A DNA stretch of 64,000 nt from Malacoraja senta (lineage: Eukaryota), in contig CM075996.1 of assembly GCA_038087875.1 (NCBI GenBank), forward strand, positions 4,838,001 through 4,902,000. The letters are read 5' to 3'. The notes under the pieces were generated by a model. That model made no database searches. It worked only from the letters and a program-made list of their open reading frames with translations, and was not told the origin of the DNA. The translations under genes and the position numbers were made by a program. Of this stretch, positions 1 through 64,000 are shown in pieces. Position 1 is the first letter of the stretch, and each line of letters opens with the position of its first letter.

Positions 1-17
1 TTATATTGTCCATCCAG

Positions 18-206
18 TCAATGAGGCCAGCTGGTCTACACATCTGACAACAATAGTGAGCCATGCAGGGCAAAAGATTTCCGAACTGACAGTACTCAGG
101 AACGAAGAATCAGAGGCTGATTTCCACAACAAAACCAGAGCACTTCGGACTTGGAGATTTCGATACAAGCTGTATAAGCAAATGAAAGCTGCTTTTGACA
201 ATGCAT
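18..206 (+). CDS. ANKFN1: ANKFN1-like exon (post-ankyrin helix)
   Basis: ccag acceptor at 14-17, gtaagt donor at 207; [41 protein letters not shown]. Confidence 0.85.
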
Positions 207-3200
207 GTAAGTGCCAATATCTTTACCTGGAATCACTCTTCTTTTTTTTCACTTCAATGCCCTTGCATTCTTCAAGAGATATGTATCGAGGATACCTGAC
301 ATTGTTGCATTTCTTCCTGCGCTGAATGTTCTACCCTCTTCCCTCTTTTAAATGACCGATCAACACTCCTACCCTTTCCGAAGTTAAAATCCTTCTGACA
401 CACACAGGATCATCACAGCTTGTGCTTGATAGGGATACGGTCAAAATTAAACCGTGGAAGAAATAATTGAACGAATGAGCGATCAATGGAGCAGTTCCTT
501 CGGGAGATAGTGAAGAAGTTCACATTGATTCCTCTCGGGCAAATTGGATAGAGTTCTCTGAGAAAATAACATGTTTGGCTACAATCTGACACATGGTGTG
601 TGGCAAGTGCAATGTGCTGAGAGGAACAGACTCTGGGCTTCTAGTTCCTAATTGCTGCCTCCCCATGTTTTTTTTTTTCTCTCATTGGGAATAGATCTGA
701 TGTGGACTAATTGATAAAGCAAGATCGATCACCTGGATTAGTCACCAACACAATTCTCATTTTATTACCCGGTTACCAGGACGGTGGTTGGTGAACCTAT
801 CACCTTTTGCTCCTTTGTTCCCATGTACCAGTAGAAAATTCCTTTTGACTTCACTTTGTTCACTGCGCAATCAATATCCCTTAAAGGATCCATAGATTCT
901 CACAAATATTTACTATCCCCTTCATAGTTTTGTAGCATCATTAAATAGGATGCTTACACAAATCTTTCATGCATGCAATGCTAAAAGTGATGTTCAACAA
1001 TAACACCAGCATTTTCTCCCAAATGCTGTGAGAATGTGCATTCCTAACCCTGGTTATTACCATCCTACTTCAATCCATTATCTGCAATTGCAGTTTCCAT
1101 TCTTATGTTGTATGCGCACTGAAAGAAACTGCCATAGAGCACCCTAATCAGCGAGACATTATGTTGACAGTCCTGGCTCATTCAATTCAATGATGATGAG
1201 AGGGTGACATGAGTTAATCCTGTTTCTCTACAGATGTTCCTGATTCTCCAGAGAATGTGCGTTTGTTGGTAACTGGTAGCAAATCTCTTCAAGTGACATT
1301 TGAAGAACCACGAAAGACAGACAGCTTGATGATCACGCGATACAAAGGTAGGTTAAAACAGGTTATTTACTGTTGTCATTGCAATTATGTGTTTGCAGAA
1401 CTTTAAAAAATATCTTAATGTTGCTTAATGCAGCAAAAAGCTGATTAATACAGAAAGGAAGGTAACATATTTCATTATGATATTGAATAGATAATAGTAT
1501 CAATAGACAATAGAAAATAGGTGCAGGAGTAGGCCATTCGGCCCTTTGAGCCAGCACCACCATTCAATGTGATCATGGCTGATCATCCCCAATCAGTACC
1601 CCATTCCTGCCTTCTCCCCATATCCCCTGACTCCGCTATTTTTAAGAGCCCTATCTAGCTCTCTCTTGAAAGCATCCAGAAAACCTGCCTCCACTGCCCT
1701 CTGAGGCAGAGAATTCCACAGACTCACCACTCTCTGTGAGAAAAAGTGTTTCCTTGTCTCCGTTCTAAATGGCTTACTCCTTATTCTTAAACTGTGTGGG
1801 CCCTGGTTCTGGACTCCCCCAACATCGGGAACATGTTTCCTGCCTCTAGCGTGTCCAAGCCCTTAACAATCTTATATGTTTCAATGACATCTCCTCTCAT
1901 CCTTCTAAACTCCAGAGTGTACAAGCCCAGCTGCTCCATTCTCTCAGCATACGACAGTCCCGCCATCCCGGGAATTAACCTTGTAAACCTACGCTGCACT
2001 CCCTCAATAGCAATGAAGGAGGTCATTTGTCCATCAATCATTGCCAGCTCACAGTGCAATCTGTTTGCCCAGCTAACTTCCCTGCAACTTATTCTCCTAA
2101 TATTCCAATCAATTCCACTCAGACATTACCATTTATTTACACTCTAGGGTCAATTTACAGCAACTAATTAAACTACCGACCTGTTCAAACATGATCTACA
2201 ATGAGTTAGCTGACTACAGCTCATAACCCTGCAATTGCCTTCAGTACACCAGGTTTAGGGAGATAGATACTAAGTGTGTTGCTCTGGAACTCTATGCAGT
2301 GATTCCTGCAGGGCAAGCCTAATTGTGTTGGTGCGTAGAGACAAATATACCTAATTAAGATCTTAAATTCACTGACAAATAAGTCTATTTACACTCCAAT
2401 CTAACGATGCACTGGGATTTGGGCATGGGTTGAGAAGGCAACTCTCACGGGTGTATCTTTTCCAGAGGAAAAAAACACTGCCAAGTACAGAGGAGACAGG
2501 GAAAATAAAACTTGGAAGTAAAAGATATTTGTAAAAAGTTAAAAATCCTGAAGTCCATACCAACGGCCATTTCATTTCTTGAAGGTGCCAGTGCTGACTT
2601 CATCAAGAGCTGTGGAGAACATTAGGGATATGTGTTATATAGCAGCTTCCAAAGAACACCAGATCAACACAAAAATTTATGCTGCTCCAGCAGAGTGAAT
2701 CTGGCATCCATTCCAGGCCGCAGCTAGTTGAACAGCTGAATCCAAGCATGGAGCTTTATGATAAGATCGATGCAGAACTTCCTGAGGTTGAAGAGAAGTC
2801 TGAGAGAAATAACTTGTTTCTCTGGAGACGGGAAAATTGAATAGAATTGTGCAGACATGTTTGGATATGTGGAGTCTCCAACTAGGAGTGATGGATCTAA
2901 GATAGTTACCAATATGTTCAATGGGGGATCCGTGAGAATGTTTAATCTTGAAGTGGGCGTCAGTGAGATGAATGAAATATGTACTTTTAGTGGTTAGCAA
3001 GATAACTTACCTGAGCAAAAATGTAGACACGGTGAAATGAAGTAGGGTAGAGGGGCTACTGTGAACACTAACACTAGCGTTGACTATTTGGGCAGGATGA
3101 TTCGACTCAGTACTAAGCATCTGGCATAATACAAATAAACTAATACCAGTTGCTAGGCAGAGGGGAGAAGCAAGAGAATTCAAAGCATCAAGAAACAATT

Positions 3201-6200
3201 GATTGGTTATATACGTAGCTTCCCTCTCCACAGTGAGAGAGTATGGACTAGATATTGCCCACAATGAGGCAATGCTCATCATCTTGGAATACAGTGAACA
3301 ATGTAGTGGAAGTGGCAGGTAGGATTGGACTAAAAATGAGTTTTGTTTTGGGAAGGGGAAGACTAAATACAACTGCAAGGAAGACAGGGACTGGTCTAGA
3401 ATGCATGTGTAGTTGTGGTGAATGAGGCTGGAAATCTACAGGCTAAATTAACCATGTGGGAATGTGACATATATCTGCTGGAGGCCCCGAAGCAGCCTGG
3501 GTCTCAATTAGATTGTCCAAGTGGACAGGCATGCAGAACGGATGCAGCCTGCAGTGGCATGGAGCAGCGGTAGAGGACATAGGCAGATCGCCTGGCCAGG
3601 CCAACCCCTGCAACTCCAACCCAGTGTCGCGGCCAAGACAACAGGCCTTTATAGCAAGTTAAGACTTTAACATCTTTTTTAAAATGTTGGATTTGAAGGA
3701 CACAAGATGTCACCTAAAGCGTGGTGACTCTTGTGTACTTTCTTAGTGAAGTCTATTATCATATACTCTTATACTTAGCATGATTGTCCCTAATGTATAT
3801 AGGATTGTGACTGGATCTATGCAAAAATATATATATTATTGTACCTCGGTGCACCTGACAATAAAGTGCCATTAAACACAGTGGAAATAATTAAAATATG
3901 GCCCATTATAGGTCCATAACACAGGTCTGCACACTCAGTGTTCCATGATATGGGATATTTAGAAAAGATAGGGAATGAACTCAAGAATGCAGTATTGATT
4001 GGAAAAACGAATATAATGATACCATTACAGAATCTTGTTCTTGAGAATGTGATGGACCAAGTTTACATTGAACAGTGCAAAATCAAATCATGTGGTATAT
4101 GCTGGTAATAAAGAACGATGTAAGGAAATAGTTAAGGAACATTGCGTGGAGAAACTTAACGTAGAGCTTGGTAATTGGAGGATCACTAACTCTATAGGGA
4201 TAGAGGAAGATCAGATTAGAGGTTAAGGACTAATTATGGACCAAGAAGTTAATCTATGCTTAAAGGGAATAAATCTGGGACACTTGTAAGGAAAGGAATG
4301 CTCTTAATTTATCATTGAATGATGAGGTAGTGGAAAGAACAGGTGAAGTGACAACAAAAAAATGAGGAGCAGGTATCATAAGGTGAGCCGTGCTTAAAGT
4401 AAATCAGTCCTGGTCTACATAGAGAGCATTCTAGTTTGTTGAGGAAGTGGGGTGGACATTAGTTCACCGTTCCTTCCCAGATTTGTTGGAAGTTTCAGAG
4501 TTCCAAGAAATGACGAGTGTGACTGCAATGTTCCAAAAGGATGTGAGGACAATCTGGAAATTATTCAGCAGTCTGGTTAACTTCGTTTGCAGGAAAACCT
4601 TTTTGAATGAGTAAATTTGGTACAGTGAGAAGTGTGTACAACGACATTAGTCCCATTTCCCCTTTTGTTATTTCCCTATGATCCTGCACCTATTTTCTCT
4701 CAGATATGTATCATCAGCTCCCCTTTGGTTCTTCCTGCCATTCACCTACACTAGGGGGTAATTTACGGTACTTTACGGCAGCCAATTTTACCCTCTAGCT
4801 CTTCTTTGGGAAGTGGGATGACATCAGGGTGCCCAGAAATCCATGTGGTCACAGCGAGAACATTGAAACTCTGCACAGACAACACCCAAGACCAGTATCG
4901 AACCCTGGTTACTAGATCTGTGAGACAGTAACAGTAGCGTGCCAAGTGCTGAAGTTACATTCACCTTTGTTTTAACTCCATATCCTTCTTGTTTGTGTGC
5001 CCATCTCTTTCAGTGGAGTGGAGTTACTCTGAAAGTTTTGAAACCAGAGCAGGAGTTGCAGTTGTCGAGGATCTGAAGGTCCTGCAGTTGCCGATTGAAA
5101 GCCTCCTCACGGTAAGCGGCAGCATGCCCTACTAGCAACCTGTTCTTTATCCTTCATTTAGAAACATAGAAACATAGAAAATAGGTGCAGGAGTAGGCCA
5201 TATGGCCCTTCGAGCCTGCACCGCCATTCAATATGATCATAGCTGATCATCCAACTCAGTATCCCGTGCCTGCCTTCTCTCCATACCCCCTGATCCCTTT
5301 AGCCACAAGGGTCACATCTAACTCCCTCTTAAATATAGCCAATGAACTGGCCTCAACTACCTTCTGTGGCAGAGAATTCCAGAGATTCACCACTCTCTGT
5401 GTGAAAAATGTTTTTCTCATCTCGGTCCTAAAAGACTTCCACCTTACCCTTAAACTGTGACCCCTTGTTCTGGACTTCCCCAACATCAGGAACAATCTTC
5501 CTGCATCTAGCCTGTCCAACCCCTTAAGAATTTTGCCTATCTCCTTCGCTCCATTATGCTGCTGCACCCGCTGAGTTTCTCCAGCATTTTTGTGTACCTT
5601 CGATTTTCCAGCATCTGCAGTTCCCTCTAAAAAAAAAAAAAGAATTTTGTAAGTTTAGAAATTGCTCCTATTTAAGCACACAAAAAAGACATTCTGCAAA
5701 TATTTTGAGCTGCTTGGTCCCATTTGATGTTGAGACCCTGGCCGGTTGTAAAATAGCTTGGGCAGTTACAGCTCTGATTCAACTGAGCGTGCCATTTCCC
5801 TGTTGTATTTTGTACACCAACAATATCATCAACATGCACATTAAGCGTTAATTATTATCCAACAGAAATCACGTGAAAAAGTCATGATCACCAAATACAG
5901 CACTCAATTAAAAAAGTAATAATTATTATTAATAATAAAATCAGTTGAGAATCATGTTATTGAAAGTGTCTCCACTGGGACATAATTTATCGTCTTTATA
6001 GACTTCCTCCAGCATTCATATTAAATATCCCATCGCTGAAGGCACTGAACACAAATTGAGGTATCTCTGCACTAACAACTTCACTGTACTATCTGGCTCA
6101 AATTCTCATTTACATTATGTTAATAAACACACTTTGCATGAAATATTTGTATTGTAGCCCTGTAATCTGCAAGTCAATGTTTGTATACTTATTTGCAATT

Positions 6201-7346
6201 TAATTTGCAAATGCAATGGTGCAGCATTGTTGGTCAAAGAATGGGACACTTCTATTAAATCCACATTTGTTTATATAAATGATATGCAAAACTATGCAAA
6301 TTCTCTTGCCAGTTACTGCTGTACTATTCAGGTCACTGCCACTGTTAAAAATAACAAAAGAAAACTCAATCATTTTTTGTTTTAAAAAATCACTTTCACT
6401 GTCTTTGGTCGTACTGCACTTGCAACAATTGTACAAATGATTCGAGTTTGAACACTGAGACTTCACGTCAACCACTGGTCATTAAGGTCATTAGGCCATT
6501 CGGCCCATCAAGTCTACTCTGCCCTTCAATCATGGTTAATCTATCTCTCCCTCCTAACCCTGCTCTCCTGCCTTCTCCCCATAAACCCTGACACCCGTAC
6601 AAGAATCTATCTATCTCTGCCTTAAAAATATCCTTTAATATGGCCTCCACAGCCTTCTGTTCCACAGATTCACCACCCTCTGACTTAAGAAATTCCTCGT
6701 CATCTCTTTCCTAAAGGAAAGTCCTTAAATTCTGAGGCAATGACCTCTAGTCCTGGAATCTCCCACTGGTGGAAACATCCTCTCCACATCCACTCTATCC
6801 AGGCCTTTCACTATTCGGTAAGTTTCAATGAGGTTCCCCCTCATCCTTCTAAACTCCAGTGAGTACAGGTCTAGTGCCGTCAAACGCTCTTCATGGGTTA
6901 ACCCACTCTTTCCTGTGATCCTGGTTAATGCAAGAAAAGGCGCAAAGTGTTGGAGTAACTCAGCGGGTCAGGCAGCATCTCTGGAGAACATGGATAGGTG
7001 ACGTTTCGGGTCAGGACCCTTCTTCAGACTCATTGTTGTAGGGGGGGAGAAAGCTGGAAGATTGATAAGTGGATACAGATTTTAAGCACATTTCATAGGC
7101 AGATGGTTGAGCAAAGGCCAGAGATGAAAAGGCAAAATGTGTGAGATAAGGATAGAAGAAGTGGGAATTGTGAAGCTAGAGGAAGGAATATAGGTGGAAG
7201 CAGACAGGGGAGGGGGAAGAGGTGAAGTGGGTGCGAATCCGGGTGGAGCACAGGGAAAATGGGGATGGATGGATCTATCTGTCTAGCAACAGGCAGACAC
7301 AGACAGACAGACACAGACAGACAGACAGGCAGGCAGACAGACAGGC

Positions 7347-7379
<33 letters not shown>

Positions 7380-7492
7380 CAGACAGACAGACACAGGCAG
7401 ACAGACAGGCAGACAGACAGACAGACAGACACAGACAGACAGACAGACAGACAGACGGACGGACGGACGGACGGACGGACGGACGGACGGAA

Positions 7493-7528
<36 letters not shown>

Positions 7529-10500
7529 GGACAAACAGACGGATGGGTGGATGGATAGATATTGTGATCTAAATGTTGATTGATGGTTGGCACGGTCTCA
7601 ATGGGCAAAATAGTTTATTTCTATGCTGTCTGATTCTAGCTCACCATATTTCTCTTTCTTTCATTTGAAAAGTCCAGGTCCCTGTTCAGGTTAATATTTT
7701 TCTATTATCGGGGGCAGATCTGTTTTTTTTAAAGAAAGCTCAGAAGTTCATGATTTCCAAGGACAGGCTGAGATGCAGCCCTCTCCCCAAGTAAGTGTTG
7801 GTCACAGCCCAATACTCCGTTCCTGCTTTCCTCCGATATTCACTTTCCCAGCTCCCACCCAGAGTGCTGCAAGTTCTTTGTAACATTACCTGAATGCAGA
7901 TCTGATCCCCCCCCCCCCCCATTGCCAACACTGAAATGATGACCTGATGCAGAATCCCGCTAAAGGCAATGCAATAATACTTTACGGGTCTCAGCAGATT
8001 GTTTTTTGGGATGGGGGGGGTTTGAGGTAAAAGTAAACTGGGCTATGTTCTTTTGAGTTTAGGCTGAAGGAGAGGTGGGCTCATTGAAAAATACAGTATA
8101 TTTTTCATACAAAGCTTGACAGGGTACATGCGGGGATGATGTCTCCCCTAGCCGTGGTGTCCAGGACAAAGGATCACAATCTAAAAATAAAGGGCTCACC
8201 CATCCAGATATGGAATTCCTTTACCGTAGATTAGATTAGATTAGATTAGATTTTATTACTTGTCATTTGAACCTCAGAGAGGCTCAAACGAAACTCCGTT
8301 TCCACAGCCATACAAACAAAACAATTCCTACACGACACACAAACAATTCAATTGACAGAAAAACATCCATCACAGTGAATCTCCTCCTCACTGTGATGGA
8401 AGGCAAAGTCTTTTCTCTCCCCTGCACCATTTTTCTCCCGATGTTGAAGCCCCAGGCGGGCAATGTTAAGTCCCACGGCCATTTTAGGTTGCGCCCGGCG
8501 ATGTACAGCCCCGCTCCGGGCCCAAAGGTCACAAGGTTGGAGCCCCCGGCGGGCGCTGGAATGTCCCGCGGCCATTAAAGCCGCGCCGGGCGATGTACGG
8601 CCCCGGTTGGTGAAACTTTGGAATTCTCTACCCAGGAGGCATGTGGAGTCATGGAGTATATACAGAAAGAGTTGGATAGATTTTTGGGTGTGAAGGGATT
8701 CAAGGGGTATGGGGTTATTTAAGTGATCCCGTGGTGAAGAATCATGTCCCTAGAGAGGGAACACGCAGTGTCCACTGGGACTGTGGAGGTCACCGCAGGA
8801 GGTTGAATATATTATAGATAAAAATGTTAATATTTTAATTTGATAATTTTGTGTAAGTGTTTTTTAAATTGTGTGAGCTTTCTACCCTCCCTTGTAAATT
8901 GTACATTTGTTTAAAAATCTAATTAAAAAAACATTTACGGGAAAAAAAAAGAAGAAAAAAAAAAAGTGGTGAAGAATCAGCCATGATTTAATTGTGGAGC
9001 AGACATAAAGGACCAAATGTCCTTTATCTGCCTGTTCTTAAACAACATGTTTCTCGTCAACAGGGTGCTCTCTACTATGTGCGTGTTTCAGCTTACAACA
9101 TGAAAGGATGGGGTCCACCAAAGTCTTCCTCTCCCCCATGTGCTGCTCCTTCTAGTAAGTGGTGATACTTATTGTTGTTTAACCTTGACTCATGTTTATA
9201 AAGCACCCTTCATGGCTGATGCATGATTGACAGTCAACAAAGAGTTTTTTGAAGTGCAGGGTTTTTAGAAATGTGGGAAGTACAACAGGGAGCTCCTATT
9301 ATCAATAGCTTGATAATCACCGAAAACCAAAAGTTATAGAGGCTGGAAATTGGAATTTAAAATGGAAAATGCTGGAGCTTCGGAAGTGTGGAGAGTACAG
9401 AGGTAACGTCTCAGACCAATGGCTTTGCATCAGAACTAGGAAATGCGGTAATCTTCTTCTTCCTCATGTCCGGCCATCTTCTATATCACGTCTTTCCGGT
9501 CGGTCAGTGACGGTTGACGGTCAGTGGTTGCAGAATTGGCTACTTCAGTCAGTCACTGTGGTACAGTTTCTGTCGTCAGCATTGCCCGGGATGCGCCACG
9601 AGGAGGCTTCTGCTTGCATCCCAATGCGGTAATTCTTATTGTTCAATATTCCTTATGTTGGTCGGGGTAAATGTTAGACAGGACACCAGCGATAACTCCC
9701 TGCTCTTCTTCAAAACATGACAATGCAATCTTTTGCGTTTGGCTGAAAGGCGGACAGTGTTACTGGGCCACAATAATGCTCTCTGTATTACTGTAGCAAA
9801 GGTTGTTTGGTCATCAAGGTAGCAGGTGTAGAAGGTCAGATCAATTGATCTTACCTGACCTCTGATGAATAGAACCAAGGGGTGTAAGGAGGCATGGAGA
9901 AGGCATGTATAGCGTTATGCTCCCTGAGATAACTGTTTAATCTGCTATTTAAAGTTATTTTTCTTCCTTTGTCTTGCTTCTTCTCCTGAAGATCTATTAC
10001 CGAGATATTCAAATGCTTAATCCTGTTTTCATTCAGTTCACGCGTCTGAAAATTATTTTCTACCCAAACTGAATCCAGGTGTTTTTTGCATAACTCTGGA
10101 AGTTTTCCTGGGCACATCCTAGTGGGATTCTCTCCTGCTCCCCGGGGCAGTTTTCACATCAGGAATATGTTATCTTCCTTGCCCTGATAAAACCCAGGAC
10201 AACCTGCTATTGACAGCCCAGTACAGTGCTGCAAAGTGAACGACTCACCCTTACTCTTTGTTCCAGCATCGCCTCCCCCACGATGGAAATCCGAAACGAC
10301 TTTCATAACCGTAGTCATTTGTCAATACTGATTTGTGTTCTCTGTCCTCTGAACCCTGCACAGGTTGGAAAGAGTGCTCAGATATTAAGCTGAGGCACAA
10401 GGACCAAAGCCAAGCTGTGCTGCAGCTTCTGGAGAGAGTGAAGGGCCCTTGTCATCGCAGTTTCATCATGGGTGAGTGCAGTCAAGAACCTGAGACACAT

Positions 10501-13500
10501 TTCTATCCACAGCCCAACCCAGCACAGGCCAGCCAAGCTTAGATAGAGGTGGCTGCATGGATGTGACATTCTTCCATAGAGAACCTAAGGCCTTTATGCA
10601 GTTCAACTTTTGGACAATGTAGATTTGGTTAGTAATATATTCTACTCAGAGCCAGTCATAAAACTTTGACATGCTATCTTTGCTAAATTAGTTAATTTGA
10701 CCAGGCCAGAAATTGAGAGAGAGGGAGAGAGTTTTTTGTCATGTGTCCCAGATAGGACAATGACATTCTTGCTTTGCTTCAGCACAACAGAACATAGTAG
10801 GCATTGACTACAAAACAGATCAGTGTGTCCATATACCATTATATAAATATATACACACATGAATAAATAAAACTGATAAAGTGCAAATAAACAGATAATG
10901 GGCTATTAATGTTCAGAGTTTTGTTTAATAGCCTGATGGCTGTGGGGAAGTAGCTATTCCTGAACCTGGTCGTTGCAGATTTCAGGCTCCTGTACCTTCT
11001 ACCTGAAGGTAGCGGGGAGATGAGTATGTGGCCAGGATGGTGTGGGTCCTTGATGATGCTGCCAGCCTTTTTGAGGCAGCGACTGCGATAGATCTACTCG
11101 ATGGTAGGGAGGTCGGAGCCGATGATGGACTGGGCAGTGTTTAATACTTTTTGTAGTCTTTTCCGCTCCTGGGCGCTCAAGTTGCCGAACCAAGCCAGCA
11201 TGCTCTCTACTGTTCACCTGTAGAAGTTGGCAAGCTTTAACTGGTATTCAATGAGTATCAAGTTAATAAGTGCTTGCCCAGATGGCGGATTAGACTGACA
11301 ATACCTACTTCTGATCATAGAGAATGGCTCAGGATTTAATCATTTCCCTATCAGAAAAATATTTGCATGACTTTAGAATGATGATAAGTAATGGTTAATA
11401 TGTCAATGTTCTTTGGAAAAGAGAAGTCATAAGGATGATTTAATGGAAGCCTTTAAAATTATGAAAGGGTCTGTTGGGTAGACATGAAGATAGCCTGTGC
11501 ATGGAAAGTTGGGTTGATTTGGAAGTTTATTGTGGGTTGATGTGAGTTCATTCAAAAGACTGCTGTGGCATGTTATTGAAACACTCAAATGGAAACAGGA
11601 ATCGGGTATGTTTGAGGCGTGGTCTTCAACCTGTGGGTTCATCGTCGCTCAGTTCAAGTCCACAAGGTGGGGGTCAGTTTCACAGTCAGGAAGGGGAGAA
11701 GGCTTGGCAAGTGCAGGGGGGCGGTGGAGGAAATCAGAGTGGTATGCGTGGGGTAGGACTCAGTGATTGAAGAGTAGGGGAGCTGATGATCTGGCTGGAG
11801 ATTGAGTCATGTTGGAGTAGAGGGGGGATGCTGATGCTAGGGCCTTGACTGGAATGGGGTGGTAGGCCCTTTGTGAAGGGAAGCTTTTTACTTGGAAGAC
11901 CCAAATTGAGGCAGGTGTCAGATTCCATGGCAGGGCATGGCCCGTTTAAGTGATGACAAAATTAGTTATACAGGTGCTTAGAAGACTAGTGTCTCGATAA
12001 GCATCTTATACCTGATGGATCAAGGTCACAGCTGTGCATTGCACTTTGCTGGATGTTATTGCATGTCATAGAGTCGTACAGCACAGAAACAGGCCCTTCG
12101 GCCCTACTTGTCCATGCTGACAAAATGCCCCATCTGCTCGCGTTTGGCCCATATTCCTATAAACCTTTCCTATCCATCAGTTTGGGTTCTTAATGCATCA
12201 GGATCATGGGCAGTCCGAAAAATAAATCATGAACTGTGGACCTTGCAGTAAGACCCTATGTTTCCTTTAAGGTTGTATTTTAATTAAAATTGTGGTGTAG
12301 TGTAGTGTCATGTAGTGACAATTGTGTCAGCTGCATGACTTGCTGAGTTATTCCAACACTTTGTGTCTTTTTTGGTTACTGATCTCTGTGTGTATACTGT
12401 AGCCCTTGTAGCTGTTCCCGACCAGGAGTTAAACTTCACCCTAAAGGAGATTGCATGTTATGGATCGTGCTTTACCACATTGAATTGGTACCCACAATAA
12501 CACCCAAGCCTATCTTACTTGTGGTCTTTTCCAGAAGCATCAAAGGTTCACGTGACTAGTAAAAGACTCCTGGTCTCGCGAAGCCTCAAGTACCTCTTCC
12601 AAAATACAAGCAAATTTGTCAAGACACTGCAGAGGTGAGTGTGGTCACTGCCCATATCTGAAGTGAGGTTGATGTAAAAGGAATGATCAGAATCGGGAAA
12701 TGAATTTCGGAACTAGATGAAGGTACCGGAGTTAGGGTCAAGGTACCGGAGCTGGGGATGGGGAAGGTATAGGATAGGTCGAACGTTCAGGCAAACGGAT
12801 GTAGTCAGACTGCACCAACTGTCTTTTTGAGGCAGCGACTGCGATAGATCCCCTCGATGGAAGGGAGGTCAGAGCCGATGACGGACTGGGCAGTGTTTAC
12901 TACTTTTTGCAGTCATTTTTCAAAATAAAGAAATATAAATATTTGCTTCAATAAATTCTCTGGGGTTTGCTGTCAATAGGAACTGCATTACGGATGACCT
13001 GAGCTCATTTCTCAGAAAGATGCTCTCAACCAACATAAATGGGCGTTAATCCTGTCACTCAGAAATGAATTAATAACCAGAACCCAGAAGATACAATTTT
13101 AACTCAAGTTGACAAGATTAGGCAATTCAAGATTCAAGATTCAAGAGAGTTTATTGTCATGTGTCCCAGATAGGACAATGAAATTCTTGCTTTGCTTCAG
13201 CACAACAGAATTATAAAAGGCATGAATACGGAACAGATCAGTGTGTCCATATACCATTGTATAAATATATACACACATGAATAAATAAAACAGATAAAGT
13301 GCAAATAAACAGATAATGGGCTATTAATGTTCAGAGTTTTGTTTGAGTTGAGTTAAATAGCCTGATGGCTGTGGGGAAGAAGCTGTTTCTGAACCTGGAT
13401 GTTGCAGTCTTCAGGCTCCTGTACCTTCTACCTGAAGGTAGCGGGGAGATGAGTGTGTGGCCAGGATGGTGTGGGTCCTTGATGATGCTGCCAGCCTTTT

Positions 13501-16500
13501 TGAGGCAGCGACTGCGATAGATCCCCTCGATGGTAGGGAGGTCAGAGCCGATGACGGACTGGGCAGTGTTTACTACTTTTTGTAGTCTTTTCCGCTCCTG
13601 GGCGCTCAGGTTGCCGAACCAAGCCACGATCAGCAACCGGTCAGCATGCTCTCTACTGTGCACCTGTAGAACTTCTACAGTCCACAATCCTGGGTTTTAT
13701 ACCCCTCAATGCAGAAGAAGACCAAGTGGGATGTAAAACGTGGTTCCTCTGAGTGCCATGGTATTGCTGCCTGATGTTTCAGATTAACGTGAGTGTGAGT
13801 TGAGCCAGTGAGCGTATGCAAGGCTGTGATGGGGTTTTCTGGTCATTGACAAAACCAAGGATTAGGGCAGGAATGTGGATCTGTAGAAGGTTGGAAAAGG
13901 CCTGAAGCCAGAGACCATCACTGTTGAGGTCTCTTATGTTTGAAAGCCACACTGTCTCTGAGCCACCTTCTATCTACCTTCTATTTTCACACAGAGAGTG
14001 GTGAATCTCTGGAATTCTCTGCCACAGAGGGTAGCTGAGGCCAGTTCATTGGCTATATTTAAGAGGGAGTTAGATGTGGCCCTTGTGGCTAAAGGGATCA
14101 GAGGGTATGGAGAGAAGGCAGGTACGGGATACTGAGTTGGATGATCAGCCATGATCATATTGAATGGCGGTGCAGGCTCGAAGGGCCAAATGGCCTACTC
14201 CTGCACCTATTTTCTATGTTTCTATGTATCTATGTACCTGTCAAGATTATCCCAGCATTATCGCATTGCCTCAGTTAGGTTAGGTTTGATATTGTCACAT
14301 CTACCGAGACACAGTGAAAAGCTTTTGTTTGTGTACTATCCAATCACATCAGATAATATTATATTTGAATATATAATCAAGCCAAATGCAAGTACAACAA
14401 GTAGAGTGAAGGGAAATACACCAGGGCAGAATAGAGTTTCTCATCAATGTAGCTAACGTAACCGTTCCAGAAAATAGGTACAATGTCCACAATGAGGTAC
14501 GCTGGATAATCAGAACTCTAGTTTACAGAAGGGCAGTTGGAAAGACTGATAGACATTGGTATTTACCTTTAACAAAAATAGATTCAGTTTTCAACTTCCT
14601 ACCTACAGAATATCGATCGAATCTGTTGCCGCACAGTAGAGAGATATTTGCATTTCATTTCTGTTGAAACCAGGGCAACTGTGAGTTTGTTACTTTTCGT
14701 TACAGTGCTCTGATCCACCTCACGGTGAATTTCAGGAAACCCCAGGGATACATAGAAACATAGCAAATAGGCGCAGGAGTAGGCCATTCATCCCTTCGAG
14801 CCATTCAATTTGATGCCTTTCACTGAATTTCTGCAACAACAGAATGGTTAAACACAAATTTAAAACCCGATGCCAGGGATGGGTGAGGGGGGAAAGGTAT
14901 AACTCCATCTTCTCTTTCCTTATTTCTTTTCTTTCCTCTTGCACTTCTTTGGTAGCTTAGGGGTCTTTTTCTTGCTTTCTTTTATTTTACTTCTCTTTTT
15001 TCTCTCTTTTTTCCTTTTTTTGGGGGATTTAGGTTTCAATGTTAAAAATGAAGCTGTACAATAATTGTATAACTGTTATGTCGATTGTCTTATTGCTGTA
15101 CAATTGCTTCTAATAAAATAAATTCAAAAAATATATATTTAAAAATAAATTAAAAAAAAAAAAATAGAAATAATTTAAAAAAAATTTAAAAAACAATTTG
15201 ATCATGGCTGATCATCCAGAATCCCGCTTTCTCCCCATATCCCTTGATTCCATTAGCCCTAAGAGCTATAACTCTCTCTTGAATACATCTTGAATGCCAG
15301 GATCAGTCCTGGAATGTGTTAGTCTGGTGCCAGGGGCAATGGTGTGGGGTAGTTAGAAACTAGGGGCCTTCTGCCGTGATCTGGGCAGTGTGATCAGTCA
15401 CTGTGTTAAAATAAATAGGTCCAAAGTCTCAGGCAGGCTAGACATGCTGGTCCGCATTTCAATGGATCCATCAATGTGGACACTTTCACTGAGCCCCCCC
15501 CAGATTATTCACTGGTGAAGAGCAAATGTCACTCATGCCAACCCGGAGCTGGATCTTCGGAGGTGGCAGCAGGGTGGGTTGGGGTAAGATGTGTGTTGAA
15601 TCGTGGTCTATTTGAGAGTAACAAGGGTATTCTCTGCTGTGGGATGCGAGAGGTCAAATCTAAAGAAACAGGTGGTTACGAGAGAAATGTTTAAAAAAAA
15701 AAACGAGGAATGGACTGGAGAAGAGTGGGCAAGGAGGAGGCAATTGAGAAAGAGGGAAATGGACAAAAAAGTATCAGCAATTCAGTCTGAAGAAGGGTCT
15801 CGACCCGAAACGTTGCCTATTTCCTTCGCTCCATAGATGCTGCCACACCCGCTGAGTTTCTCCAGCACTTTTGTCTACCTTCGATATTCCAGCATCTGCA
15901 GTTCCTTCTTAAACATCAGCAATTGCATGCTGGCCGACGTTGAGGAAGAGGAGCAAAAAAGCTAATAGCAATTGGAAGGAAGGGGTTAAATGGCTGTTGT
16001 GGTTGTCAAGAGAAGGGGCGAGGTCTTTAATGTGGATGGTGTTGGTCAGCAAGGCGGAAGATGACAATGGGCAAGAGGAGAGTGATTGGAAGGGGGCTAA
16101 CTGGGAGGTCGGGGCTGATTGGCAAATGGGTTGATCAGCGGAAGTCACAATCGGGAGAATGGAACAATTCTGTGCAGGGGTGTGTGAGAGGTGAAGAGAT
16201 GGCAATCAGGGAGAAGTTAAGAGGAGGATCGCGGATCAAGATTCCAACATGCCAAGCTCCACATCAGCAATGGGCCAGATAGTCTGGACGTCTACCTGTG
16301 ACTCAATGATAACTCGTGGCCACGAGGTTCACCAGTCCCATTTTACCCCAGTGAAACTCGCGTGGAATCAGTGAATAAGTTCAAACTTGGAGCTTAACTT
16401 TTTAATATTCTCCAATCTGATGTCAGTTACTGGAGTTTGCTCCTATGTGATGCCCAGCTGTGTATGTGAACTGACCAAAGGCAGTTTTTAACACCTTTTT

Positions 16501-16642
16501 ATTTTTTAGGGGGGTGTACTTAGCTGCCATTTTCTTCTACAAAGAGAACATCCTGGTGACCAGTGAAGACCAACTTCCGATCGTTGAGATTGACAGCTGC
16601 TGCTCGGGCTCTGACATGCAAGAATTCCTCTGGTTCTCCAAG
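18..16642 (+). CDS. ANKFN1: ANKFN1-like (ankyrin repeat and fibronectin type III domain protein, wide-awake family), partial gene: 7 internal exons
   Basis: Exons 18-206, 1234-1347, 5014-5111, 9064-9154, 10364-10471, 12535-12634 and 16510-16642 are all AG/GT flanked and phase-compatible. The spliced peptide (..[121 protein letters not shown]) follows the FN3 and downstream region of human ANKFN1 as recalled. It may be a paralogue rather than the orthologue. Confidence 0.9.
1234..1347 (+). CDS. ANKFN1: ANKFN1-like exon (FN3 start)
   Basis: tttctctacag acceptor, gtaggt donor; [37 protein letters not shown]. Confidence 0.9.
5014..5111 (+). CDS. ANKFN1: ANKFN1-like exon (FN3 middle)
   Basis: ctctttcag acceptor, gtaagc donor; [33 protein letters not shown]. 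Confidence 0.88.
7290..7560. repeat. Compound tetranucleotide microsatellite (CAGA)n/(GGAC)n
   Basis: Directly visible. Confidence 0.97.
8745..8965 (+). mobile_element. L1/Tx1-like 3' end with poly(A) and 14-bp TSD
   Basis: gtggtgaagaatca duplicated at 8731-8744 and 8966-8979; A-rich tail; [14 protein letters not shown] remnant. Confidence 0.7.
9064..9154 (+). CDS. ANKFN1: ANKFN1-like exon (FN3 end)
   Basis: caacag acceptor, gtaagt donor; [30 protein letters not shown]. Confidence 0.92.
10364..10471 (+). CDS. ANKFN1: ANKFN1-like exon
   Basis: gcacag acceptor, gtgagt donor; [35 protein letters not shown]. Confidence 0.87.
12535..12634 (+). CDS. ANKFN1: ANKFN1-like exon
   Basis: cttttccag acceptor, gtgagt donor; [33 protein letters not shown]. 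Confidence 0.9.
13127..13670 (-). mobile_element. Rex1/Babar-like LINE 3' fragment (related copies at about 10720-11230, 12820-12912, 16863-17310)
   Basis: [38 protein letters not shown] peptide; (ttcaaga)n tail on the + strand. Confidence 0.75.
14815..15193 (+). mobile_element. L1-like 3' UTR insertion with poly(A) and 9-bp TSD
   Basis: caatttgat at 14806-14814 and 15194-15202; T-rich body, aataaa and A tail. Confidence 0.65.
16510..16642 (+). CDS. ANKFN1: ANKFN1-like exon
   Basis: ttttttag acceptor, gtacag donor; [44 protein letters not shown]. Confidence 0.92.
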
Positions 16643-19600
16643 GTACAGCCGTGCTTTCTCACTTGTCTTGAATATAAGGTGGGACGATCCCTCTGTGTCA
16701 TTGTATCAGGGTGTAGGGGCCTTTCACCAGCACCACACCACTCACAGGCTGAGCGTTTATAACTCTTAAGTTTAGTTTAGTTTAGAGATACAGCACGGAA
16801 ACAGGCCCTTCGGCCCACCGAGTCCCCAGTGTGTAATCCCCGCACATTAGCGCTACCCTACATTCAAGATTCAAGATTCAAGAGAGTTTATTGTCATGTG
16901 TCCCAGATAGGACAATGACATTCTTGCTTTGCTTCAGCACAACAGAACATAGTAGGCATGAATACAGAACAGATCAGTGTGTCCATGTACCATTATATAA
17001 ATATATACACACGTGTATAAATAAACAGATAAAGTGCAAATAAACAGATAATGGGCTATGAATGTTCAGAGTTTTGTATGAGTTGAGTTTAATAGCCTGA
17101 TGGCTGTGGGGAAGTAGCTATTCCTGAACCTGGACTTTGCAGTCTTCAGGCTCCTGTACCTTCTACCTGAAGGTAGCGGAGAGATGAATGTGTGGCCAGG
17201 ATGGTGTGGGTCCTTGATGATGCTGCCAGCCTTTTTGAGGCATTGACTGCGATAGAGCCCCTTGATGGTAGGGAGGTCAGAGCCGATGATGGACTGGGCA
17301 GTGTTTAGTGCTTTTTTTAATACACATACACACTAGGGACAATTTACACTTATACCAAGCCAATTAACCTACAAACCTGTACGTCTTTGGAGTGTGGGAG
17401 GAAACCGAAGATCTCGGAGAAAACCCACGCAGGTCACGGGCAGAACGTACAAACTCCGTACAGACAGTACCCGTAGTCAAGATCAAACCCGGGTTCTGGC
17501 GCCACAACTCTACCGCTGCACCACCGTGGCGCCCATTGGGCTGAGAGCACTGCATTAACACGCCATTTTCAACTACAAAACAATCCGTCGATTTAAAATG
17601 AATAATTAAGTGAATTAATAAATAACTAGATGGTAAATAAATTATTAATTTCAAATTACATTTCATCTGTACACTCATTTATAATCTAGATGTCACTGAT
17701 TCTGCCAGTTCTAGAAATATATTAATGCAAACAATAAATGATCATAATTTGAAGGCTAGGTGATCTATCAAGACTGCAGGACATGAGACGTTGTAGAATG
17801 TGATGTTACTCTGGATCTCTGTCCTGCAGGCAGCGACACTCTCTGCACTCACTCATTTTAAATCGTGCTTGGTTGAGGCAATCGGACAAGTACGAGGAGT
17901 TAAAAATGGCAGGATTGTTCAGTGTTGTAGCACGGAAATAGGTCGACACAATCGCAGCCATTCAGCAAACGCCCAATTACACTAAACGTATTTAATTCTC
18001 CCCACATTCCCATCAACTTTTCCCCTTCCATCCTACCTCCCTCCTACACACCGGGGACAATTTACAGTGGCCAATTAGCCTATTAACCCACTCGTTTTGG
18101 AATGTGGGGATAAACCAGAGCACCCGGAGGAAGCCCACGAGGTCACATGGAGAACCTGCAAACTACACACAGACATGGCATGTAACCATTGTAAAATTAG
18201 ATCAGTCTGAAGAAGGGTTTCGGCCCGAAACGTTGCCTATTTCCTTCGCTCCATAGATGCTGCTGCACCCGCTGAGTTTCTCCAGCATTTTTGTGTACCA
18301 CCGTAAAATTAGATCACATGGGAGTTGGGTGATATTCTGGAATGGATTACAGACACGACAGGAACAGGCCCTTCAGCTCACATTCTCCATGACCATCATG
18401 ATGCCAAATTCAACTAATCTCCTCTGCAACATGTAATCCATACATCTTCATTCCCTACATATCCATGTGTCCATCTGAAAGTCTCTTAAATGCCACTATC
18501 GTGTCTACCTCCACCACTACCCATGGCAGCGCATAGCAGGCATCCACCCATCTCTGTATAATGAAACATGCCACACACATCTCCTTTAAACCCTTCAGTC
18601 TGAAGAAGGGTTTCGGCCCGAAACGTTGCCTATTTCCTTCGCTCCATAGATGCTGCTGCACCCGCTGAGTTTCTCCAGCACTTTTGTCTTCCTTTAAACC
18701 CTGTTCCCTCACCTTAATGCTACGCCCTCTAGACCTTGACATTTTCACCTGGGGGAAAAGGATCTGATTGTCTACGCTATCTATACCTCTCACAATTTTA
18801 TACATTTCTGTCAGGTCTCTCCTTAAACTCAGATGTTACAGAGAATCTAAGTTTGTTTAACCTCTCCTTATATATAATACTGTCAAATCCAGGCAGCATT
18901 CTGGTAAACCTCTGCTGCTGCGCCCTCTATAAAGCCTTCACATGCCTCCTGCAACGGGGCAACCGGAACTGCACACAATCATTGGATTGAGGATCAGAAA
19001 ATGGACAAAAAGTAAAGAATAGGAATAAATCGTTCATTTGCAAGTTGGGAGTTGTGATGAATGGAGTGCTGCAAGGATTGGTGCTGGGGTTCCAGGCTGC
19101 TTGGACAATCTGTATCGATGATTGGGCCGAGGACACCAATAATGATATATCCAGGTCGGTTGATGATAACTGAGTAGGGAGCTAGTTCATGTTGTGAGGA
19201 GGATACAGAGACCTTCAAATGAACTTCAAGCCAGTCAAACTGAATGGGCGAGGACATGGCAGATGGAAGGTATCATAGAGGTCAGCTCTACTTGTGAAAA
19301 TAGAAAGGTGGAGCATTTTTACAAACGGTGAGAGTCTGAAATGTGTTGCTGTTCAGAGACACCCGAGTGTCGTTGTAAATGAATTACTTTATGACAATTG
19401 CTTGTACAATCTCAAAAGATCAGAGTGCCAGTTGCGTGCAGCTGCAGCAACAATTAAGAAAGCAAAGAATAAGTTGGCCTTTATTGAAAGAGGATTTGGA
19501 GTATAAGAGCGGAGCTCCTTCCTTCAATTATAAAGGACCCTGGTGAGACAGCATCTGGAACATTTGCCTTTATTGGCTGAGGCATTGAATATAAAAAACA

Positions 19601-19780
19601 GGGAGGCTTGTTGGAACTGAGTGCAACAGCAGTTAGAACGCAGCTGGAGCCAGGGTGCAGTTCCTGGTCACTACACTACTGGTGATATGTGATAGCTCTT
19701 GACAGGATGCAGAGTAGAATACTTGTCATGAGGAAGTCTTAGCCAGACGGGATTATTTTCTTTTAAACAAAGGTGACTAT

Positions 19781-20143
19781 TGGATTTAAACCCAATTACG
19801 GGTTGGGTGAGGTGGGTGGGGAGGGATGTGAGGCAGGTATATCATCACTTTCTTCTTTCTTTCGCTTTTTGTCCTTTTATTTTTCTTATTTTTTCTCTTC
19901 TTTCTTTCATTTACTCACTCTTTGACTCCACCACTTTGGTAGTCTAGGGTAGGTCTATCTTGGCACATTTCACTTTTTCTCTTTCTTGCTTTTTCTCCTT
20001 TCTTCTTTTCCAACTATAGCTAAAAGTTAAAATTAAAGCTGTACAATAACTGTATTATTTCATATGCCGTTGGTTCTATTTTTGTACATTTGCTTCTAAT
20101 AAATAAAAATAAACAAATAATAACAAATTAATTTAAAAAAACC
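19781..20143 (+). mobile_element. L1-like 3' UTR insertion with poly(A) and 13-bp TSD
   Basis: caaaggtgactat at 19768-19780 and 20144-20156; shares aagctgtacaata..ttgcttctaataaa with 14815-15193. Confidence 0.65.
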
Positions 20144-20414
20144 CAAAGGTGACTATGGGAAGATTTATGTGAGGCAAATAATATGAGTAGGTGTGAAGAA
20201 GGGTCTCTACCCGAAACGTCACCCATTCCTTCTCTCCAGAGATGCTGCCTGTCCCGCTGAATTACGCCAGCATTTTGTGTCTGTCTTCGGTTTAAACCAG
20301 CATCTGCAGTTCCTTCCCACACAATATGAGTAGGAGAAACAGAATTGATCTATTTCTCTCAGGAGAGATGTCAGCCACCAGATGTCTGTTACCTGTGGCC
20401 AGCAAACCAGAAAT

Positions 20415-20614
20415 NNNNNNNNNNNNNNNNNNNNNNNNNNNNNNNNNNNNNNNNNNNNNNNNNNNNNNNNNNNNNNNNNNNNNNNNNNNNNNNNNNNNNN
20501 NNNNNNNNNNNNNNNNNNNNNNNNNNNNNNNNNNNNNNNNNNNNNNNNNNNNNNNNNNNNNNNNNNNNNNNNNNNNNNNNNNNNNNNNNNNNNNNNNNNN
20601 NNNNNNNNNNNNNN
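20415..20614. other. Assembly gap (200 N)
   Basis: Run of exactly 200 n adjoining a long (TG)n tract. Confidence 1.
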
Positions 20615-20912
<298 letters not shown>

Positions 20913-21249
20913 GAAGACCTACACACAGGCCAACTTTCCTGCCACTTTTCGGTTCTGTTGTCTGGTCTCAAGTAAAGAATGTCAGCAGCATCTATGAAAC
21001 GTTGCCTATTTTCCTTCGCTCCATAGATGCTGCTGCACCCGCTGAGTTTCTCCAGCATTTTTGTCTACCTTCGATTTTCCAGCATCTGCAGATCCTTCTT
21101 TAACAAAGAATGTCATCGGTTGTTACACAAAAATTGCTGGAGAAACTCAGCAGCAGCAGCGGGTGCAGCATCTATGGAGCGAAGGAAAATGGGCAACGTT
21201 GTTCCAGCATCTGCAGTTCCTTCTTTAACAACGTTGTTGTTGTCTCTGG

Positions 21250-21530
21250 GAGTCTTGAGCCGGCGCTTGTAGCCGGGAGTGAGTGAGTGAGTGAGTGAGT
21301 GAGTGAGGTGGGGAGGCCGGGCGCTAGGACCCGGCGGGAGCGGCGCGGAAGCAGACGGCGGTGCAGCGGCTCCAGCTGACCACGAGGTCCCAGCTGTTTC
21401 CCTGCCATTGCTGAATGTTTTTACTACAACTCCAAAGCCGCCGAAACCTTTCTTTTATCCAACAAACACCCCCCCGCGTCTGCCAGCGCCAGCCCTTTGC
21501 CGGCGAGAGTGGATGAAATCTAAAGGCTCC
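21250..21530 (+). promoter_or_regulatory. GC/CpG-rich putative promoter and 5' UTR of the TFAP4-like gene
   Basis: CpG-dense sequence directly upstream of the ATG; (GAGT)n run; CAGCTG at 21373 and 21391. Confidence 0.55.
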
Positions 21531-21610
21531 ATGGCTTATTACGCCGGTCAGAAGACGCTGCAGGAATTCCGCAGAGCGGAGAAGGAAGTGATTGGCGGCT
21601 TGTGTAGTGT
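21531..21610 (+). CDS. TFAP4: TFAP4-like exon 1 (donor position uncertain)
   Basis: ATG at 21531 (in-frame upstream ATG at 21513); MAYYAGQKTLQEFRRAEKEVIGGLCS. The first phase-compatible GT is at 21611; the orthologous boundary would be after 21607. Confidence 0.8.
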
Positions 21611-24600
21611 GTATCCACCACCATGTATCAATCCATGTTGGTTTGTTTATTGCACCAACAATGTATCAATGGAGGACCCGGGACAGACATTTAAACACGT
21701 GGGGGGAGAGGGGGAGAGGGGGCAGAGAGAGGGAGAGAGGGAGGAGAGGAGAGGGAGGAGGGAGAGGAGGGAGAGGGAGAGGGCAGGGAGAGGGGAGAGA
21801 GGGGAGAGGAGGGAAGGGGAGAGGAGAGAGAGGGGGGGAGGGAGGGGGAGAGAGGGGGCAGGGAGAGGGGGAGAGAGAGAGGGGCAGGGGAGGAGAGAAG
21901 AGAGAGGGGGCAGGGGGAGGGGAAGGGAGAGAGAGAGAGGGGCAGGGGAGGGGAGAGAGAGAGAGGAGGGAAGGGAGGGGAGAGAGAGAGAGTGCAGGAG
22001 GAGAGGAAATGACAATTCTCTCTCTCTCTCCCTTCTCATCCAAACACAGCTTCTCGCTTCTTCCCAAGACGGGGAAGCTCGTAGGAAATCCCAGGCTCGT
22101 CTGCACATCGGGACAAATCCAATCGGGATCACAGGCGTCCAATGGGAGGGAGGGAGGGATGAGATGCAAATATCCAACACACAGACCAGCACGTGGGACC
22201 AGCAAACCTCTGCAATCCCCCCCCCCCCCCTCCCGACCCCGTCTTTACAACCTCCTTCCTCAGCCTTTAACGATACACCGCCGCGCCACAGGCGTTCACA
22301 CCTCAACCTCCTCGGCGATTTTTTTTTTTTTCCCCGACTCTTAGATTATTTTCCTTCCTTCTCTGGGATCCCAAATCATGGCCGCCCTCGCTGGCTGATT
22401 TGTTTTGTTGCGTTTGCTGGGTCCGCCCACTTTTGCAATTTCGTTTTGGATTCCAAAGCAAAAACAAAAAAGTTACATTTCTTTCCTACTTTGTGTGTTT
22501 TTCTTTTTTTAAATTTTTTTTTAAATTTGTGTGCAATTCAAATTCCACCCCCCCCCCCCCCCCCCCCGTCCGATGCGTTGGGCCGAGCCCCCGCCTGCAA
22601 TGTGTTGTTGTTCCTCTGGAACAGCTCGGACCCTGTGAGTAGGCGTTTATAACCCGTGCTACATGTTGCCGCCACGTTACTCCAGCCGGGGAGGCGGTTG
22701 ATGTTGAGTTGGGATCCCCCCCTCTCTCTACTGAATTCGTCGTGCGTTTGTTTTTATCCCCCCCTCCCTCTCCAAAATATATAGTTTCTGGCATCTCGCC
22801 CACCCCCCAACCCAATCGCGATCCCGACGCCACTGTTTCCGAGTCGCCCAGTGTTGCAGGATTTGCAGGCGAGGAGAGAAAGCAGAACCATTGCGTAGCA
22901 CTGAAAGTGAAAACGCTCACAGTCATTAAATAAACCCCCCCTTTCATTTCGATTGGTCGGGCGCTGCAAATGCGACTCCATTCACATTAATTTCAGAAGC
23001 TTGACACAAAAAATGCTGGAGTAACTCACTCAGCGGGACACATCTGTGGAGAGAAGGGCTGGCCTGCTGGAGTGAGATGATTCCTTCCTGTGAGAGACAG
23101 CCCGGAATTAACCACAACCATTTATTTTGGGATTGAAACTTGTAGTGTTTTTTGGGATTTTGAGGGATGTTTTGTTAGTCTTGGGGGGGATTGAGTTGAG
23201 TTTATTCTACATTGGTTACAAATCCCGTGATCATATTTCCCGGGGAACTCATTGAAGTGGGATTTTTTGTTGTTGTAAATAACTCATTGAAGATGTCCGG
23301 GGAAGGCCGGAGGATTGTGAATTTTATGAATGGGGCTGAAGTTGACACAGCTGCTTGCGGATGCTATTGGCTGTGGCCTGGTTGTGACGGGCAGGAGTGC
23401 AAGGGGGCGTGAGCTGAGCCGCGGCTGGCTCTATGTTTATGTGCGTGTGTCAACAACACACTTGTCACACCCGCTCTTGTGTCAACTCCACTAACATCCT
23501 CTCCGCCCATCGCACCTCCACAAGCAACGTCGCTGACGTTTTGTTTAACGTTGCCTTGCATAAAATGCAAGTCTGAGGAAGGGGGCTCGACCCGAAACGT
23601 CGCCGATTGATTCCTTGAGCCGCTGACTTACTCCAGCATTTTGTGTCTTATCTTTTTTTTTTAATGTTGCCTTGCATACAATGCAAGTCTGAAGAAGGGT
23701 CTCGACCCGAAACCGTCACCCGTTCCTACTCTCCAGAGATGCTGCCTGACCCGCTGAGTTACTCCAGCATTTTGTGTCTATCTTTTTTTTAAAATGTTGC
23801 CTTGCATACAATGCAAGTCTGAAGAAGGGTCTCGACCCGAAACCGTCACCCGTTCCTTCTATCCAGAGATGCTGCCTGTCCCGCTGAGTTACTCCAGCAT
23901 TTTGTGTCAATCTTCGATTTAACCCAGCATCTGCAGTTCCTTCCTACACATTTGTGGAATTCCCTGCCACAGAGGGCAGTGGAGGCCAAATCACTGGATG
24001 GATTTAAGAGAGAGTTAGATAGAGCTCTAGGGGCTAGTGGAATCAAGGGATATGGGGAGAAGGCAGGCACGGGTTGTTGATAGGGGACGATCAGCCATGA
24101 TCACAATGAATGGCGGTGCTGGCTCGAAGGGCCGAATGGCCTCCTCCTGCATTTATTTTCTATTTTCTATAAAATCCTACACACACGGAGGATGCCGTTC
24201 GGCCTATCGTTGGTCCTTCAGCTAGCTCCACATTTCGGCTCGTTCCCCATTTCCAGATAGGATTTTTCCCTTTTGTGTGTGTGTGTATGTGTGTGTGTGT
24301 ATGTGTGTGTGTGTATATGTGTGCGTGTAGGTTGGCAAGTTACCACCGGGTTGTCCCCGCGATACTAATGGTTTTTTTTTAACACGGGAAGAGCATTTGG
24401 AGTTTAGAGGAAAAATGTGTCAAACGCTGGCAAATGGGGCTAGTTTGGATGGGCATTTTGGTTCGCATGGGCAGGTCGGGCTGAAGGGCCTGTTTCATAG
24501 AACACCAAACAGCAAGAGGGACAAGCTCTTCGGCCCACAATGTCCGTGCCAAACATGATGCCAAATGAAAGTAATCTCTGCCTGCACTGGTCCACATCCC

Positions 24601-27600
24601 TCCATTCCCTGCATATCCATGTGTGTAACTACAAGTTTCTTAAACATCAATACTGTATCTGTCTCCACTACCACCCTGTCTGGACTTGTAGACTTCAGAG
24701 ATACAGCTGTAAGGCAGCAACCAGGGTGGTCGCTGGTCGGCGCGTACTCGAAGGGCCGACCAGCGACCACCCTGTACGCTGCCACCATCCTACACCCTAG
24801 GCACAATTTACTATTTTACCAAAGCCAGTTAACCTCTTTGGAGTGTGGGAGGAAACCGGAGCATCCGGAGTAAACCCACGCGATCACAGGGGGGAAGGTA
24901 CAAACTCTGTACAGACATAGTCAGGATTGAACCCGGGTCTCTGGCACTGTAAGGCAGCAACTCTACCGCTGCGCCACCGTGCCGTCCCAAAATAAGAAAG
25001 TGAGCACTGTGTTTTTAGTGCTGCGTAACTCTGAATTTTAGTTGATTTTGTCCAAGAGATAAAAAAATACACAAAATCACTTGAAACCGACACAATATTA
25101 TAGTAAAATGTGGTACTGAGGGCCAAGTAATATGAACATTATTACTTAGCGACTTCCCCAGACCAATTATAATGGTACACCATCAGGACGTATCATGCTC
25201 AATGGCTGGTTTTCATGGGCTTGAAGTAACAGTTCATGTTACCTTGTTTGATAGAGTATCACTGGACAAGTATCAATGGAAGCGTTGCTTGTTGATTTCG
25301 AAAGCAACTCTTTTAAGCAGCCTTCCGTGGCGAAATGGCAGCATCCATTCTGAAGAGGCAATTGTATCTGATCAGCTTTCAAAAATTACAGAATGGAAAC
25401 GGGCCTTTCTGCCCACTGAGTCCATCAATCACCTGTTCACACTCTCGACACTAAATGTTGGAGCAGCTGCGCAGGTCAGACTCATGGAGAAAATGGACGG
25501 ACAAGGTTTCGGGTCAGGACATCGCCTATCCATTTTCACCACAGATGCCGCCTGACCTGCTGGGTTACTCCAGCACTTTGTGACTATCTTTGGTATAAAC
25601 CAGCATCTGCAGTTCCTTTTTTATCACCCTTTCACACCAGTTCCACTTTCGCAACCACTCCCTACGCACAAGGGGTCAATTTGCAGAGGGCCAAATAACC
25701 TACAAACCCCGCACGACTTTGGGATGTGGGGGGGGGGGAACCGGAGCACCCGGAGAAAACCCACCCGGCCACAGGGAAGACGTGCAAACTCCACACAGAC
25801 AACACCCGTAGTCAGGATTGAACCGGGTATAGAAACGTAGCAAATAGGTGCAGGAGGAGGACATTCGGACCTTCGAGCCAGCACCGCCATTCTTTGTGAT
25901 CATGGCTGATCGTCCCCTATCAATAACCCGTGCCTGCCTACTCCCCATATCCCTTGATTCCACTAGCTCCTAGAGCTCTATCTGACTCTCTCTTAAATCC
26001 ATCCAGTGACTTGGCCTCCACTGCTCTCTGTGGCAGGGAATTCCACAAATTCACAACTCTCTGGGTGAAAAAGTTTTTTCTCAACTCAGTCTTAAATGGC
26101 CTCCCCTTTATTCTAAGACTGTGGCCCCTGGTTCTGGACTCGCCCAACATTGGGAACATTTTTCCTGCATCTAGCTTGTCCAGTCCTTTTATAATTTTAT
26201 ATGTTTTTATAAGACCCCCCCCCCTTCATCCTATCTGGTGCGGTGAGACAGCGGGTCTACTGCGGGGGAGGTTTGCGTGTGAACGTTTTTTTGTGAACGA
26301 AGGGCCTCCGCTTCATGTTTCCCGGCTGCAGCCTGTCGAACATCCCGCTGACGCCGGAGAGCCAGCGCGACCACGATCGCCGCATCCGCCGGGAGATCGC
26401 CAACAGCAACGAGCGGCGGCGCATGCAGAGCATCAACGCCGGCTTCCAGTCGCTCAAGGTGCTGCTGCCCCACACCGACGGTGAGAAGCTGAGCAAGGTC
26501 AGTGTCACTCCACGCGGCCCGGCCCTTCCTTCCTCCCATTCACCGAGCTGCCGCTGCCTCCGCTCACTGCTGGACAAAGGCCTTTCCTGCCCCTAGCAGC
26601 AGGGCTCCCATTCAAACACTCTTAATTACATTTCCAGAACCTGTCTCATGAAATTCAAGTGATCGGAGCAGAATTGGGCCATTTGGCCCCTCAAGTCTAC
26701 TCCGCCATGGCTGATCTATCTCTCACTCCTAACCCCATTCTCCTGCCTTAGAAACATAGAAAATAGGTGCAGGAGCAGGCCATTTGGCCCTTCAAGCCAG
26801 CACCGCCATCCAATATGATCATGGCTGATCGTCCAGAATCAGTACTCTGTTGTGCAAGAAGGATCTGCACCTGCTGGTTTAAACTGAAGATAGACTGAAG
26901 AAGGGTCACGAACCAAAACGTCACCCATTCCTTCTCTCCAGAGATGCTGCCTGTCCCACTCAGTTACTCCAGCTTTTTGTGTCTATCATCAGTGCCCACG
27001 TTCCTGCTTTCTCCCCATAACCCTTGATTCCGTTGGCCCTAAGAGCTTGATCTAACTCTCTCTTGAATACATCCAGTGAATTGGCCTCCACTGCCTTCTG
27101 TGGCAGAGAATTCCACAGATTCACAACTCTCTGGCTGAAAAGGTTGTTCCTCGTCTCAGTCCTAAATGGCCCACCCCTTATTCTTAAACAGTGACCCCTG
27201 GTTCTGGACTCCCCCAACATCGGCCTTCTCTCCATGACCCCTGACACCCGTACTAATCATGTCACCCCCGACAGACCCGTGTAATCAACTGTGTGGTGCT
27301 ACGTTCAAGTTGAGGCCCTGTTTGTTTCCCCCAGCCTGGGTCTTTATTTACCTCCCATCCACTTCTTACCCCTCACGTAGGAATGTAGCGGAGATAGAGT
27401 TCGGGGGGAGAGTTCCCGGTGAACAGGGATTGTTCGACGTACCCTACAAAGAGGGGTGCACAGCTGGGGCCGATTCAAGTGCCCACGGCTACGCCTTGGA
27501 TTTGGAGGAAGTGGGTGGAGTCGAAGGAGAAGTTTATATTTAATGTAGCGGAAATAGAGTTCTGGATTTTTTTTCAACGTAGTGGACTGTAGCGTCTGAA

Positions 27601-30600
27601 GAAGGGTCTCGACCCGAAACGTCACCTATTCTTTTTCTTCAGAGATGCTGCCTGTTACTCCAGCATTTTGTGTCTATCTTCGGTTTAAACCAGCATCTGC
27701 AGTTCCTTCCTAAGAACAATCGAAGGTAGACAAAAATGCTGGAGAAACTCAGCGGGTGAGGCAGCGTCTATGGAGCGAAGGAATGGGTGACGTTTCGGGT
27801 CGAGACCCTTCTTCAGACCCTTCCGACGTATGTTCTGTTTATGGATTTTGGGTAGGTCTGATGGAAGGGTCTCGACCCGAAATGTCCCCTTTTTTTCTTC
27901 GGTGATGCTGCTTGACCCACTGAGTTACTCCAGCACTCTGCCCCCTGATAACTACTCTGAGCAGAGAGACCAGCAAGGTCCCAGGTCTGATCTCCAACCT
28001 CAGCCTTATGGCCTTTCAGGCATTCATCGCTGTGGACCCTTGTGAGGGAGGTCTCAGCTACAGGGGACCCTAATTTCAGATTGTAACTTATCTGTAAGAT
28101 AGTACCCCAGTATCTTGACTCTTCCAGAGGCAAGAATTAATGAACAATACTCTGCTTGTGTAGACAATAGACCATAGGTGCAGGAGTAGGCCATTCGGCC
28201 CTTCGAGCCAGCACCGCCATTCAATGTGATCATGGCTGATCATCCCCAATCAGTACCCCGTTCCTGCCTTCTCCCCATATCCCCTGACTCTGCTATTTTT
28301 AAGAGCCCTATCCAGCTCTCTCTTGAAAGCATCCAGAGAATTCCACACACTCACAACTCTCTGTGAGAACAAGTGTTTCCTCGTCTCCGTTCTAAATGGC
28401 TTACTCCTTATTCTTAAACTGTGGCCCCTGGTTCTGGTCTCCCCCAACATCGGGAACATGTTTCCTGCCTCTAGCGTGTCCAAACCCTTAACAATCTTAT
28501 ATATTTCAATGAGATGCCCTCTCATCCTTCTAACCTCCAGAGTGTACAAGCCCAGCTGCTCCATTCTCTCAGCATATGACAGTCCCGCCATCCCGGGAAT
28601 TAACCTTGTAAACCTACGCTGCACTCCCTCAATAGCAAGAATGTCCTTCCTGTGTAGGAAGGAACTGCAGATGCTGGTTTACACCAAAGATAGACATCAA
28701 AAGCAGGAGTAATTCAGCGGGACAGACAGCATCCTTGGAGAAAAGGAATGGGTGATGTTTCGGGTTGAGACCCTTCTTCAGACTGAGAGTCAGGGGAGAG
28801 GGAAAGTAGAGGGATGAAAATGTACAGAACAAATCAGAGCCGGCACCGATGGCCAAAGAAAGGAAGAGCCCACAATGGTCCATTGTTGGCTGTGAAAGAG
28901 GTGATATGGAGGGATATGAACAGTGAAACTAGCAGGATGACTAGGGTGGGGGAGGGATGGAGAGAGAGGGAATGCCGGCGTAAAACCCCTGTCCCACGGT
29001 ACGAGTTCATTCCAAGAGTTCTCCCCGGGTTTGCCCTGCTTTGAACTCGGAGATTTACGGTAATGGCCACTCGTCGGTACTCGGGGCTCTCGTGGACATG
29101 TTTCAACATGTTGAAAAATCTTCACGAGTCTTCCCGTGCTTACCTGCTGTTAGCGAGTCTTCCCGAGTACCTGCTGTTCACGTTACAAGCCGGTAAGAGA
29201 CTTCCCCGAGCTCCGACGTACCCGCTACGTTCATTCCCCATGCTTACCACGAGTTTGATTTTTTAAAACTCGGGAGAGCTCTTGGAATGAACTCGTACAG
29301 TGGGACAGGGCTATTACTCCGCACGGCTCTGTGGACGGGAGATCTGACCAAAGAGGACACGTTGTGTGTTGATGAGGACGATGCGTGTAGTTTAGATGGA
29401 CTTCAATAAAGCCTTTGATGAGTTCCTACATCGGGGATTGCTCCTAAATACAAGAGCATAGCCATTCAGGGTGATTTGACAAACAAATTGTCCTGGTGTT
29501 AGGAAGCAGGGGAAGGCGATTCACATAGTTGCAGCATTTTACAGCAGGGAAACAGGCCCTTTGGCCCAACTCAGCCATCCCACACCAGGCCCTCTGTCCC
29601 ACTGTGTCCATGCTGACCATCTATCTCAGCTAGTGTTTGGCCCATATCCTTCTAAACCTTCACCATCCATGCATTCTAACTTGCCCGTGTTTGGCCCATA
29701 TCTTTCTAAACCTTCACCATCCATGCATCTGCCCGATTGTCTTTTAAACATTGTGTTTGTACCCGTTCTTACAGCTTCCTCTGATAGCTCGTTCCATACG
29801 CCCAACCACCCTCCATGTGGGAAAAGTAATCCCTCGTGTCCGCACCCTCTCACTGTAAATCTGCACCCTCTAAATTTAGACTGCTCTGTCGGGGAGAAGA
29901 ATACTTATTTCGTGGCAGTCGTGATTTTATACACATCTGTGAGGTCATCACTCAATCTAGAAAGCTCCAGGGAAAATAGTGCCAGCTTCTCTTTTTGAGT
30001 TCTCGATTCCTGGTAACGTCCCCTGTGAATCTTTTCCGTGCCTTTTCCATCCTAATGATATTCTTTGCAGCAGGGCAACGCAGAACTGCGCACAATACTC
30101 CCCAAGTGTGGTCTCGTCGAGGTCTTGTACAGTCGCAACTTAATGTCCCAACTCCAGCGCTCAATACCATGAGCGGTAAAGACAAATGCGCCCAAATTGA
30201 AGCGTGGGAGGAAACCGGGGCACCCGGGGGAAACCCACACGGCCACAGGGAGAACGTGCAAACTCCATACAGACAGCACCCATAGTCGTGATTGAAGGCA
30301 GGTCTCTGGCGCTGTGAGGCAGCAACTCTAATGCCGTGCCACCCGTTGCCCTACTGCCTCTGTGGGGTGCTATATATAAATGCAGTGTTGCGGTGAAGGC
30401 GATAGAATCTCGGGAGCAAATGCATTGCCCGTCTCTCTCCCTGCAGGCTGCGATCCTACAGCAGACGGCAGAATACATCTTTGCCCTGGAGGAGGACAAG
30501 ACACGGCTGATGCAGCAGAATGCACATCTGAAGCGGCTGGTGCAGGTGAGCTGCAGCAAGCATGGATATCGCAGCACAGGTGGTGCTGCAGTAACGCAGT

Positions 30601-33600
30601 GGTCGCATTTCTCACCAAGATAGAGCGTGGCGTTTCAAAAATCAATTCTGCCTGTTGGGAACCGGGAGTTGGGAGTCAACGAGTTTTTTAGACTCGCAAC
30701 AACAAAGTTGTTTTTCCCTGCGGGACTTTCAAAAGCAAAGGTTTTATTTAATCACATTAAAGTAATTTTCGTTGCTGGAAGCTAAATGAAGGTCTTCATT
30801 ACATTGTTTAGTGGAGTAACATTGGCCAAGTGTCACTGGAAGTGATTGCTTGGCAATTTCAATGGCTTGCCAACGCGTACGACTTTGGGACGTGGGAGGA
30901 AACTGGAGCACCAAGGGGTGAGGGCAGGGGACCCACAGCGGTCACAGGGAGAACATGCAAACTCCACACGGAGAGCATGGGAGATCAGGGTGTTCACGGG
31001 TCACTGGTGCAGCGAGGTTGCAGCACGATTGGGCGGCACAGTGGTAGAATTGCTTCCTCACAGCGCCAGAGACCCGGATTCCATACTGACTACGGGTGCT
31101 GCCTGTATAACCATATAACCATAACAGCACGGAAACACGCCATCTCGGCCCTTCAAGTCCGTGCCGAACACTTTTGTAAATCAAATTTTTATTTATTTAT
31201 TTATTTATTTATTATTTATTTATTTTTTACTTCCCCCTAGTCCCATCTACCTGCACTCAGACCATAACCCTCCATTCCTTTCCCGTCCATATACCCATCC
31301 AATCTATTTTTAAAGGATAAAATCGAACCTGCCTCCACCACTTCCCCTGGAAGCTCATTCCACACAGCTACCACTCTCTGAGTAAAGAAGTTACCCCTAA
31401 TGTTACCCCTAAACTTCTGTCCCTTAATTCTCAAGTCATGTCCCCTTGTTTGAATCTTCCCTACTCTCAATGGGAAAAGCTTATCCACGTCAACTCTGTC
31501 TAACCCGCTCATAATTTTAAAGACCTCTATCAAGTCCCCTCTTAACCTTCTGCGCTCCAAAGAATAAAGACCTAACTTGTTCAACCTTTCTCTGTAACTT
31601 AGTTGCTGAAACCCAGGCAACATTCTAGTAAATCTCCTCTGTACTCTCTCTATTTTGTTGACATCCTTCCTATAATTAGGCGACCAAAATTGTACTCCAT
31701 ACTCCAGAATTGGCTTCACCAATGCCTTGTACAATTTTAACATTACATCCCAACTTCTATATTCAATGCTCTGATTTATAAAGGCCAGCACACCAAAAGC
31801 TTTCTTTACCACCCTATCTACATGAGATTCCACCTTCAGGGAACTATGCAGTTATTCCTAGATCCCTCTGTTCAACTGCATTCCTCAATTCGCTACCATT
31901 TACCATGTACGTCCTATTTTGATTTGTCCTGCCGAGATGTAGCACCTCACATTTATCAGCATTAAACTCCATCTGCCATCTTTCAGCCCACTCTTCCAAA
32001 TGGCCTAAATCTCTCTGTAGACTTTGAAAATCTACTTCATTATCCACAACACCACCTATCTTAGTATCATCTGCATACTTACTAATCCAATTTTCTACAC
32101 CATCATCCAGATCATTGATGTACATGACAAACAACAGTGGACCCAACACAGACCCCTGAGGCACCCCACTAGTCACCGGCCTCCAACCTGACAAACAGCC
32201 ATCCACCATTACTCTCTGGCATCTCCCATTCAGCCACTGTTGAATCCATCTTGCTACTCCACCATTAATACCCAACAATTGAATCTTCTTAACCAACCTT
32301 CCATGAGGAACCTTGTCAAGGGCCTTACTGAAGTCCATATAGACAATATCCACTGCTTTGCCCTCATCAATTTCCCTAGTAACCTCTTCGAAAAATTCAA
32401 GAAGATTAGTCAAACATGACCTTCCAGACACAAATCCATGTTGACTGTTCCTAATCAGACCCTGCTTATCCAGATGCTTATGTATATTATCTTTAAGTAT
32501 CCTTTCCATTAATTTGCTCACCACTGACGTCAAACTAACAGGTCTATAATTGCTAGGTTTACTCTTAGAACCCTTTTTAAACAACGGAACAACATGCGCA
32601 GTAGGCCAATCCTCCGGCACTATTCCCGTTTCTAATGACTTTCGAAATATTTCTGTCATAGCCCCTGCTATTTCTTCACTAACTTCCCTCAATGTCCTAG
32701 GGAATATCCTGTCAGGACCTGGAGACTTATCCGTTTTCATATTTTTCAAAAGTGTCCGCACCTCCTCTTCTTTGAATCTCATAGTTTCCATTGCTACTCT
32801 GCTCGTTTCCCTTACCTCACATAATTCCATAATCCTTCTCCTTGGTGAATACCGAAGAAAAGAAATTGTTCAATATCTCCCCCATCTCTTTTGGCTCTGC
32901 AGATAGCTGTCCACTCTGACTCTCTAATGGACCAATTTTATTCCTTGTTATCCTTTTGCTATTAATACAGCTGTAGAAACCCTTTGGATTTACTTTCACC
33001 TTACTTGCCAAAGCAACCTCATATCTTCTTTTAGCTTTTCTAATTTCTTTCTTAATATTCTTTTTACATTCTTTATACTCCTGGAGTTTGTACGATCTCC
33101 CCGTGACCTGCGTGAGTTTTCTCCGGGTACCCCGGTTTCTTCCCACATTCCAAAGACGCGCAGGTTTGTAGGTTAATTGGTTTTGGAAAAATTGTAAAAT
33201 TGTCCCTAGTGTGTGTAGGATAGTGCTAGTGTACGGGGATCACTGGTCGGCATGGGCCGAAGGGCCTGTTTCCGCGCTGTATCTCTAAACTAAATTACGT
33301 GGCACTGCCGTATTCCATGATTCATTTCCATGACGGCTGCAAGTTCAGATTTGCCGCACGACCTAACGAATCCTCTCGGATCCGGAGAAGCTGCCGTCCC
33401 GGCGCTCGGCAAGTCCGTGCGGAGTGAATCCGTGCCTTTTGTTGAGTCAGCGTTGGACAACGTGCTTCCCTCTGCCTTTCCCAGGAGTACTCCGGCTCCT
33501 CCCCGAAGCGGAAGCGGGGAGACGAGTCCGACGAGGGAATCGGGTCCCCGGACTCTGCGGACGAGGAGCTGGCCGAGCTGCGGCAGCTGCTGGAGAAGGA

Positions 33601-36580
33601 GCGGCTGCTGCGGATCAGCCTGGAGGAGAAGGTGCGTTGGGGTGAGGCCGTGGGTTGTCCATGGTGGGGTGGGGGTGGGGGTGGGGGTGAGGCCGTGGGT
33701 TGTCCATGCTGGGGTGGGGGTGAGGCCGTGGGTTGTCCATGGTGGGGTGGGGGTGGGGGTGGGGGTGAGGCCGTGGGTTGTCCATGCTGGGGTGGGGGTG
33801 GCGAGTGGTGGAGCCGAGCCTGGTCGGCAGCTGCTGTGTCTCCGCAGGGTTGCTCGTGCCACACAACGTGGGTGACGGAGGTGGGGGAGAGGGGGGGCCC
33901 TTTGTCACAACGAAAGGTGCAGCTGCAGGATGGACACGCACACACGCATGCAGATGCACATGCATGCGGACACGCGTGCAAGCACACACAGACACACAAG
34001 CATGACACACACGACACATGCACACACACACACACCGATACACACACACAGGCACAGACGCGCGCACACGCATGCGCACGGGCACAGACCCACACACACA
34101 CACATGCACACACACACGCACGGGCACAGACATACACACACACACTGATACACACACACACGCACGGGCACAGACCCACACTGATACACACACGCACACA
34201 CACACGCACGGGCACATGCACGCACACACTGATATACACACACACATGCATGGGCACAGACATACACACACACACTGATACACACACACACGCACGGGCA
34301 CAGACACACACACACATGCTTGGACACGTTCATAAGAAGCAGTTAATTTTTCTGAGTTGAGCCAAAGTTTGAGTTTAAGCCAAATTGCTTTTAACTAAAT
34401 ACAGAAGTGGGTGGAAGCAGGCAGCGGAAGAACAGCAGGGGGGCAAAGCTGGGGAGGGGAGATTAAATAGCAACGTGCGATAGAGCGCGGCGTTCTTAGA
34501 TGCCGAGAAATACTCCATAGTGGCTGTAAATTGTTGCTGCAGAATAATGGGGATGAGAGAAATGAGGAAGCGTTTTACTTCTATGCTCTAGATTTAGCTT
34601 AGAGACACTGCATGGACACAGGCCCTTGGGCCCATCGAGTCCATGCCGACCATCGATCACCTGTTCAAACTAGTTCTATGTTATCCCACTTTCTCATCCA
34701 CTCCCGACACACACTAGGGGTAATTTACAGAGGGCCAATTAACCTACAAACCCGCACGTCTTTGGGATGTGGGAGGAAACCGGAGCACCCGGAGGAAACC
34801 CACGCGGTCACAGGGAGAACGTGCAAACTCCACACGGACTGCACCCGAGGTCAGGATCGAACCCGTGTCTCTGGCGCTGTCAGGCAGCAGCTCTACCCGC
34901 TGCGCCACCGTGCCGCCCCGCTGAGTGGAATATCTGCAGGGCTCTGGGGCGAGACGCGGTGGGAACTTGATTCAAAGAGCTGGTGGAGGAACAAAGAGCC
35001 GAGAGGAACAGGCGGAACTTTCTTGTTGCAGGTGAAGAGCCTGGAGTCGCAGCTGCAGCCGGGGAAGCTGCAGGAGATCCTGCAGCAAGCGCAGCTGCTG
35101 CAAGAACACGACAATGCGCGGGAGCGGCGGAGGCAGCCGGGGGAGGAGCAGCAGAGATGCATCAACGCCCCGCAGGTACGGACCCGCGGGGGGAGGGGGG
35201 GGAGGGGCAGCGCGTCGGCCCATTCGCGACCGCTAGCGGGATGGCTCCACCGTCTGGCTCGAAAGCTCACGCTAGGTTTACAAGGATAATTCCCGGGACG
35301 GCGGGACTGTCATATGCTGAGAGAATGGAGCAGCTGGGCTTGTACACTCTGGAGTTTAGAAGGATGAGAGGGGATCTCATTGAAACATATAAGATTGTTA
35401 AGGGTTTGGACACGCTAGAGGCAGGAAACATGTTCCCGATGTTGGGGGAGCCCAGAACCAGGGGCCACAGTTTAAGAATAAGGGGTAAGCCATTTAGAAC
35501 GGAGACGAGGAAACACTTTTTCTCACAGAGAGTGGTGAGTCTGTAGAATTCTCTGCCTCAGAGGGCGGTGGAGGCAGGTTCTCTGGATGCTTTCAAGAGA
35601 GAGCTGGATAGGGCTCTTAAAGATAGCGGAGTCAGGGGATATGGGGAGAAGGCAGGAACGGGGTACTGATTAGGGATGATCAGCCATGATCACATTGAAT
35701 GGCGGTGCTGGCTCGAAGGGCCAAATGGCCTACTCCTGCACCTATTGTCTATTGTCTCACGATTATTAAACAAATATTAATTTAATCACTGATTGGAATA
35801 ATATATACGACACAAAGCAGCTTGGCCAGGCCTAGGAACAACCCAACCAGGTGGGTGTGAAGTGCAGCCAGAGGGCAAAGAGCAGCCCCATTAGATATTG
35901 GAGCAGGGGCTGCAGCCTCACACTCTCCATATACACGTGGAACACGGACTCTTCCAGCCCACAGTAGTGGCAGGCGGCTGGCGAGTCTGTGAACCGCGGG
36001 AGGAACAGGTTGCACGGGACTCCTCAATGCAGTACCCTCCTCCCCAGGTCCCCGATGTAGAGGGGGAGAATACGCTCCCGATCACACCCCATCCCTGCTC
36101 ACTTCCATCTCATTCAAATCTCCCTGCACCACTTCTGTGGACAGTGGAGTGTGAGCGAAGAGGTGTGCGTGAGTGTGAACAGGCAGGTGTGAACGGGTGG
36201 GTGTGCGAGGGGGTGAGCGGCCAAGGGTGAACACGTGTGAGTGTGTGGCGGGGGGGGGGGCGGTGAGCGTGAGCTGGCTAGTGCACGCGAGTGTGAGTGA
36301 GCGGCGTGCACGAGTGTGAGCGGTGAGGTTAGCGTGAGCCGGCGTGTGTGCGGACAGGTGTGTGCGGACAAGTGTGCCTAAATGTGAGGGGACAGGTGTG
36401 CGAGCAGGAGAGCGGTGCACCTGGGGTAAACCCACACAGATACAGGAGAGCATGCGGACTCCACGCAGACAGCTCCCGAGGTCAGGATAAACCTGGATCG
36501 CTGGAGCTGAGGCACAGCTCTGCCAGCTGAACCACTGTGTGCCCAGCTGTTAGCCATCTCTCGCTATCTCTCTGTCTCTG

Positions 36581-36622
<42 letters not shown>

Positions 36623-39600
36623 ACTCTCTGTCTCTCTCCCTCTCCCCTTCAATGTGCTGCAATCAGATTCAATTACAACATTTAAAACACATTTTGACAC
36701 ACATTGGAATTGGATACACTCCAGAAGAGTAATGCAGGCAAATGGGATTTATGTAGATGGCAAATGGGTTAGTATGGAGATGATGGGCTGTAGGGCCTGT
36801 TCCTGTGCTGTGCGACTCTGCCTCTGGGTTTCCCTCCACACAGTTCCTCCTTATCGTCTGTCTCACCCACTATCACTGGCACTTCTCTATCCATCTTCAA
36901 CCCGACTCCCCCATCCAGCGGCCATTTTGGCCGGCCTCACGCCTTGCCTGTATCCGCCAGTCCGAAGAAGGGTCTCGACCCCGAAACGTCACCTGTTCCT
37001 TTTCTCCAGAGATGCTGCCTGACCCGCTGAGTTACTCCGGCTGTTTGACGTCTCTCTTGTGCCGGCTGTGTTTCTGTCGGTGTTTATCCTGATGCCCTGG
37101 TCTGTTTTTGCCCCCCCCCCCCCCCCACCCCACCCCCCATTCCCATCTAGAGTCCCCCCACCCCAACTCACCACCCCACCGTCATCGTGCCGGCGCCTCC
37201 CCCGATCAGCGTGCTCCAAGTCAACGTTGTTACCATGGCTCCCAGCTCCGTCATCAGCACCGTCTCCACATCAAAGCAGAACCTGGACACCATTGTACAG
37301 GTACGGGCGATGGCTCGGCAAAAAGGTGTGGGTTGGTGACGGAGGGTCGCGGTTACCTGTGCGGGGACGGGGAGGGGGGGTGGGCGGTGGGGGTCATAAT
37401 ATCACAGGTGAGACGATGGGTGCTTTTTGTAACCTCGTTTGCACCAGAAACGTGGCTACTCTTTTGTTGCACTTTGCGTATCGTCTGCAACAACAAAGCA
37501 TTTCACTGTACCTCACGTCATGTGACAATAACGTTTCAATGAATCGTTGAACATTCAGAGGGTCGGGGGGTGGGGGGGAAAGATCAGAGGGCAATTGACT
37601 CACAGCACCAGAAATCCAGGTTCGATCCTGCCCTTGAGTGCTGTCTGTAAGGAGTTTGTGCGTTCTCCCTGGGATTTCTCCGGGTGCTCCGGTTTCCTCC
37701 CTTATTCCAAAGACGTGCAGGTTTGTAGGTTAATTGCCTTCTGTAAATTGCTCCTTGCGTGTAGGATGCAGAAGTGGGATAACGTAGAACTGGTACGCAG
37801 GTGGCCAATGGTCGGTGCGGACACAGTGGGCCAAAGGGCCTGTTTCCACATTGCATCTCTAAATTAAATTAAACATCCCGTGGTCTGGTAAACCGGCCAG
37901 CAATGTTGGCTTATTGGAGCATGACTGTACTCAGGTGATCTTTTGGTTGTAGTTGAGTTTAGTTTAGAGATTCAGCATGGATACAGGCCCTATGGCCCAC
38001 CAAGTCCACGCCAACCATCGATCAATAGACAATAGGTGCAGGAGTAGGCCCATTCGGCCCTTCGAGCCAGCACCGCCATTCAATGTGATCATGGCTGATC
38101 ATCCCCAATCAGTACCCCGTTCCTGCCTTCTCCCCATATCCCCTCTCTCCGCTATTTTTAAGAGCCCTATCTAGCTCTCTCTTGAAAGCATCCAGAGAAC
38201 CGGCCTCCACCGCCCTCTGAGGCAGAGAATTCCACAGACTCACCACTCTGTGTAAGGAAAGGTGTTTCCTCGTCTCCGTTCTAAATGGCTTACCCCTTAT
38301 TCTTAATCTGTGGCCCCTGGTTCTGGACTCCCCCAACATCGGGAACATGTTTCCTGCCTCTAGCGTGTCCAAACCCTTGACAATCTTATATGTTTCAATG
38401 AGATGCCCTCTCATCCTTCTAAACTCCAGAGTGTACAAGCCCAGCAGTTCCATTCTCTCAGCATATGACAGTCCCGCCATCCCGGGAATTAACCTTGTAA
38501 AACTACGCTGCACTCCCTCAATAGCAAGAATGTACTTCCTCAAATTAGGGGACCAAAACTGCACACAATACTCCAGGTGTGGTCTCACTAGGGCCCCATA
38601 CAACTGCAGAAGGACCTCTTTGCTCCTATATTCGATTCCTCTTGTTATAAAACTCAAGCACATTAGTTCAATGTTATCCCACTTTCACATCCGGGCCGCA
38701 GAGTGAACATGCAAACTCCACACATTTGACAAACAAGTCAATGCCGTGGTAAAAGCTTGCTTCTTTCAGCTTCGGACGATAGCTAAAATGAAACAATTCC
38801 TCCACTTTGATGACCTCGAAAAGATCATCCACACATTATCTCCTCCCGCCTAGATTACTGCAACTCCCTTTACACTGGCATCAGCCAATCTTCCCTGTCC
38901 CGCCTGCAACTGGTCCAAAACGCCGCAGCGAGACTCCTGACGGGCACCTGAAAAAGGGACCGCATCACCCCGATCCTGGCCTCTCTCCACTGGCTCCCTG
39001 TGCGGTTCCGTATACATTTCAAGATCCTCCTCTATGTCTACAAAGCCCTCAATGGGCTTGCCCCCACCTACATTAAAAGTCTTCTCACCCACCACTCCAC
39101 CTCCAGGTCCCTCAGATCGGCCGACTTGGGGTTGCTGAATATCCCACGGTCTAGGCAGAACCTCAGGGGCGACCGCGCCTTTGTGGTTGCAGCTCCTAGA
39201 CTGTGGAACAGCATCCCCCTTCCCATCAGAACTGCCCCCTCCAACGACTCCTTTAAGTCAAGACTAAAGACTTATCTATATTCCCAAGCATTTCTTGACG
39301 TCCTCTGAGTGAGGGCTACATGTATATATATATGTAGTTTGTTTGTTTATATTATTCTTATAACAAATGTAAAGCACTTTGTCCAACGAGAGTTGTTTTT
39401 TAAATGTGCTATATAAATAAATGTGACTTGACTTGACACACAGGCAGCTCCTGAGGTCAGGATCGAACCCGGTCTCAGGCACAGCACTAACAGCGGTGCC
39501 GCCTAAATCTCTTGCTGCTAATCTTGTTGAGGATTGATGTTCACATTATTGGGAATTTGGAGGTGTCTGGTTAAATGTGGGTCCTTCTCTTTTGGCTGCT

Positions 39601-39922
39601 ATCTATCTAATCAGACGGATGTTTCTTTAAGGCCATTCAGCATATCGAAGCCACGGAGCAAGGTATCAAAGAGGAACCAGCTGGAGCGGAGAAACAGACG
39701 GCGGATTTTCTGAACCTAGATGGGATGCAAGAGAGCCTGAAGGAGAACAGGGAGTGGCATGAGCTGGTGACAACTTCGCCCATGATAATGAAGAGCCCCT
39801 ATGGGGACATTGAGACTGAAAGCCAAGAAGCCAGTCAGAGAGAGATGCTGGCAGCATTGAGGAGGCCCAAGATGGAGATGGAGCCAGTTCCCTCTGTGTT
39901 GGTGCCGGGCACTAGCATCTGA
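21531..39922 (+). CDS. TFAP4: Transcription factor AP-4-like (bHLH-leucine zipper), complete 7-exon gene, about 358 aa
   Basis: Exons 21531-~21610, 26332-26497, 30447-30545, 33485-33631, 35032-35175, 37151-37300 and 39632-39922. They encode EKEVIGGLCS, the bHLH RRIRREIANSNERRRMQSINAGFQSLK..GEKLSKAAILQQTAEYI, DEGIGSPD, HHPTVIVPAP and the TIV motif QNLDTIVQAIQHIE, all characteristic of TFAP4. Divergent elsewhere; probably a paralogue. Confidence 0.93.
21701..22008. repeat. Polypurine (GA-rich) low-complexity tract
   Basis: About 300 bp of almost only G and A in TFAP4-like intron 1. Confidence 0.95.
26332..26497 (+). CDS. TFAP4: TFAP4-like exon 2 (basic region, helix 1, loop)
   Basis: ctgcag acceptor, gtcagt donor; LSNIPLTPESQRDHDRRIRREIANSNERRRMQSINAGFQSLKVLLPHTDGEKLSK. 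Confidence 0.95.
27596..27816. mobile_element. Inverted pair of Penelope-like terminal fragments, each with a minimal hammerhead-like core
   Basis: ctgaaga-a-gggtc-tc-gaccc-gaaac-gtc at 27596-27623 (+) and 27789-27816 (-); this repeat family recurs many times in the window. Confidence 0.7.
28160..28650 (-). mobile_element. CR1 (HER1-like) LINE 3' fragment; similar copies at about 1500-2012, 5160-5535, 13985-14230(+), 25830-26212, 35270-35755(+), 38025-38650
   Basis: [44 protein letters not shown] peptide and the shared 3' end aggtgcaggagtaggccattcggcccttcgagcc. Confidence 0.88.
28984..29313. mobile_element. PIF/Harbinger-type MITE
   Basis: About 40-bp TIRs ccctgtcccacggtacgagttcattccaagag / ctcttggaatgaactcgtacagtgggacaggg, flanked by taa and tta. 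Confidence 0.75.
30447..30545 (+). CDS. TFAP4: TFAP4-like exon 3 (helix 2, leucine zipper 1)
   Basis: ctccctgcag acceptor, gtgagc donor; AAILQQTAEYIFALEEDKTRLMQQNAHLKRLVQ. Confidence 0.95.
31104..33082 (-). mobile_element. CR1-clade LINE, 5'-truncated (about 2 kb), reverse transcriptase region
   Basis: ORFs 31844-32830 and 31237-31833 with NYRPVSLTS, QHGF, GVPQGSVLGP, YADD and WSPNYRKD motifs; short tandem tail (ccatataa) at the 3' end. Confidence 0.93.
33485..33631 (+). CDS. TFAP4: TFAP4-like exon 4 (degron and leucine zipper 2)
   Basis: ctttcccag acceptor, gtgcgt donor; EYSGSSPKRKRGDESDEGIGSPDSADEELAELRQLLEKERLLRISLEEK. Confidence 0.93.
33638..33801. repeat. G-rich minisatellite
   Basis: Four units of ggggtgaggccgtgggttgtccatg(g/c)t(ggggtg)n. 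Confidence 0.9.
33933..34320. repeat. Degenerate (CA)n-based repeat
   Basis: Directly visible. Confidence 0.92.
34590..34917 (-). mobile_element. tRNA-derived SINE (HE1/V-SINE-like); further copies at about 17328-17533, 24775-24985, 31031-31103 plus 33083-33295, 37600-37870, 40583-40830
   Basis: Head ggcacggtggcgcagcgggtagagctgctgcc..gggttcgatcc (A/B-box-like), central gtttgcacgttctccctgtgacc block, CR1-like 3' tail. Confidence 0.8.
35032..35175 (+). CDS. TFAP4: TFAP4-like exon 5 (Q-rich)
   Basis: cttgttgcag acceptor, gtacgg donor; VKSLESQLQPGKLQEILQQAQLLQEHDNARERRRQPGEEQQRCINAPQ. Confidence 0.9.
37151..37300 (+). CDS. TFAP4: TFAP4-like exon 6 (P-rich, TIV motif start)
   Basis: ccatctag acceptor, gtacgg donor; SPPTPTHHPTVIVPAPPPISVLQVNVVTMAPSSVISTVSTSKQNLDTIVQ. 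Confidence 0.92.
38025..38650 (-). mobile_element. CR1 LINE 3' fragment
   Basis: ORF 38109-38663 with LVRPHLEYCVQFWSP, a typical CR1 ORF2 C-terminus. Confidence 0.9.
38726..39437 (+). mobile_element. L2-clade LINE 3' fragment
   Basis: RLDYCNSL, LQLVQNAAARLL, LHWLPVRFRIHFKIL and AAPRLWNS motifs; (gactt)n tail; interrupts a SINE. Confidence 0.85.
39632..39922 (+). CDS. TFAP4: TFAP4-like exon 7 (terminal coding exon)
   Basis: tttctttaag acceptor; AIQHIEATEQGIKEEPAG...VLVPGTSI, TGA at 39920-39922. Confidence 0.88.
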   Translation, partial: AIQHIEATEQGIKEEPAGAEKQTADFLNLDGMQESLKENREWHELVTTSPMIMKSPYGDIETESQEASQREMLAALRRPKMEMEPVPSVLVPGTSI

Positions 39923-41144
39923 ATGAGACTGCAGAGCCTTATCAATATGCACTGAGGAAGCGGAGGACTTGGGGGGGATGAATCCAAGAAGTTTGAGATT
40001 AAGGGACCTTTTGAATGGCATTTGTCCCAAACGAATCCTTTCTTCCCCTTCCAGAGCAAGAGCAGTCTCGAAGGTACAGTTGGGTCACGTCCTCTGTGTG
40101 TGTGAAATGGGAAGGGCTGGTTATTGCTAAACCTGTTCAGGTTTGGTGCAGTTTCTCACAAAACATCTCTGGCCTGTTGCACATGGGAAACATCTTTGTT
40201 GCCGATCAGTGGACCTATTGTCCACGGCCCTGATTGTAGAACGGCCCAGAATCTAAGGTAAATCTGATGTTCTTTAGATTCCTCAACTCTTAATCCCTGT
40301 CACAGTTCTAGTGGCCCAGTCGTTGGAATTAGATGATACAAAATGGCCAAACCACCTGAGAATGCCCCACGATTTAAAATGATCATGAAATGGTCAATTT
40401 GAGATGATGAAGACAATAAGTGCAGGAGGAGGCCATTCGGCCCCTCAAGCCAGCAACCGCCATTCAATGTGATCATGGCTGATCATTGCATAAAAGGTTT
40501 GTAAGGACTGCTGGGGATTGCTGCTGTGTTTGTTTCGATTGTCCATTGATAAGTTGGAATCTTTCTATTTGTCTTATTTACCCTGGTGGCACAGCGCCAG
40601 AGACCCAGGTTCGATCCTGACCACGGGTGCTGTCTGTACAGAGTTTGTACGCTCTCCCCTATGGCCATGTGAGCTCTCACACTCTAAAGACGTACAGCTT
40701 TGTAGGTTAATTGGCTTTGGTAAAAATTGTAAATTGTCCCGAGTGTGAAGGAGAATACAGGGATCACTGGTCGGCAGCGACTGGGTGGGCCGAAGAGCCT
40801 GTTTCCATTGCTGTATCTCTAAGCTAAACAGAAGATACCTAACCCTGCATCTGGTGGCAGCAGTTCTTGCTGTGGATGGGCTGGGTCATATTGTGGTTAG
40901 CTGTCTTTTGCCAATGCCTTAACAACAGCTACTCAATGGCAAAGTGCTGGAGTAACTCAGCAGGTCAGGCAGCATCTCTGGAGGATACGGATAGGTGACG
41001 TTTCGGGTGGGGACCCTTCTTCTGATCAATTAGTTGCAGGGGCCACTGCTCATCGTTAACAGCAAACTGGCACCTTACAGCTCGGTAGGAAGGAACTGCA
41101 GATGCTGGTTAACACCGAAGATAAGACACAAAATGCTGGAGTAA

Positions 41145-41335
41145 AGGTCCCGTCCACTTTCACGACCTAATTCACGACCTTTTTTAGTCGTGGACATTTC
41201 ATCACGCCCCGACCTACTTGATGCCACGAGTACCTACGACTAGCATCGCGACCTACCTACGACCTCGTGACGACCATGCTGAGAGTATGAGTCATGGGCA
41301 AACTCGGCAGAGGTCGTGAAAGTGGGACAGGCCCT
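41145..41335. mobile_element. PIF/Harbinger-type MITE
   Basis: TAA target duplication (41142-41144 / 41336-41338) splitting the common repeat gctggagTAActcagcggg; imperfect terminal inverted repeats ending gtgggacaggccct. Confidence 0.8.
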
Positions 41336-44300
41336 TAACTCAGCGGGAGAGGCAGCATCTCTGGAGAGAAGGAATGGGTGACGTTTCGGGTCGAGACCCG
41401 AGACCCATTCCTTCTCTCCAGAGATGCTGCTTGTCCTGCTGAGTTACTCCAGCATTTTGTGTCTACCTGCATAGAACGGCTTCCCCTGGCATTGATGGAG
41501 GTCTGGGCACGCACTAGGCAGCGGCTTTACTGAACTTTGTTTCTGCGGTTATTCCCAGCACCACCACAGAACCAGCAGGGGTTTATTCAAATTCTAGTAA
41601 AAAGAATAACAAAGTGCTGGAGGAACTCGGCAGGGCAGGCAGCATCTGAGAGCAAGTGTGCCTGATAATGGCGGATACTGCCCGACCTGCTGAGTTCCTC
41701 CAGCACTTTGCATTTTACTCAAGCAACCAACATCTCCAGTTTCTCTGTTGTTCTAACTCTAATGGAGCACTAACTCTAGTGGGGATACCTGTGGTATTTC
41801 AAACCCATTGACTTCATTCAGACTAAGCACCAGTGTTCTCAGCAAAAATATATGGCCCATCTCACCAAGAGAAATGACCCTGTACCTTCAAGGATGCTCT
41901 GCGAGTGGGGTGAAAAGAGACTGGCTGAGGATTAAGCTGTTGTTAACTATGAAAAGATTGCAAACTTTTGACAGAGTTCGCCCAGACCGTGTCTTTTCAA
42001 ACTGCTACGTTGGTGTACAGAATGCATAGTGCGGTCACAGCAGGGCACGATGCAAGGTTATATCATGGGGTGATGCCTTTTTACATGTACACTTTTTAAA
42101 AACGTTTGGGATGATTTTACAGAATCTTTGGATACTGTTTTTTTTGGCATCTTAAAACAGCAATTAATTTTTCCTTGTATTCTATGGCGGAACAATTGCA
42201 GACTGGGGAAGATTACCAAAACCTGGTCATATCATTGCTGCACCTTTCTGTGCATTGTTAGGGGTGGGGAGGGGAGGGGGGGGGGGAGGGGAGGGCAGGG
42301 GGAATGTTGTATAAAATGTGTTTTTAGGGCACTTACAATGAGTTTCTAAAAGTTGTTTATTTTCCTAAGTGTTTCACTCTTCAAACTGCATTATTCCTTT
42401 TGGACCATCTGTACTTGATGCTTTGTGCATATCATTCTATGCCTTTTTTATATGAAATTTAATCAGAGCTGTAAACTGATGGCTTGTGTGTTTTTAAGGG
42501 AATGACTGTGGTAATGTCGCACGGACCACATTGTACAAGAGGCAGACTCACCCTCAGCTTCACAGCAGCCTCTCTTAAACTGCACCGACTCATTCATCTC
42601 AAGTCATACAGCGTGGAAACAGACCCTTCGGTACCACACCGATCAACGTGTCCCGTCTACACTAGTCCCACAAGCCTTCTAAGCCTATCCTATCCATGTA
42701 CCCGTCCTATCCATGTACTTGTCCTATCCATGTACCTGTCCAAATGTTTCTTAAACGTTGATAGTCCCCGCCTCACCTACCTCCTCTGGCAGCTTATTCC
42801 ACACACCCATCACCCTTTGTGTGAATGTTCAAGAAGGGTCTGCAGATCCTGGAAAATCGAAGGTAGACAAAAGTGCTGGAGAAACTCAGCGGGTGCGGCA
42901 GCATCTATGGAGCGAAGGAAATAGGCAACGTTTCGGGCCGAAACCCTTTTTCAGACTGAAATAGTCAACGTTTCGGGCCAAAGCCCTTCTTCAGACTGAC
43001 CATCAGCCTGAAGAAGGGTTTCGGCCCGAAACGTTGCCTATTTCCTTCGCTCCATAGATGCTGCCGCACCCGCTGAGTTTCTCCAACAATTTTGTCACCC
43101 TTTGTGCGAACCAGTTTCTCCTCGGGCTCCTATTAAATCTTCCCCCACCACCTTAAACTTATGTCCTCTAGTTCTGGGCAAGAGACTCTGTGTGTGTCGA
43201 CCCAGTCTATTCCTCATGATTTTATACACCTCTATATGATCACCCGCCATCCTCCTGCGTTCGAAGGAATAGAGTCTTAGCCTGCTCAACCTCTCCCTAT
43301 AGTTCAGGCCATTTGAGTACTGGCAATATCCTCGTAAAGGATTCTTCTGCTCAGGCTTTTCAGCTCATAGCAGCCAGCCTGGGCTTACAGCGGGACTGTA
43401 GGGGCAAAGACCAGCTGGAGGTTTTCTACTGTAAATGGCGTCACTGCCAGCTAAGGTGCAGTTGGGTTTGGACATGGTAACCCTCAAACTTAGAAACAGA
43501 ACAGCCTCTTCAACCCATGTTTGGCCAACCATAATTTAAACTGCACATGGCCAATATGCCTCCATTTCCTGTCTGTCTGTATGCCTCAGTTCACATGCAA
43601 TATGACTACCTTTGGCCTCTGACTTCAGGAGAGGGGAAAAAATGTCAGTGACTTTGCTTTGTCCCACTGAAAGAAAATGTCCCGCAAAACGAATCATTTA
43701 ACTGAATACTACAGCAGTGTCCAGCGTCTAAATTCTTCTGTTCCTCCAGCCAGCTACTTTGGGATTGTAGCCCAGTGTCTGGCAAAGCAGGTCGGTGAGT
43801 AGTTTGAAGGCAGTTGTTGCCGGAGCAGGGACTTGTCACCTCATTTCCACACATTTTCTTTGCTGGCGGGGGAAATTGTTGGTCTTTATCTCGGCGTTGT
43901 ATCAGCTGCAATGGATGGTGTTTTGACACAGACCCAGTAGCGCCTACAATCACCGGCCAGCAACATTGCAAATCAAGATCACTGATAACAGGTAAGTGCC
44001 AATGCTGGAAATTTGAGAACTCAAAAGGTTAAGGAAAGACTACTTAAGAAGACTCCCACATCTTACTCATCCCAGAATTATTATTATTATAAATGGGCCC
44101 AAAGGTCTGTTCTCCCTGCACAAGTTAGCCTGGCAATATTTATTTATTATTTTAAAAGCAGTGGATTTATTTATACTGGATATATTTATTACTGGACTTT
44201 TTTTATTTCTAACTGCCAGCAGGACATAAACTGTCTTGACTTCTCTACTCCCCTTACCCACTTCAATCTCACCCCCCTGACCGGGGAGGGAGATTGCAAC

Positions 44301-44454
44301 CTTCACGAGGTCCACCCTGTTTCGATGAATGCAATCAACCTGGCGGGCACAAACAGAAGATCAAACAGAACAAGTTGTCTTACAACTTTAGGCTGTGCAC
44401 GCCATATGCAAGAAGACCCTCATTTTGTAACAATCACCAACTATGTCATTAATA

Positions 44455-44757
44455 ACCAGCCGACTAGGGAGGTGTGGTTGTAGTCTGGCGGGCTGACCTG
44501 TACCGTGTCGAGTCCGGGCACCAGCTCTCCGACACCTCCCCAGACCGAACTCATCTCTTGGACTGTGTCTGACTTCATCACCTCTGGCAATCTACTCTCC
44601 ACAGCCTCCAACCTTATTGTTCCCCAGCCCCACGCTGCCTGCTTCCACCTCCCACCCAAAACCACAAACGCAACTGCCCTGGCAAACCCATTGTTCTGCC
44701 TGCTCCTGCCCCACTGGCCTCTTCTCCATATACCTCGATTCCATCCTATCGCCCCTG
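44455..44757 (+). mobile_element. Penelope-like element reverse transcriptase fragment (degenerate)
   Basis: TVSDFITSGNLLSTASNLIVPQPHAACFHLPPK..G(K)PIV..ACSCPTG..YLDSILSPL across frameshifts, resembling the LPKIHK..GRPIVS region of Penelope RTs. Confidence 0.7.
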
Positions 44758-45426
44758 ACATTGTTTGGCTATGGCCTCAGCAGCCATGAGGAGAGGGTGA
44801 TTGGGCACCAATTGACCTCTGACCAAGCTGTTGCCAGGTTTGTAGTTTCTGTGGTAACGTGGCTAGAGACAGGTCGTGACCATGAAGCACTAAGTACAGA
44901 TTCTGGAGATCTGAAATGAACCGAAAATGCTGCAAACTCTCAGCAGGTCAAACGGCATCTGTGAAATGAGAAGTGCAACAATTCAGCTCAATAGCTACTT
45001 AGAACCTTCCACTTTGTAGATTGGAAACTTTCACCGAGCTGTTTGAATGCAACGACATGCTTGCTGGGCATTCCCAACATGTTTTTATTTTATGCCCTAG
45101 AAAATGTTGGAGTGGTGTACAAGTGGTTGATAGACAGCAGTTGGAACACTAAGCGGGAAAGGAGGTGCTGTAACGAACCTTGGGTTGTAATGTTGATGTC
45201 CTGCGAATGCAAGTTCTACTGAAACAGGCCAATTAATTGGTATGAAGGGTGGGGGCAAGGATGGAACTCAATCAATGCTACAGAATCATAAACAGAATGC
45301 AAGGAAAACAACTCTGGGGATAAAAGTAGCATCATTGTGCGCAGGGAATGTTGAGTGTGAAGGGGAACTGCAATGTTCCTGTTCAGTGCCTATATATTCA
45401 GCATAAGCATCAAGACCAACGGGACA

Positions 45427-45432
45427 TTTATT
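45427..45432 (-). terminator. Candidate polyadenylation signal (AATAAA) for ST13
   Basis: tttatt on the + strand, about 1.7 kb past the ST13 stop at the end of a largely repeat-free UTR-like stretch. Other AATAAA hexamers occur nearby, so the assignment is tentative. Confidence 0.35.
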
Positions 45433-47148
45433 GCTGTACATTTCTACACCAGATCAATGCAGAACAGTAACCAGTGACATTAAAGCTACCACCTTTATCA
45501 AAGAGAAACAAGAATGTGATGTTTGCAGAATGGGCTCGGTATTTTTCTCTCAAGGGTGCTGGTGGGAGCGAGAAGGGAGTCGGTCAAGACATGCCATGTT
45601 TCCTGCTTCCATCCAATCACGTAGGGAAAAAAATTCCAGATGATGGCAGTCCTTTCAGTTTCCAATTTATTTTTTCCACAAGTTCGACCTTGTCTTAACA
45701 CATGCACCTCATGAGCAGGGGGCGAGGGTGTGGAGAATTCCATCCCTCATCCCCCTCACCTCTACAATACTCACTGCATTAAAAACAAGGCTTGAAATTA
45801 TTACATGGACACCCAAAACTACTGTTCTTGTGGCTAAAGCGGAGCCCTTCAACAACCCAATGTAATTCAACATCATTCATTTTCTTGGAGAAAGAAGGGG
45901 AGGGGGGGAACAAATGAAGATCCGAATATTTAACTCAAAGGGTTGTCCTTCAAGTTAAAATATTTGTTTCCTCGGATTAACAGGACCCAATTTCTCCCAT
46001 GTTAAAATTGTCCACCCTTCTGCCCCGTCTCCACCCACCACTAACTATCCCAAGAGGGAGGGTTAATATAATGCCTTTTACCTGTAGCGATTATGAGCAG
46101 TGTTTGTAGTTGTATAAGAAAGCAGTCCTTTCAATGAATATAGGTTGAGTGGCTAATTGAAAATAATCTACAATATAATGGAATCACCCAAATTTAATCT
46201 TCAAAGGAGGCTGTAGCATACAAAATGTCAGAGTGACCATTATTTACAAACATATTTATCTCCATCCAGATATTAACCCATTTCATTTTTTTAAATGAGA
46301 TTTACTTTCTGGGGATAAAAATATCTGTAAACAGTTGCCATATTAGTCATCTCCTATTGCTTCCCAGAAACGACGATACTGATTTCTACTGGTACCCACG
46401 TTCCTACAGTTTATCTCCCAAGCTGCTGCTCGCTATATTTAGTAGAATATATGAATTTTAATGTACAAGCTCAGGTAAGCTATTTGACCAGACAGTGCAA
46501 AGTCCAGCTGGCTTTTTGTTAATGTTCATGCTTGCCCCTTGACAGGAAGAAGCCAATTTCACACCTTGATCCAAGGGCACAACATGCAGCCAAGGCAGCA
46601 GAGGGGAACAAACTTTCACTGAAGGTACTGCGGCACGTACCTGCTGTGGCATTGCAAGGAAATCAGTTTTAAATGCTAAAATCTGGTGCAACATGTGTGC
46701 GTTGGTTTGTCTTTCATCCCACACGAGAAGAGGTTTCTTATACATTGCAATATCGGTCACTACCACCAGATCTGGTCACTGGTTTAAGTTGTAACTATTT
46801 TTAAACCTGTTAACAAATTTGCATAGTTTTCTGCTCTGCAATTTTAATCCATTTATTTTTAGCATTAATTGTTGTGCCAAAATAGGAACAAAAAATAAAA
46901 CACAAATGCCCCTGTTTACAGATCTGGGCCACTGCAGACAAAAAGTAGCACAAGATTTTCTGTGCAAGAGCACTTTTTCCTTAGACTGTTTAATTCTCCC
47001 CACCCAAAAAAAAAAATCAATTTGTAATAAAAAGAGACTAAAAAATAGTCTGACTACTACTCTGAAGGAGGTTTGTAGATACACGGGTAGTGCACAGTGG
47101 CAGGGTGCAAGGGTTGTAGTGAGGATGTTAGTTGGAATATTCTGCCCT

Positions 47149-47277
47149 TCAAGGTTTGGCACCAAACTTAGTTGAAAGCTTTCCAACGAAGTTCATCACT
47201 TTCGGGTTGTTCTGATATTTTGAGATGTTGGCTGGGTTCTGGGCCACGTCTTGGAATGCCGCCATTATCTCAGGATC
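47149..47277 (-). CDS. ST13: ST13 exon 12, coding part (DP/STI1 domain)
   Basis: ctccgcag acceptor; [45 protein letters not shown]. Confidence 0.95.
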
Positions 47278-50200
47278 CTGCGGAGAGAATGGTTCATAAT
47301 GGACGGTAAATGCCAAGAGGGTTTATTGTTGGGGGGCATCAAGTGTTCACTTGTGAACGTTAAAGGTTCCCTGGGTTGGACGGAGAAAGCAAGACGAAGT
47401 ATCTGCGAGGCAAGGGCCCACCTTTGCCCTCTTGCCCGTTTATAGTTTACCATTTTGAGCAAGTTAAGAGAGCTCAGGCAAAAATGGCACAATAAAACCA
47501 GGAAACGCTGGAAACACTCAGCAGGGCAGGCCGCATCACTGGAAAGAGAATCGGAGCCAACAGATTAAGGTCAAAGACCCTTCATCAGATCAGGACGACA
47601 CCAGCAAGACCAGCATTTGTTGCCCATTCCCAATTGCATCTAGATGGTGGAGGTGAGCTGCTGTCTTGAAGCACTACAGTCCTTCTGGTTAAGGTACCTC
47701 TGACAGTTGCTAGTGTGGGAGCAAGATTGCCAGGATTTGAATGCAGGACTGACAATGTATTTCCTAATCGGGATGACATGTAAGGGCAACCTAAAAGGGA
47801 TGGCATCGAGAGGACAACCTAAAACGGGATGGTGTCCCTTATACCTGTAGCCTAAAGGGCCTGTCCACTTTGGCATAATTTGCGCATCAATTACGCAACA
47901 TAATTTACGCGTCGTGACGCGCGCATGGTGACGCAGGCAGTGACGCGCGCGGCGCCCCAGGATTTTGGGATTCACAAAATCTTCGCCCGCCACCTGCGTG
48001 ACGCACAAATGATGCCCAAGTGGGACAGGCCCTTAATGCTCTTCCTTGTAGGTACAGATAATGGGTTTGGTTCTTGTACCTTGCAGCGAGGCAGGTCAAC
48101 AATTGAACCGCATATGAAATGGATGATGATTTAGCAGCTTTCAAATATGAGAACCCTAGGGCTGAACGAAGAGATTCAAACCCAGAGCCTCCATATCTCA
48201 TCACAACCGTGAGCCCGGGTTAATGAGTACCCCTTCTGTGCAGTGACTGCGTAGCGCATTGTACGGCAAGCTCGCAATTAAGTGACGATCATTACCTGCA
48301 TCGCTGCCAGCACCTCTGGATCACCAAGTAGATCATTCAGGCCAGGCATTCCCCCATTCCAGGCATTCCTCCCATTCCGGGCATTCCCCCCATTCCAGGC
48401 ATTCCTCCTGGAAAACCACCAGGTGCACCTAAAAGGGTTAGAGTGGAACAAAAAGAGGTTATAGATGATTTCAGGATCATGACTTCAATAGTCCAGCAGG
48501 GATCGTATGAACTCTTTCAATGACTGATGGAGCATCCGTCATAATAGAGAAGCCATAAAGACTTCTCCATGACAGCAACCCAAGACGTTTTGCAAGGACA
48601 GGGATTAATCAGATAATCAGCATTGTTTGATTAGTAAGAGATCCTATCTGACCAATTTGAGTGAACTTTTCAAAGTAACAAAATATATTGATGAGGGAAC
48701 TACAATGAACATAGTCTACATGGACTCCAGAAAGACACGTTCCCACGTGGGAAACTGGTCCACGAGGTTGTCGGTGGGATTCTGGACAAATTGGATCCAA
48801 AAAGCACCTGGGTTCAAAAGAGACTTTTTTTTTTAAACTCTCCCATTTGGAATGCACTAGAAAAAACCCAATTGGCCAATCTATTTTTTCCCTTTCAACA
48901 CCATTTTCCTGTCTTCTCACTGCAACCTTTGCTCTTCCTAATCAAGAACCTATCAATCTCTGCCATAAAAATACCCAATGACTTGGCCTCCACAGCTGTC
49001 TGTGGCAATGAATTCCTCAGATTCACCACCCTCTGGCTAAAGAAATTCAACCTCATCTCCATTTTGAAGGCATGTGTAAAACATCAGCATAAAAAGTTAG
49101 ATCTGATAGTATAATTGGAAGAAATCAAGAAATCAATAGACATCAGATCACCCAAGACCACTGATAAAAATACTACAAGTGCAAAATATTTATTTGCCAA
49201 AACTGGCAATCCTATGTTTCCTCCCACATATTGCCCCTCCCCCCAAATTGTGGAACGTTTAGATTCTTACACTACATTTCCAAGAACGCTAGCATAAGGG
49301 TAGAAAAACAAACCTTGGAAACCACCAAAGCCCGTGGCTCCTGCACGCCGAGTATCCTCCTCCTGAAACAGAAATGAATGCAGTTTCAATAGTCTGATAG
49401 CCAGATTCATTAGAACACAGTGAAAATCGGACAAACAATAGGGGGGCTTAACTGTAGGTCAGAAATCAGTGCAGTCTAGGCCCTTCATTCAGTTTGATTT
49501 TGTTGAATAAACATGATTGAAGCATTCAGATTACATTTTCAACTCCGTCAGAGTGTGCACATGCTCTCTGAGGTAAGCAGAGTTCTGTAAATATTACCAG
49601 AATGAGAGGGCATTCGGAAACATCCCTGTCCCTCACCGCCATCCTGGCAATTAACTATGCTGGTTTCTAGAATTCACAGTTACTAATCAGGGTAGACACA
49701 AAAAGCTGGAGTGACTCAGCGGGTCAGGCAGCATCTCTGGAGAAAAGGAATAGGTGGCCTTTCGGGTCGAGGCCCTAAACGTCAGGGGGGAGGATGACTA
49801 GTGGTATGAAAAGGTACAGGCCAAATCAGAGCCGGGTACCGATGACCAGGAAAAGGTGGAGCCCACAATGGTCCATTGTTGGCTGTGGAAGAGATGAGAA
49901 GGCAGGCACGGGTTATTGATTTGGGACGATCAGCCATGATCACAATGAATGGCGGTGCTGGCTCGAAGGGCCGAATGGCCTCCTCCTGCACCTATTTTCT
50001 ATGTTTCTAAAGGGTCATGATACCAGTTTTAAATCCGCAATGGACATATATTTTACCCAGGTTTAATGTCATCTGTCACACCTAAATAAAATAGATTTAG
50101 TCTGTCAAGTTCTCATTGATCAAATTGTTTATCATTATAAAAAGCAATGAAATAAGAGCATTCTGAACCATATATTCCCGGCATCCACAAATAAAATTAA

Positions 50201-53200
50201 CATTTCGTGCACCAAATTAATACTAAATTAGTTTTATAAAATTAGTTTGAGTTTGGTTTACAAAATTACTGTATTTCAAAACAAAACATGCCAGTTAAGA
50301 AATAAGCTCCAAGTGATTTAGTTGAATTAATATACATTTTTAATATCTCCATTGCAGCAAAATTCTAACACTGCTGACAGGAATAGTTTTACTAAAAAAG
50401 ACAGCACTATACCTATTGTACAAAGTGCATGTATATTAAAAGTTGTCGTCTTATATTAAGTTTCTGTTGATGGAGGTATACACGGTACAAATTGGGATTA
50501 AAGGTGATGTAGTTTTAAGTAGAGCCATGGATCCCAGTCACCGATATGATCCAGAGACTTTTGTTACATGTAGCTATGGGCAAGCAAAGATTTCATAATC
50601 CAAAACTCATTGACATTCATCAGGAATTGCATGTAAAAAGACACTTGGCTGAGCAGATGAAAATAGGTGATATCCAGAAACATTCCAGCTTGAAACAGGA
50701 ATGTGGTAAAACAAGACGCCAACACCTTGCCACTTACTTTGCGCGCTTTCTCATGCTCCTCTTTTGCTTTTTTTGCACGCTCCATTCTCTCCTTGAGAGC
50801 TTTCTCTTCAGATTTCCTTTCGTATTTTCTTCTGTGCTCCATTATTTTTTGAGCCTAAAAGACACGTTGCAACATTCAGTACAAATCCCCGGTGTGCACA
50901 GTTACAGTCACTGGAGATATACAATAGGTTAAGAGCCTCGCGTGTTTTCATAAGGACAGTCAGAAAGCAAAGAACCTAGACAGAACCTCCATTTGCAGAA
51001 GTATTTTCATTGGGTTTATATACAGATCACACAGCCATGAGAGACATGTACTATGACATGTATGTGGATTACCTACTCTCCTTCAGTACTAGGGGGGGGG
51101 GGGGGGAGTACATGGGGAAAAGAATCACACCGCACCGTTTTGCTCAAAATCCACAGCTATTCAGTTCTACGCTGTTAGACTAATGGAATTCTCTTTGCCA
51201 ATAGCATGCTGTACAAGTTCTGCTCCTGGGATCCATAAACACACAGGAGCTTCCCTGAATTATGATGAACCTGACTTATGAAAACCCACTACACAAATTC
51301 TCCTATATATTGTTAAAGCACTTCTCAAGCTAAATATTTCATGCCATCCATTAATATACAGTGTGTATTCCATTAGTTTAATGATGGGGAGTGTTGTTCA
51401 ATGAAATTGAAGAATTACACCAAATGTGATCCCATAAAGGTAGTCACAGAAAATGGACATTTCTGACTTCTGGAGAAATTGTCTTACGGATTGTTCTCAA
51501 GAGCGTAATCCACACGTAATCCATATCCTAATGACAGAGGAGGTCATTCACCCCAACGGTTTCTGCTGGCTACCAGTAACAATGCCCCACCTATCGCCCT
51601 ACAATCCATTTACATGCATATTCACCAACTCTCTCCCCGACTTTCTTGCCACATGAGAGGTACTCCAGCCGCTGACAATTAATCTACCGACATGTCTTTG
51701 GGATGTAGGATGAAACTAGGGAAAACCCACACGCTGTCACAAGACAGACATACAAACTCCACACACGCACAGGTCAAGATCAAACCTGGGTCGCTGGAGC
51801 CCAGAGGCAGCAGCTGAACCCCGTTGCATATTCACTGCGCTGCTGCAGCTGTTGGAATTTCAGGTTCAGATTGAACACAGTCTTCATAAAAAAATGCCAT
51901 AACAAAAAAAACTGTGGGTTCTGTATCAGCTTCTGATTAGGAGAGGCAAAGAATTGAGAATGCATAAATAACGTTGAGTTCAGTTTATAGATACAGAGTG
52001 GAAACAAGCCCTTCGGCCCAACAAGTCCGACCAATGATCACCTGTCCACTAGTTCTATCTTGGACACGAGGGATAATTTACAGATGCCAATTAAACTATA
52101 AACCTGCACATCATTGTACATTCTCCGTGACCGCATGGTGCTCCCGTTTCCTCCCACTTTCCAAAGACGTACAGGTTTGTAGGTTTGCCATCATTGGTTT
52201 CTTTAAATTGTCCCTCATGTGTAGGCTAGGACTAGTGTATGCTTGGTTGCTGGTCGACGTGGACTCGGTGGTCCAAAGGGCCTGTTTCCATGCTGCATCT
52301 CTAAACTAAACTTTTAACAAAGCCACTTCAACCAGAAGGTTGGTTAATGGGGTAAACTTTAAGGAACAAACTAAAAGAGGGCCACAGACGGGATGGAGGG
52401 GCCGCGAGGCTAAGGGAGAGAATGCCAGAGTTCAGGCATTGACAGGCGTAATGGCAAAAACAATTAAAACCATGGTTGTGCATGTTGTCAGAAGTGGAAC
52501 GCATAGATCTTAGTGGGTTGGTGTTCTGTTATAGAAAAGAGGCGAGAAGAACGAGATCTAAAAATTGATGAGAATTTGCATTGTATGCAAAGGCCTGTTG
52601 GAAGGCAAGGTGAAAATCACTAGTATTTCCCCCAAGGCAGCTGTTAGAGGCACCAATTCCACTGCTAATGCCCTACAGCAGCTTGGTTTACTGCCTTGCA
52701 CAAATCGGACTCGCAGCCAAGAATGACTGCGTTTCAAACAAATTCATTGGCTGCAACGTGTGTGCGCATGTCACGTAATCTTTCATTGTCTCCAAACCAA
52801 ACAGGTTTTTAAAGAAAAGAAAAAACTGCAGCCGGGACAGTCACTTACTCGAGGTTGTACCTCCTTCAGCAGGGCACTAGTATCATCATCGTAATCCAAT
52901 TTACAGGCCATTGCCAAATCCAGCGCTGCTTTCTCCCAGTGACCAAGTAGCCTATTTGAAAATGGCAAAACACGGGAAGGTTAACAAATGGAATCGTCAA
53001 AACCAGTTTTGGTAGTTGTTTGAGCATCCAATCGATCCATTATCACCATGTTGGCACTGATAGTTGAGCAGCTGGTTCACAGAGGGTCTGATTCTCACCT
53101 TGGATGCTGTCTGTGTGGAGTCTGCACGTTCTCCACGTGACCATGTGGGTGTCCTCCTTTATCCCAAATTTGTAGGTAAATTGGCCTCTAAATGGCCCTG

Positions 53201-56200
53201 GGCATAGGGAGTGGGATAATACTGGTGATGTGAATGGGTGATCGATGATCAGTGTGGATTCGGTGGGCTGTTTCCATGCTCTATTGTTTTTAATCAATCA
53301 ATTTGAGCAAAAACAAAATAAAACACTCAGTGCTGAAGTACCTCAGCAGGTCAGGCAGCATCTCCTGGAGTATCCACGTTTTCCAGAGATGCCGCCCAAC
53401 CCGTTGAATTACTCCAGCACTTTCTGTAAGTCATCATCTGCAGTTCCTTGTGTGTAATCAATTTGAGAAAATGGAGATCAGAGGTCATTCTGCTTTCAAC
53501 ATAAACCCAGAATGCAGATCTATCATTTTTATCCTTTCCCAATTTCTTGTTCCAAAATGACAGGCTCGTGAACATGCCCAGGATTCTGCTGTCCAGGCCC
53601 TGATTCGTAACACTGTTCAAGCAGAATTAGGACACAAAGTGCTGGGGTAACTCAGCAGGTCAGGCAGCATCTCTGGAGAATGTGGATAGTAGACGTCTCG
53701 AATCCAAACCTTTTTGGAACCAGACGATGCAGTTAGGAGAATCCCGTACTGAAAATTGAATTGGCATTTGATGTTCTGTGCCTTGTCCAATGGTCAGAGC
53801 CTGCTAATTTTGACTGCCACATGCGTATTCCCATGGTGGAAAGTACTGAGCAGCCACTATACTTGCAGCACCAGCCCAGAGCCTTATGGAGACGAGGAAG
53901 GATGCATTTATACAATGCTGCTTGAAAATAGATCACATTTAATGTCTAAACATGATTTGTGCACAATTTCTGTCAATCTTGTGCATCCCAAATGATGACG
54001 CAGTTAAAATACTTCACTTACTGCTGCTTGATCCAGATTATGCAGCTGCATTTTTTTTAAAAGCTGGAGGGATAATGTATAACGCATAATTTAAACTAGC
54101 AAATAGCAACATGGAAGAAGCAAAGAGGGGCCTTCAGTTTAATGAGCAAACCACAGGAAAGCAGTTTGTGTGAAGCATAAATATCAACGCCCACAGGTCA
54201 GGGTGAATGGTGCGCAAATACTGTATACACAGATCGTGGTATTCAATAGAATCTAGAAGCCCTATTTCACATCAATACCCACATACGGTCTTTCCAGATT
54301 TGATTGTTTCTTATATGCTGCATGTTCCAAATACCGTACAGGATTCTCATCCCTTTCCACAGAGTTGTCATAATGCTTCCACCCTCGAGCCCTTCCTCAC
54401 CTGTGTGCTTTTCCCCTCCACTTGTAAGGTTGCGCTGAATCAGGGTTGATGCTGATTGCTTTGTCACAGTCCCGAATGGCTGCATTGGGCTTCTGCATTT
54501 TCACATACACGCTGCGAAATAGAAAAAGATTGCTTGGTGTCGTTGGAAAAAGTGTTACTTGAACAATAATCAATCTAACATGCTTAGTGCCATGTTAACT
54601 CCCTGAGAATCATTTGTAGCTCTCCAATAAACTGCCCGGAAAACCATTCAACTTTATGAATCAAAGACTTTGTTCAATTTTTGAGTTTGGGAATCTTAGT
54701 GAAGGGAGCTGCAAAGATGTAACAATTGATCTCCGATTCCAAATTAGAGGGGGGAATAAAACAAAACAGAATCCAGGGTCCTGACTGCTATCTGGTGACC
54801 TTTACTGGAAAGGGCAAGGCACCACTGGGTAAAGATGGGATCAATGTCAGAGCTAATCAGTGTTTTTCAGATGTGTAGAAGGAAGAAAAGTAAATGTTAA
54901 AAAACATTCAGGGATTGTTATGCTGTGGCACAATGGGACATCCAAAACAATGTGGCAGCATTAACTTGCTGTGCTTACAATGGGCCAGCACGGCAAGTTA
55001 ATGCTGTGCATATTAATCTCTCCGAACAGTGGAGAAAAGTCACAATCCAACTGTGGGACTGACAGAGGGGAAAGTGAAAACTCAAAGGAGAAATTACAGT
55101 GGATCTCTTCACTTCTGTTGATAGGCTCACAGCAAGATGGGCAAATGCATGGGTCAAGATGACTTCATCCGCTTACAGAAACACATTCATCGGCAAGGAG
55201 CAAAGATCTTGAGCAAAATTGAATCTACAGCTTACTTGGCAGGTTGTGAAACCTCTCCAGGTTAATGAAATGCGGCGAGCTCTACAAAGAATGTTCAACT
55301 TGCTTAATAGTTTCAAATGAGTATTCCCTTTCAGATGCATTCATGTACATGGCAGACAATGGACTACAACCATGACATCTGTAGGGTTTTGTTTTTTTAA
55401 TATAAACATTCAGCTCCATTATTTCAACCAGGTCCCCAGACATCAAATATTTTCACAAGGGCATACGAGCAAATACCACCATTTGGCAACAGACTGACAA
55501 CAGGATGACATCACCAAAAGCTTCCAAAACTTACACCAGACAAGTGTCTATGAACCCATCCCTTTTAAAAAAGGACTCAAAGGTTCTTGGTCTTTCTGCA
55601 CTGTGTTTAAAGGGGGACTTCAAGGATGAAACTTCTCCGCAATTTAGTCTAGAATTACACAAAAGCGCAATAGACAAGTGGTTGTTTTTTTTAAACACCC
55701 CATTTTTATACCACGCTCACAAACAAGGACATTTACAAAAACTACCCAGATTGTAAAATGACAATACACCTGGCAGAGGAGCAAGAACTCAAGGCCCCCA
55801 TCCTCCTTCTGCAGGAGAGATACAAGATTTCCAAACTTAGCTGTGAGATGCCGCTGAAGCCTGATATGTGACCCAGCCTTCATCATTTCCCTAACCCAGT
55901 TTCCAATAGGCATGCAATGCGATCCAAGCTTCTGATTCTAAGAAGCAATGCATGTGGTCTTTGCTTTATTCTACTTGGCTCTCAGACTGCTGATCAGACT
56001 TCACTGGCACCACTTGTCAAGTGGGTGAGCAAAACCTGCACCCAAATGCCAAGACGCTTTCAAGAATACATCCATTCTATACTTTACCTGGCTCGCTTAG
56101 CATAAAGAATGGCCAGGCGTGGGTTCAACTTAATGGCGTCTGTGAAGTGTTCGAGTGCCTTTTCAAGATCCCCTGTATTGAGGAAAACAAAACGTTTAGA

Positions 56201-59200
56201 CACCACGGGCTAGTGTGGGATTTAAGAACATAAGAGGCAGGAAGTTTCCAGGCACAAAGTAGAAAATAGGAACTGCAGATACCGGTTTACCAAAGAAAAC
56301 CACAAGATGCTGAAGTAACTCAGAGGATCAGGCAGCATCCCAAATATATTCTGTTTTAGACAATGTTTAACTCGAAGCCACAGATCTGAGACCAGTTATT
56401 TAGCTTGATTTGCTTATAATTCCTATTCTTCATAAAATCTTGATGCCCAGGATGCTGAATTATTTAGAAACAAGGAACTGCATGCAGAAAGTGGTTTACA
56501 CAAAGTGCTGGAGTTCTCCAGAGGACCTGCAGAATTACTCCAGCCCTTTTAGTCTAAATTATTTAAAGTTAGTCACACTGCTTCGTCCATTTTACAGAAG
56601 TCATGCAATTTTTTTTATTAACTCTTCCCACACAGGCCTTTCAGCCCATCAGATCCATGCTAGCTGCCATGGAGTGATCCCATCAGTCTCATTCCCCCCA
56701 CTCTCTCTATCTCCCTGTAATCATGCGACTCATTCTCTCACATGCCACTAACTGCCCTTGACTTTGTTTTGTTACTGATCCACACGAAAGGGTAATTTAC
56801 AGCTGTCAGTTAACAACTTTGAAATCCAACAAGGAGATGAGAAACTTCTTCACCAAAGAATGGTTCAAATGTGAAACATTACAGCAAGAAGTCAAGGTGG
56901 CTGGCGTGGATGTGGTTAGAGATGCTAATCAAATGAGTCAGAAAGTTGTATAACAGTTTAGTTGAGAGGGTGACAAGACAGGAGGAAGATCATGCACAGG
57001 CACAGACCAGTTGTGCCAAATGGCTTGTGTCTGTGCAGGTAACAACTATTCTCGTTTTCACATCCACCACTTTGCTGAACCAAAGCCTTGCCCACTCCAT
57101 CAATAACCATTTCCCTTCTATTGCACGTACCTTCTCCCAAAGCATTGATGGCTTCGGCTTTCTTCTCATTTGCCTGATCCATTAATTCCTCAGTCACCTA
57201 AAACAAGGGAACAAAGTGTCAGATAACGATCAGCAGTGACGGTTACAAACTTTGCAACTTATAAACAGTAGGTTGCAGATCATTGTTCACAGATGAAAGA
57301 TTACGTAACCTCCATGACATAGAATGACCAGGCTTTAGGGGGGGGGGGGGGGCTGCTGGTGCCCACAGAACAGCATCTCCGGCAGAATCGAGTTTCCTCG
57401 AGACGGCAGTGATGGAGACTGGGAGGAAGAACACAAAGGTGGAGGAAAAAATCTTGGCATGGTTATTTGATAATTGCTCGAATACTTCAAATGGATTCAA
57501 TTTCAATGGATATTTAAACACGTCAAGCAAGTTGTGTAAAATTACTGGCAACTATCTAAGACTCATTATTTTGTACTTCACCGTCCACAACCCCACCCCT
57601 ATCACTATTTACAGTTCAAGGGGCAAATTAGAAACATTATGCCAGCTAGCCATTGGCAAATTGGTAAGAAATCAGAGCTAATGACAGTTATTTCCACAAG
57701 GGAAGTACATTTAGTGTAAATGCATATCTCAAACACTTCCTGACTTCCAATTCTATATTTGTTCTGGAAACAAACATTGCCATCTCTCCCCAGACACTCA
57801 TTCTCTGTAGGCTTTGTATGAAGCCAACATTTGAAATTCTCTAATAATTATTTAGATACCAATGGATTAATGCAGGACAATCAAGATTTTTCCATTTGAA
57901 AAGCAAGTTTCATATCCTCCACCGGGAGGTAATTTTGCCCCATTGCTCCATGTTAGATGGGAGTATTCCAACACAGAATGCACACCAAAGAAAGATGTAC
58001 AACGTCCACACTTCTTGCTAACATGATAACTGTGGCTAAAAGCTAGCCTGTATTTTTTTTAAACCGGGAACACGTTAACGTTTTCAGAAGGGCATGAAGA
58101 AGAAAAAAAAGGCTCACCTCAATACTGTCATCTCCCATTTCAATAGGTTCTTCAGGATCTGCCTCAATCACACCTTCATCGTCAATCTCTGTGAAGAACA
58201 AAATACATCCACATGAATATACTTGAAACAAATACATTACAGGACATTGCTGTAATTTCTCCCGTGGTTTGATTTGCTGCACCCCACCACTGACATACTT
58301 CATCAAGGGACCAACATCCTGCCGTAGAAATGTCCATGTACCATTTATCCTTATATTTCCTCACATTGAACCATTTCAACCCATCTCTGCCAGTTCATTG
58401 AAAAAATCCTATTCTCCCACTAACCTATTCTTCCTCCCAGATATGAACACTCATCTACTTAAAGTTCCAAATAACCTAGCAGCTCGAACATCATTGGGGA
58501 CGTGGAAGGAAACAAACAACAGGCTGTGAGAGGGAAAGGGAGGAAGCCACATGATCACAGACAGAAAATGCAACGGTCAGGATTGATCTTGGGTCACTGG
58601 AACTGCAAGGCAGCAGCTCGACTTGATTTCAGCCATTCTACTATCTATGATAAATCTTTGCAATTAGCTGCCAAACACAAAGTGCTGGAGGAAATCAGTG
58701 GGCCAGCCAGCACTGAGGATGGAATGGACAGGCAAAGTTTTGGTTCTTCTTCAGATTGTAATTAGCTGATTGCATAAATGCTTAATTCTGCTGCTTGATA
58801 TGGGCGGTGAAGTGGGGGGGTGGTGCTAATGAACTTATCTCAGCCATAATTATGATTGGTTTAGGTTTATTATTATTGTTACGTGTACCCACGGCAGTGA
58901 AAAGCTTTGTTTTATGTGCTATCCAAACAGACAGATATACCATAAATACAGTGCCCGCCATAATGTTTGGGACAAACCTAATAAATGAGCAGCCAAGTCA
59001 ATCACCCGATCTGAACCCAATTGATAAATGAGCAGCCAAGTCAATCACCCGATCTGAACCCAATTGAGCATGCCTTTTATATGCTGAAGAGAAAACTGAA
59101 GGGGACTAGCCCCCAAAACAAGCATAAGCTAAAGAAGGCTGCAATACAGGCCCGGCAGAGCATCATCAGAGAACTCACCTGGTGAGTCCATGAATCGCAG

Positions 59201-62200
59201 ACTTCAAGCAGTTATTGCATGCGACGGATAGGCAACAAAATACTAAACATGACTACTTTCATTCACATGACATGGGGGGGACTATGTATAAACAATGCTG
59301 TAATTTCGACACGGTGAAACAAAAATGTATAAAAATGGCCTTTATTAAAATCTGACAATGTGCACTTTAAGCACATGTGATTTTTTTCTATTACAAATCT
59401 CAAATTGTGGAGTACAGCGGCAAATAAATAAATGATGGGTCTTTGTCCCCAGACATTATCGAGGGCACTGTAGACACAATTGGTTCAAACTCAAGCACTG
59501 TAGATAGAGCAAAGGGGAAGATACCAAGTGCAACACTCACCAAGTTCACTCTCCTGGCTTTCTGATGCTTGCTCTGGAGATGAAACCGGCGGTTCCTTCG
59601 CTTCTGTATTTGTTTCCTGCAAAAAATTTCAAGTTATTAGTCTGTTCTTTCAGAACAACATTTATGCTCACAAGAAATTTAGTATCATATTACACCACAT
59701 TAGAAATAACACTGCCACGTTTCACCCCAGCATAAAATACTCATGATCAGCACGGCAGAAACTGTCCTCCATCTCTCTCTCTTCTTTTCTCATCTCTCAG
59801 TGCCCAGTGGTTCCTCATTGCCCAGCTACATTCACATTTCTCTGGGCTCCCTCCCATTTCTCCTCATGCCTTTAACTTAATAAAATGCCAACATTGCTTC
59901 CTTCATCGCACAGGCTGCCGAGGCTTTCACCCCATGCTTTTGATAATCATGGTTTCTAACTCACTCATTGATATCTCCCAGCCCTGGAAATGTAACCTAT
60001 TCAGAATTCTACTTTCTACACCGTTACACATCAAGTCCCAGTCACCAACTTTTGTTTCAATCATTCAAACTGGCTATTTGTGAGGCAACACCACCTTAAA
60101 TCTTCAACCTTTTTTCTCTCCTCTGCATTCAAGCCGATCATTCCTACTTTTTGTTTCCCTTCCGTCTTGACATTCTGAAAATTCATTTCACAAAGCATTT
60201 TATCGCCTAATTTAATATCTCTTTACAAGGCACACATTTTCTTTGCTAAAGCTACACAGTGCCTTAAAGGTTTAGTGATATTTTATGTTTGAATTCCCCG
60301 GCAATTTAGTTACTAACTTCAGATCATACAACACAGCCTCAAGAGAATCTTGCAATTTCCTCTCTGTTGCCAATAGTTTTATTAACAACAGACTAGCACC
60401 AAAGCACATTCTTACACAAAACCTTACCCGGAGTCACTCACTGTCTAGTTACCACGTGCTTGGTAATGATAAACATCCAGGATGTGTGACCTGGTCAACT
60501 AATCCTCTTCCCACATGTACACGCTTTGTAAGAGAGACAGATGATGACAAATGAGGGGTCCAAACACGTCAATTTACTTTCTCTACTTTAGGAGGATATG
60601 CGGAGCCATAATTACAACTGGAACCAATTAGCTTGCATCACTTCAAGCATACTCTCTGCAATGGGAGCTGGGAAAGTTATGTTATGAATTAACCCTGACA
60701 GTACCCTCCATAATGTTTGCGACAAAGACCCATCATTTATTTATTTGCCTGTGCTCCACAATTTGAGATTTGTAATTTAAAAAAAATCACATGTGTTTAA
60801 AGTGCACATTATCCGATTTTATTAAGGGGTATTTTTATACATTTTGGTATCACCATGTAGAAATTACAGCTGTGTTTATACATAGTCCCCCCTCCATTTC
60901 AGGGCACCATAATGTTTGGGACACATGGCTTCACAGGTGTTTGTAATTGCTCAGGTGTGATTAATTGCCTCCTTAATGCAGGTATAAGAGAGCTCTCAGC
61001 ACCTAGTCTTTCCTCGAGTCTTTCCATCACCTTTGGAAACTTTTATTGCTGTTTAGCAACGAGGACAAAGGTTGTGCCAATGAAAGTCAAAAAAGCCATT
61101 ATGAGACTGAGAAACAAGAATAAAACTGTTAGAGACACCAGAGAACTTTAGGCTTACCAAAATCAACTGTTTGGAACATCATTAAGAAGAAAGAGAGCAC
61201 TGGTGAGCTTACTAATCGCAAAGGGATAGGCAGGCCAAGGAAGACCTCCACAGCTGATGACAGAAGAATTCTCTCTATAATAAAGGAAAATCCCCAAACA
61301 CCTGTCCGATAGATCAGAAACACTCTTCAGGAGTCAGGTGTGGATTTGTCAATGACCACTGTCTGCAGAAGACTTCATGAACAGAAATATAGAGGCAAGA
61401 TGCAAACCACTGGTGAGCAGCAAAAATAGGATGGCCGGGTTACAGTTTGCAAGAAGTACTTAAAAGAGCAACAACAGTTCTGGAAAAAGGTCTTGTGGAC
61501 AGATGAGATGAAGATTAACTTATATCAAAGTGACGGCAAGAGCAAAGTATGAAGGAGAGAAGGAACTGCCCAAGATCCAAAGCATACCACTTCATCTGTG
61601 AAACACGGCGGTGGGGGTGTTATGGTCTGGGCATGTATGGCTTCTGAAGGTGCTGGCTCACTTATCTTCATTGATGATACAACTGCTGATGGTAGTAGCA
61701 TAATGAATTCTGAAGTGTATAGACACATCCTATCTGCTCAAGTTCAAACAAATGCCTCAAAACACATTGGCCGGCGGTTCATTCTACAGCAAGACAATGA
61801 TCCCAAACATACTGCTAAAGCAACAAAGGAGTTTTTCAAAGCTAAAAAATGGTCAATTCTTGAGTGGCCAAGTCAATCACCTGATCTGAACCCAATTGTG
61901 CATGCCTTTTATATGCTGGAAAAAAAATTGAAGGGGACTAGCCCCCAAAACAAGCATAAGCTAAAGATGGCTGCGATACAGGCCTGGCAGAGCATCACCA
62001 GAGAAGACACCCAGCAACTGGTGATGTCCATGAATCGCCGACTTCAAGAAGTCATTGCATGCAAAGGATATGCAACAAAATACTAAACATGACTACTTTC
62101 ATTTAGATGACATTACTGTGTCCCAAACATTATGGTGCCATGAAATGGGGGCACTGTGTATAAACACTGCTGTAATTTCTACATGGTGAAACCAAAATGT

Positions 62201-63357
62201 ATAAAAATGGCCTTTATTAAAATCTGACAATGTGCACTTTAACCACATGTGGTTTTTTCTATTATAAATCTCAAATTGTGGAGTAGAGGCAAATAAATAA
62301 ATGATGGTTCTTTGTCCCAAACATTATGGAGGGCACTATATGAATTATTTTTTAGGCCTCAAGTCAGGTTATTTTGCCCAGATCCATTCTGTGTACCACA
62401 CCATATAAATTAAGCATGTTCGGAGAGTCTGCACGTTTAGTAGGATTAAGATTAGTCGTATTTAGCACAACAGTACCCGGAATAAGAGACTTCATGTGGC
62501 ATAAAAAGAGATGCTGAGATTTTCCATGACAGAAATGCTCAAATCAATCAGGTTTTGGTGGACAGGTAGTTTTGCAAATTTAAGTCATGAGAAAAACTTT
62601 GTGTTGGGGGAAATTCAATGAGCTATGAAGAGATAGAATGCACTGCCTGCAGGATGATGAAAGCACCTTCAAAGATTCAACAATATCACAACTGATTGAA
62701 CAGTTTTTCTGTGCTTTTTGATTCAATGATAACCATGGATTATCCTGAAAACAAGAAAATCCCAGCTTCCTTCTGCAAGCAATGCATGGATTTGGAGGAA
62801 CGTTCTTAGATAACCACAAACCACAGATTATACAGGAATGCAAGTTAATGTGCAACTATATGAACTGTCATAGTTTAGTCCCATGATAGTAGCACATACA
62901 GCCTTTGATGGCACAAAACTCACTGCTGGAACACCCAGTGTATGGTTCAAGTTGGGATACAAATTTCACACTGGTCTTTCACCTTTCTCTTTAAAAACAA
63001 AATAGTAAAAAGCCATCTGTCCACACCAGGCCCCTTTAAAATGCTGCATAAAAGACCAACAAAAATTCTTACCTGCACCAGGTATCTCTCAAGAACATGA
63101 GGCACCATCTAGTATCATAACACTTACATATCCTTTAGCCCATTCAATGATATGAATCCTCATGGGAAAAGTTTTTTTTGTTTAATTACAAAGAACAGCC
63201 TTTTCCTCCCACATTCCAAAACCTGAACAAATTCTCCTGGAAATTGGTCAGGAGATCCCTTTTTCAGATTCACTAAATGCTGACTAAAATATCAGGTACC
63301 TTTGGTGCCTCCGGGAATTTCGGGTGTTCTGCTGGAGGAGGTACAGTTGCTCCCATA
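47149..63357 (-). CDS. ST13: Hsc70-interacting protein (Hip/ST13), coding exons 2-12; exon 1 lies beyond the window end
   Basis: Eleven minus-strand exons with GT-AG sites encode the acidic region, three TPR repeats ([63 protein letters not shown]), the charged coil, GGMP repeats and the DP/STI1 domain ([37 protein letters not shown]). There is an apparent 1-bp frameshift in exon 11. Confidence 0.96.
47856..48033. mobile_element. PIF/Harbinger-type MITE
   Basis: TAA|agggcctgtcccactt ... aagtgggacaggccct|TAA. Confidence 0.85.
48296..48428 (-). CDS. ST13: ST13 exon 11 (GGMP repeats, DP start), one base short
   Basis: cttttag acceptor, gtaatg donor; [26 protein letters not shown](fs)[18 protein letters not shown]. 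Confidence 0.9.
49314..49362 (-). CDS. ST13: ST13 exon 10
   Basis: tgtttcag acceptor, gtttgt donor; [16 protein letters not shown]. Confidence 0.87.
50738..50854 (-). CDS. ST13: ST13 exon 9 (charged coil)
   Basis: cttttag acceptor, gtaagt donor; [39 protein letters not shown]. Confidence 0.95.
52849..52951 (-). CDS. ST13: ST13 exon 8 (TPR)
   Basis: caaatag acceptor, gtaagt donor; [34 protein letters not shown]. Confidence 0.95.
54401..54511 (-). CDS. ST13: ST13 exon 7 (TPR)
   Basis: tttcgcag acceptor, gtgagg donor; [37 protein letters not shown]. Confidence 0.95.
56088..56172 (-). CDS. ST13: ST13 exon 6 (TPR)
   Basis: atacag acceptor, gtaaag donor; [29 protein letters not shown]. Confidence 0.95.
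57131..57197 (-). CDS. ST13: ST13 exon 5
   Basis: gttttag acceptor, gtacgt donor; [22 protein letters not shown]. Confidence 0.93.
58118..58188 (-). CDS. ST13: ST13 exon 4
   Basis: cttcacag acceptor, gtgagc donor; [24 protein letters not shown]. Confidence 0.93.
58949..59470 (+). mobile_element. Internally deleted copy of the same Tc1 element
   Basis: TA|cagtgcccgccataatgtttgggacaaa ... gagggcactg|TA; retains the transposase C-terminus (SPDLNPIEH) and the right inverted repeat. Confidence 0.9.
59541..59616 (-). CDS. ST13: ST13 exon 3
   Basis: ttttgcag acceptor, gtgagt donor; [25 protein letters not shown]. Confidence 0.85.
60699..62338 (+). mobile_element. Tc1-family DNA transposon with long IR-DR termini; transposase inactivated
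   Basis: About 230-bp inverted repeats (cagtaccctccataatgtttg.. / ..caaacattatggagggcacta, followed by TA). Transposase remnants [16 protein letters not shown] and [20 protein letters not shown] give DD34E spacing with E>V, plus stops and frameshifts. Confidence 0.93.
63300..63357 (-). CDS. ST13: ST13 exon 2
   Basis: ctttacag acceptor, gtacct donor; [19 protein letters not shown]. Confidence 0.85.
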
Positions 63358-64000
63358 CTGTAAAGAAGATGCAAAAAAAAGAGATTTTAAAAAACATCGA
63401 AAATTAACAGATCAGGCGTGGCTGCATTGATAACTGTGTTGGTCTCAAAATCCTTTCTTAATCTATGTAATCCAAGGCCTCAAGAGAATACAAATACAAA
63501 TTTATGATGGAAATACAAGGAACTGCAGATGCTGGTTTACAAAAAAAGACAGTGCTGGAGTAACACAGGGTCTCGACCCAAGACCTCACGTATCCCTGTT
63601 CTCCCGAGATGCTGCCTGACCTGCTGAGTTACTCCAGCACTTTGGGTCTTTTTTTTTAACCTTTTTATGATGCCCATTTCTCATCTCTTCCTCACAGGTT
63701 CACAGATAAATGCATTTTAAAAGAAATGAATACTGTAGCAAAGTTAAATGGAATTAGTTCAGTTTAGGTCCACCACTGATTTTCTGGCAACTAGTGGTAT
63801 GGCACCTCCATTAATCCAGACAAAATTACAAAAGTGTGCTTGAAATCTCCCCCAAAATGTAGCACCTTGGCCGAGTGAGACAGGCGATCTTCACCTCATC
63901 GGGACTTCCACACCGATCAATGGGTCGAATGTTTCAACTGCGGCTGGGGCTCTGGAACTTTGGCCCAGCCGGCAGATCCGTTCCCATAGCTGGCAGATCC

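Follow-up and report, generated by a model that had tools for sequence, protein, structure and literature searches.

The 64,000-nucleotide stretch of Malacoraja senta DNA analysed here (the window) carries a second AP-4 gene, which we call TFAP4B and which is very probably the chondrichthyan ohnologue of TFAP4 on the EP300-side paralogous segment, split from TFAP4 at the first genome duplication (1R) and lost early in bony vertebrates. AP-4 is a bHLH-LZ growth-control factor, a MYC target and a repressor of p21 and p16, and it is treated as a single-copy, self-pairing protein. A second copy across chimaeras, sharks and rays implies that the AP-4 family once had two members in vertebrates, and the pair offers a ready system for the divergence of dimer specificity and tail function after genome duplication. 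Ohnologue retention is already known from sharks, and the surprise is moderate: an ordinary event in an interesting family.

The AP-4-type gene lies on the + strand at 21531-39922. Its seven coding exons splice into an open frame of 357-358 aa, with AG at all six acceptors and a clean GT at five of the six donors, and exon 2 alone matches the Pfam HLH domain (E 4e-12). ST13 lies on the opposite strand, its stop at 47152 being 7,229 bp from that of the AP-4 paralogue, and the sequence between the two genes is gap-free. The open spliced frame, the HLH match and the opposed strands confirm the seven-exon AP-4-like gene tail-to-tail with ST13 that the initial annotation had described. The features of this region are:

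2..10470, + strand: FN3-containing gene, five exons, upstream of the AP-4 paralogue and on the same strand
20415..20614: scaffold gap of 200 N between the presumed ANKFN1-like exons and the AP-4 paralogue
21531..21607/21610 (feature 21531..21610), + strand: AP-4 paralogue exon 1; upstream in-frame ATG at 21513
26332..26497, + strand: exon 2; basic region (identical to that of TFAP4), helix 1 and loop
30447..30545, + strand: exon 3; helix 2 and leucine zipper 1
33485..33631, + strand: exon 4; putative nuclear-localisation-like basic stretch, DEGIGS degron and shortened start of zipper 2
35032..35175, + strand: exon 5; end of zipper 2 and Q-rich region
37151..37300, + strand: exon 6; HHPTVIV motif and TIV motif, 5' end 15 nt shorter than in other skates
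39632..39922, + strand: exon 7; C-tail peculiar to the paralogue, bearing a psi-K-x-E (IKEE) site, then the stop codon
47152..63357, - strand: ST13 (Hsc70-interacting protein), 11 exons that cover the protein from about residue 37 onwards, stop included

The FN3-containing gene, which we take to be ANKFN1-like, was recognised by a weak Pfam fn3 match (E 0.06) and by fn3 clusters (0.93). The ATG at 63357 was considered as the start of ST13 and rejected, since it is internal and matches roughly residue 38 of the shark protein; the first 36 codons (5' end) of this gene were not found within the window. The reading frame of ST13 is also shifted by one base within a run of Gs near 48351-48355.

Relatives splice exon 1 at a junction equivalent to the end of 21607; there this assembly has a non-canonical TG donor, and a weak in-frame GT comes three bases later, after 21610. 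Compared with other skates, exon 6 lacks 5 codons (15 nt), and a search of intron 5 found no micro-exon coding the five residues. The TG donor, the short exon 6 and the frame shift introduced by the best-looking alternative exon-1 GT would all fit a paralogue family that is real but whose copy is damaged in this species, the exon-1 donor being lost and a nearby out-of-frame GT used. We consider such damage improbable, because the one-base loss in the G run of the adjoining ST13 indicates that the assembly appears to drop Gs, the window protein is 98% identical to that of little skate, an in-frame donor is present, albeit weak, and three skate-type proteins of full length (368 aa), which come from short assembled contigs, keep the junction.

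The window protein is an AP-4 (TFAP4/Cropped) bHLH-LZ protein, with an AP-4-type bHLH, two zippers and a TIV motif. We compared it domain by domain with five canonical TFAP4s (two sharks, gar, coelacanth and rat). The basic region and HLH share 96% of residues with canonical TFAP4 and 94% with the amphioxus protein, and the TIV block is 83-87% identical to the five canonical proteins and 83-90% identical to vertebrate AP-4s. Identity falls to 62% in zipper 1, 49-51% in zipper 2, 25-30% in the Q-rich region and 8-9% in the C-tail; over the first 17 residues it is 35-41%, dropping to 12% for coelacanth, where the gene model starts with a different exon. The annotated conservation of the bHLH and TIV motifs and divergence of the N-terminus, Q-rich region and C-terminus thus held, whereas the strong divergence attributed to zipper 2 has to be restated: an 8-residue deletion at its start makes it one heptad shorter, other changes fall mainly at outer positions, and the a/d core is unchanged in 7 of 8 residues (14 of 16 over both zippers). 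The two proteins share the basic region, the HLH, the two zippers, the TIV motif and the DEGIGS degron (present in 16/16 paralogues), the last being the E135/S139 site of the beta-TrCP work on AP-4 cited in PMC7914591, and their genes share intron-1 CACGTG boxes. They are about 50% identical overall and differ in location (TFAP4 by CREBBP/GLIS2, the paralogue by ST13/EP300) and in their unrelated tails, acidic and 49-68 residues long in TFAP4, 93-95 residues long in the paralogue (94 in the window). A psi-K-x-E (SUMO-type) site occurs in 14 of 16 paralogue tails versus none of 25 canonical tails. We also considered the paralogue end PSVLV as a kept form of the invertebrate terminal RPGVIV motif and rejected it: a profile built from 50 of 75 non-vertebrate proteins gave p 0.04-0.50 on the 16 paralogue tails and p 0.003-0.08 on the canonical QRRAVIV. 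Only the length of the paralogue tail looks ancestral, amphioxus, starfish and lamprey having 88-104 residues.

A first tree, of 49 rows, was read from a quick tree search, and later trees used 32 of those rows. The window protein falls in a paralogue clade that includes Callorhinchus (support 100/100) and spans 20 chondrichthyan species, chimaera included, and that stands outside the clade of shark and bony-vertebrate TFAP4 (99/98, and 98/94 with tails removed), bearing out the separate clade predicted from the initial annotation. Vertebrate AP-4s form a clade with support of 97/94 and 98/96. The window gene does not behave as an orthologue of gnathostome TFAP4, standing outside the TFAP4 clade and, as judged from little skate, outside the CREBBP-ADCY9-GLIS2 block, which holds the other copy. 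The duplication appears to predate the divergence of sharks from bony vertebrates and to postdate that of amphioxus. A tree constrained to unite the two chondrichthyan copies was rejected, though modestly (AU p 0.045 and, with tails removed, 0.018), while forcing the paralogue as an orthologue of bony TFAP4 was disfavoured yet within acceptance (p 0.083). As lamprey placements were also accepted, with p 0.26 for a gnathostome-only clade leaving lamprey outside and 0.47 for the other, the trees by themselves do not separate 1R from 2R. The paralogue stem branch is long (0.33-0.68).

Chromosomal position provided the second line of evidence. The elasmobranch 'AP-4-like' gene, called Tfap4-1 in little skate, is the same gene as that of the window, as judged from the 98% identity of the Leucoraja protein and from the Tfap4-1 chromosome. 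It maps to Leri_37C at 7.34 Mb, with Crebbp-2 at 7.17, Rbx1-2 at 7.27, Xpnpep3 at 7.30 and Gcat at 7.57, while Tfap4-2 maps to Leri_20C at 19.93 Mb, with Crebbp-1 at 19.76, Adcy9 at 19.82 and Glis2 at 19.96 (PMC10115646 supplement). The 37th little skate scaffold, of 13,149,398 bp, has the same size as the sequence bearing the skate 'AP-4-like' protein. We take Crebbp-2 to be EP300 from its RBX1/XPNPEP3 neighbours, following the human gene order. Each little skate AP-4 copy then lies 170 kb from a CBP/p300 gene, EP300 on chromosome 37 and CREBBP on chromosome 20, and the segments that hold the two copies are paralogues derived from a single ancestral linkage group. The ST13-paralogue linkage recurs in seven other species (consecutive accession numbers in five, equal-size sequences in two), which makes a mis-assembly unlikely. 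The initial annotation had proposed the AP-4 copy of the EP300-side segment and expected a second, more conserved TFAP4 linked to GLIS2/SRL/CREBBP; such a copy, linked to CREBBP/ADCY9/GLIS2, was found in a relative, the little skate, and the proposal is supported by the clade, the paired little skate synteny and the ST13 linkage. The EP300-side segment would read EP300-RBX1-XPNPEP3-ST13-TFAP4B-GCAT, mirroring CREBBP-ADCY9-TFAP4-GLIS2.

The dating to 1R comes from the assignment of LER20 to H-1alpha and LER37 to H-2beta, given in one published table with question marks in other rows. An origin in the second genome duplication, or in a segmental duplication on the jawed-vertebrate stem, is compatible with the accepted gnathostome-only clade and with the single lamprey cluster and single hagfish gene row seen, but we judge it unlikely, as H-1alpha and H-2beta are different products of 1R. 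Had the gene instead duplicated inside the cartilaginous fishes, been transposed and then evolved fast enough to be pulled to the tree base, this would suit the long stem branch and a copy seen only in chondrichthyans among the matches listed, but such a course is highly improbable given the AU rejections and the need to land 170 kb from the CREBBP paralogue, the very distance between TFAP4 and CREBBP. TFAP4B most likely split from TFAP4 at 1R; chimaeras, sharks and rays would have retained it, and the bony-vertebrate lineage would have lost it early.

The distribution of the copies is consistent with such a history. Nine species (eight sharks and little skate) have both, and in six of the eight sharks the two copies lie on chromosome-scale sequences of different length, e.g. 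21.8 versus 50.9 Mb in whale shark. Among the fetched AP-4-like proteins listed, 42 of 378 were of the paralogue type, 36 of them from chondrichthyans and 6 skate-like. Judging from the best 120 of 1,365 matches, below which the chimaera paralogue ranked, and from 50% clusters, which may hide a paralogue 57-60% identical to TFAP4, the paralogue is likely absent from all bony vertebrates and not from mammals alone. One divergent protein (P0279) was not counted as a paralogue, being closest to teleost TFAP4 (63-65%). Nineteen ohnologues that chondrichthyans retain and bony fishes have lost were counted in PMC10115646, which lists 68 differentially retained ohnologues, and noggin4/ankfn1 lie on the same segment (PMC10869764); these retained ohnologues show the same differential loss, the beta segment having more loss and faster evolution.

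What the second copy might do was approached through its dimerisation. None of 15 PDB matches was an AP-4 structure, and we modelled a mixed dimer of whale-shark TFAP4 and its paralogue. It scored 0.69 versus 0.00 for the best control, with contact agreement of at least 68% and partner pLDDT of at least 67 across runs. The mark for complexes was reached by 51 of 78 solved versus 2 of 108 mismatched pairs, and close cousins of a true partner passed in 10 of 12 cases, so that a pass denotes likeness and not binding or preference. Helix 2 and both zippers are in register in the model, the zipper sequences give no repulsive e-g pair, and a TFAP4-paralogue heterodimer is a structurally plausible hypothesis. 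Since the zipper cores match those of TFAP4, we favour, by a narrow margin, a protein that homodimerises and also mixes with TFAP4 where the two are co-expressed. It would bind CAGCTG as a dimer like AP-4, given its identical basic region, and may be turned over via the same beta-TrCP degron; the different tail and shorter zipper 2 would then leave DNA targeting unaltered and act on the use of cofactors or on stability at the sites that the two proteins share.

A serious, if somewhat less likely, alternative keeps the same origin without mixing, with each protein a homodimer confined to particular cells or stages and the copy retained for dosage or split expression. PMC3763444 and PMC7914591 describe AP4 as exclusively homodimeric, a property enforced by the zippers; zipper 2 lacks its first heptad here, the paralogue homodimer has four attractive e-g pairs versus three in the mixed dimer, and the fin expression data come from bulk tissue only. 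However, the published exclusivity was established against other bHLH families, in species with one AP-4, and the nearly identical core positions and the in-register helix 2 and zippers of the model argue for mixing.

Transcription of the second copy in skates, a further expectation of the initial annotation, was established in bulk pectoral fin, where both AP-4 copies are expressed (base means 296 and 499). As a separate observation, left aside as evidence, the anterior/posterior sign of both copies in the fin is that of Pax9, Alx4 and Mycn, but also that of Hand2. Candidate regulatory sites flank exon 1:

21373..21396: two CAGCTG (AP-4-type) E-boxes preceding the start codon, candidates for autoregulation
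21696..21701: first CACGTG (MYC-type) E-box, intron 1
22190..22195: second CACGTG (MYC-type) E-box, intron 1

Two CAGCTG were observed versus 0.16 expected (p 0.013) and two CACGTG versus 0.075 expected (p 0.004), each in a region picked post hoc, and the paralogue might be MYC-induced via the intron-1 boxes. More speculatively, early vertebrates may have had a two-AP-4 MYC axis that cartilaginous fishes kept, both genes being MYC-responsive and co-expressed in the growing fin and the mixed dimer, with its SUMO-modifiable tail and shorter zipper 2, retuning CAGCTG output; on this view bony vertebrates would have a 'homodimer-only' AP-4 because its partner was lost.

The gene has a sparse record. 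No text on the origin or features of the paralogue was found in the literature searched, and it appeared neither in the supplements of PMC10208646 nor in 12 of the 24 files of PMC8455134. A 2023 little skate supplement lists both copies, as Tfap4-1 and Tfap4-2 (PMC10115646), and the NCBI label of the elasmobranch gene, 'transcription factor AP-4-like', is automatic. The chimaera copy labelled plain 'AP-4' in NCBI is the paralogue and not the TFAP4 orthologue, a label that hides the paralogy.

The AP-4 gene of the window (TFAP4B, 'AP-4-like' at NCBI) is a cartilaginous-fish paralogue of TFAP4, the ohnologue on the EP300-side segment. This interpretation, put forward in the initial annotation, is upheld by a separate clade, by the presence of two copies and by paired synteny in little skate. 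The gene was previously known from its automatic NCBI label and from a little skate supplement in which both copies are numbered; no description of it came up in literature searches. The accessible part of PMC10115646 reports 19 ohnologues that chondrichthyans retained and bony fishes lost, among which the paralogue may be counted. AP-4 is not mentioned in the available portion of PMC7483449, and the portion of the hagfish supplement at hand (PMC10972751) holds one TFAP4 row.

The 7-exon gene lying tail-to-tail with ST13 proved to be real, with 7,229 bp from stop to stop and no assembly gap between the two genes. The ATG at 63357, where the region given in the initial annotation ends, is internal to ST13. 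The features concerned are:

21531-39922, + strand: AP-4 paralogue, an ORF of 357-358 residues after splicing of 7 exons, opposing ST13 on the - strand
31237-33239, - strand: long reverse-transcriptase-bearing LINE fragment, presumably CR1-like, largely filling intron 3 of the paralogue
48351-48355, - strand: 5 Gs in the GGMP-repeat exon of ST13 where the repeat needs 6, a one-base frameshift

All acceptors of the paralogue are AG and five of the six donors are GT. The exon-1 donor is TG at the junction common to relatives, with a weak in-frame GT 3 bases past it and a better-looking but frame-shifting GT 1 base before it. The ST13 frameshift is probably a homopolymer error and, because it suggests that the assembly drops Gs, an assembly error is also the more probable explanation for the odd donor. 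At 98% identity to its Leucoraja counterpart, the encoded protein marks the window as skate DNA; its exon 6 is without 5 residues found in three other skates. Other introns contain shorter LINE pieces. Annotated isoforms (compared proteins P0002, P0007, P0009, P0012 and P0013) leave out exon 3, 4 or 6 while keeping the frame, introns 2-6 all being in phase 0; without exon 4 the protein loses its degron along with most of zipper 2. Three full-length 368-residue paralogue proteins are encoded on contigs of 1.6-1.8 kb, which we read as spliced transcripts from related skates because the gene spans 18 kb. For the two skate copies, the available differential table of the pectoral fin gives base means of 296 and 499 (PMC10115646).

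A search with the last exon picked out 14 of 88 candidate proteins, each of them an elasmobranch 'AP-4-like' entry. With the full-length protein (best 120 of 1,365 matches), paralogues scored 527-772 bits versus at most 372 bits for canonical TFAP4, with a gap between; cluster look-ups included, the paralogue occurs in at least 20 named species, Callorhinchus and Scyliorhinus torazame among them. The separate AP-4 clade predicted by the initial annotation was recovered with branch supports of 100/100, apart from shark plus bony TFAP4, both in a tree with 32 of the first tree's 49 rows (99/98 for the latter group) and in a tree without tails (98/94). Holding the two chondrichthyan copies together was rejected by AU tests (p 0.045 with tails, 0.018 without). 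Three points count against a clean reading of the trees: holding the paralogue with bony TFAP4 gave p 0.083, the lamprey position is not fixed by the trees, and the paralogue clade has a long stem branch. The sole catshark paralogue seen (P0250, Scyliorhinus torazame) is incomplete and diverged, and the matches listed include none from S. canicula or Mustelus; in ground sharks the gene may be undergoing rapid evolution or decay.

Both AP-4 proteins are present in 8 sharks; in six of these, the chromosome-scale sequences that carry them differ in length. Linkage to ST13 recurs in 7 of the 8 chondrichthyans with placed ST13 records: accession numbers are consecutive, from which we infer gene adjacency, in five species (Callorhinchus, Rhincodon, two Chiloscyllium and Hemiscyllium), and the sequences are of equal length in Stegostoma and Carcharodon; the eighth, Heterodontus, is without a paralogue record for comparison. 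We take Crebbp-2 of little skate to be EP300, and the human gene order to be ST13-XPNPEP3-RBX1-EP300. In the accessible tables of PMC10115646, Leri_37C carries Tfap4-1 (7.34 Mb) with Crebbp-2 (7.17), Rbx1-2 (7.27), Xpnpep3 (7.30) and Gcat (7.57). The expected second TFAP4, linked to CREBBP and GLIS2, is Tfap4-2 on Leri_20C (19.93 Mb), with Crebbp-1 (19.76), Adcy9 (19.82) and Glis2 (19.96). The 37th little skate scaffold measures 13,149,398 bp, exactly the length of the sequence encoding the Leucoraja 'AP-4-like' protein; this match connects Tfap4-1 with the gene of the window. Because Supplementary Table 3 of PMC10115646, as far as available, assigns LER20 to H-1alpha and LER37 to H-2beta, the two genes split at the first genome duplication if that table is right. 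In the teleosts Seriola aureovittata, Menidia and Thalassophryne, canonical tfap4 and st13 lie on sequences of equal length, as would be expected if the paralogous segments had subsequently fused; same-chromosome tests there would mislead.

Upstream of the paralogue, beyond a 200-N gap, lies an FN3 gene that we take to be ANKFN1. By eye, no further ANKFN1-like exons are evident at 10470-20414, up to the gap; the 3' half may lie inside it, or else be truncated or absent. The gene fits the ankfn1-noggin4-gcat neighbourhood of PMC10869764, whose accessible text places an ankfn1 copy near noggin4 and gcat.

Two-profile sorting classed 42 of 378 AP-4-like proteins as clearly paralogue-type, 36 chondrichthyan and 6 skate-like. 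No named paralogue-type protein was found outside chondrichthyans among these 378, the best 120 of 1,365 matches or 150 of 1,029 representatives, where a paralogue 57-60% identical to TFAP4 can hide within a 50% cluster; this suggests, without proving it, that bony vertebrates lack the gene. The chimaera (Callorhinchus milii) paralogue goes under the label 'transcription factor AP-4' (P0311 / P0168) and has a more degenerate zipper 2 and Q-rich region; no canonical chimaera TFAP4 appeared among the matches listed.

The paralogue would be a second CAGCTG-binding AP-4, with the inputs of TFAP4 and a different output arm. Its basic region is identical to that of TFAP4, with 2 differences over the 52 positions of the bHLH, so that it is predicted to bind CAGCTG, the site described for the habitually homodimeric AP4 in the available text of PMC3763444 and PMC7914591. 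The DEGIGS degron is present in 16/16 paralogues. Near the beginning of intron 1 there are two CACGTG boxes (p 0.004), and the sequence preceding the start codon holds two CAGCTG boxes (p 0.013); the two regions were chosen post hoc. MYC acts on human AP4 via intron 1, according to the accessible part of PMC7914591.

The first heptad of zipper 2 is gone in the paralogue. Its zipper a/d cores match TFAP4 at 14 of 16 positions, and a mixed dimer would have no repulsive e-g pairs. The whale-shark mixed-dimer model scored 0.69 versus 0.00 for the best control, with at least 68% of contacts common between runs and a partner pLDDT of at least 67. The pass mark is reached by 51/78 solved and 2/108 mismatched pairs and by 10/12 close cousins, so that a pass indicates likeness to a self-pairing protein, not pair formation. 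The heterodimer suggested in the initial annotation is a plausible hypothesis, and we lean slightly towards mixing with TFAP4 where the two are co-expressed.

The tail is unrelated to that of TFAP4. It carries a psi-K-x-E site, by consensus presumably a SUMO site, in 14/16 paralogues versus 0/25 canonical tails; in 8 shark TFAP4s psi-K-x-E occurs inside zipper 2. Of 75 non-vertebrate AP-4s, 50 share a conserved RPGVIV motif at their terminus, to which an internal QRRAVIV of canonical vertebrate TFAP4 bears a weak resemblance.
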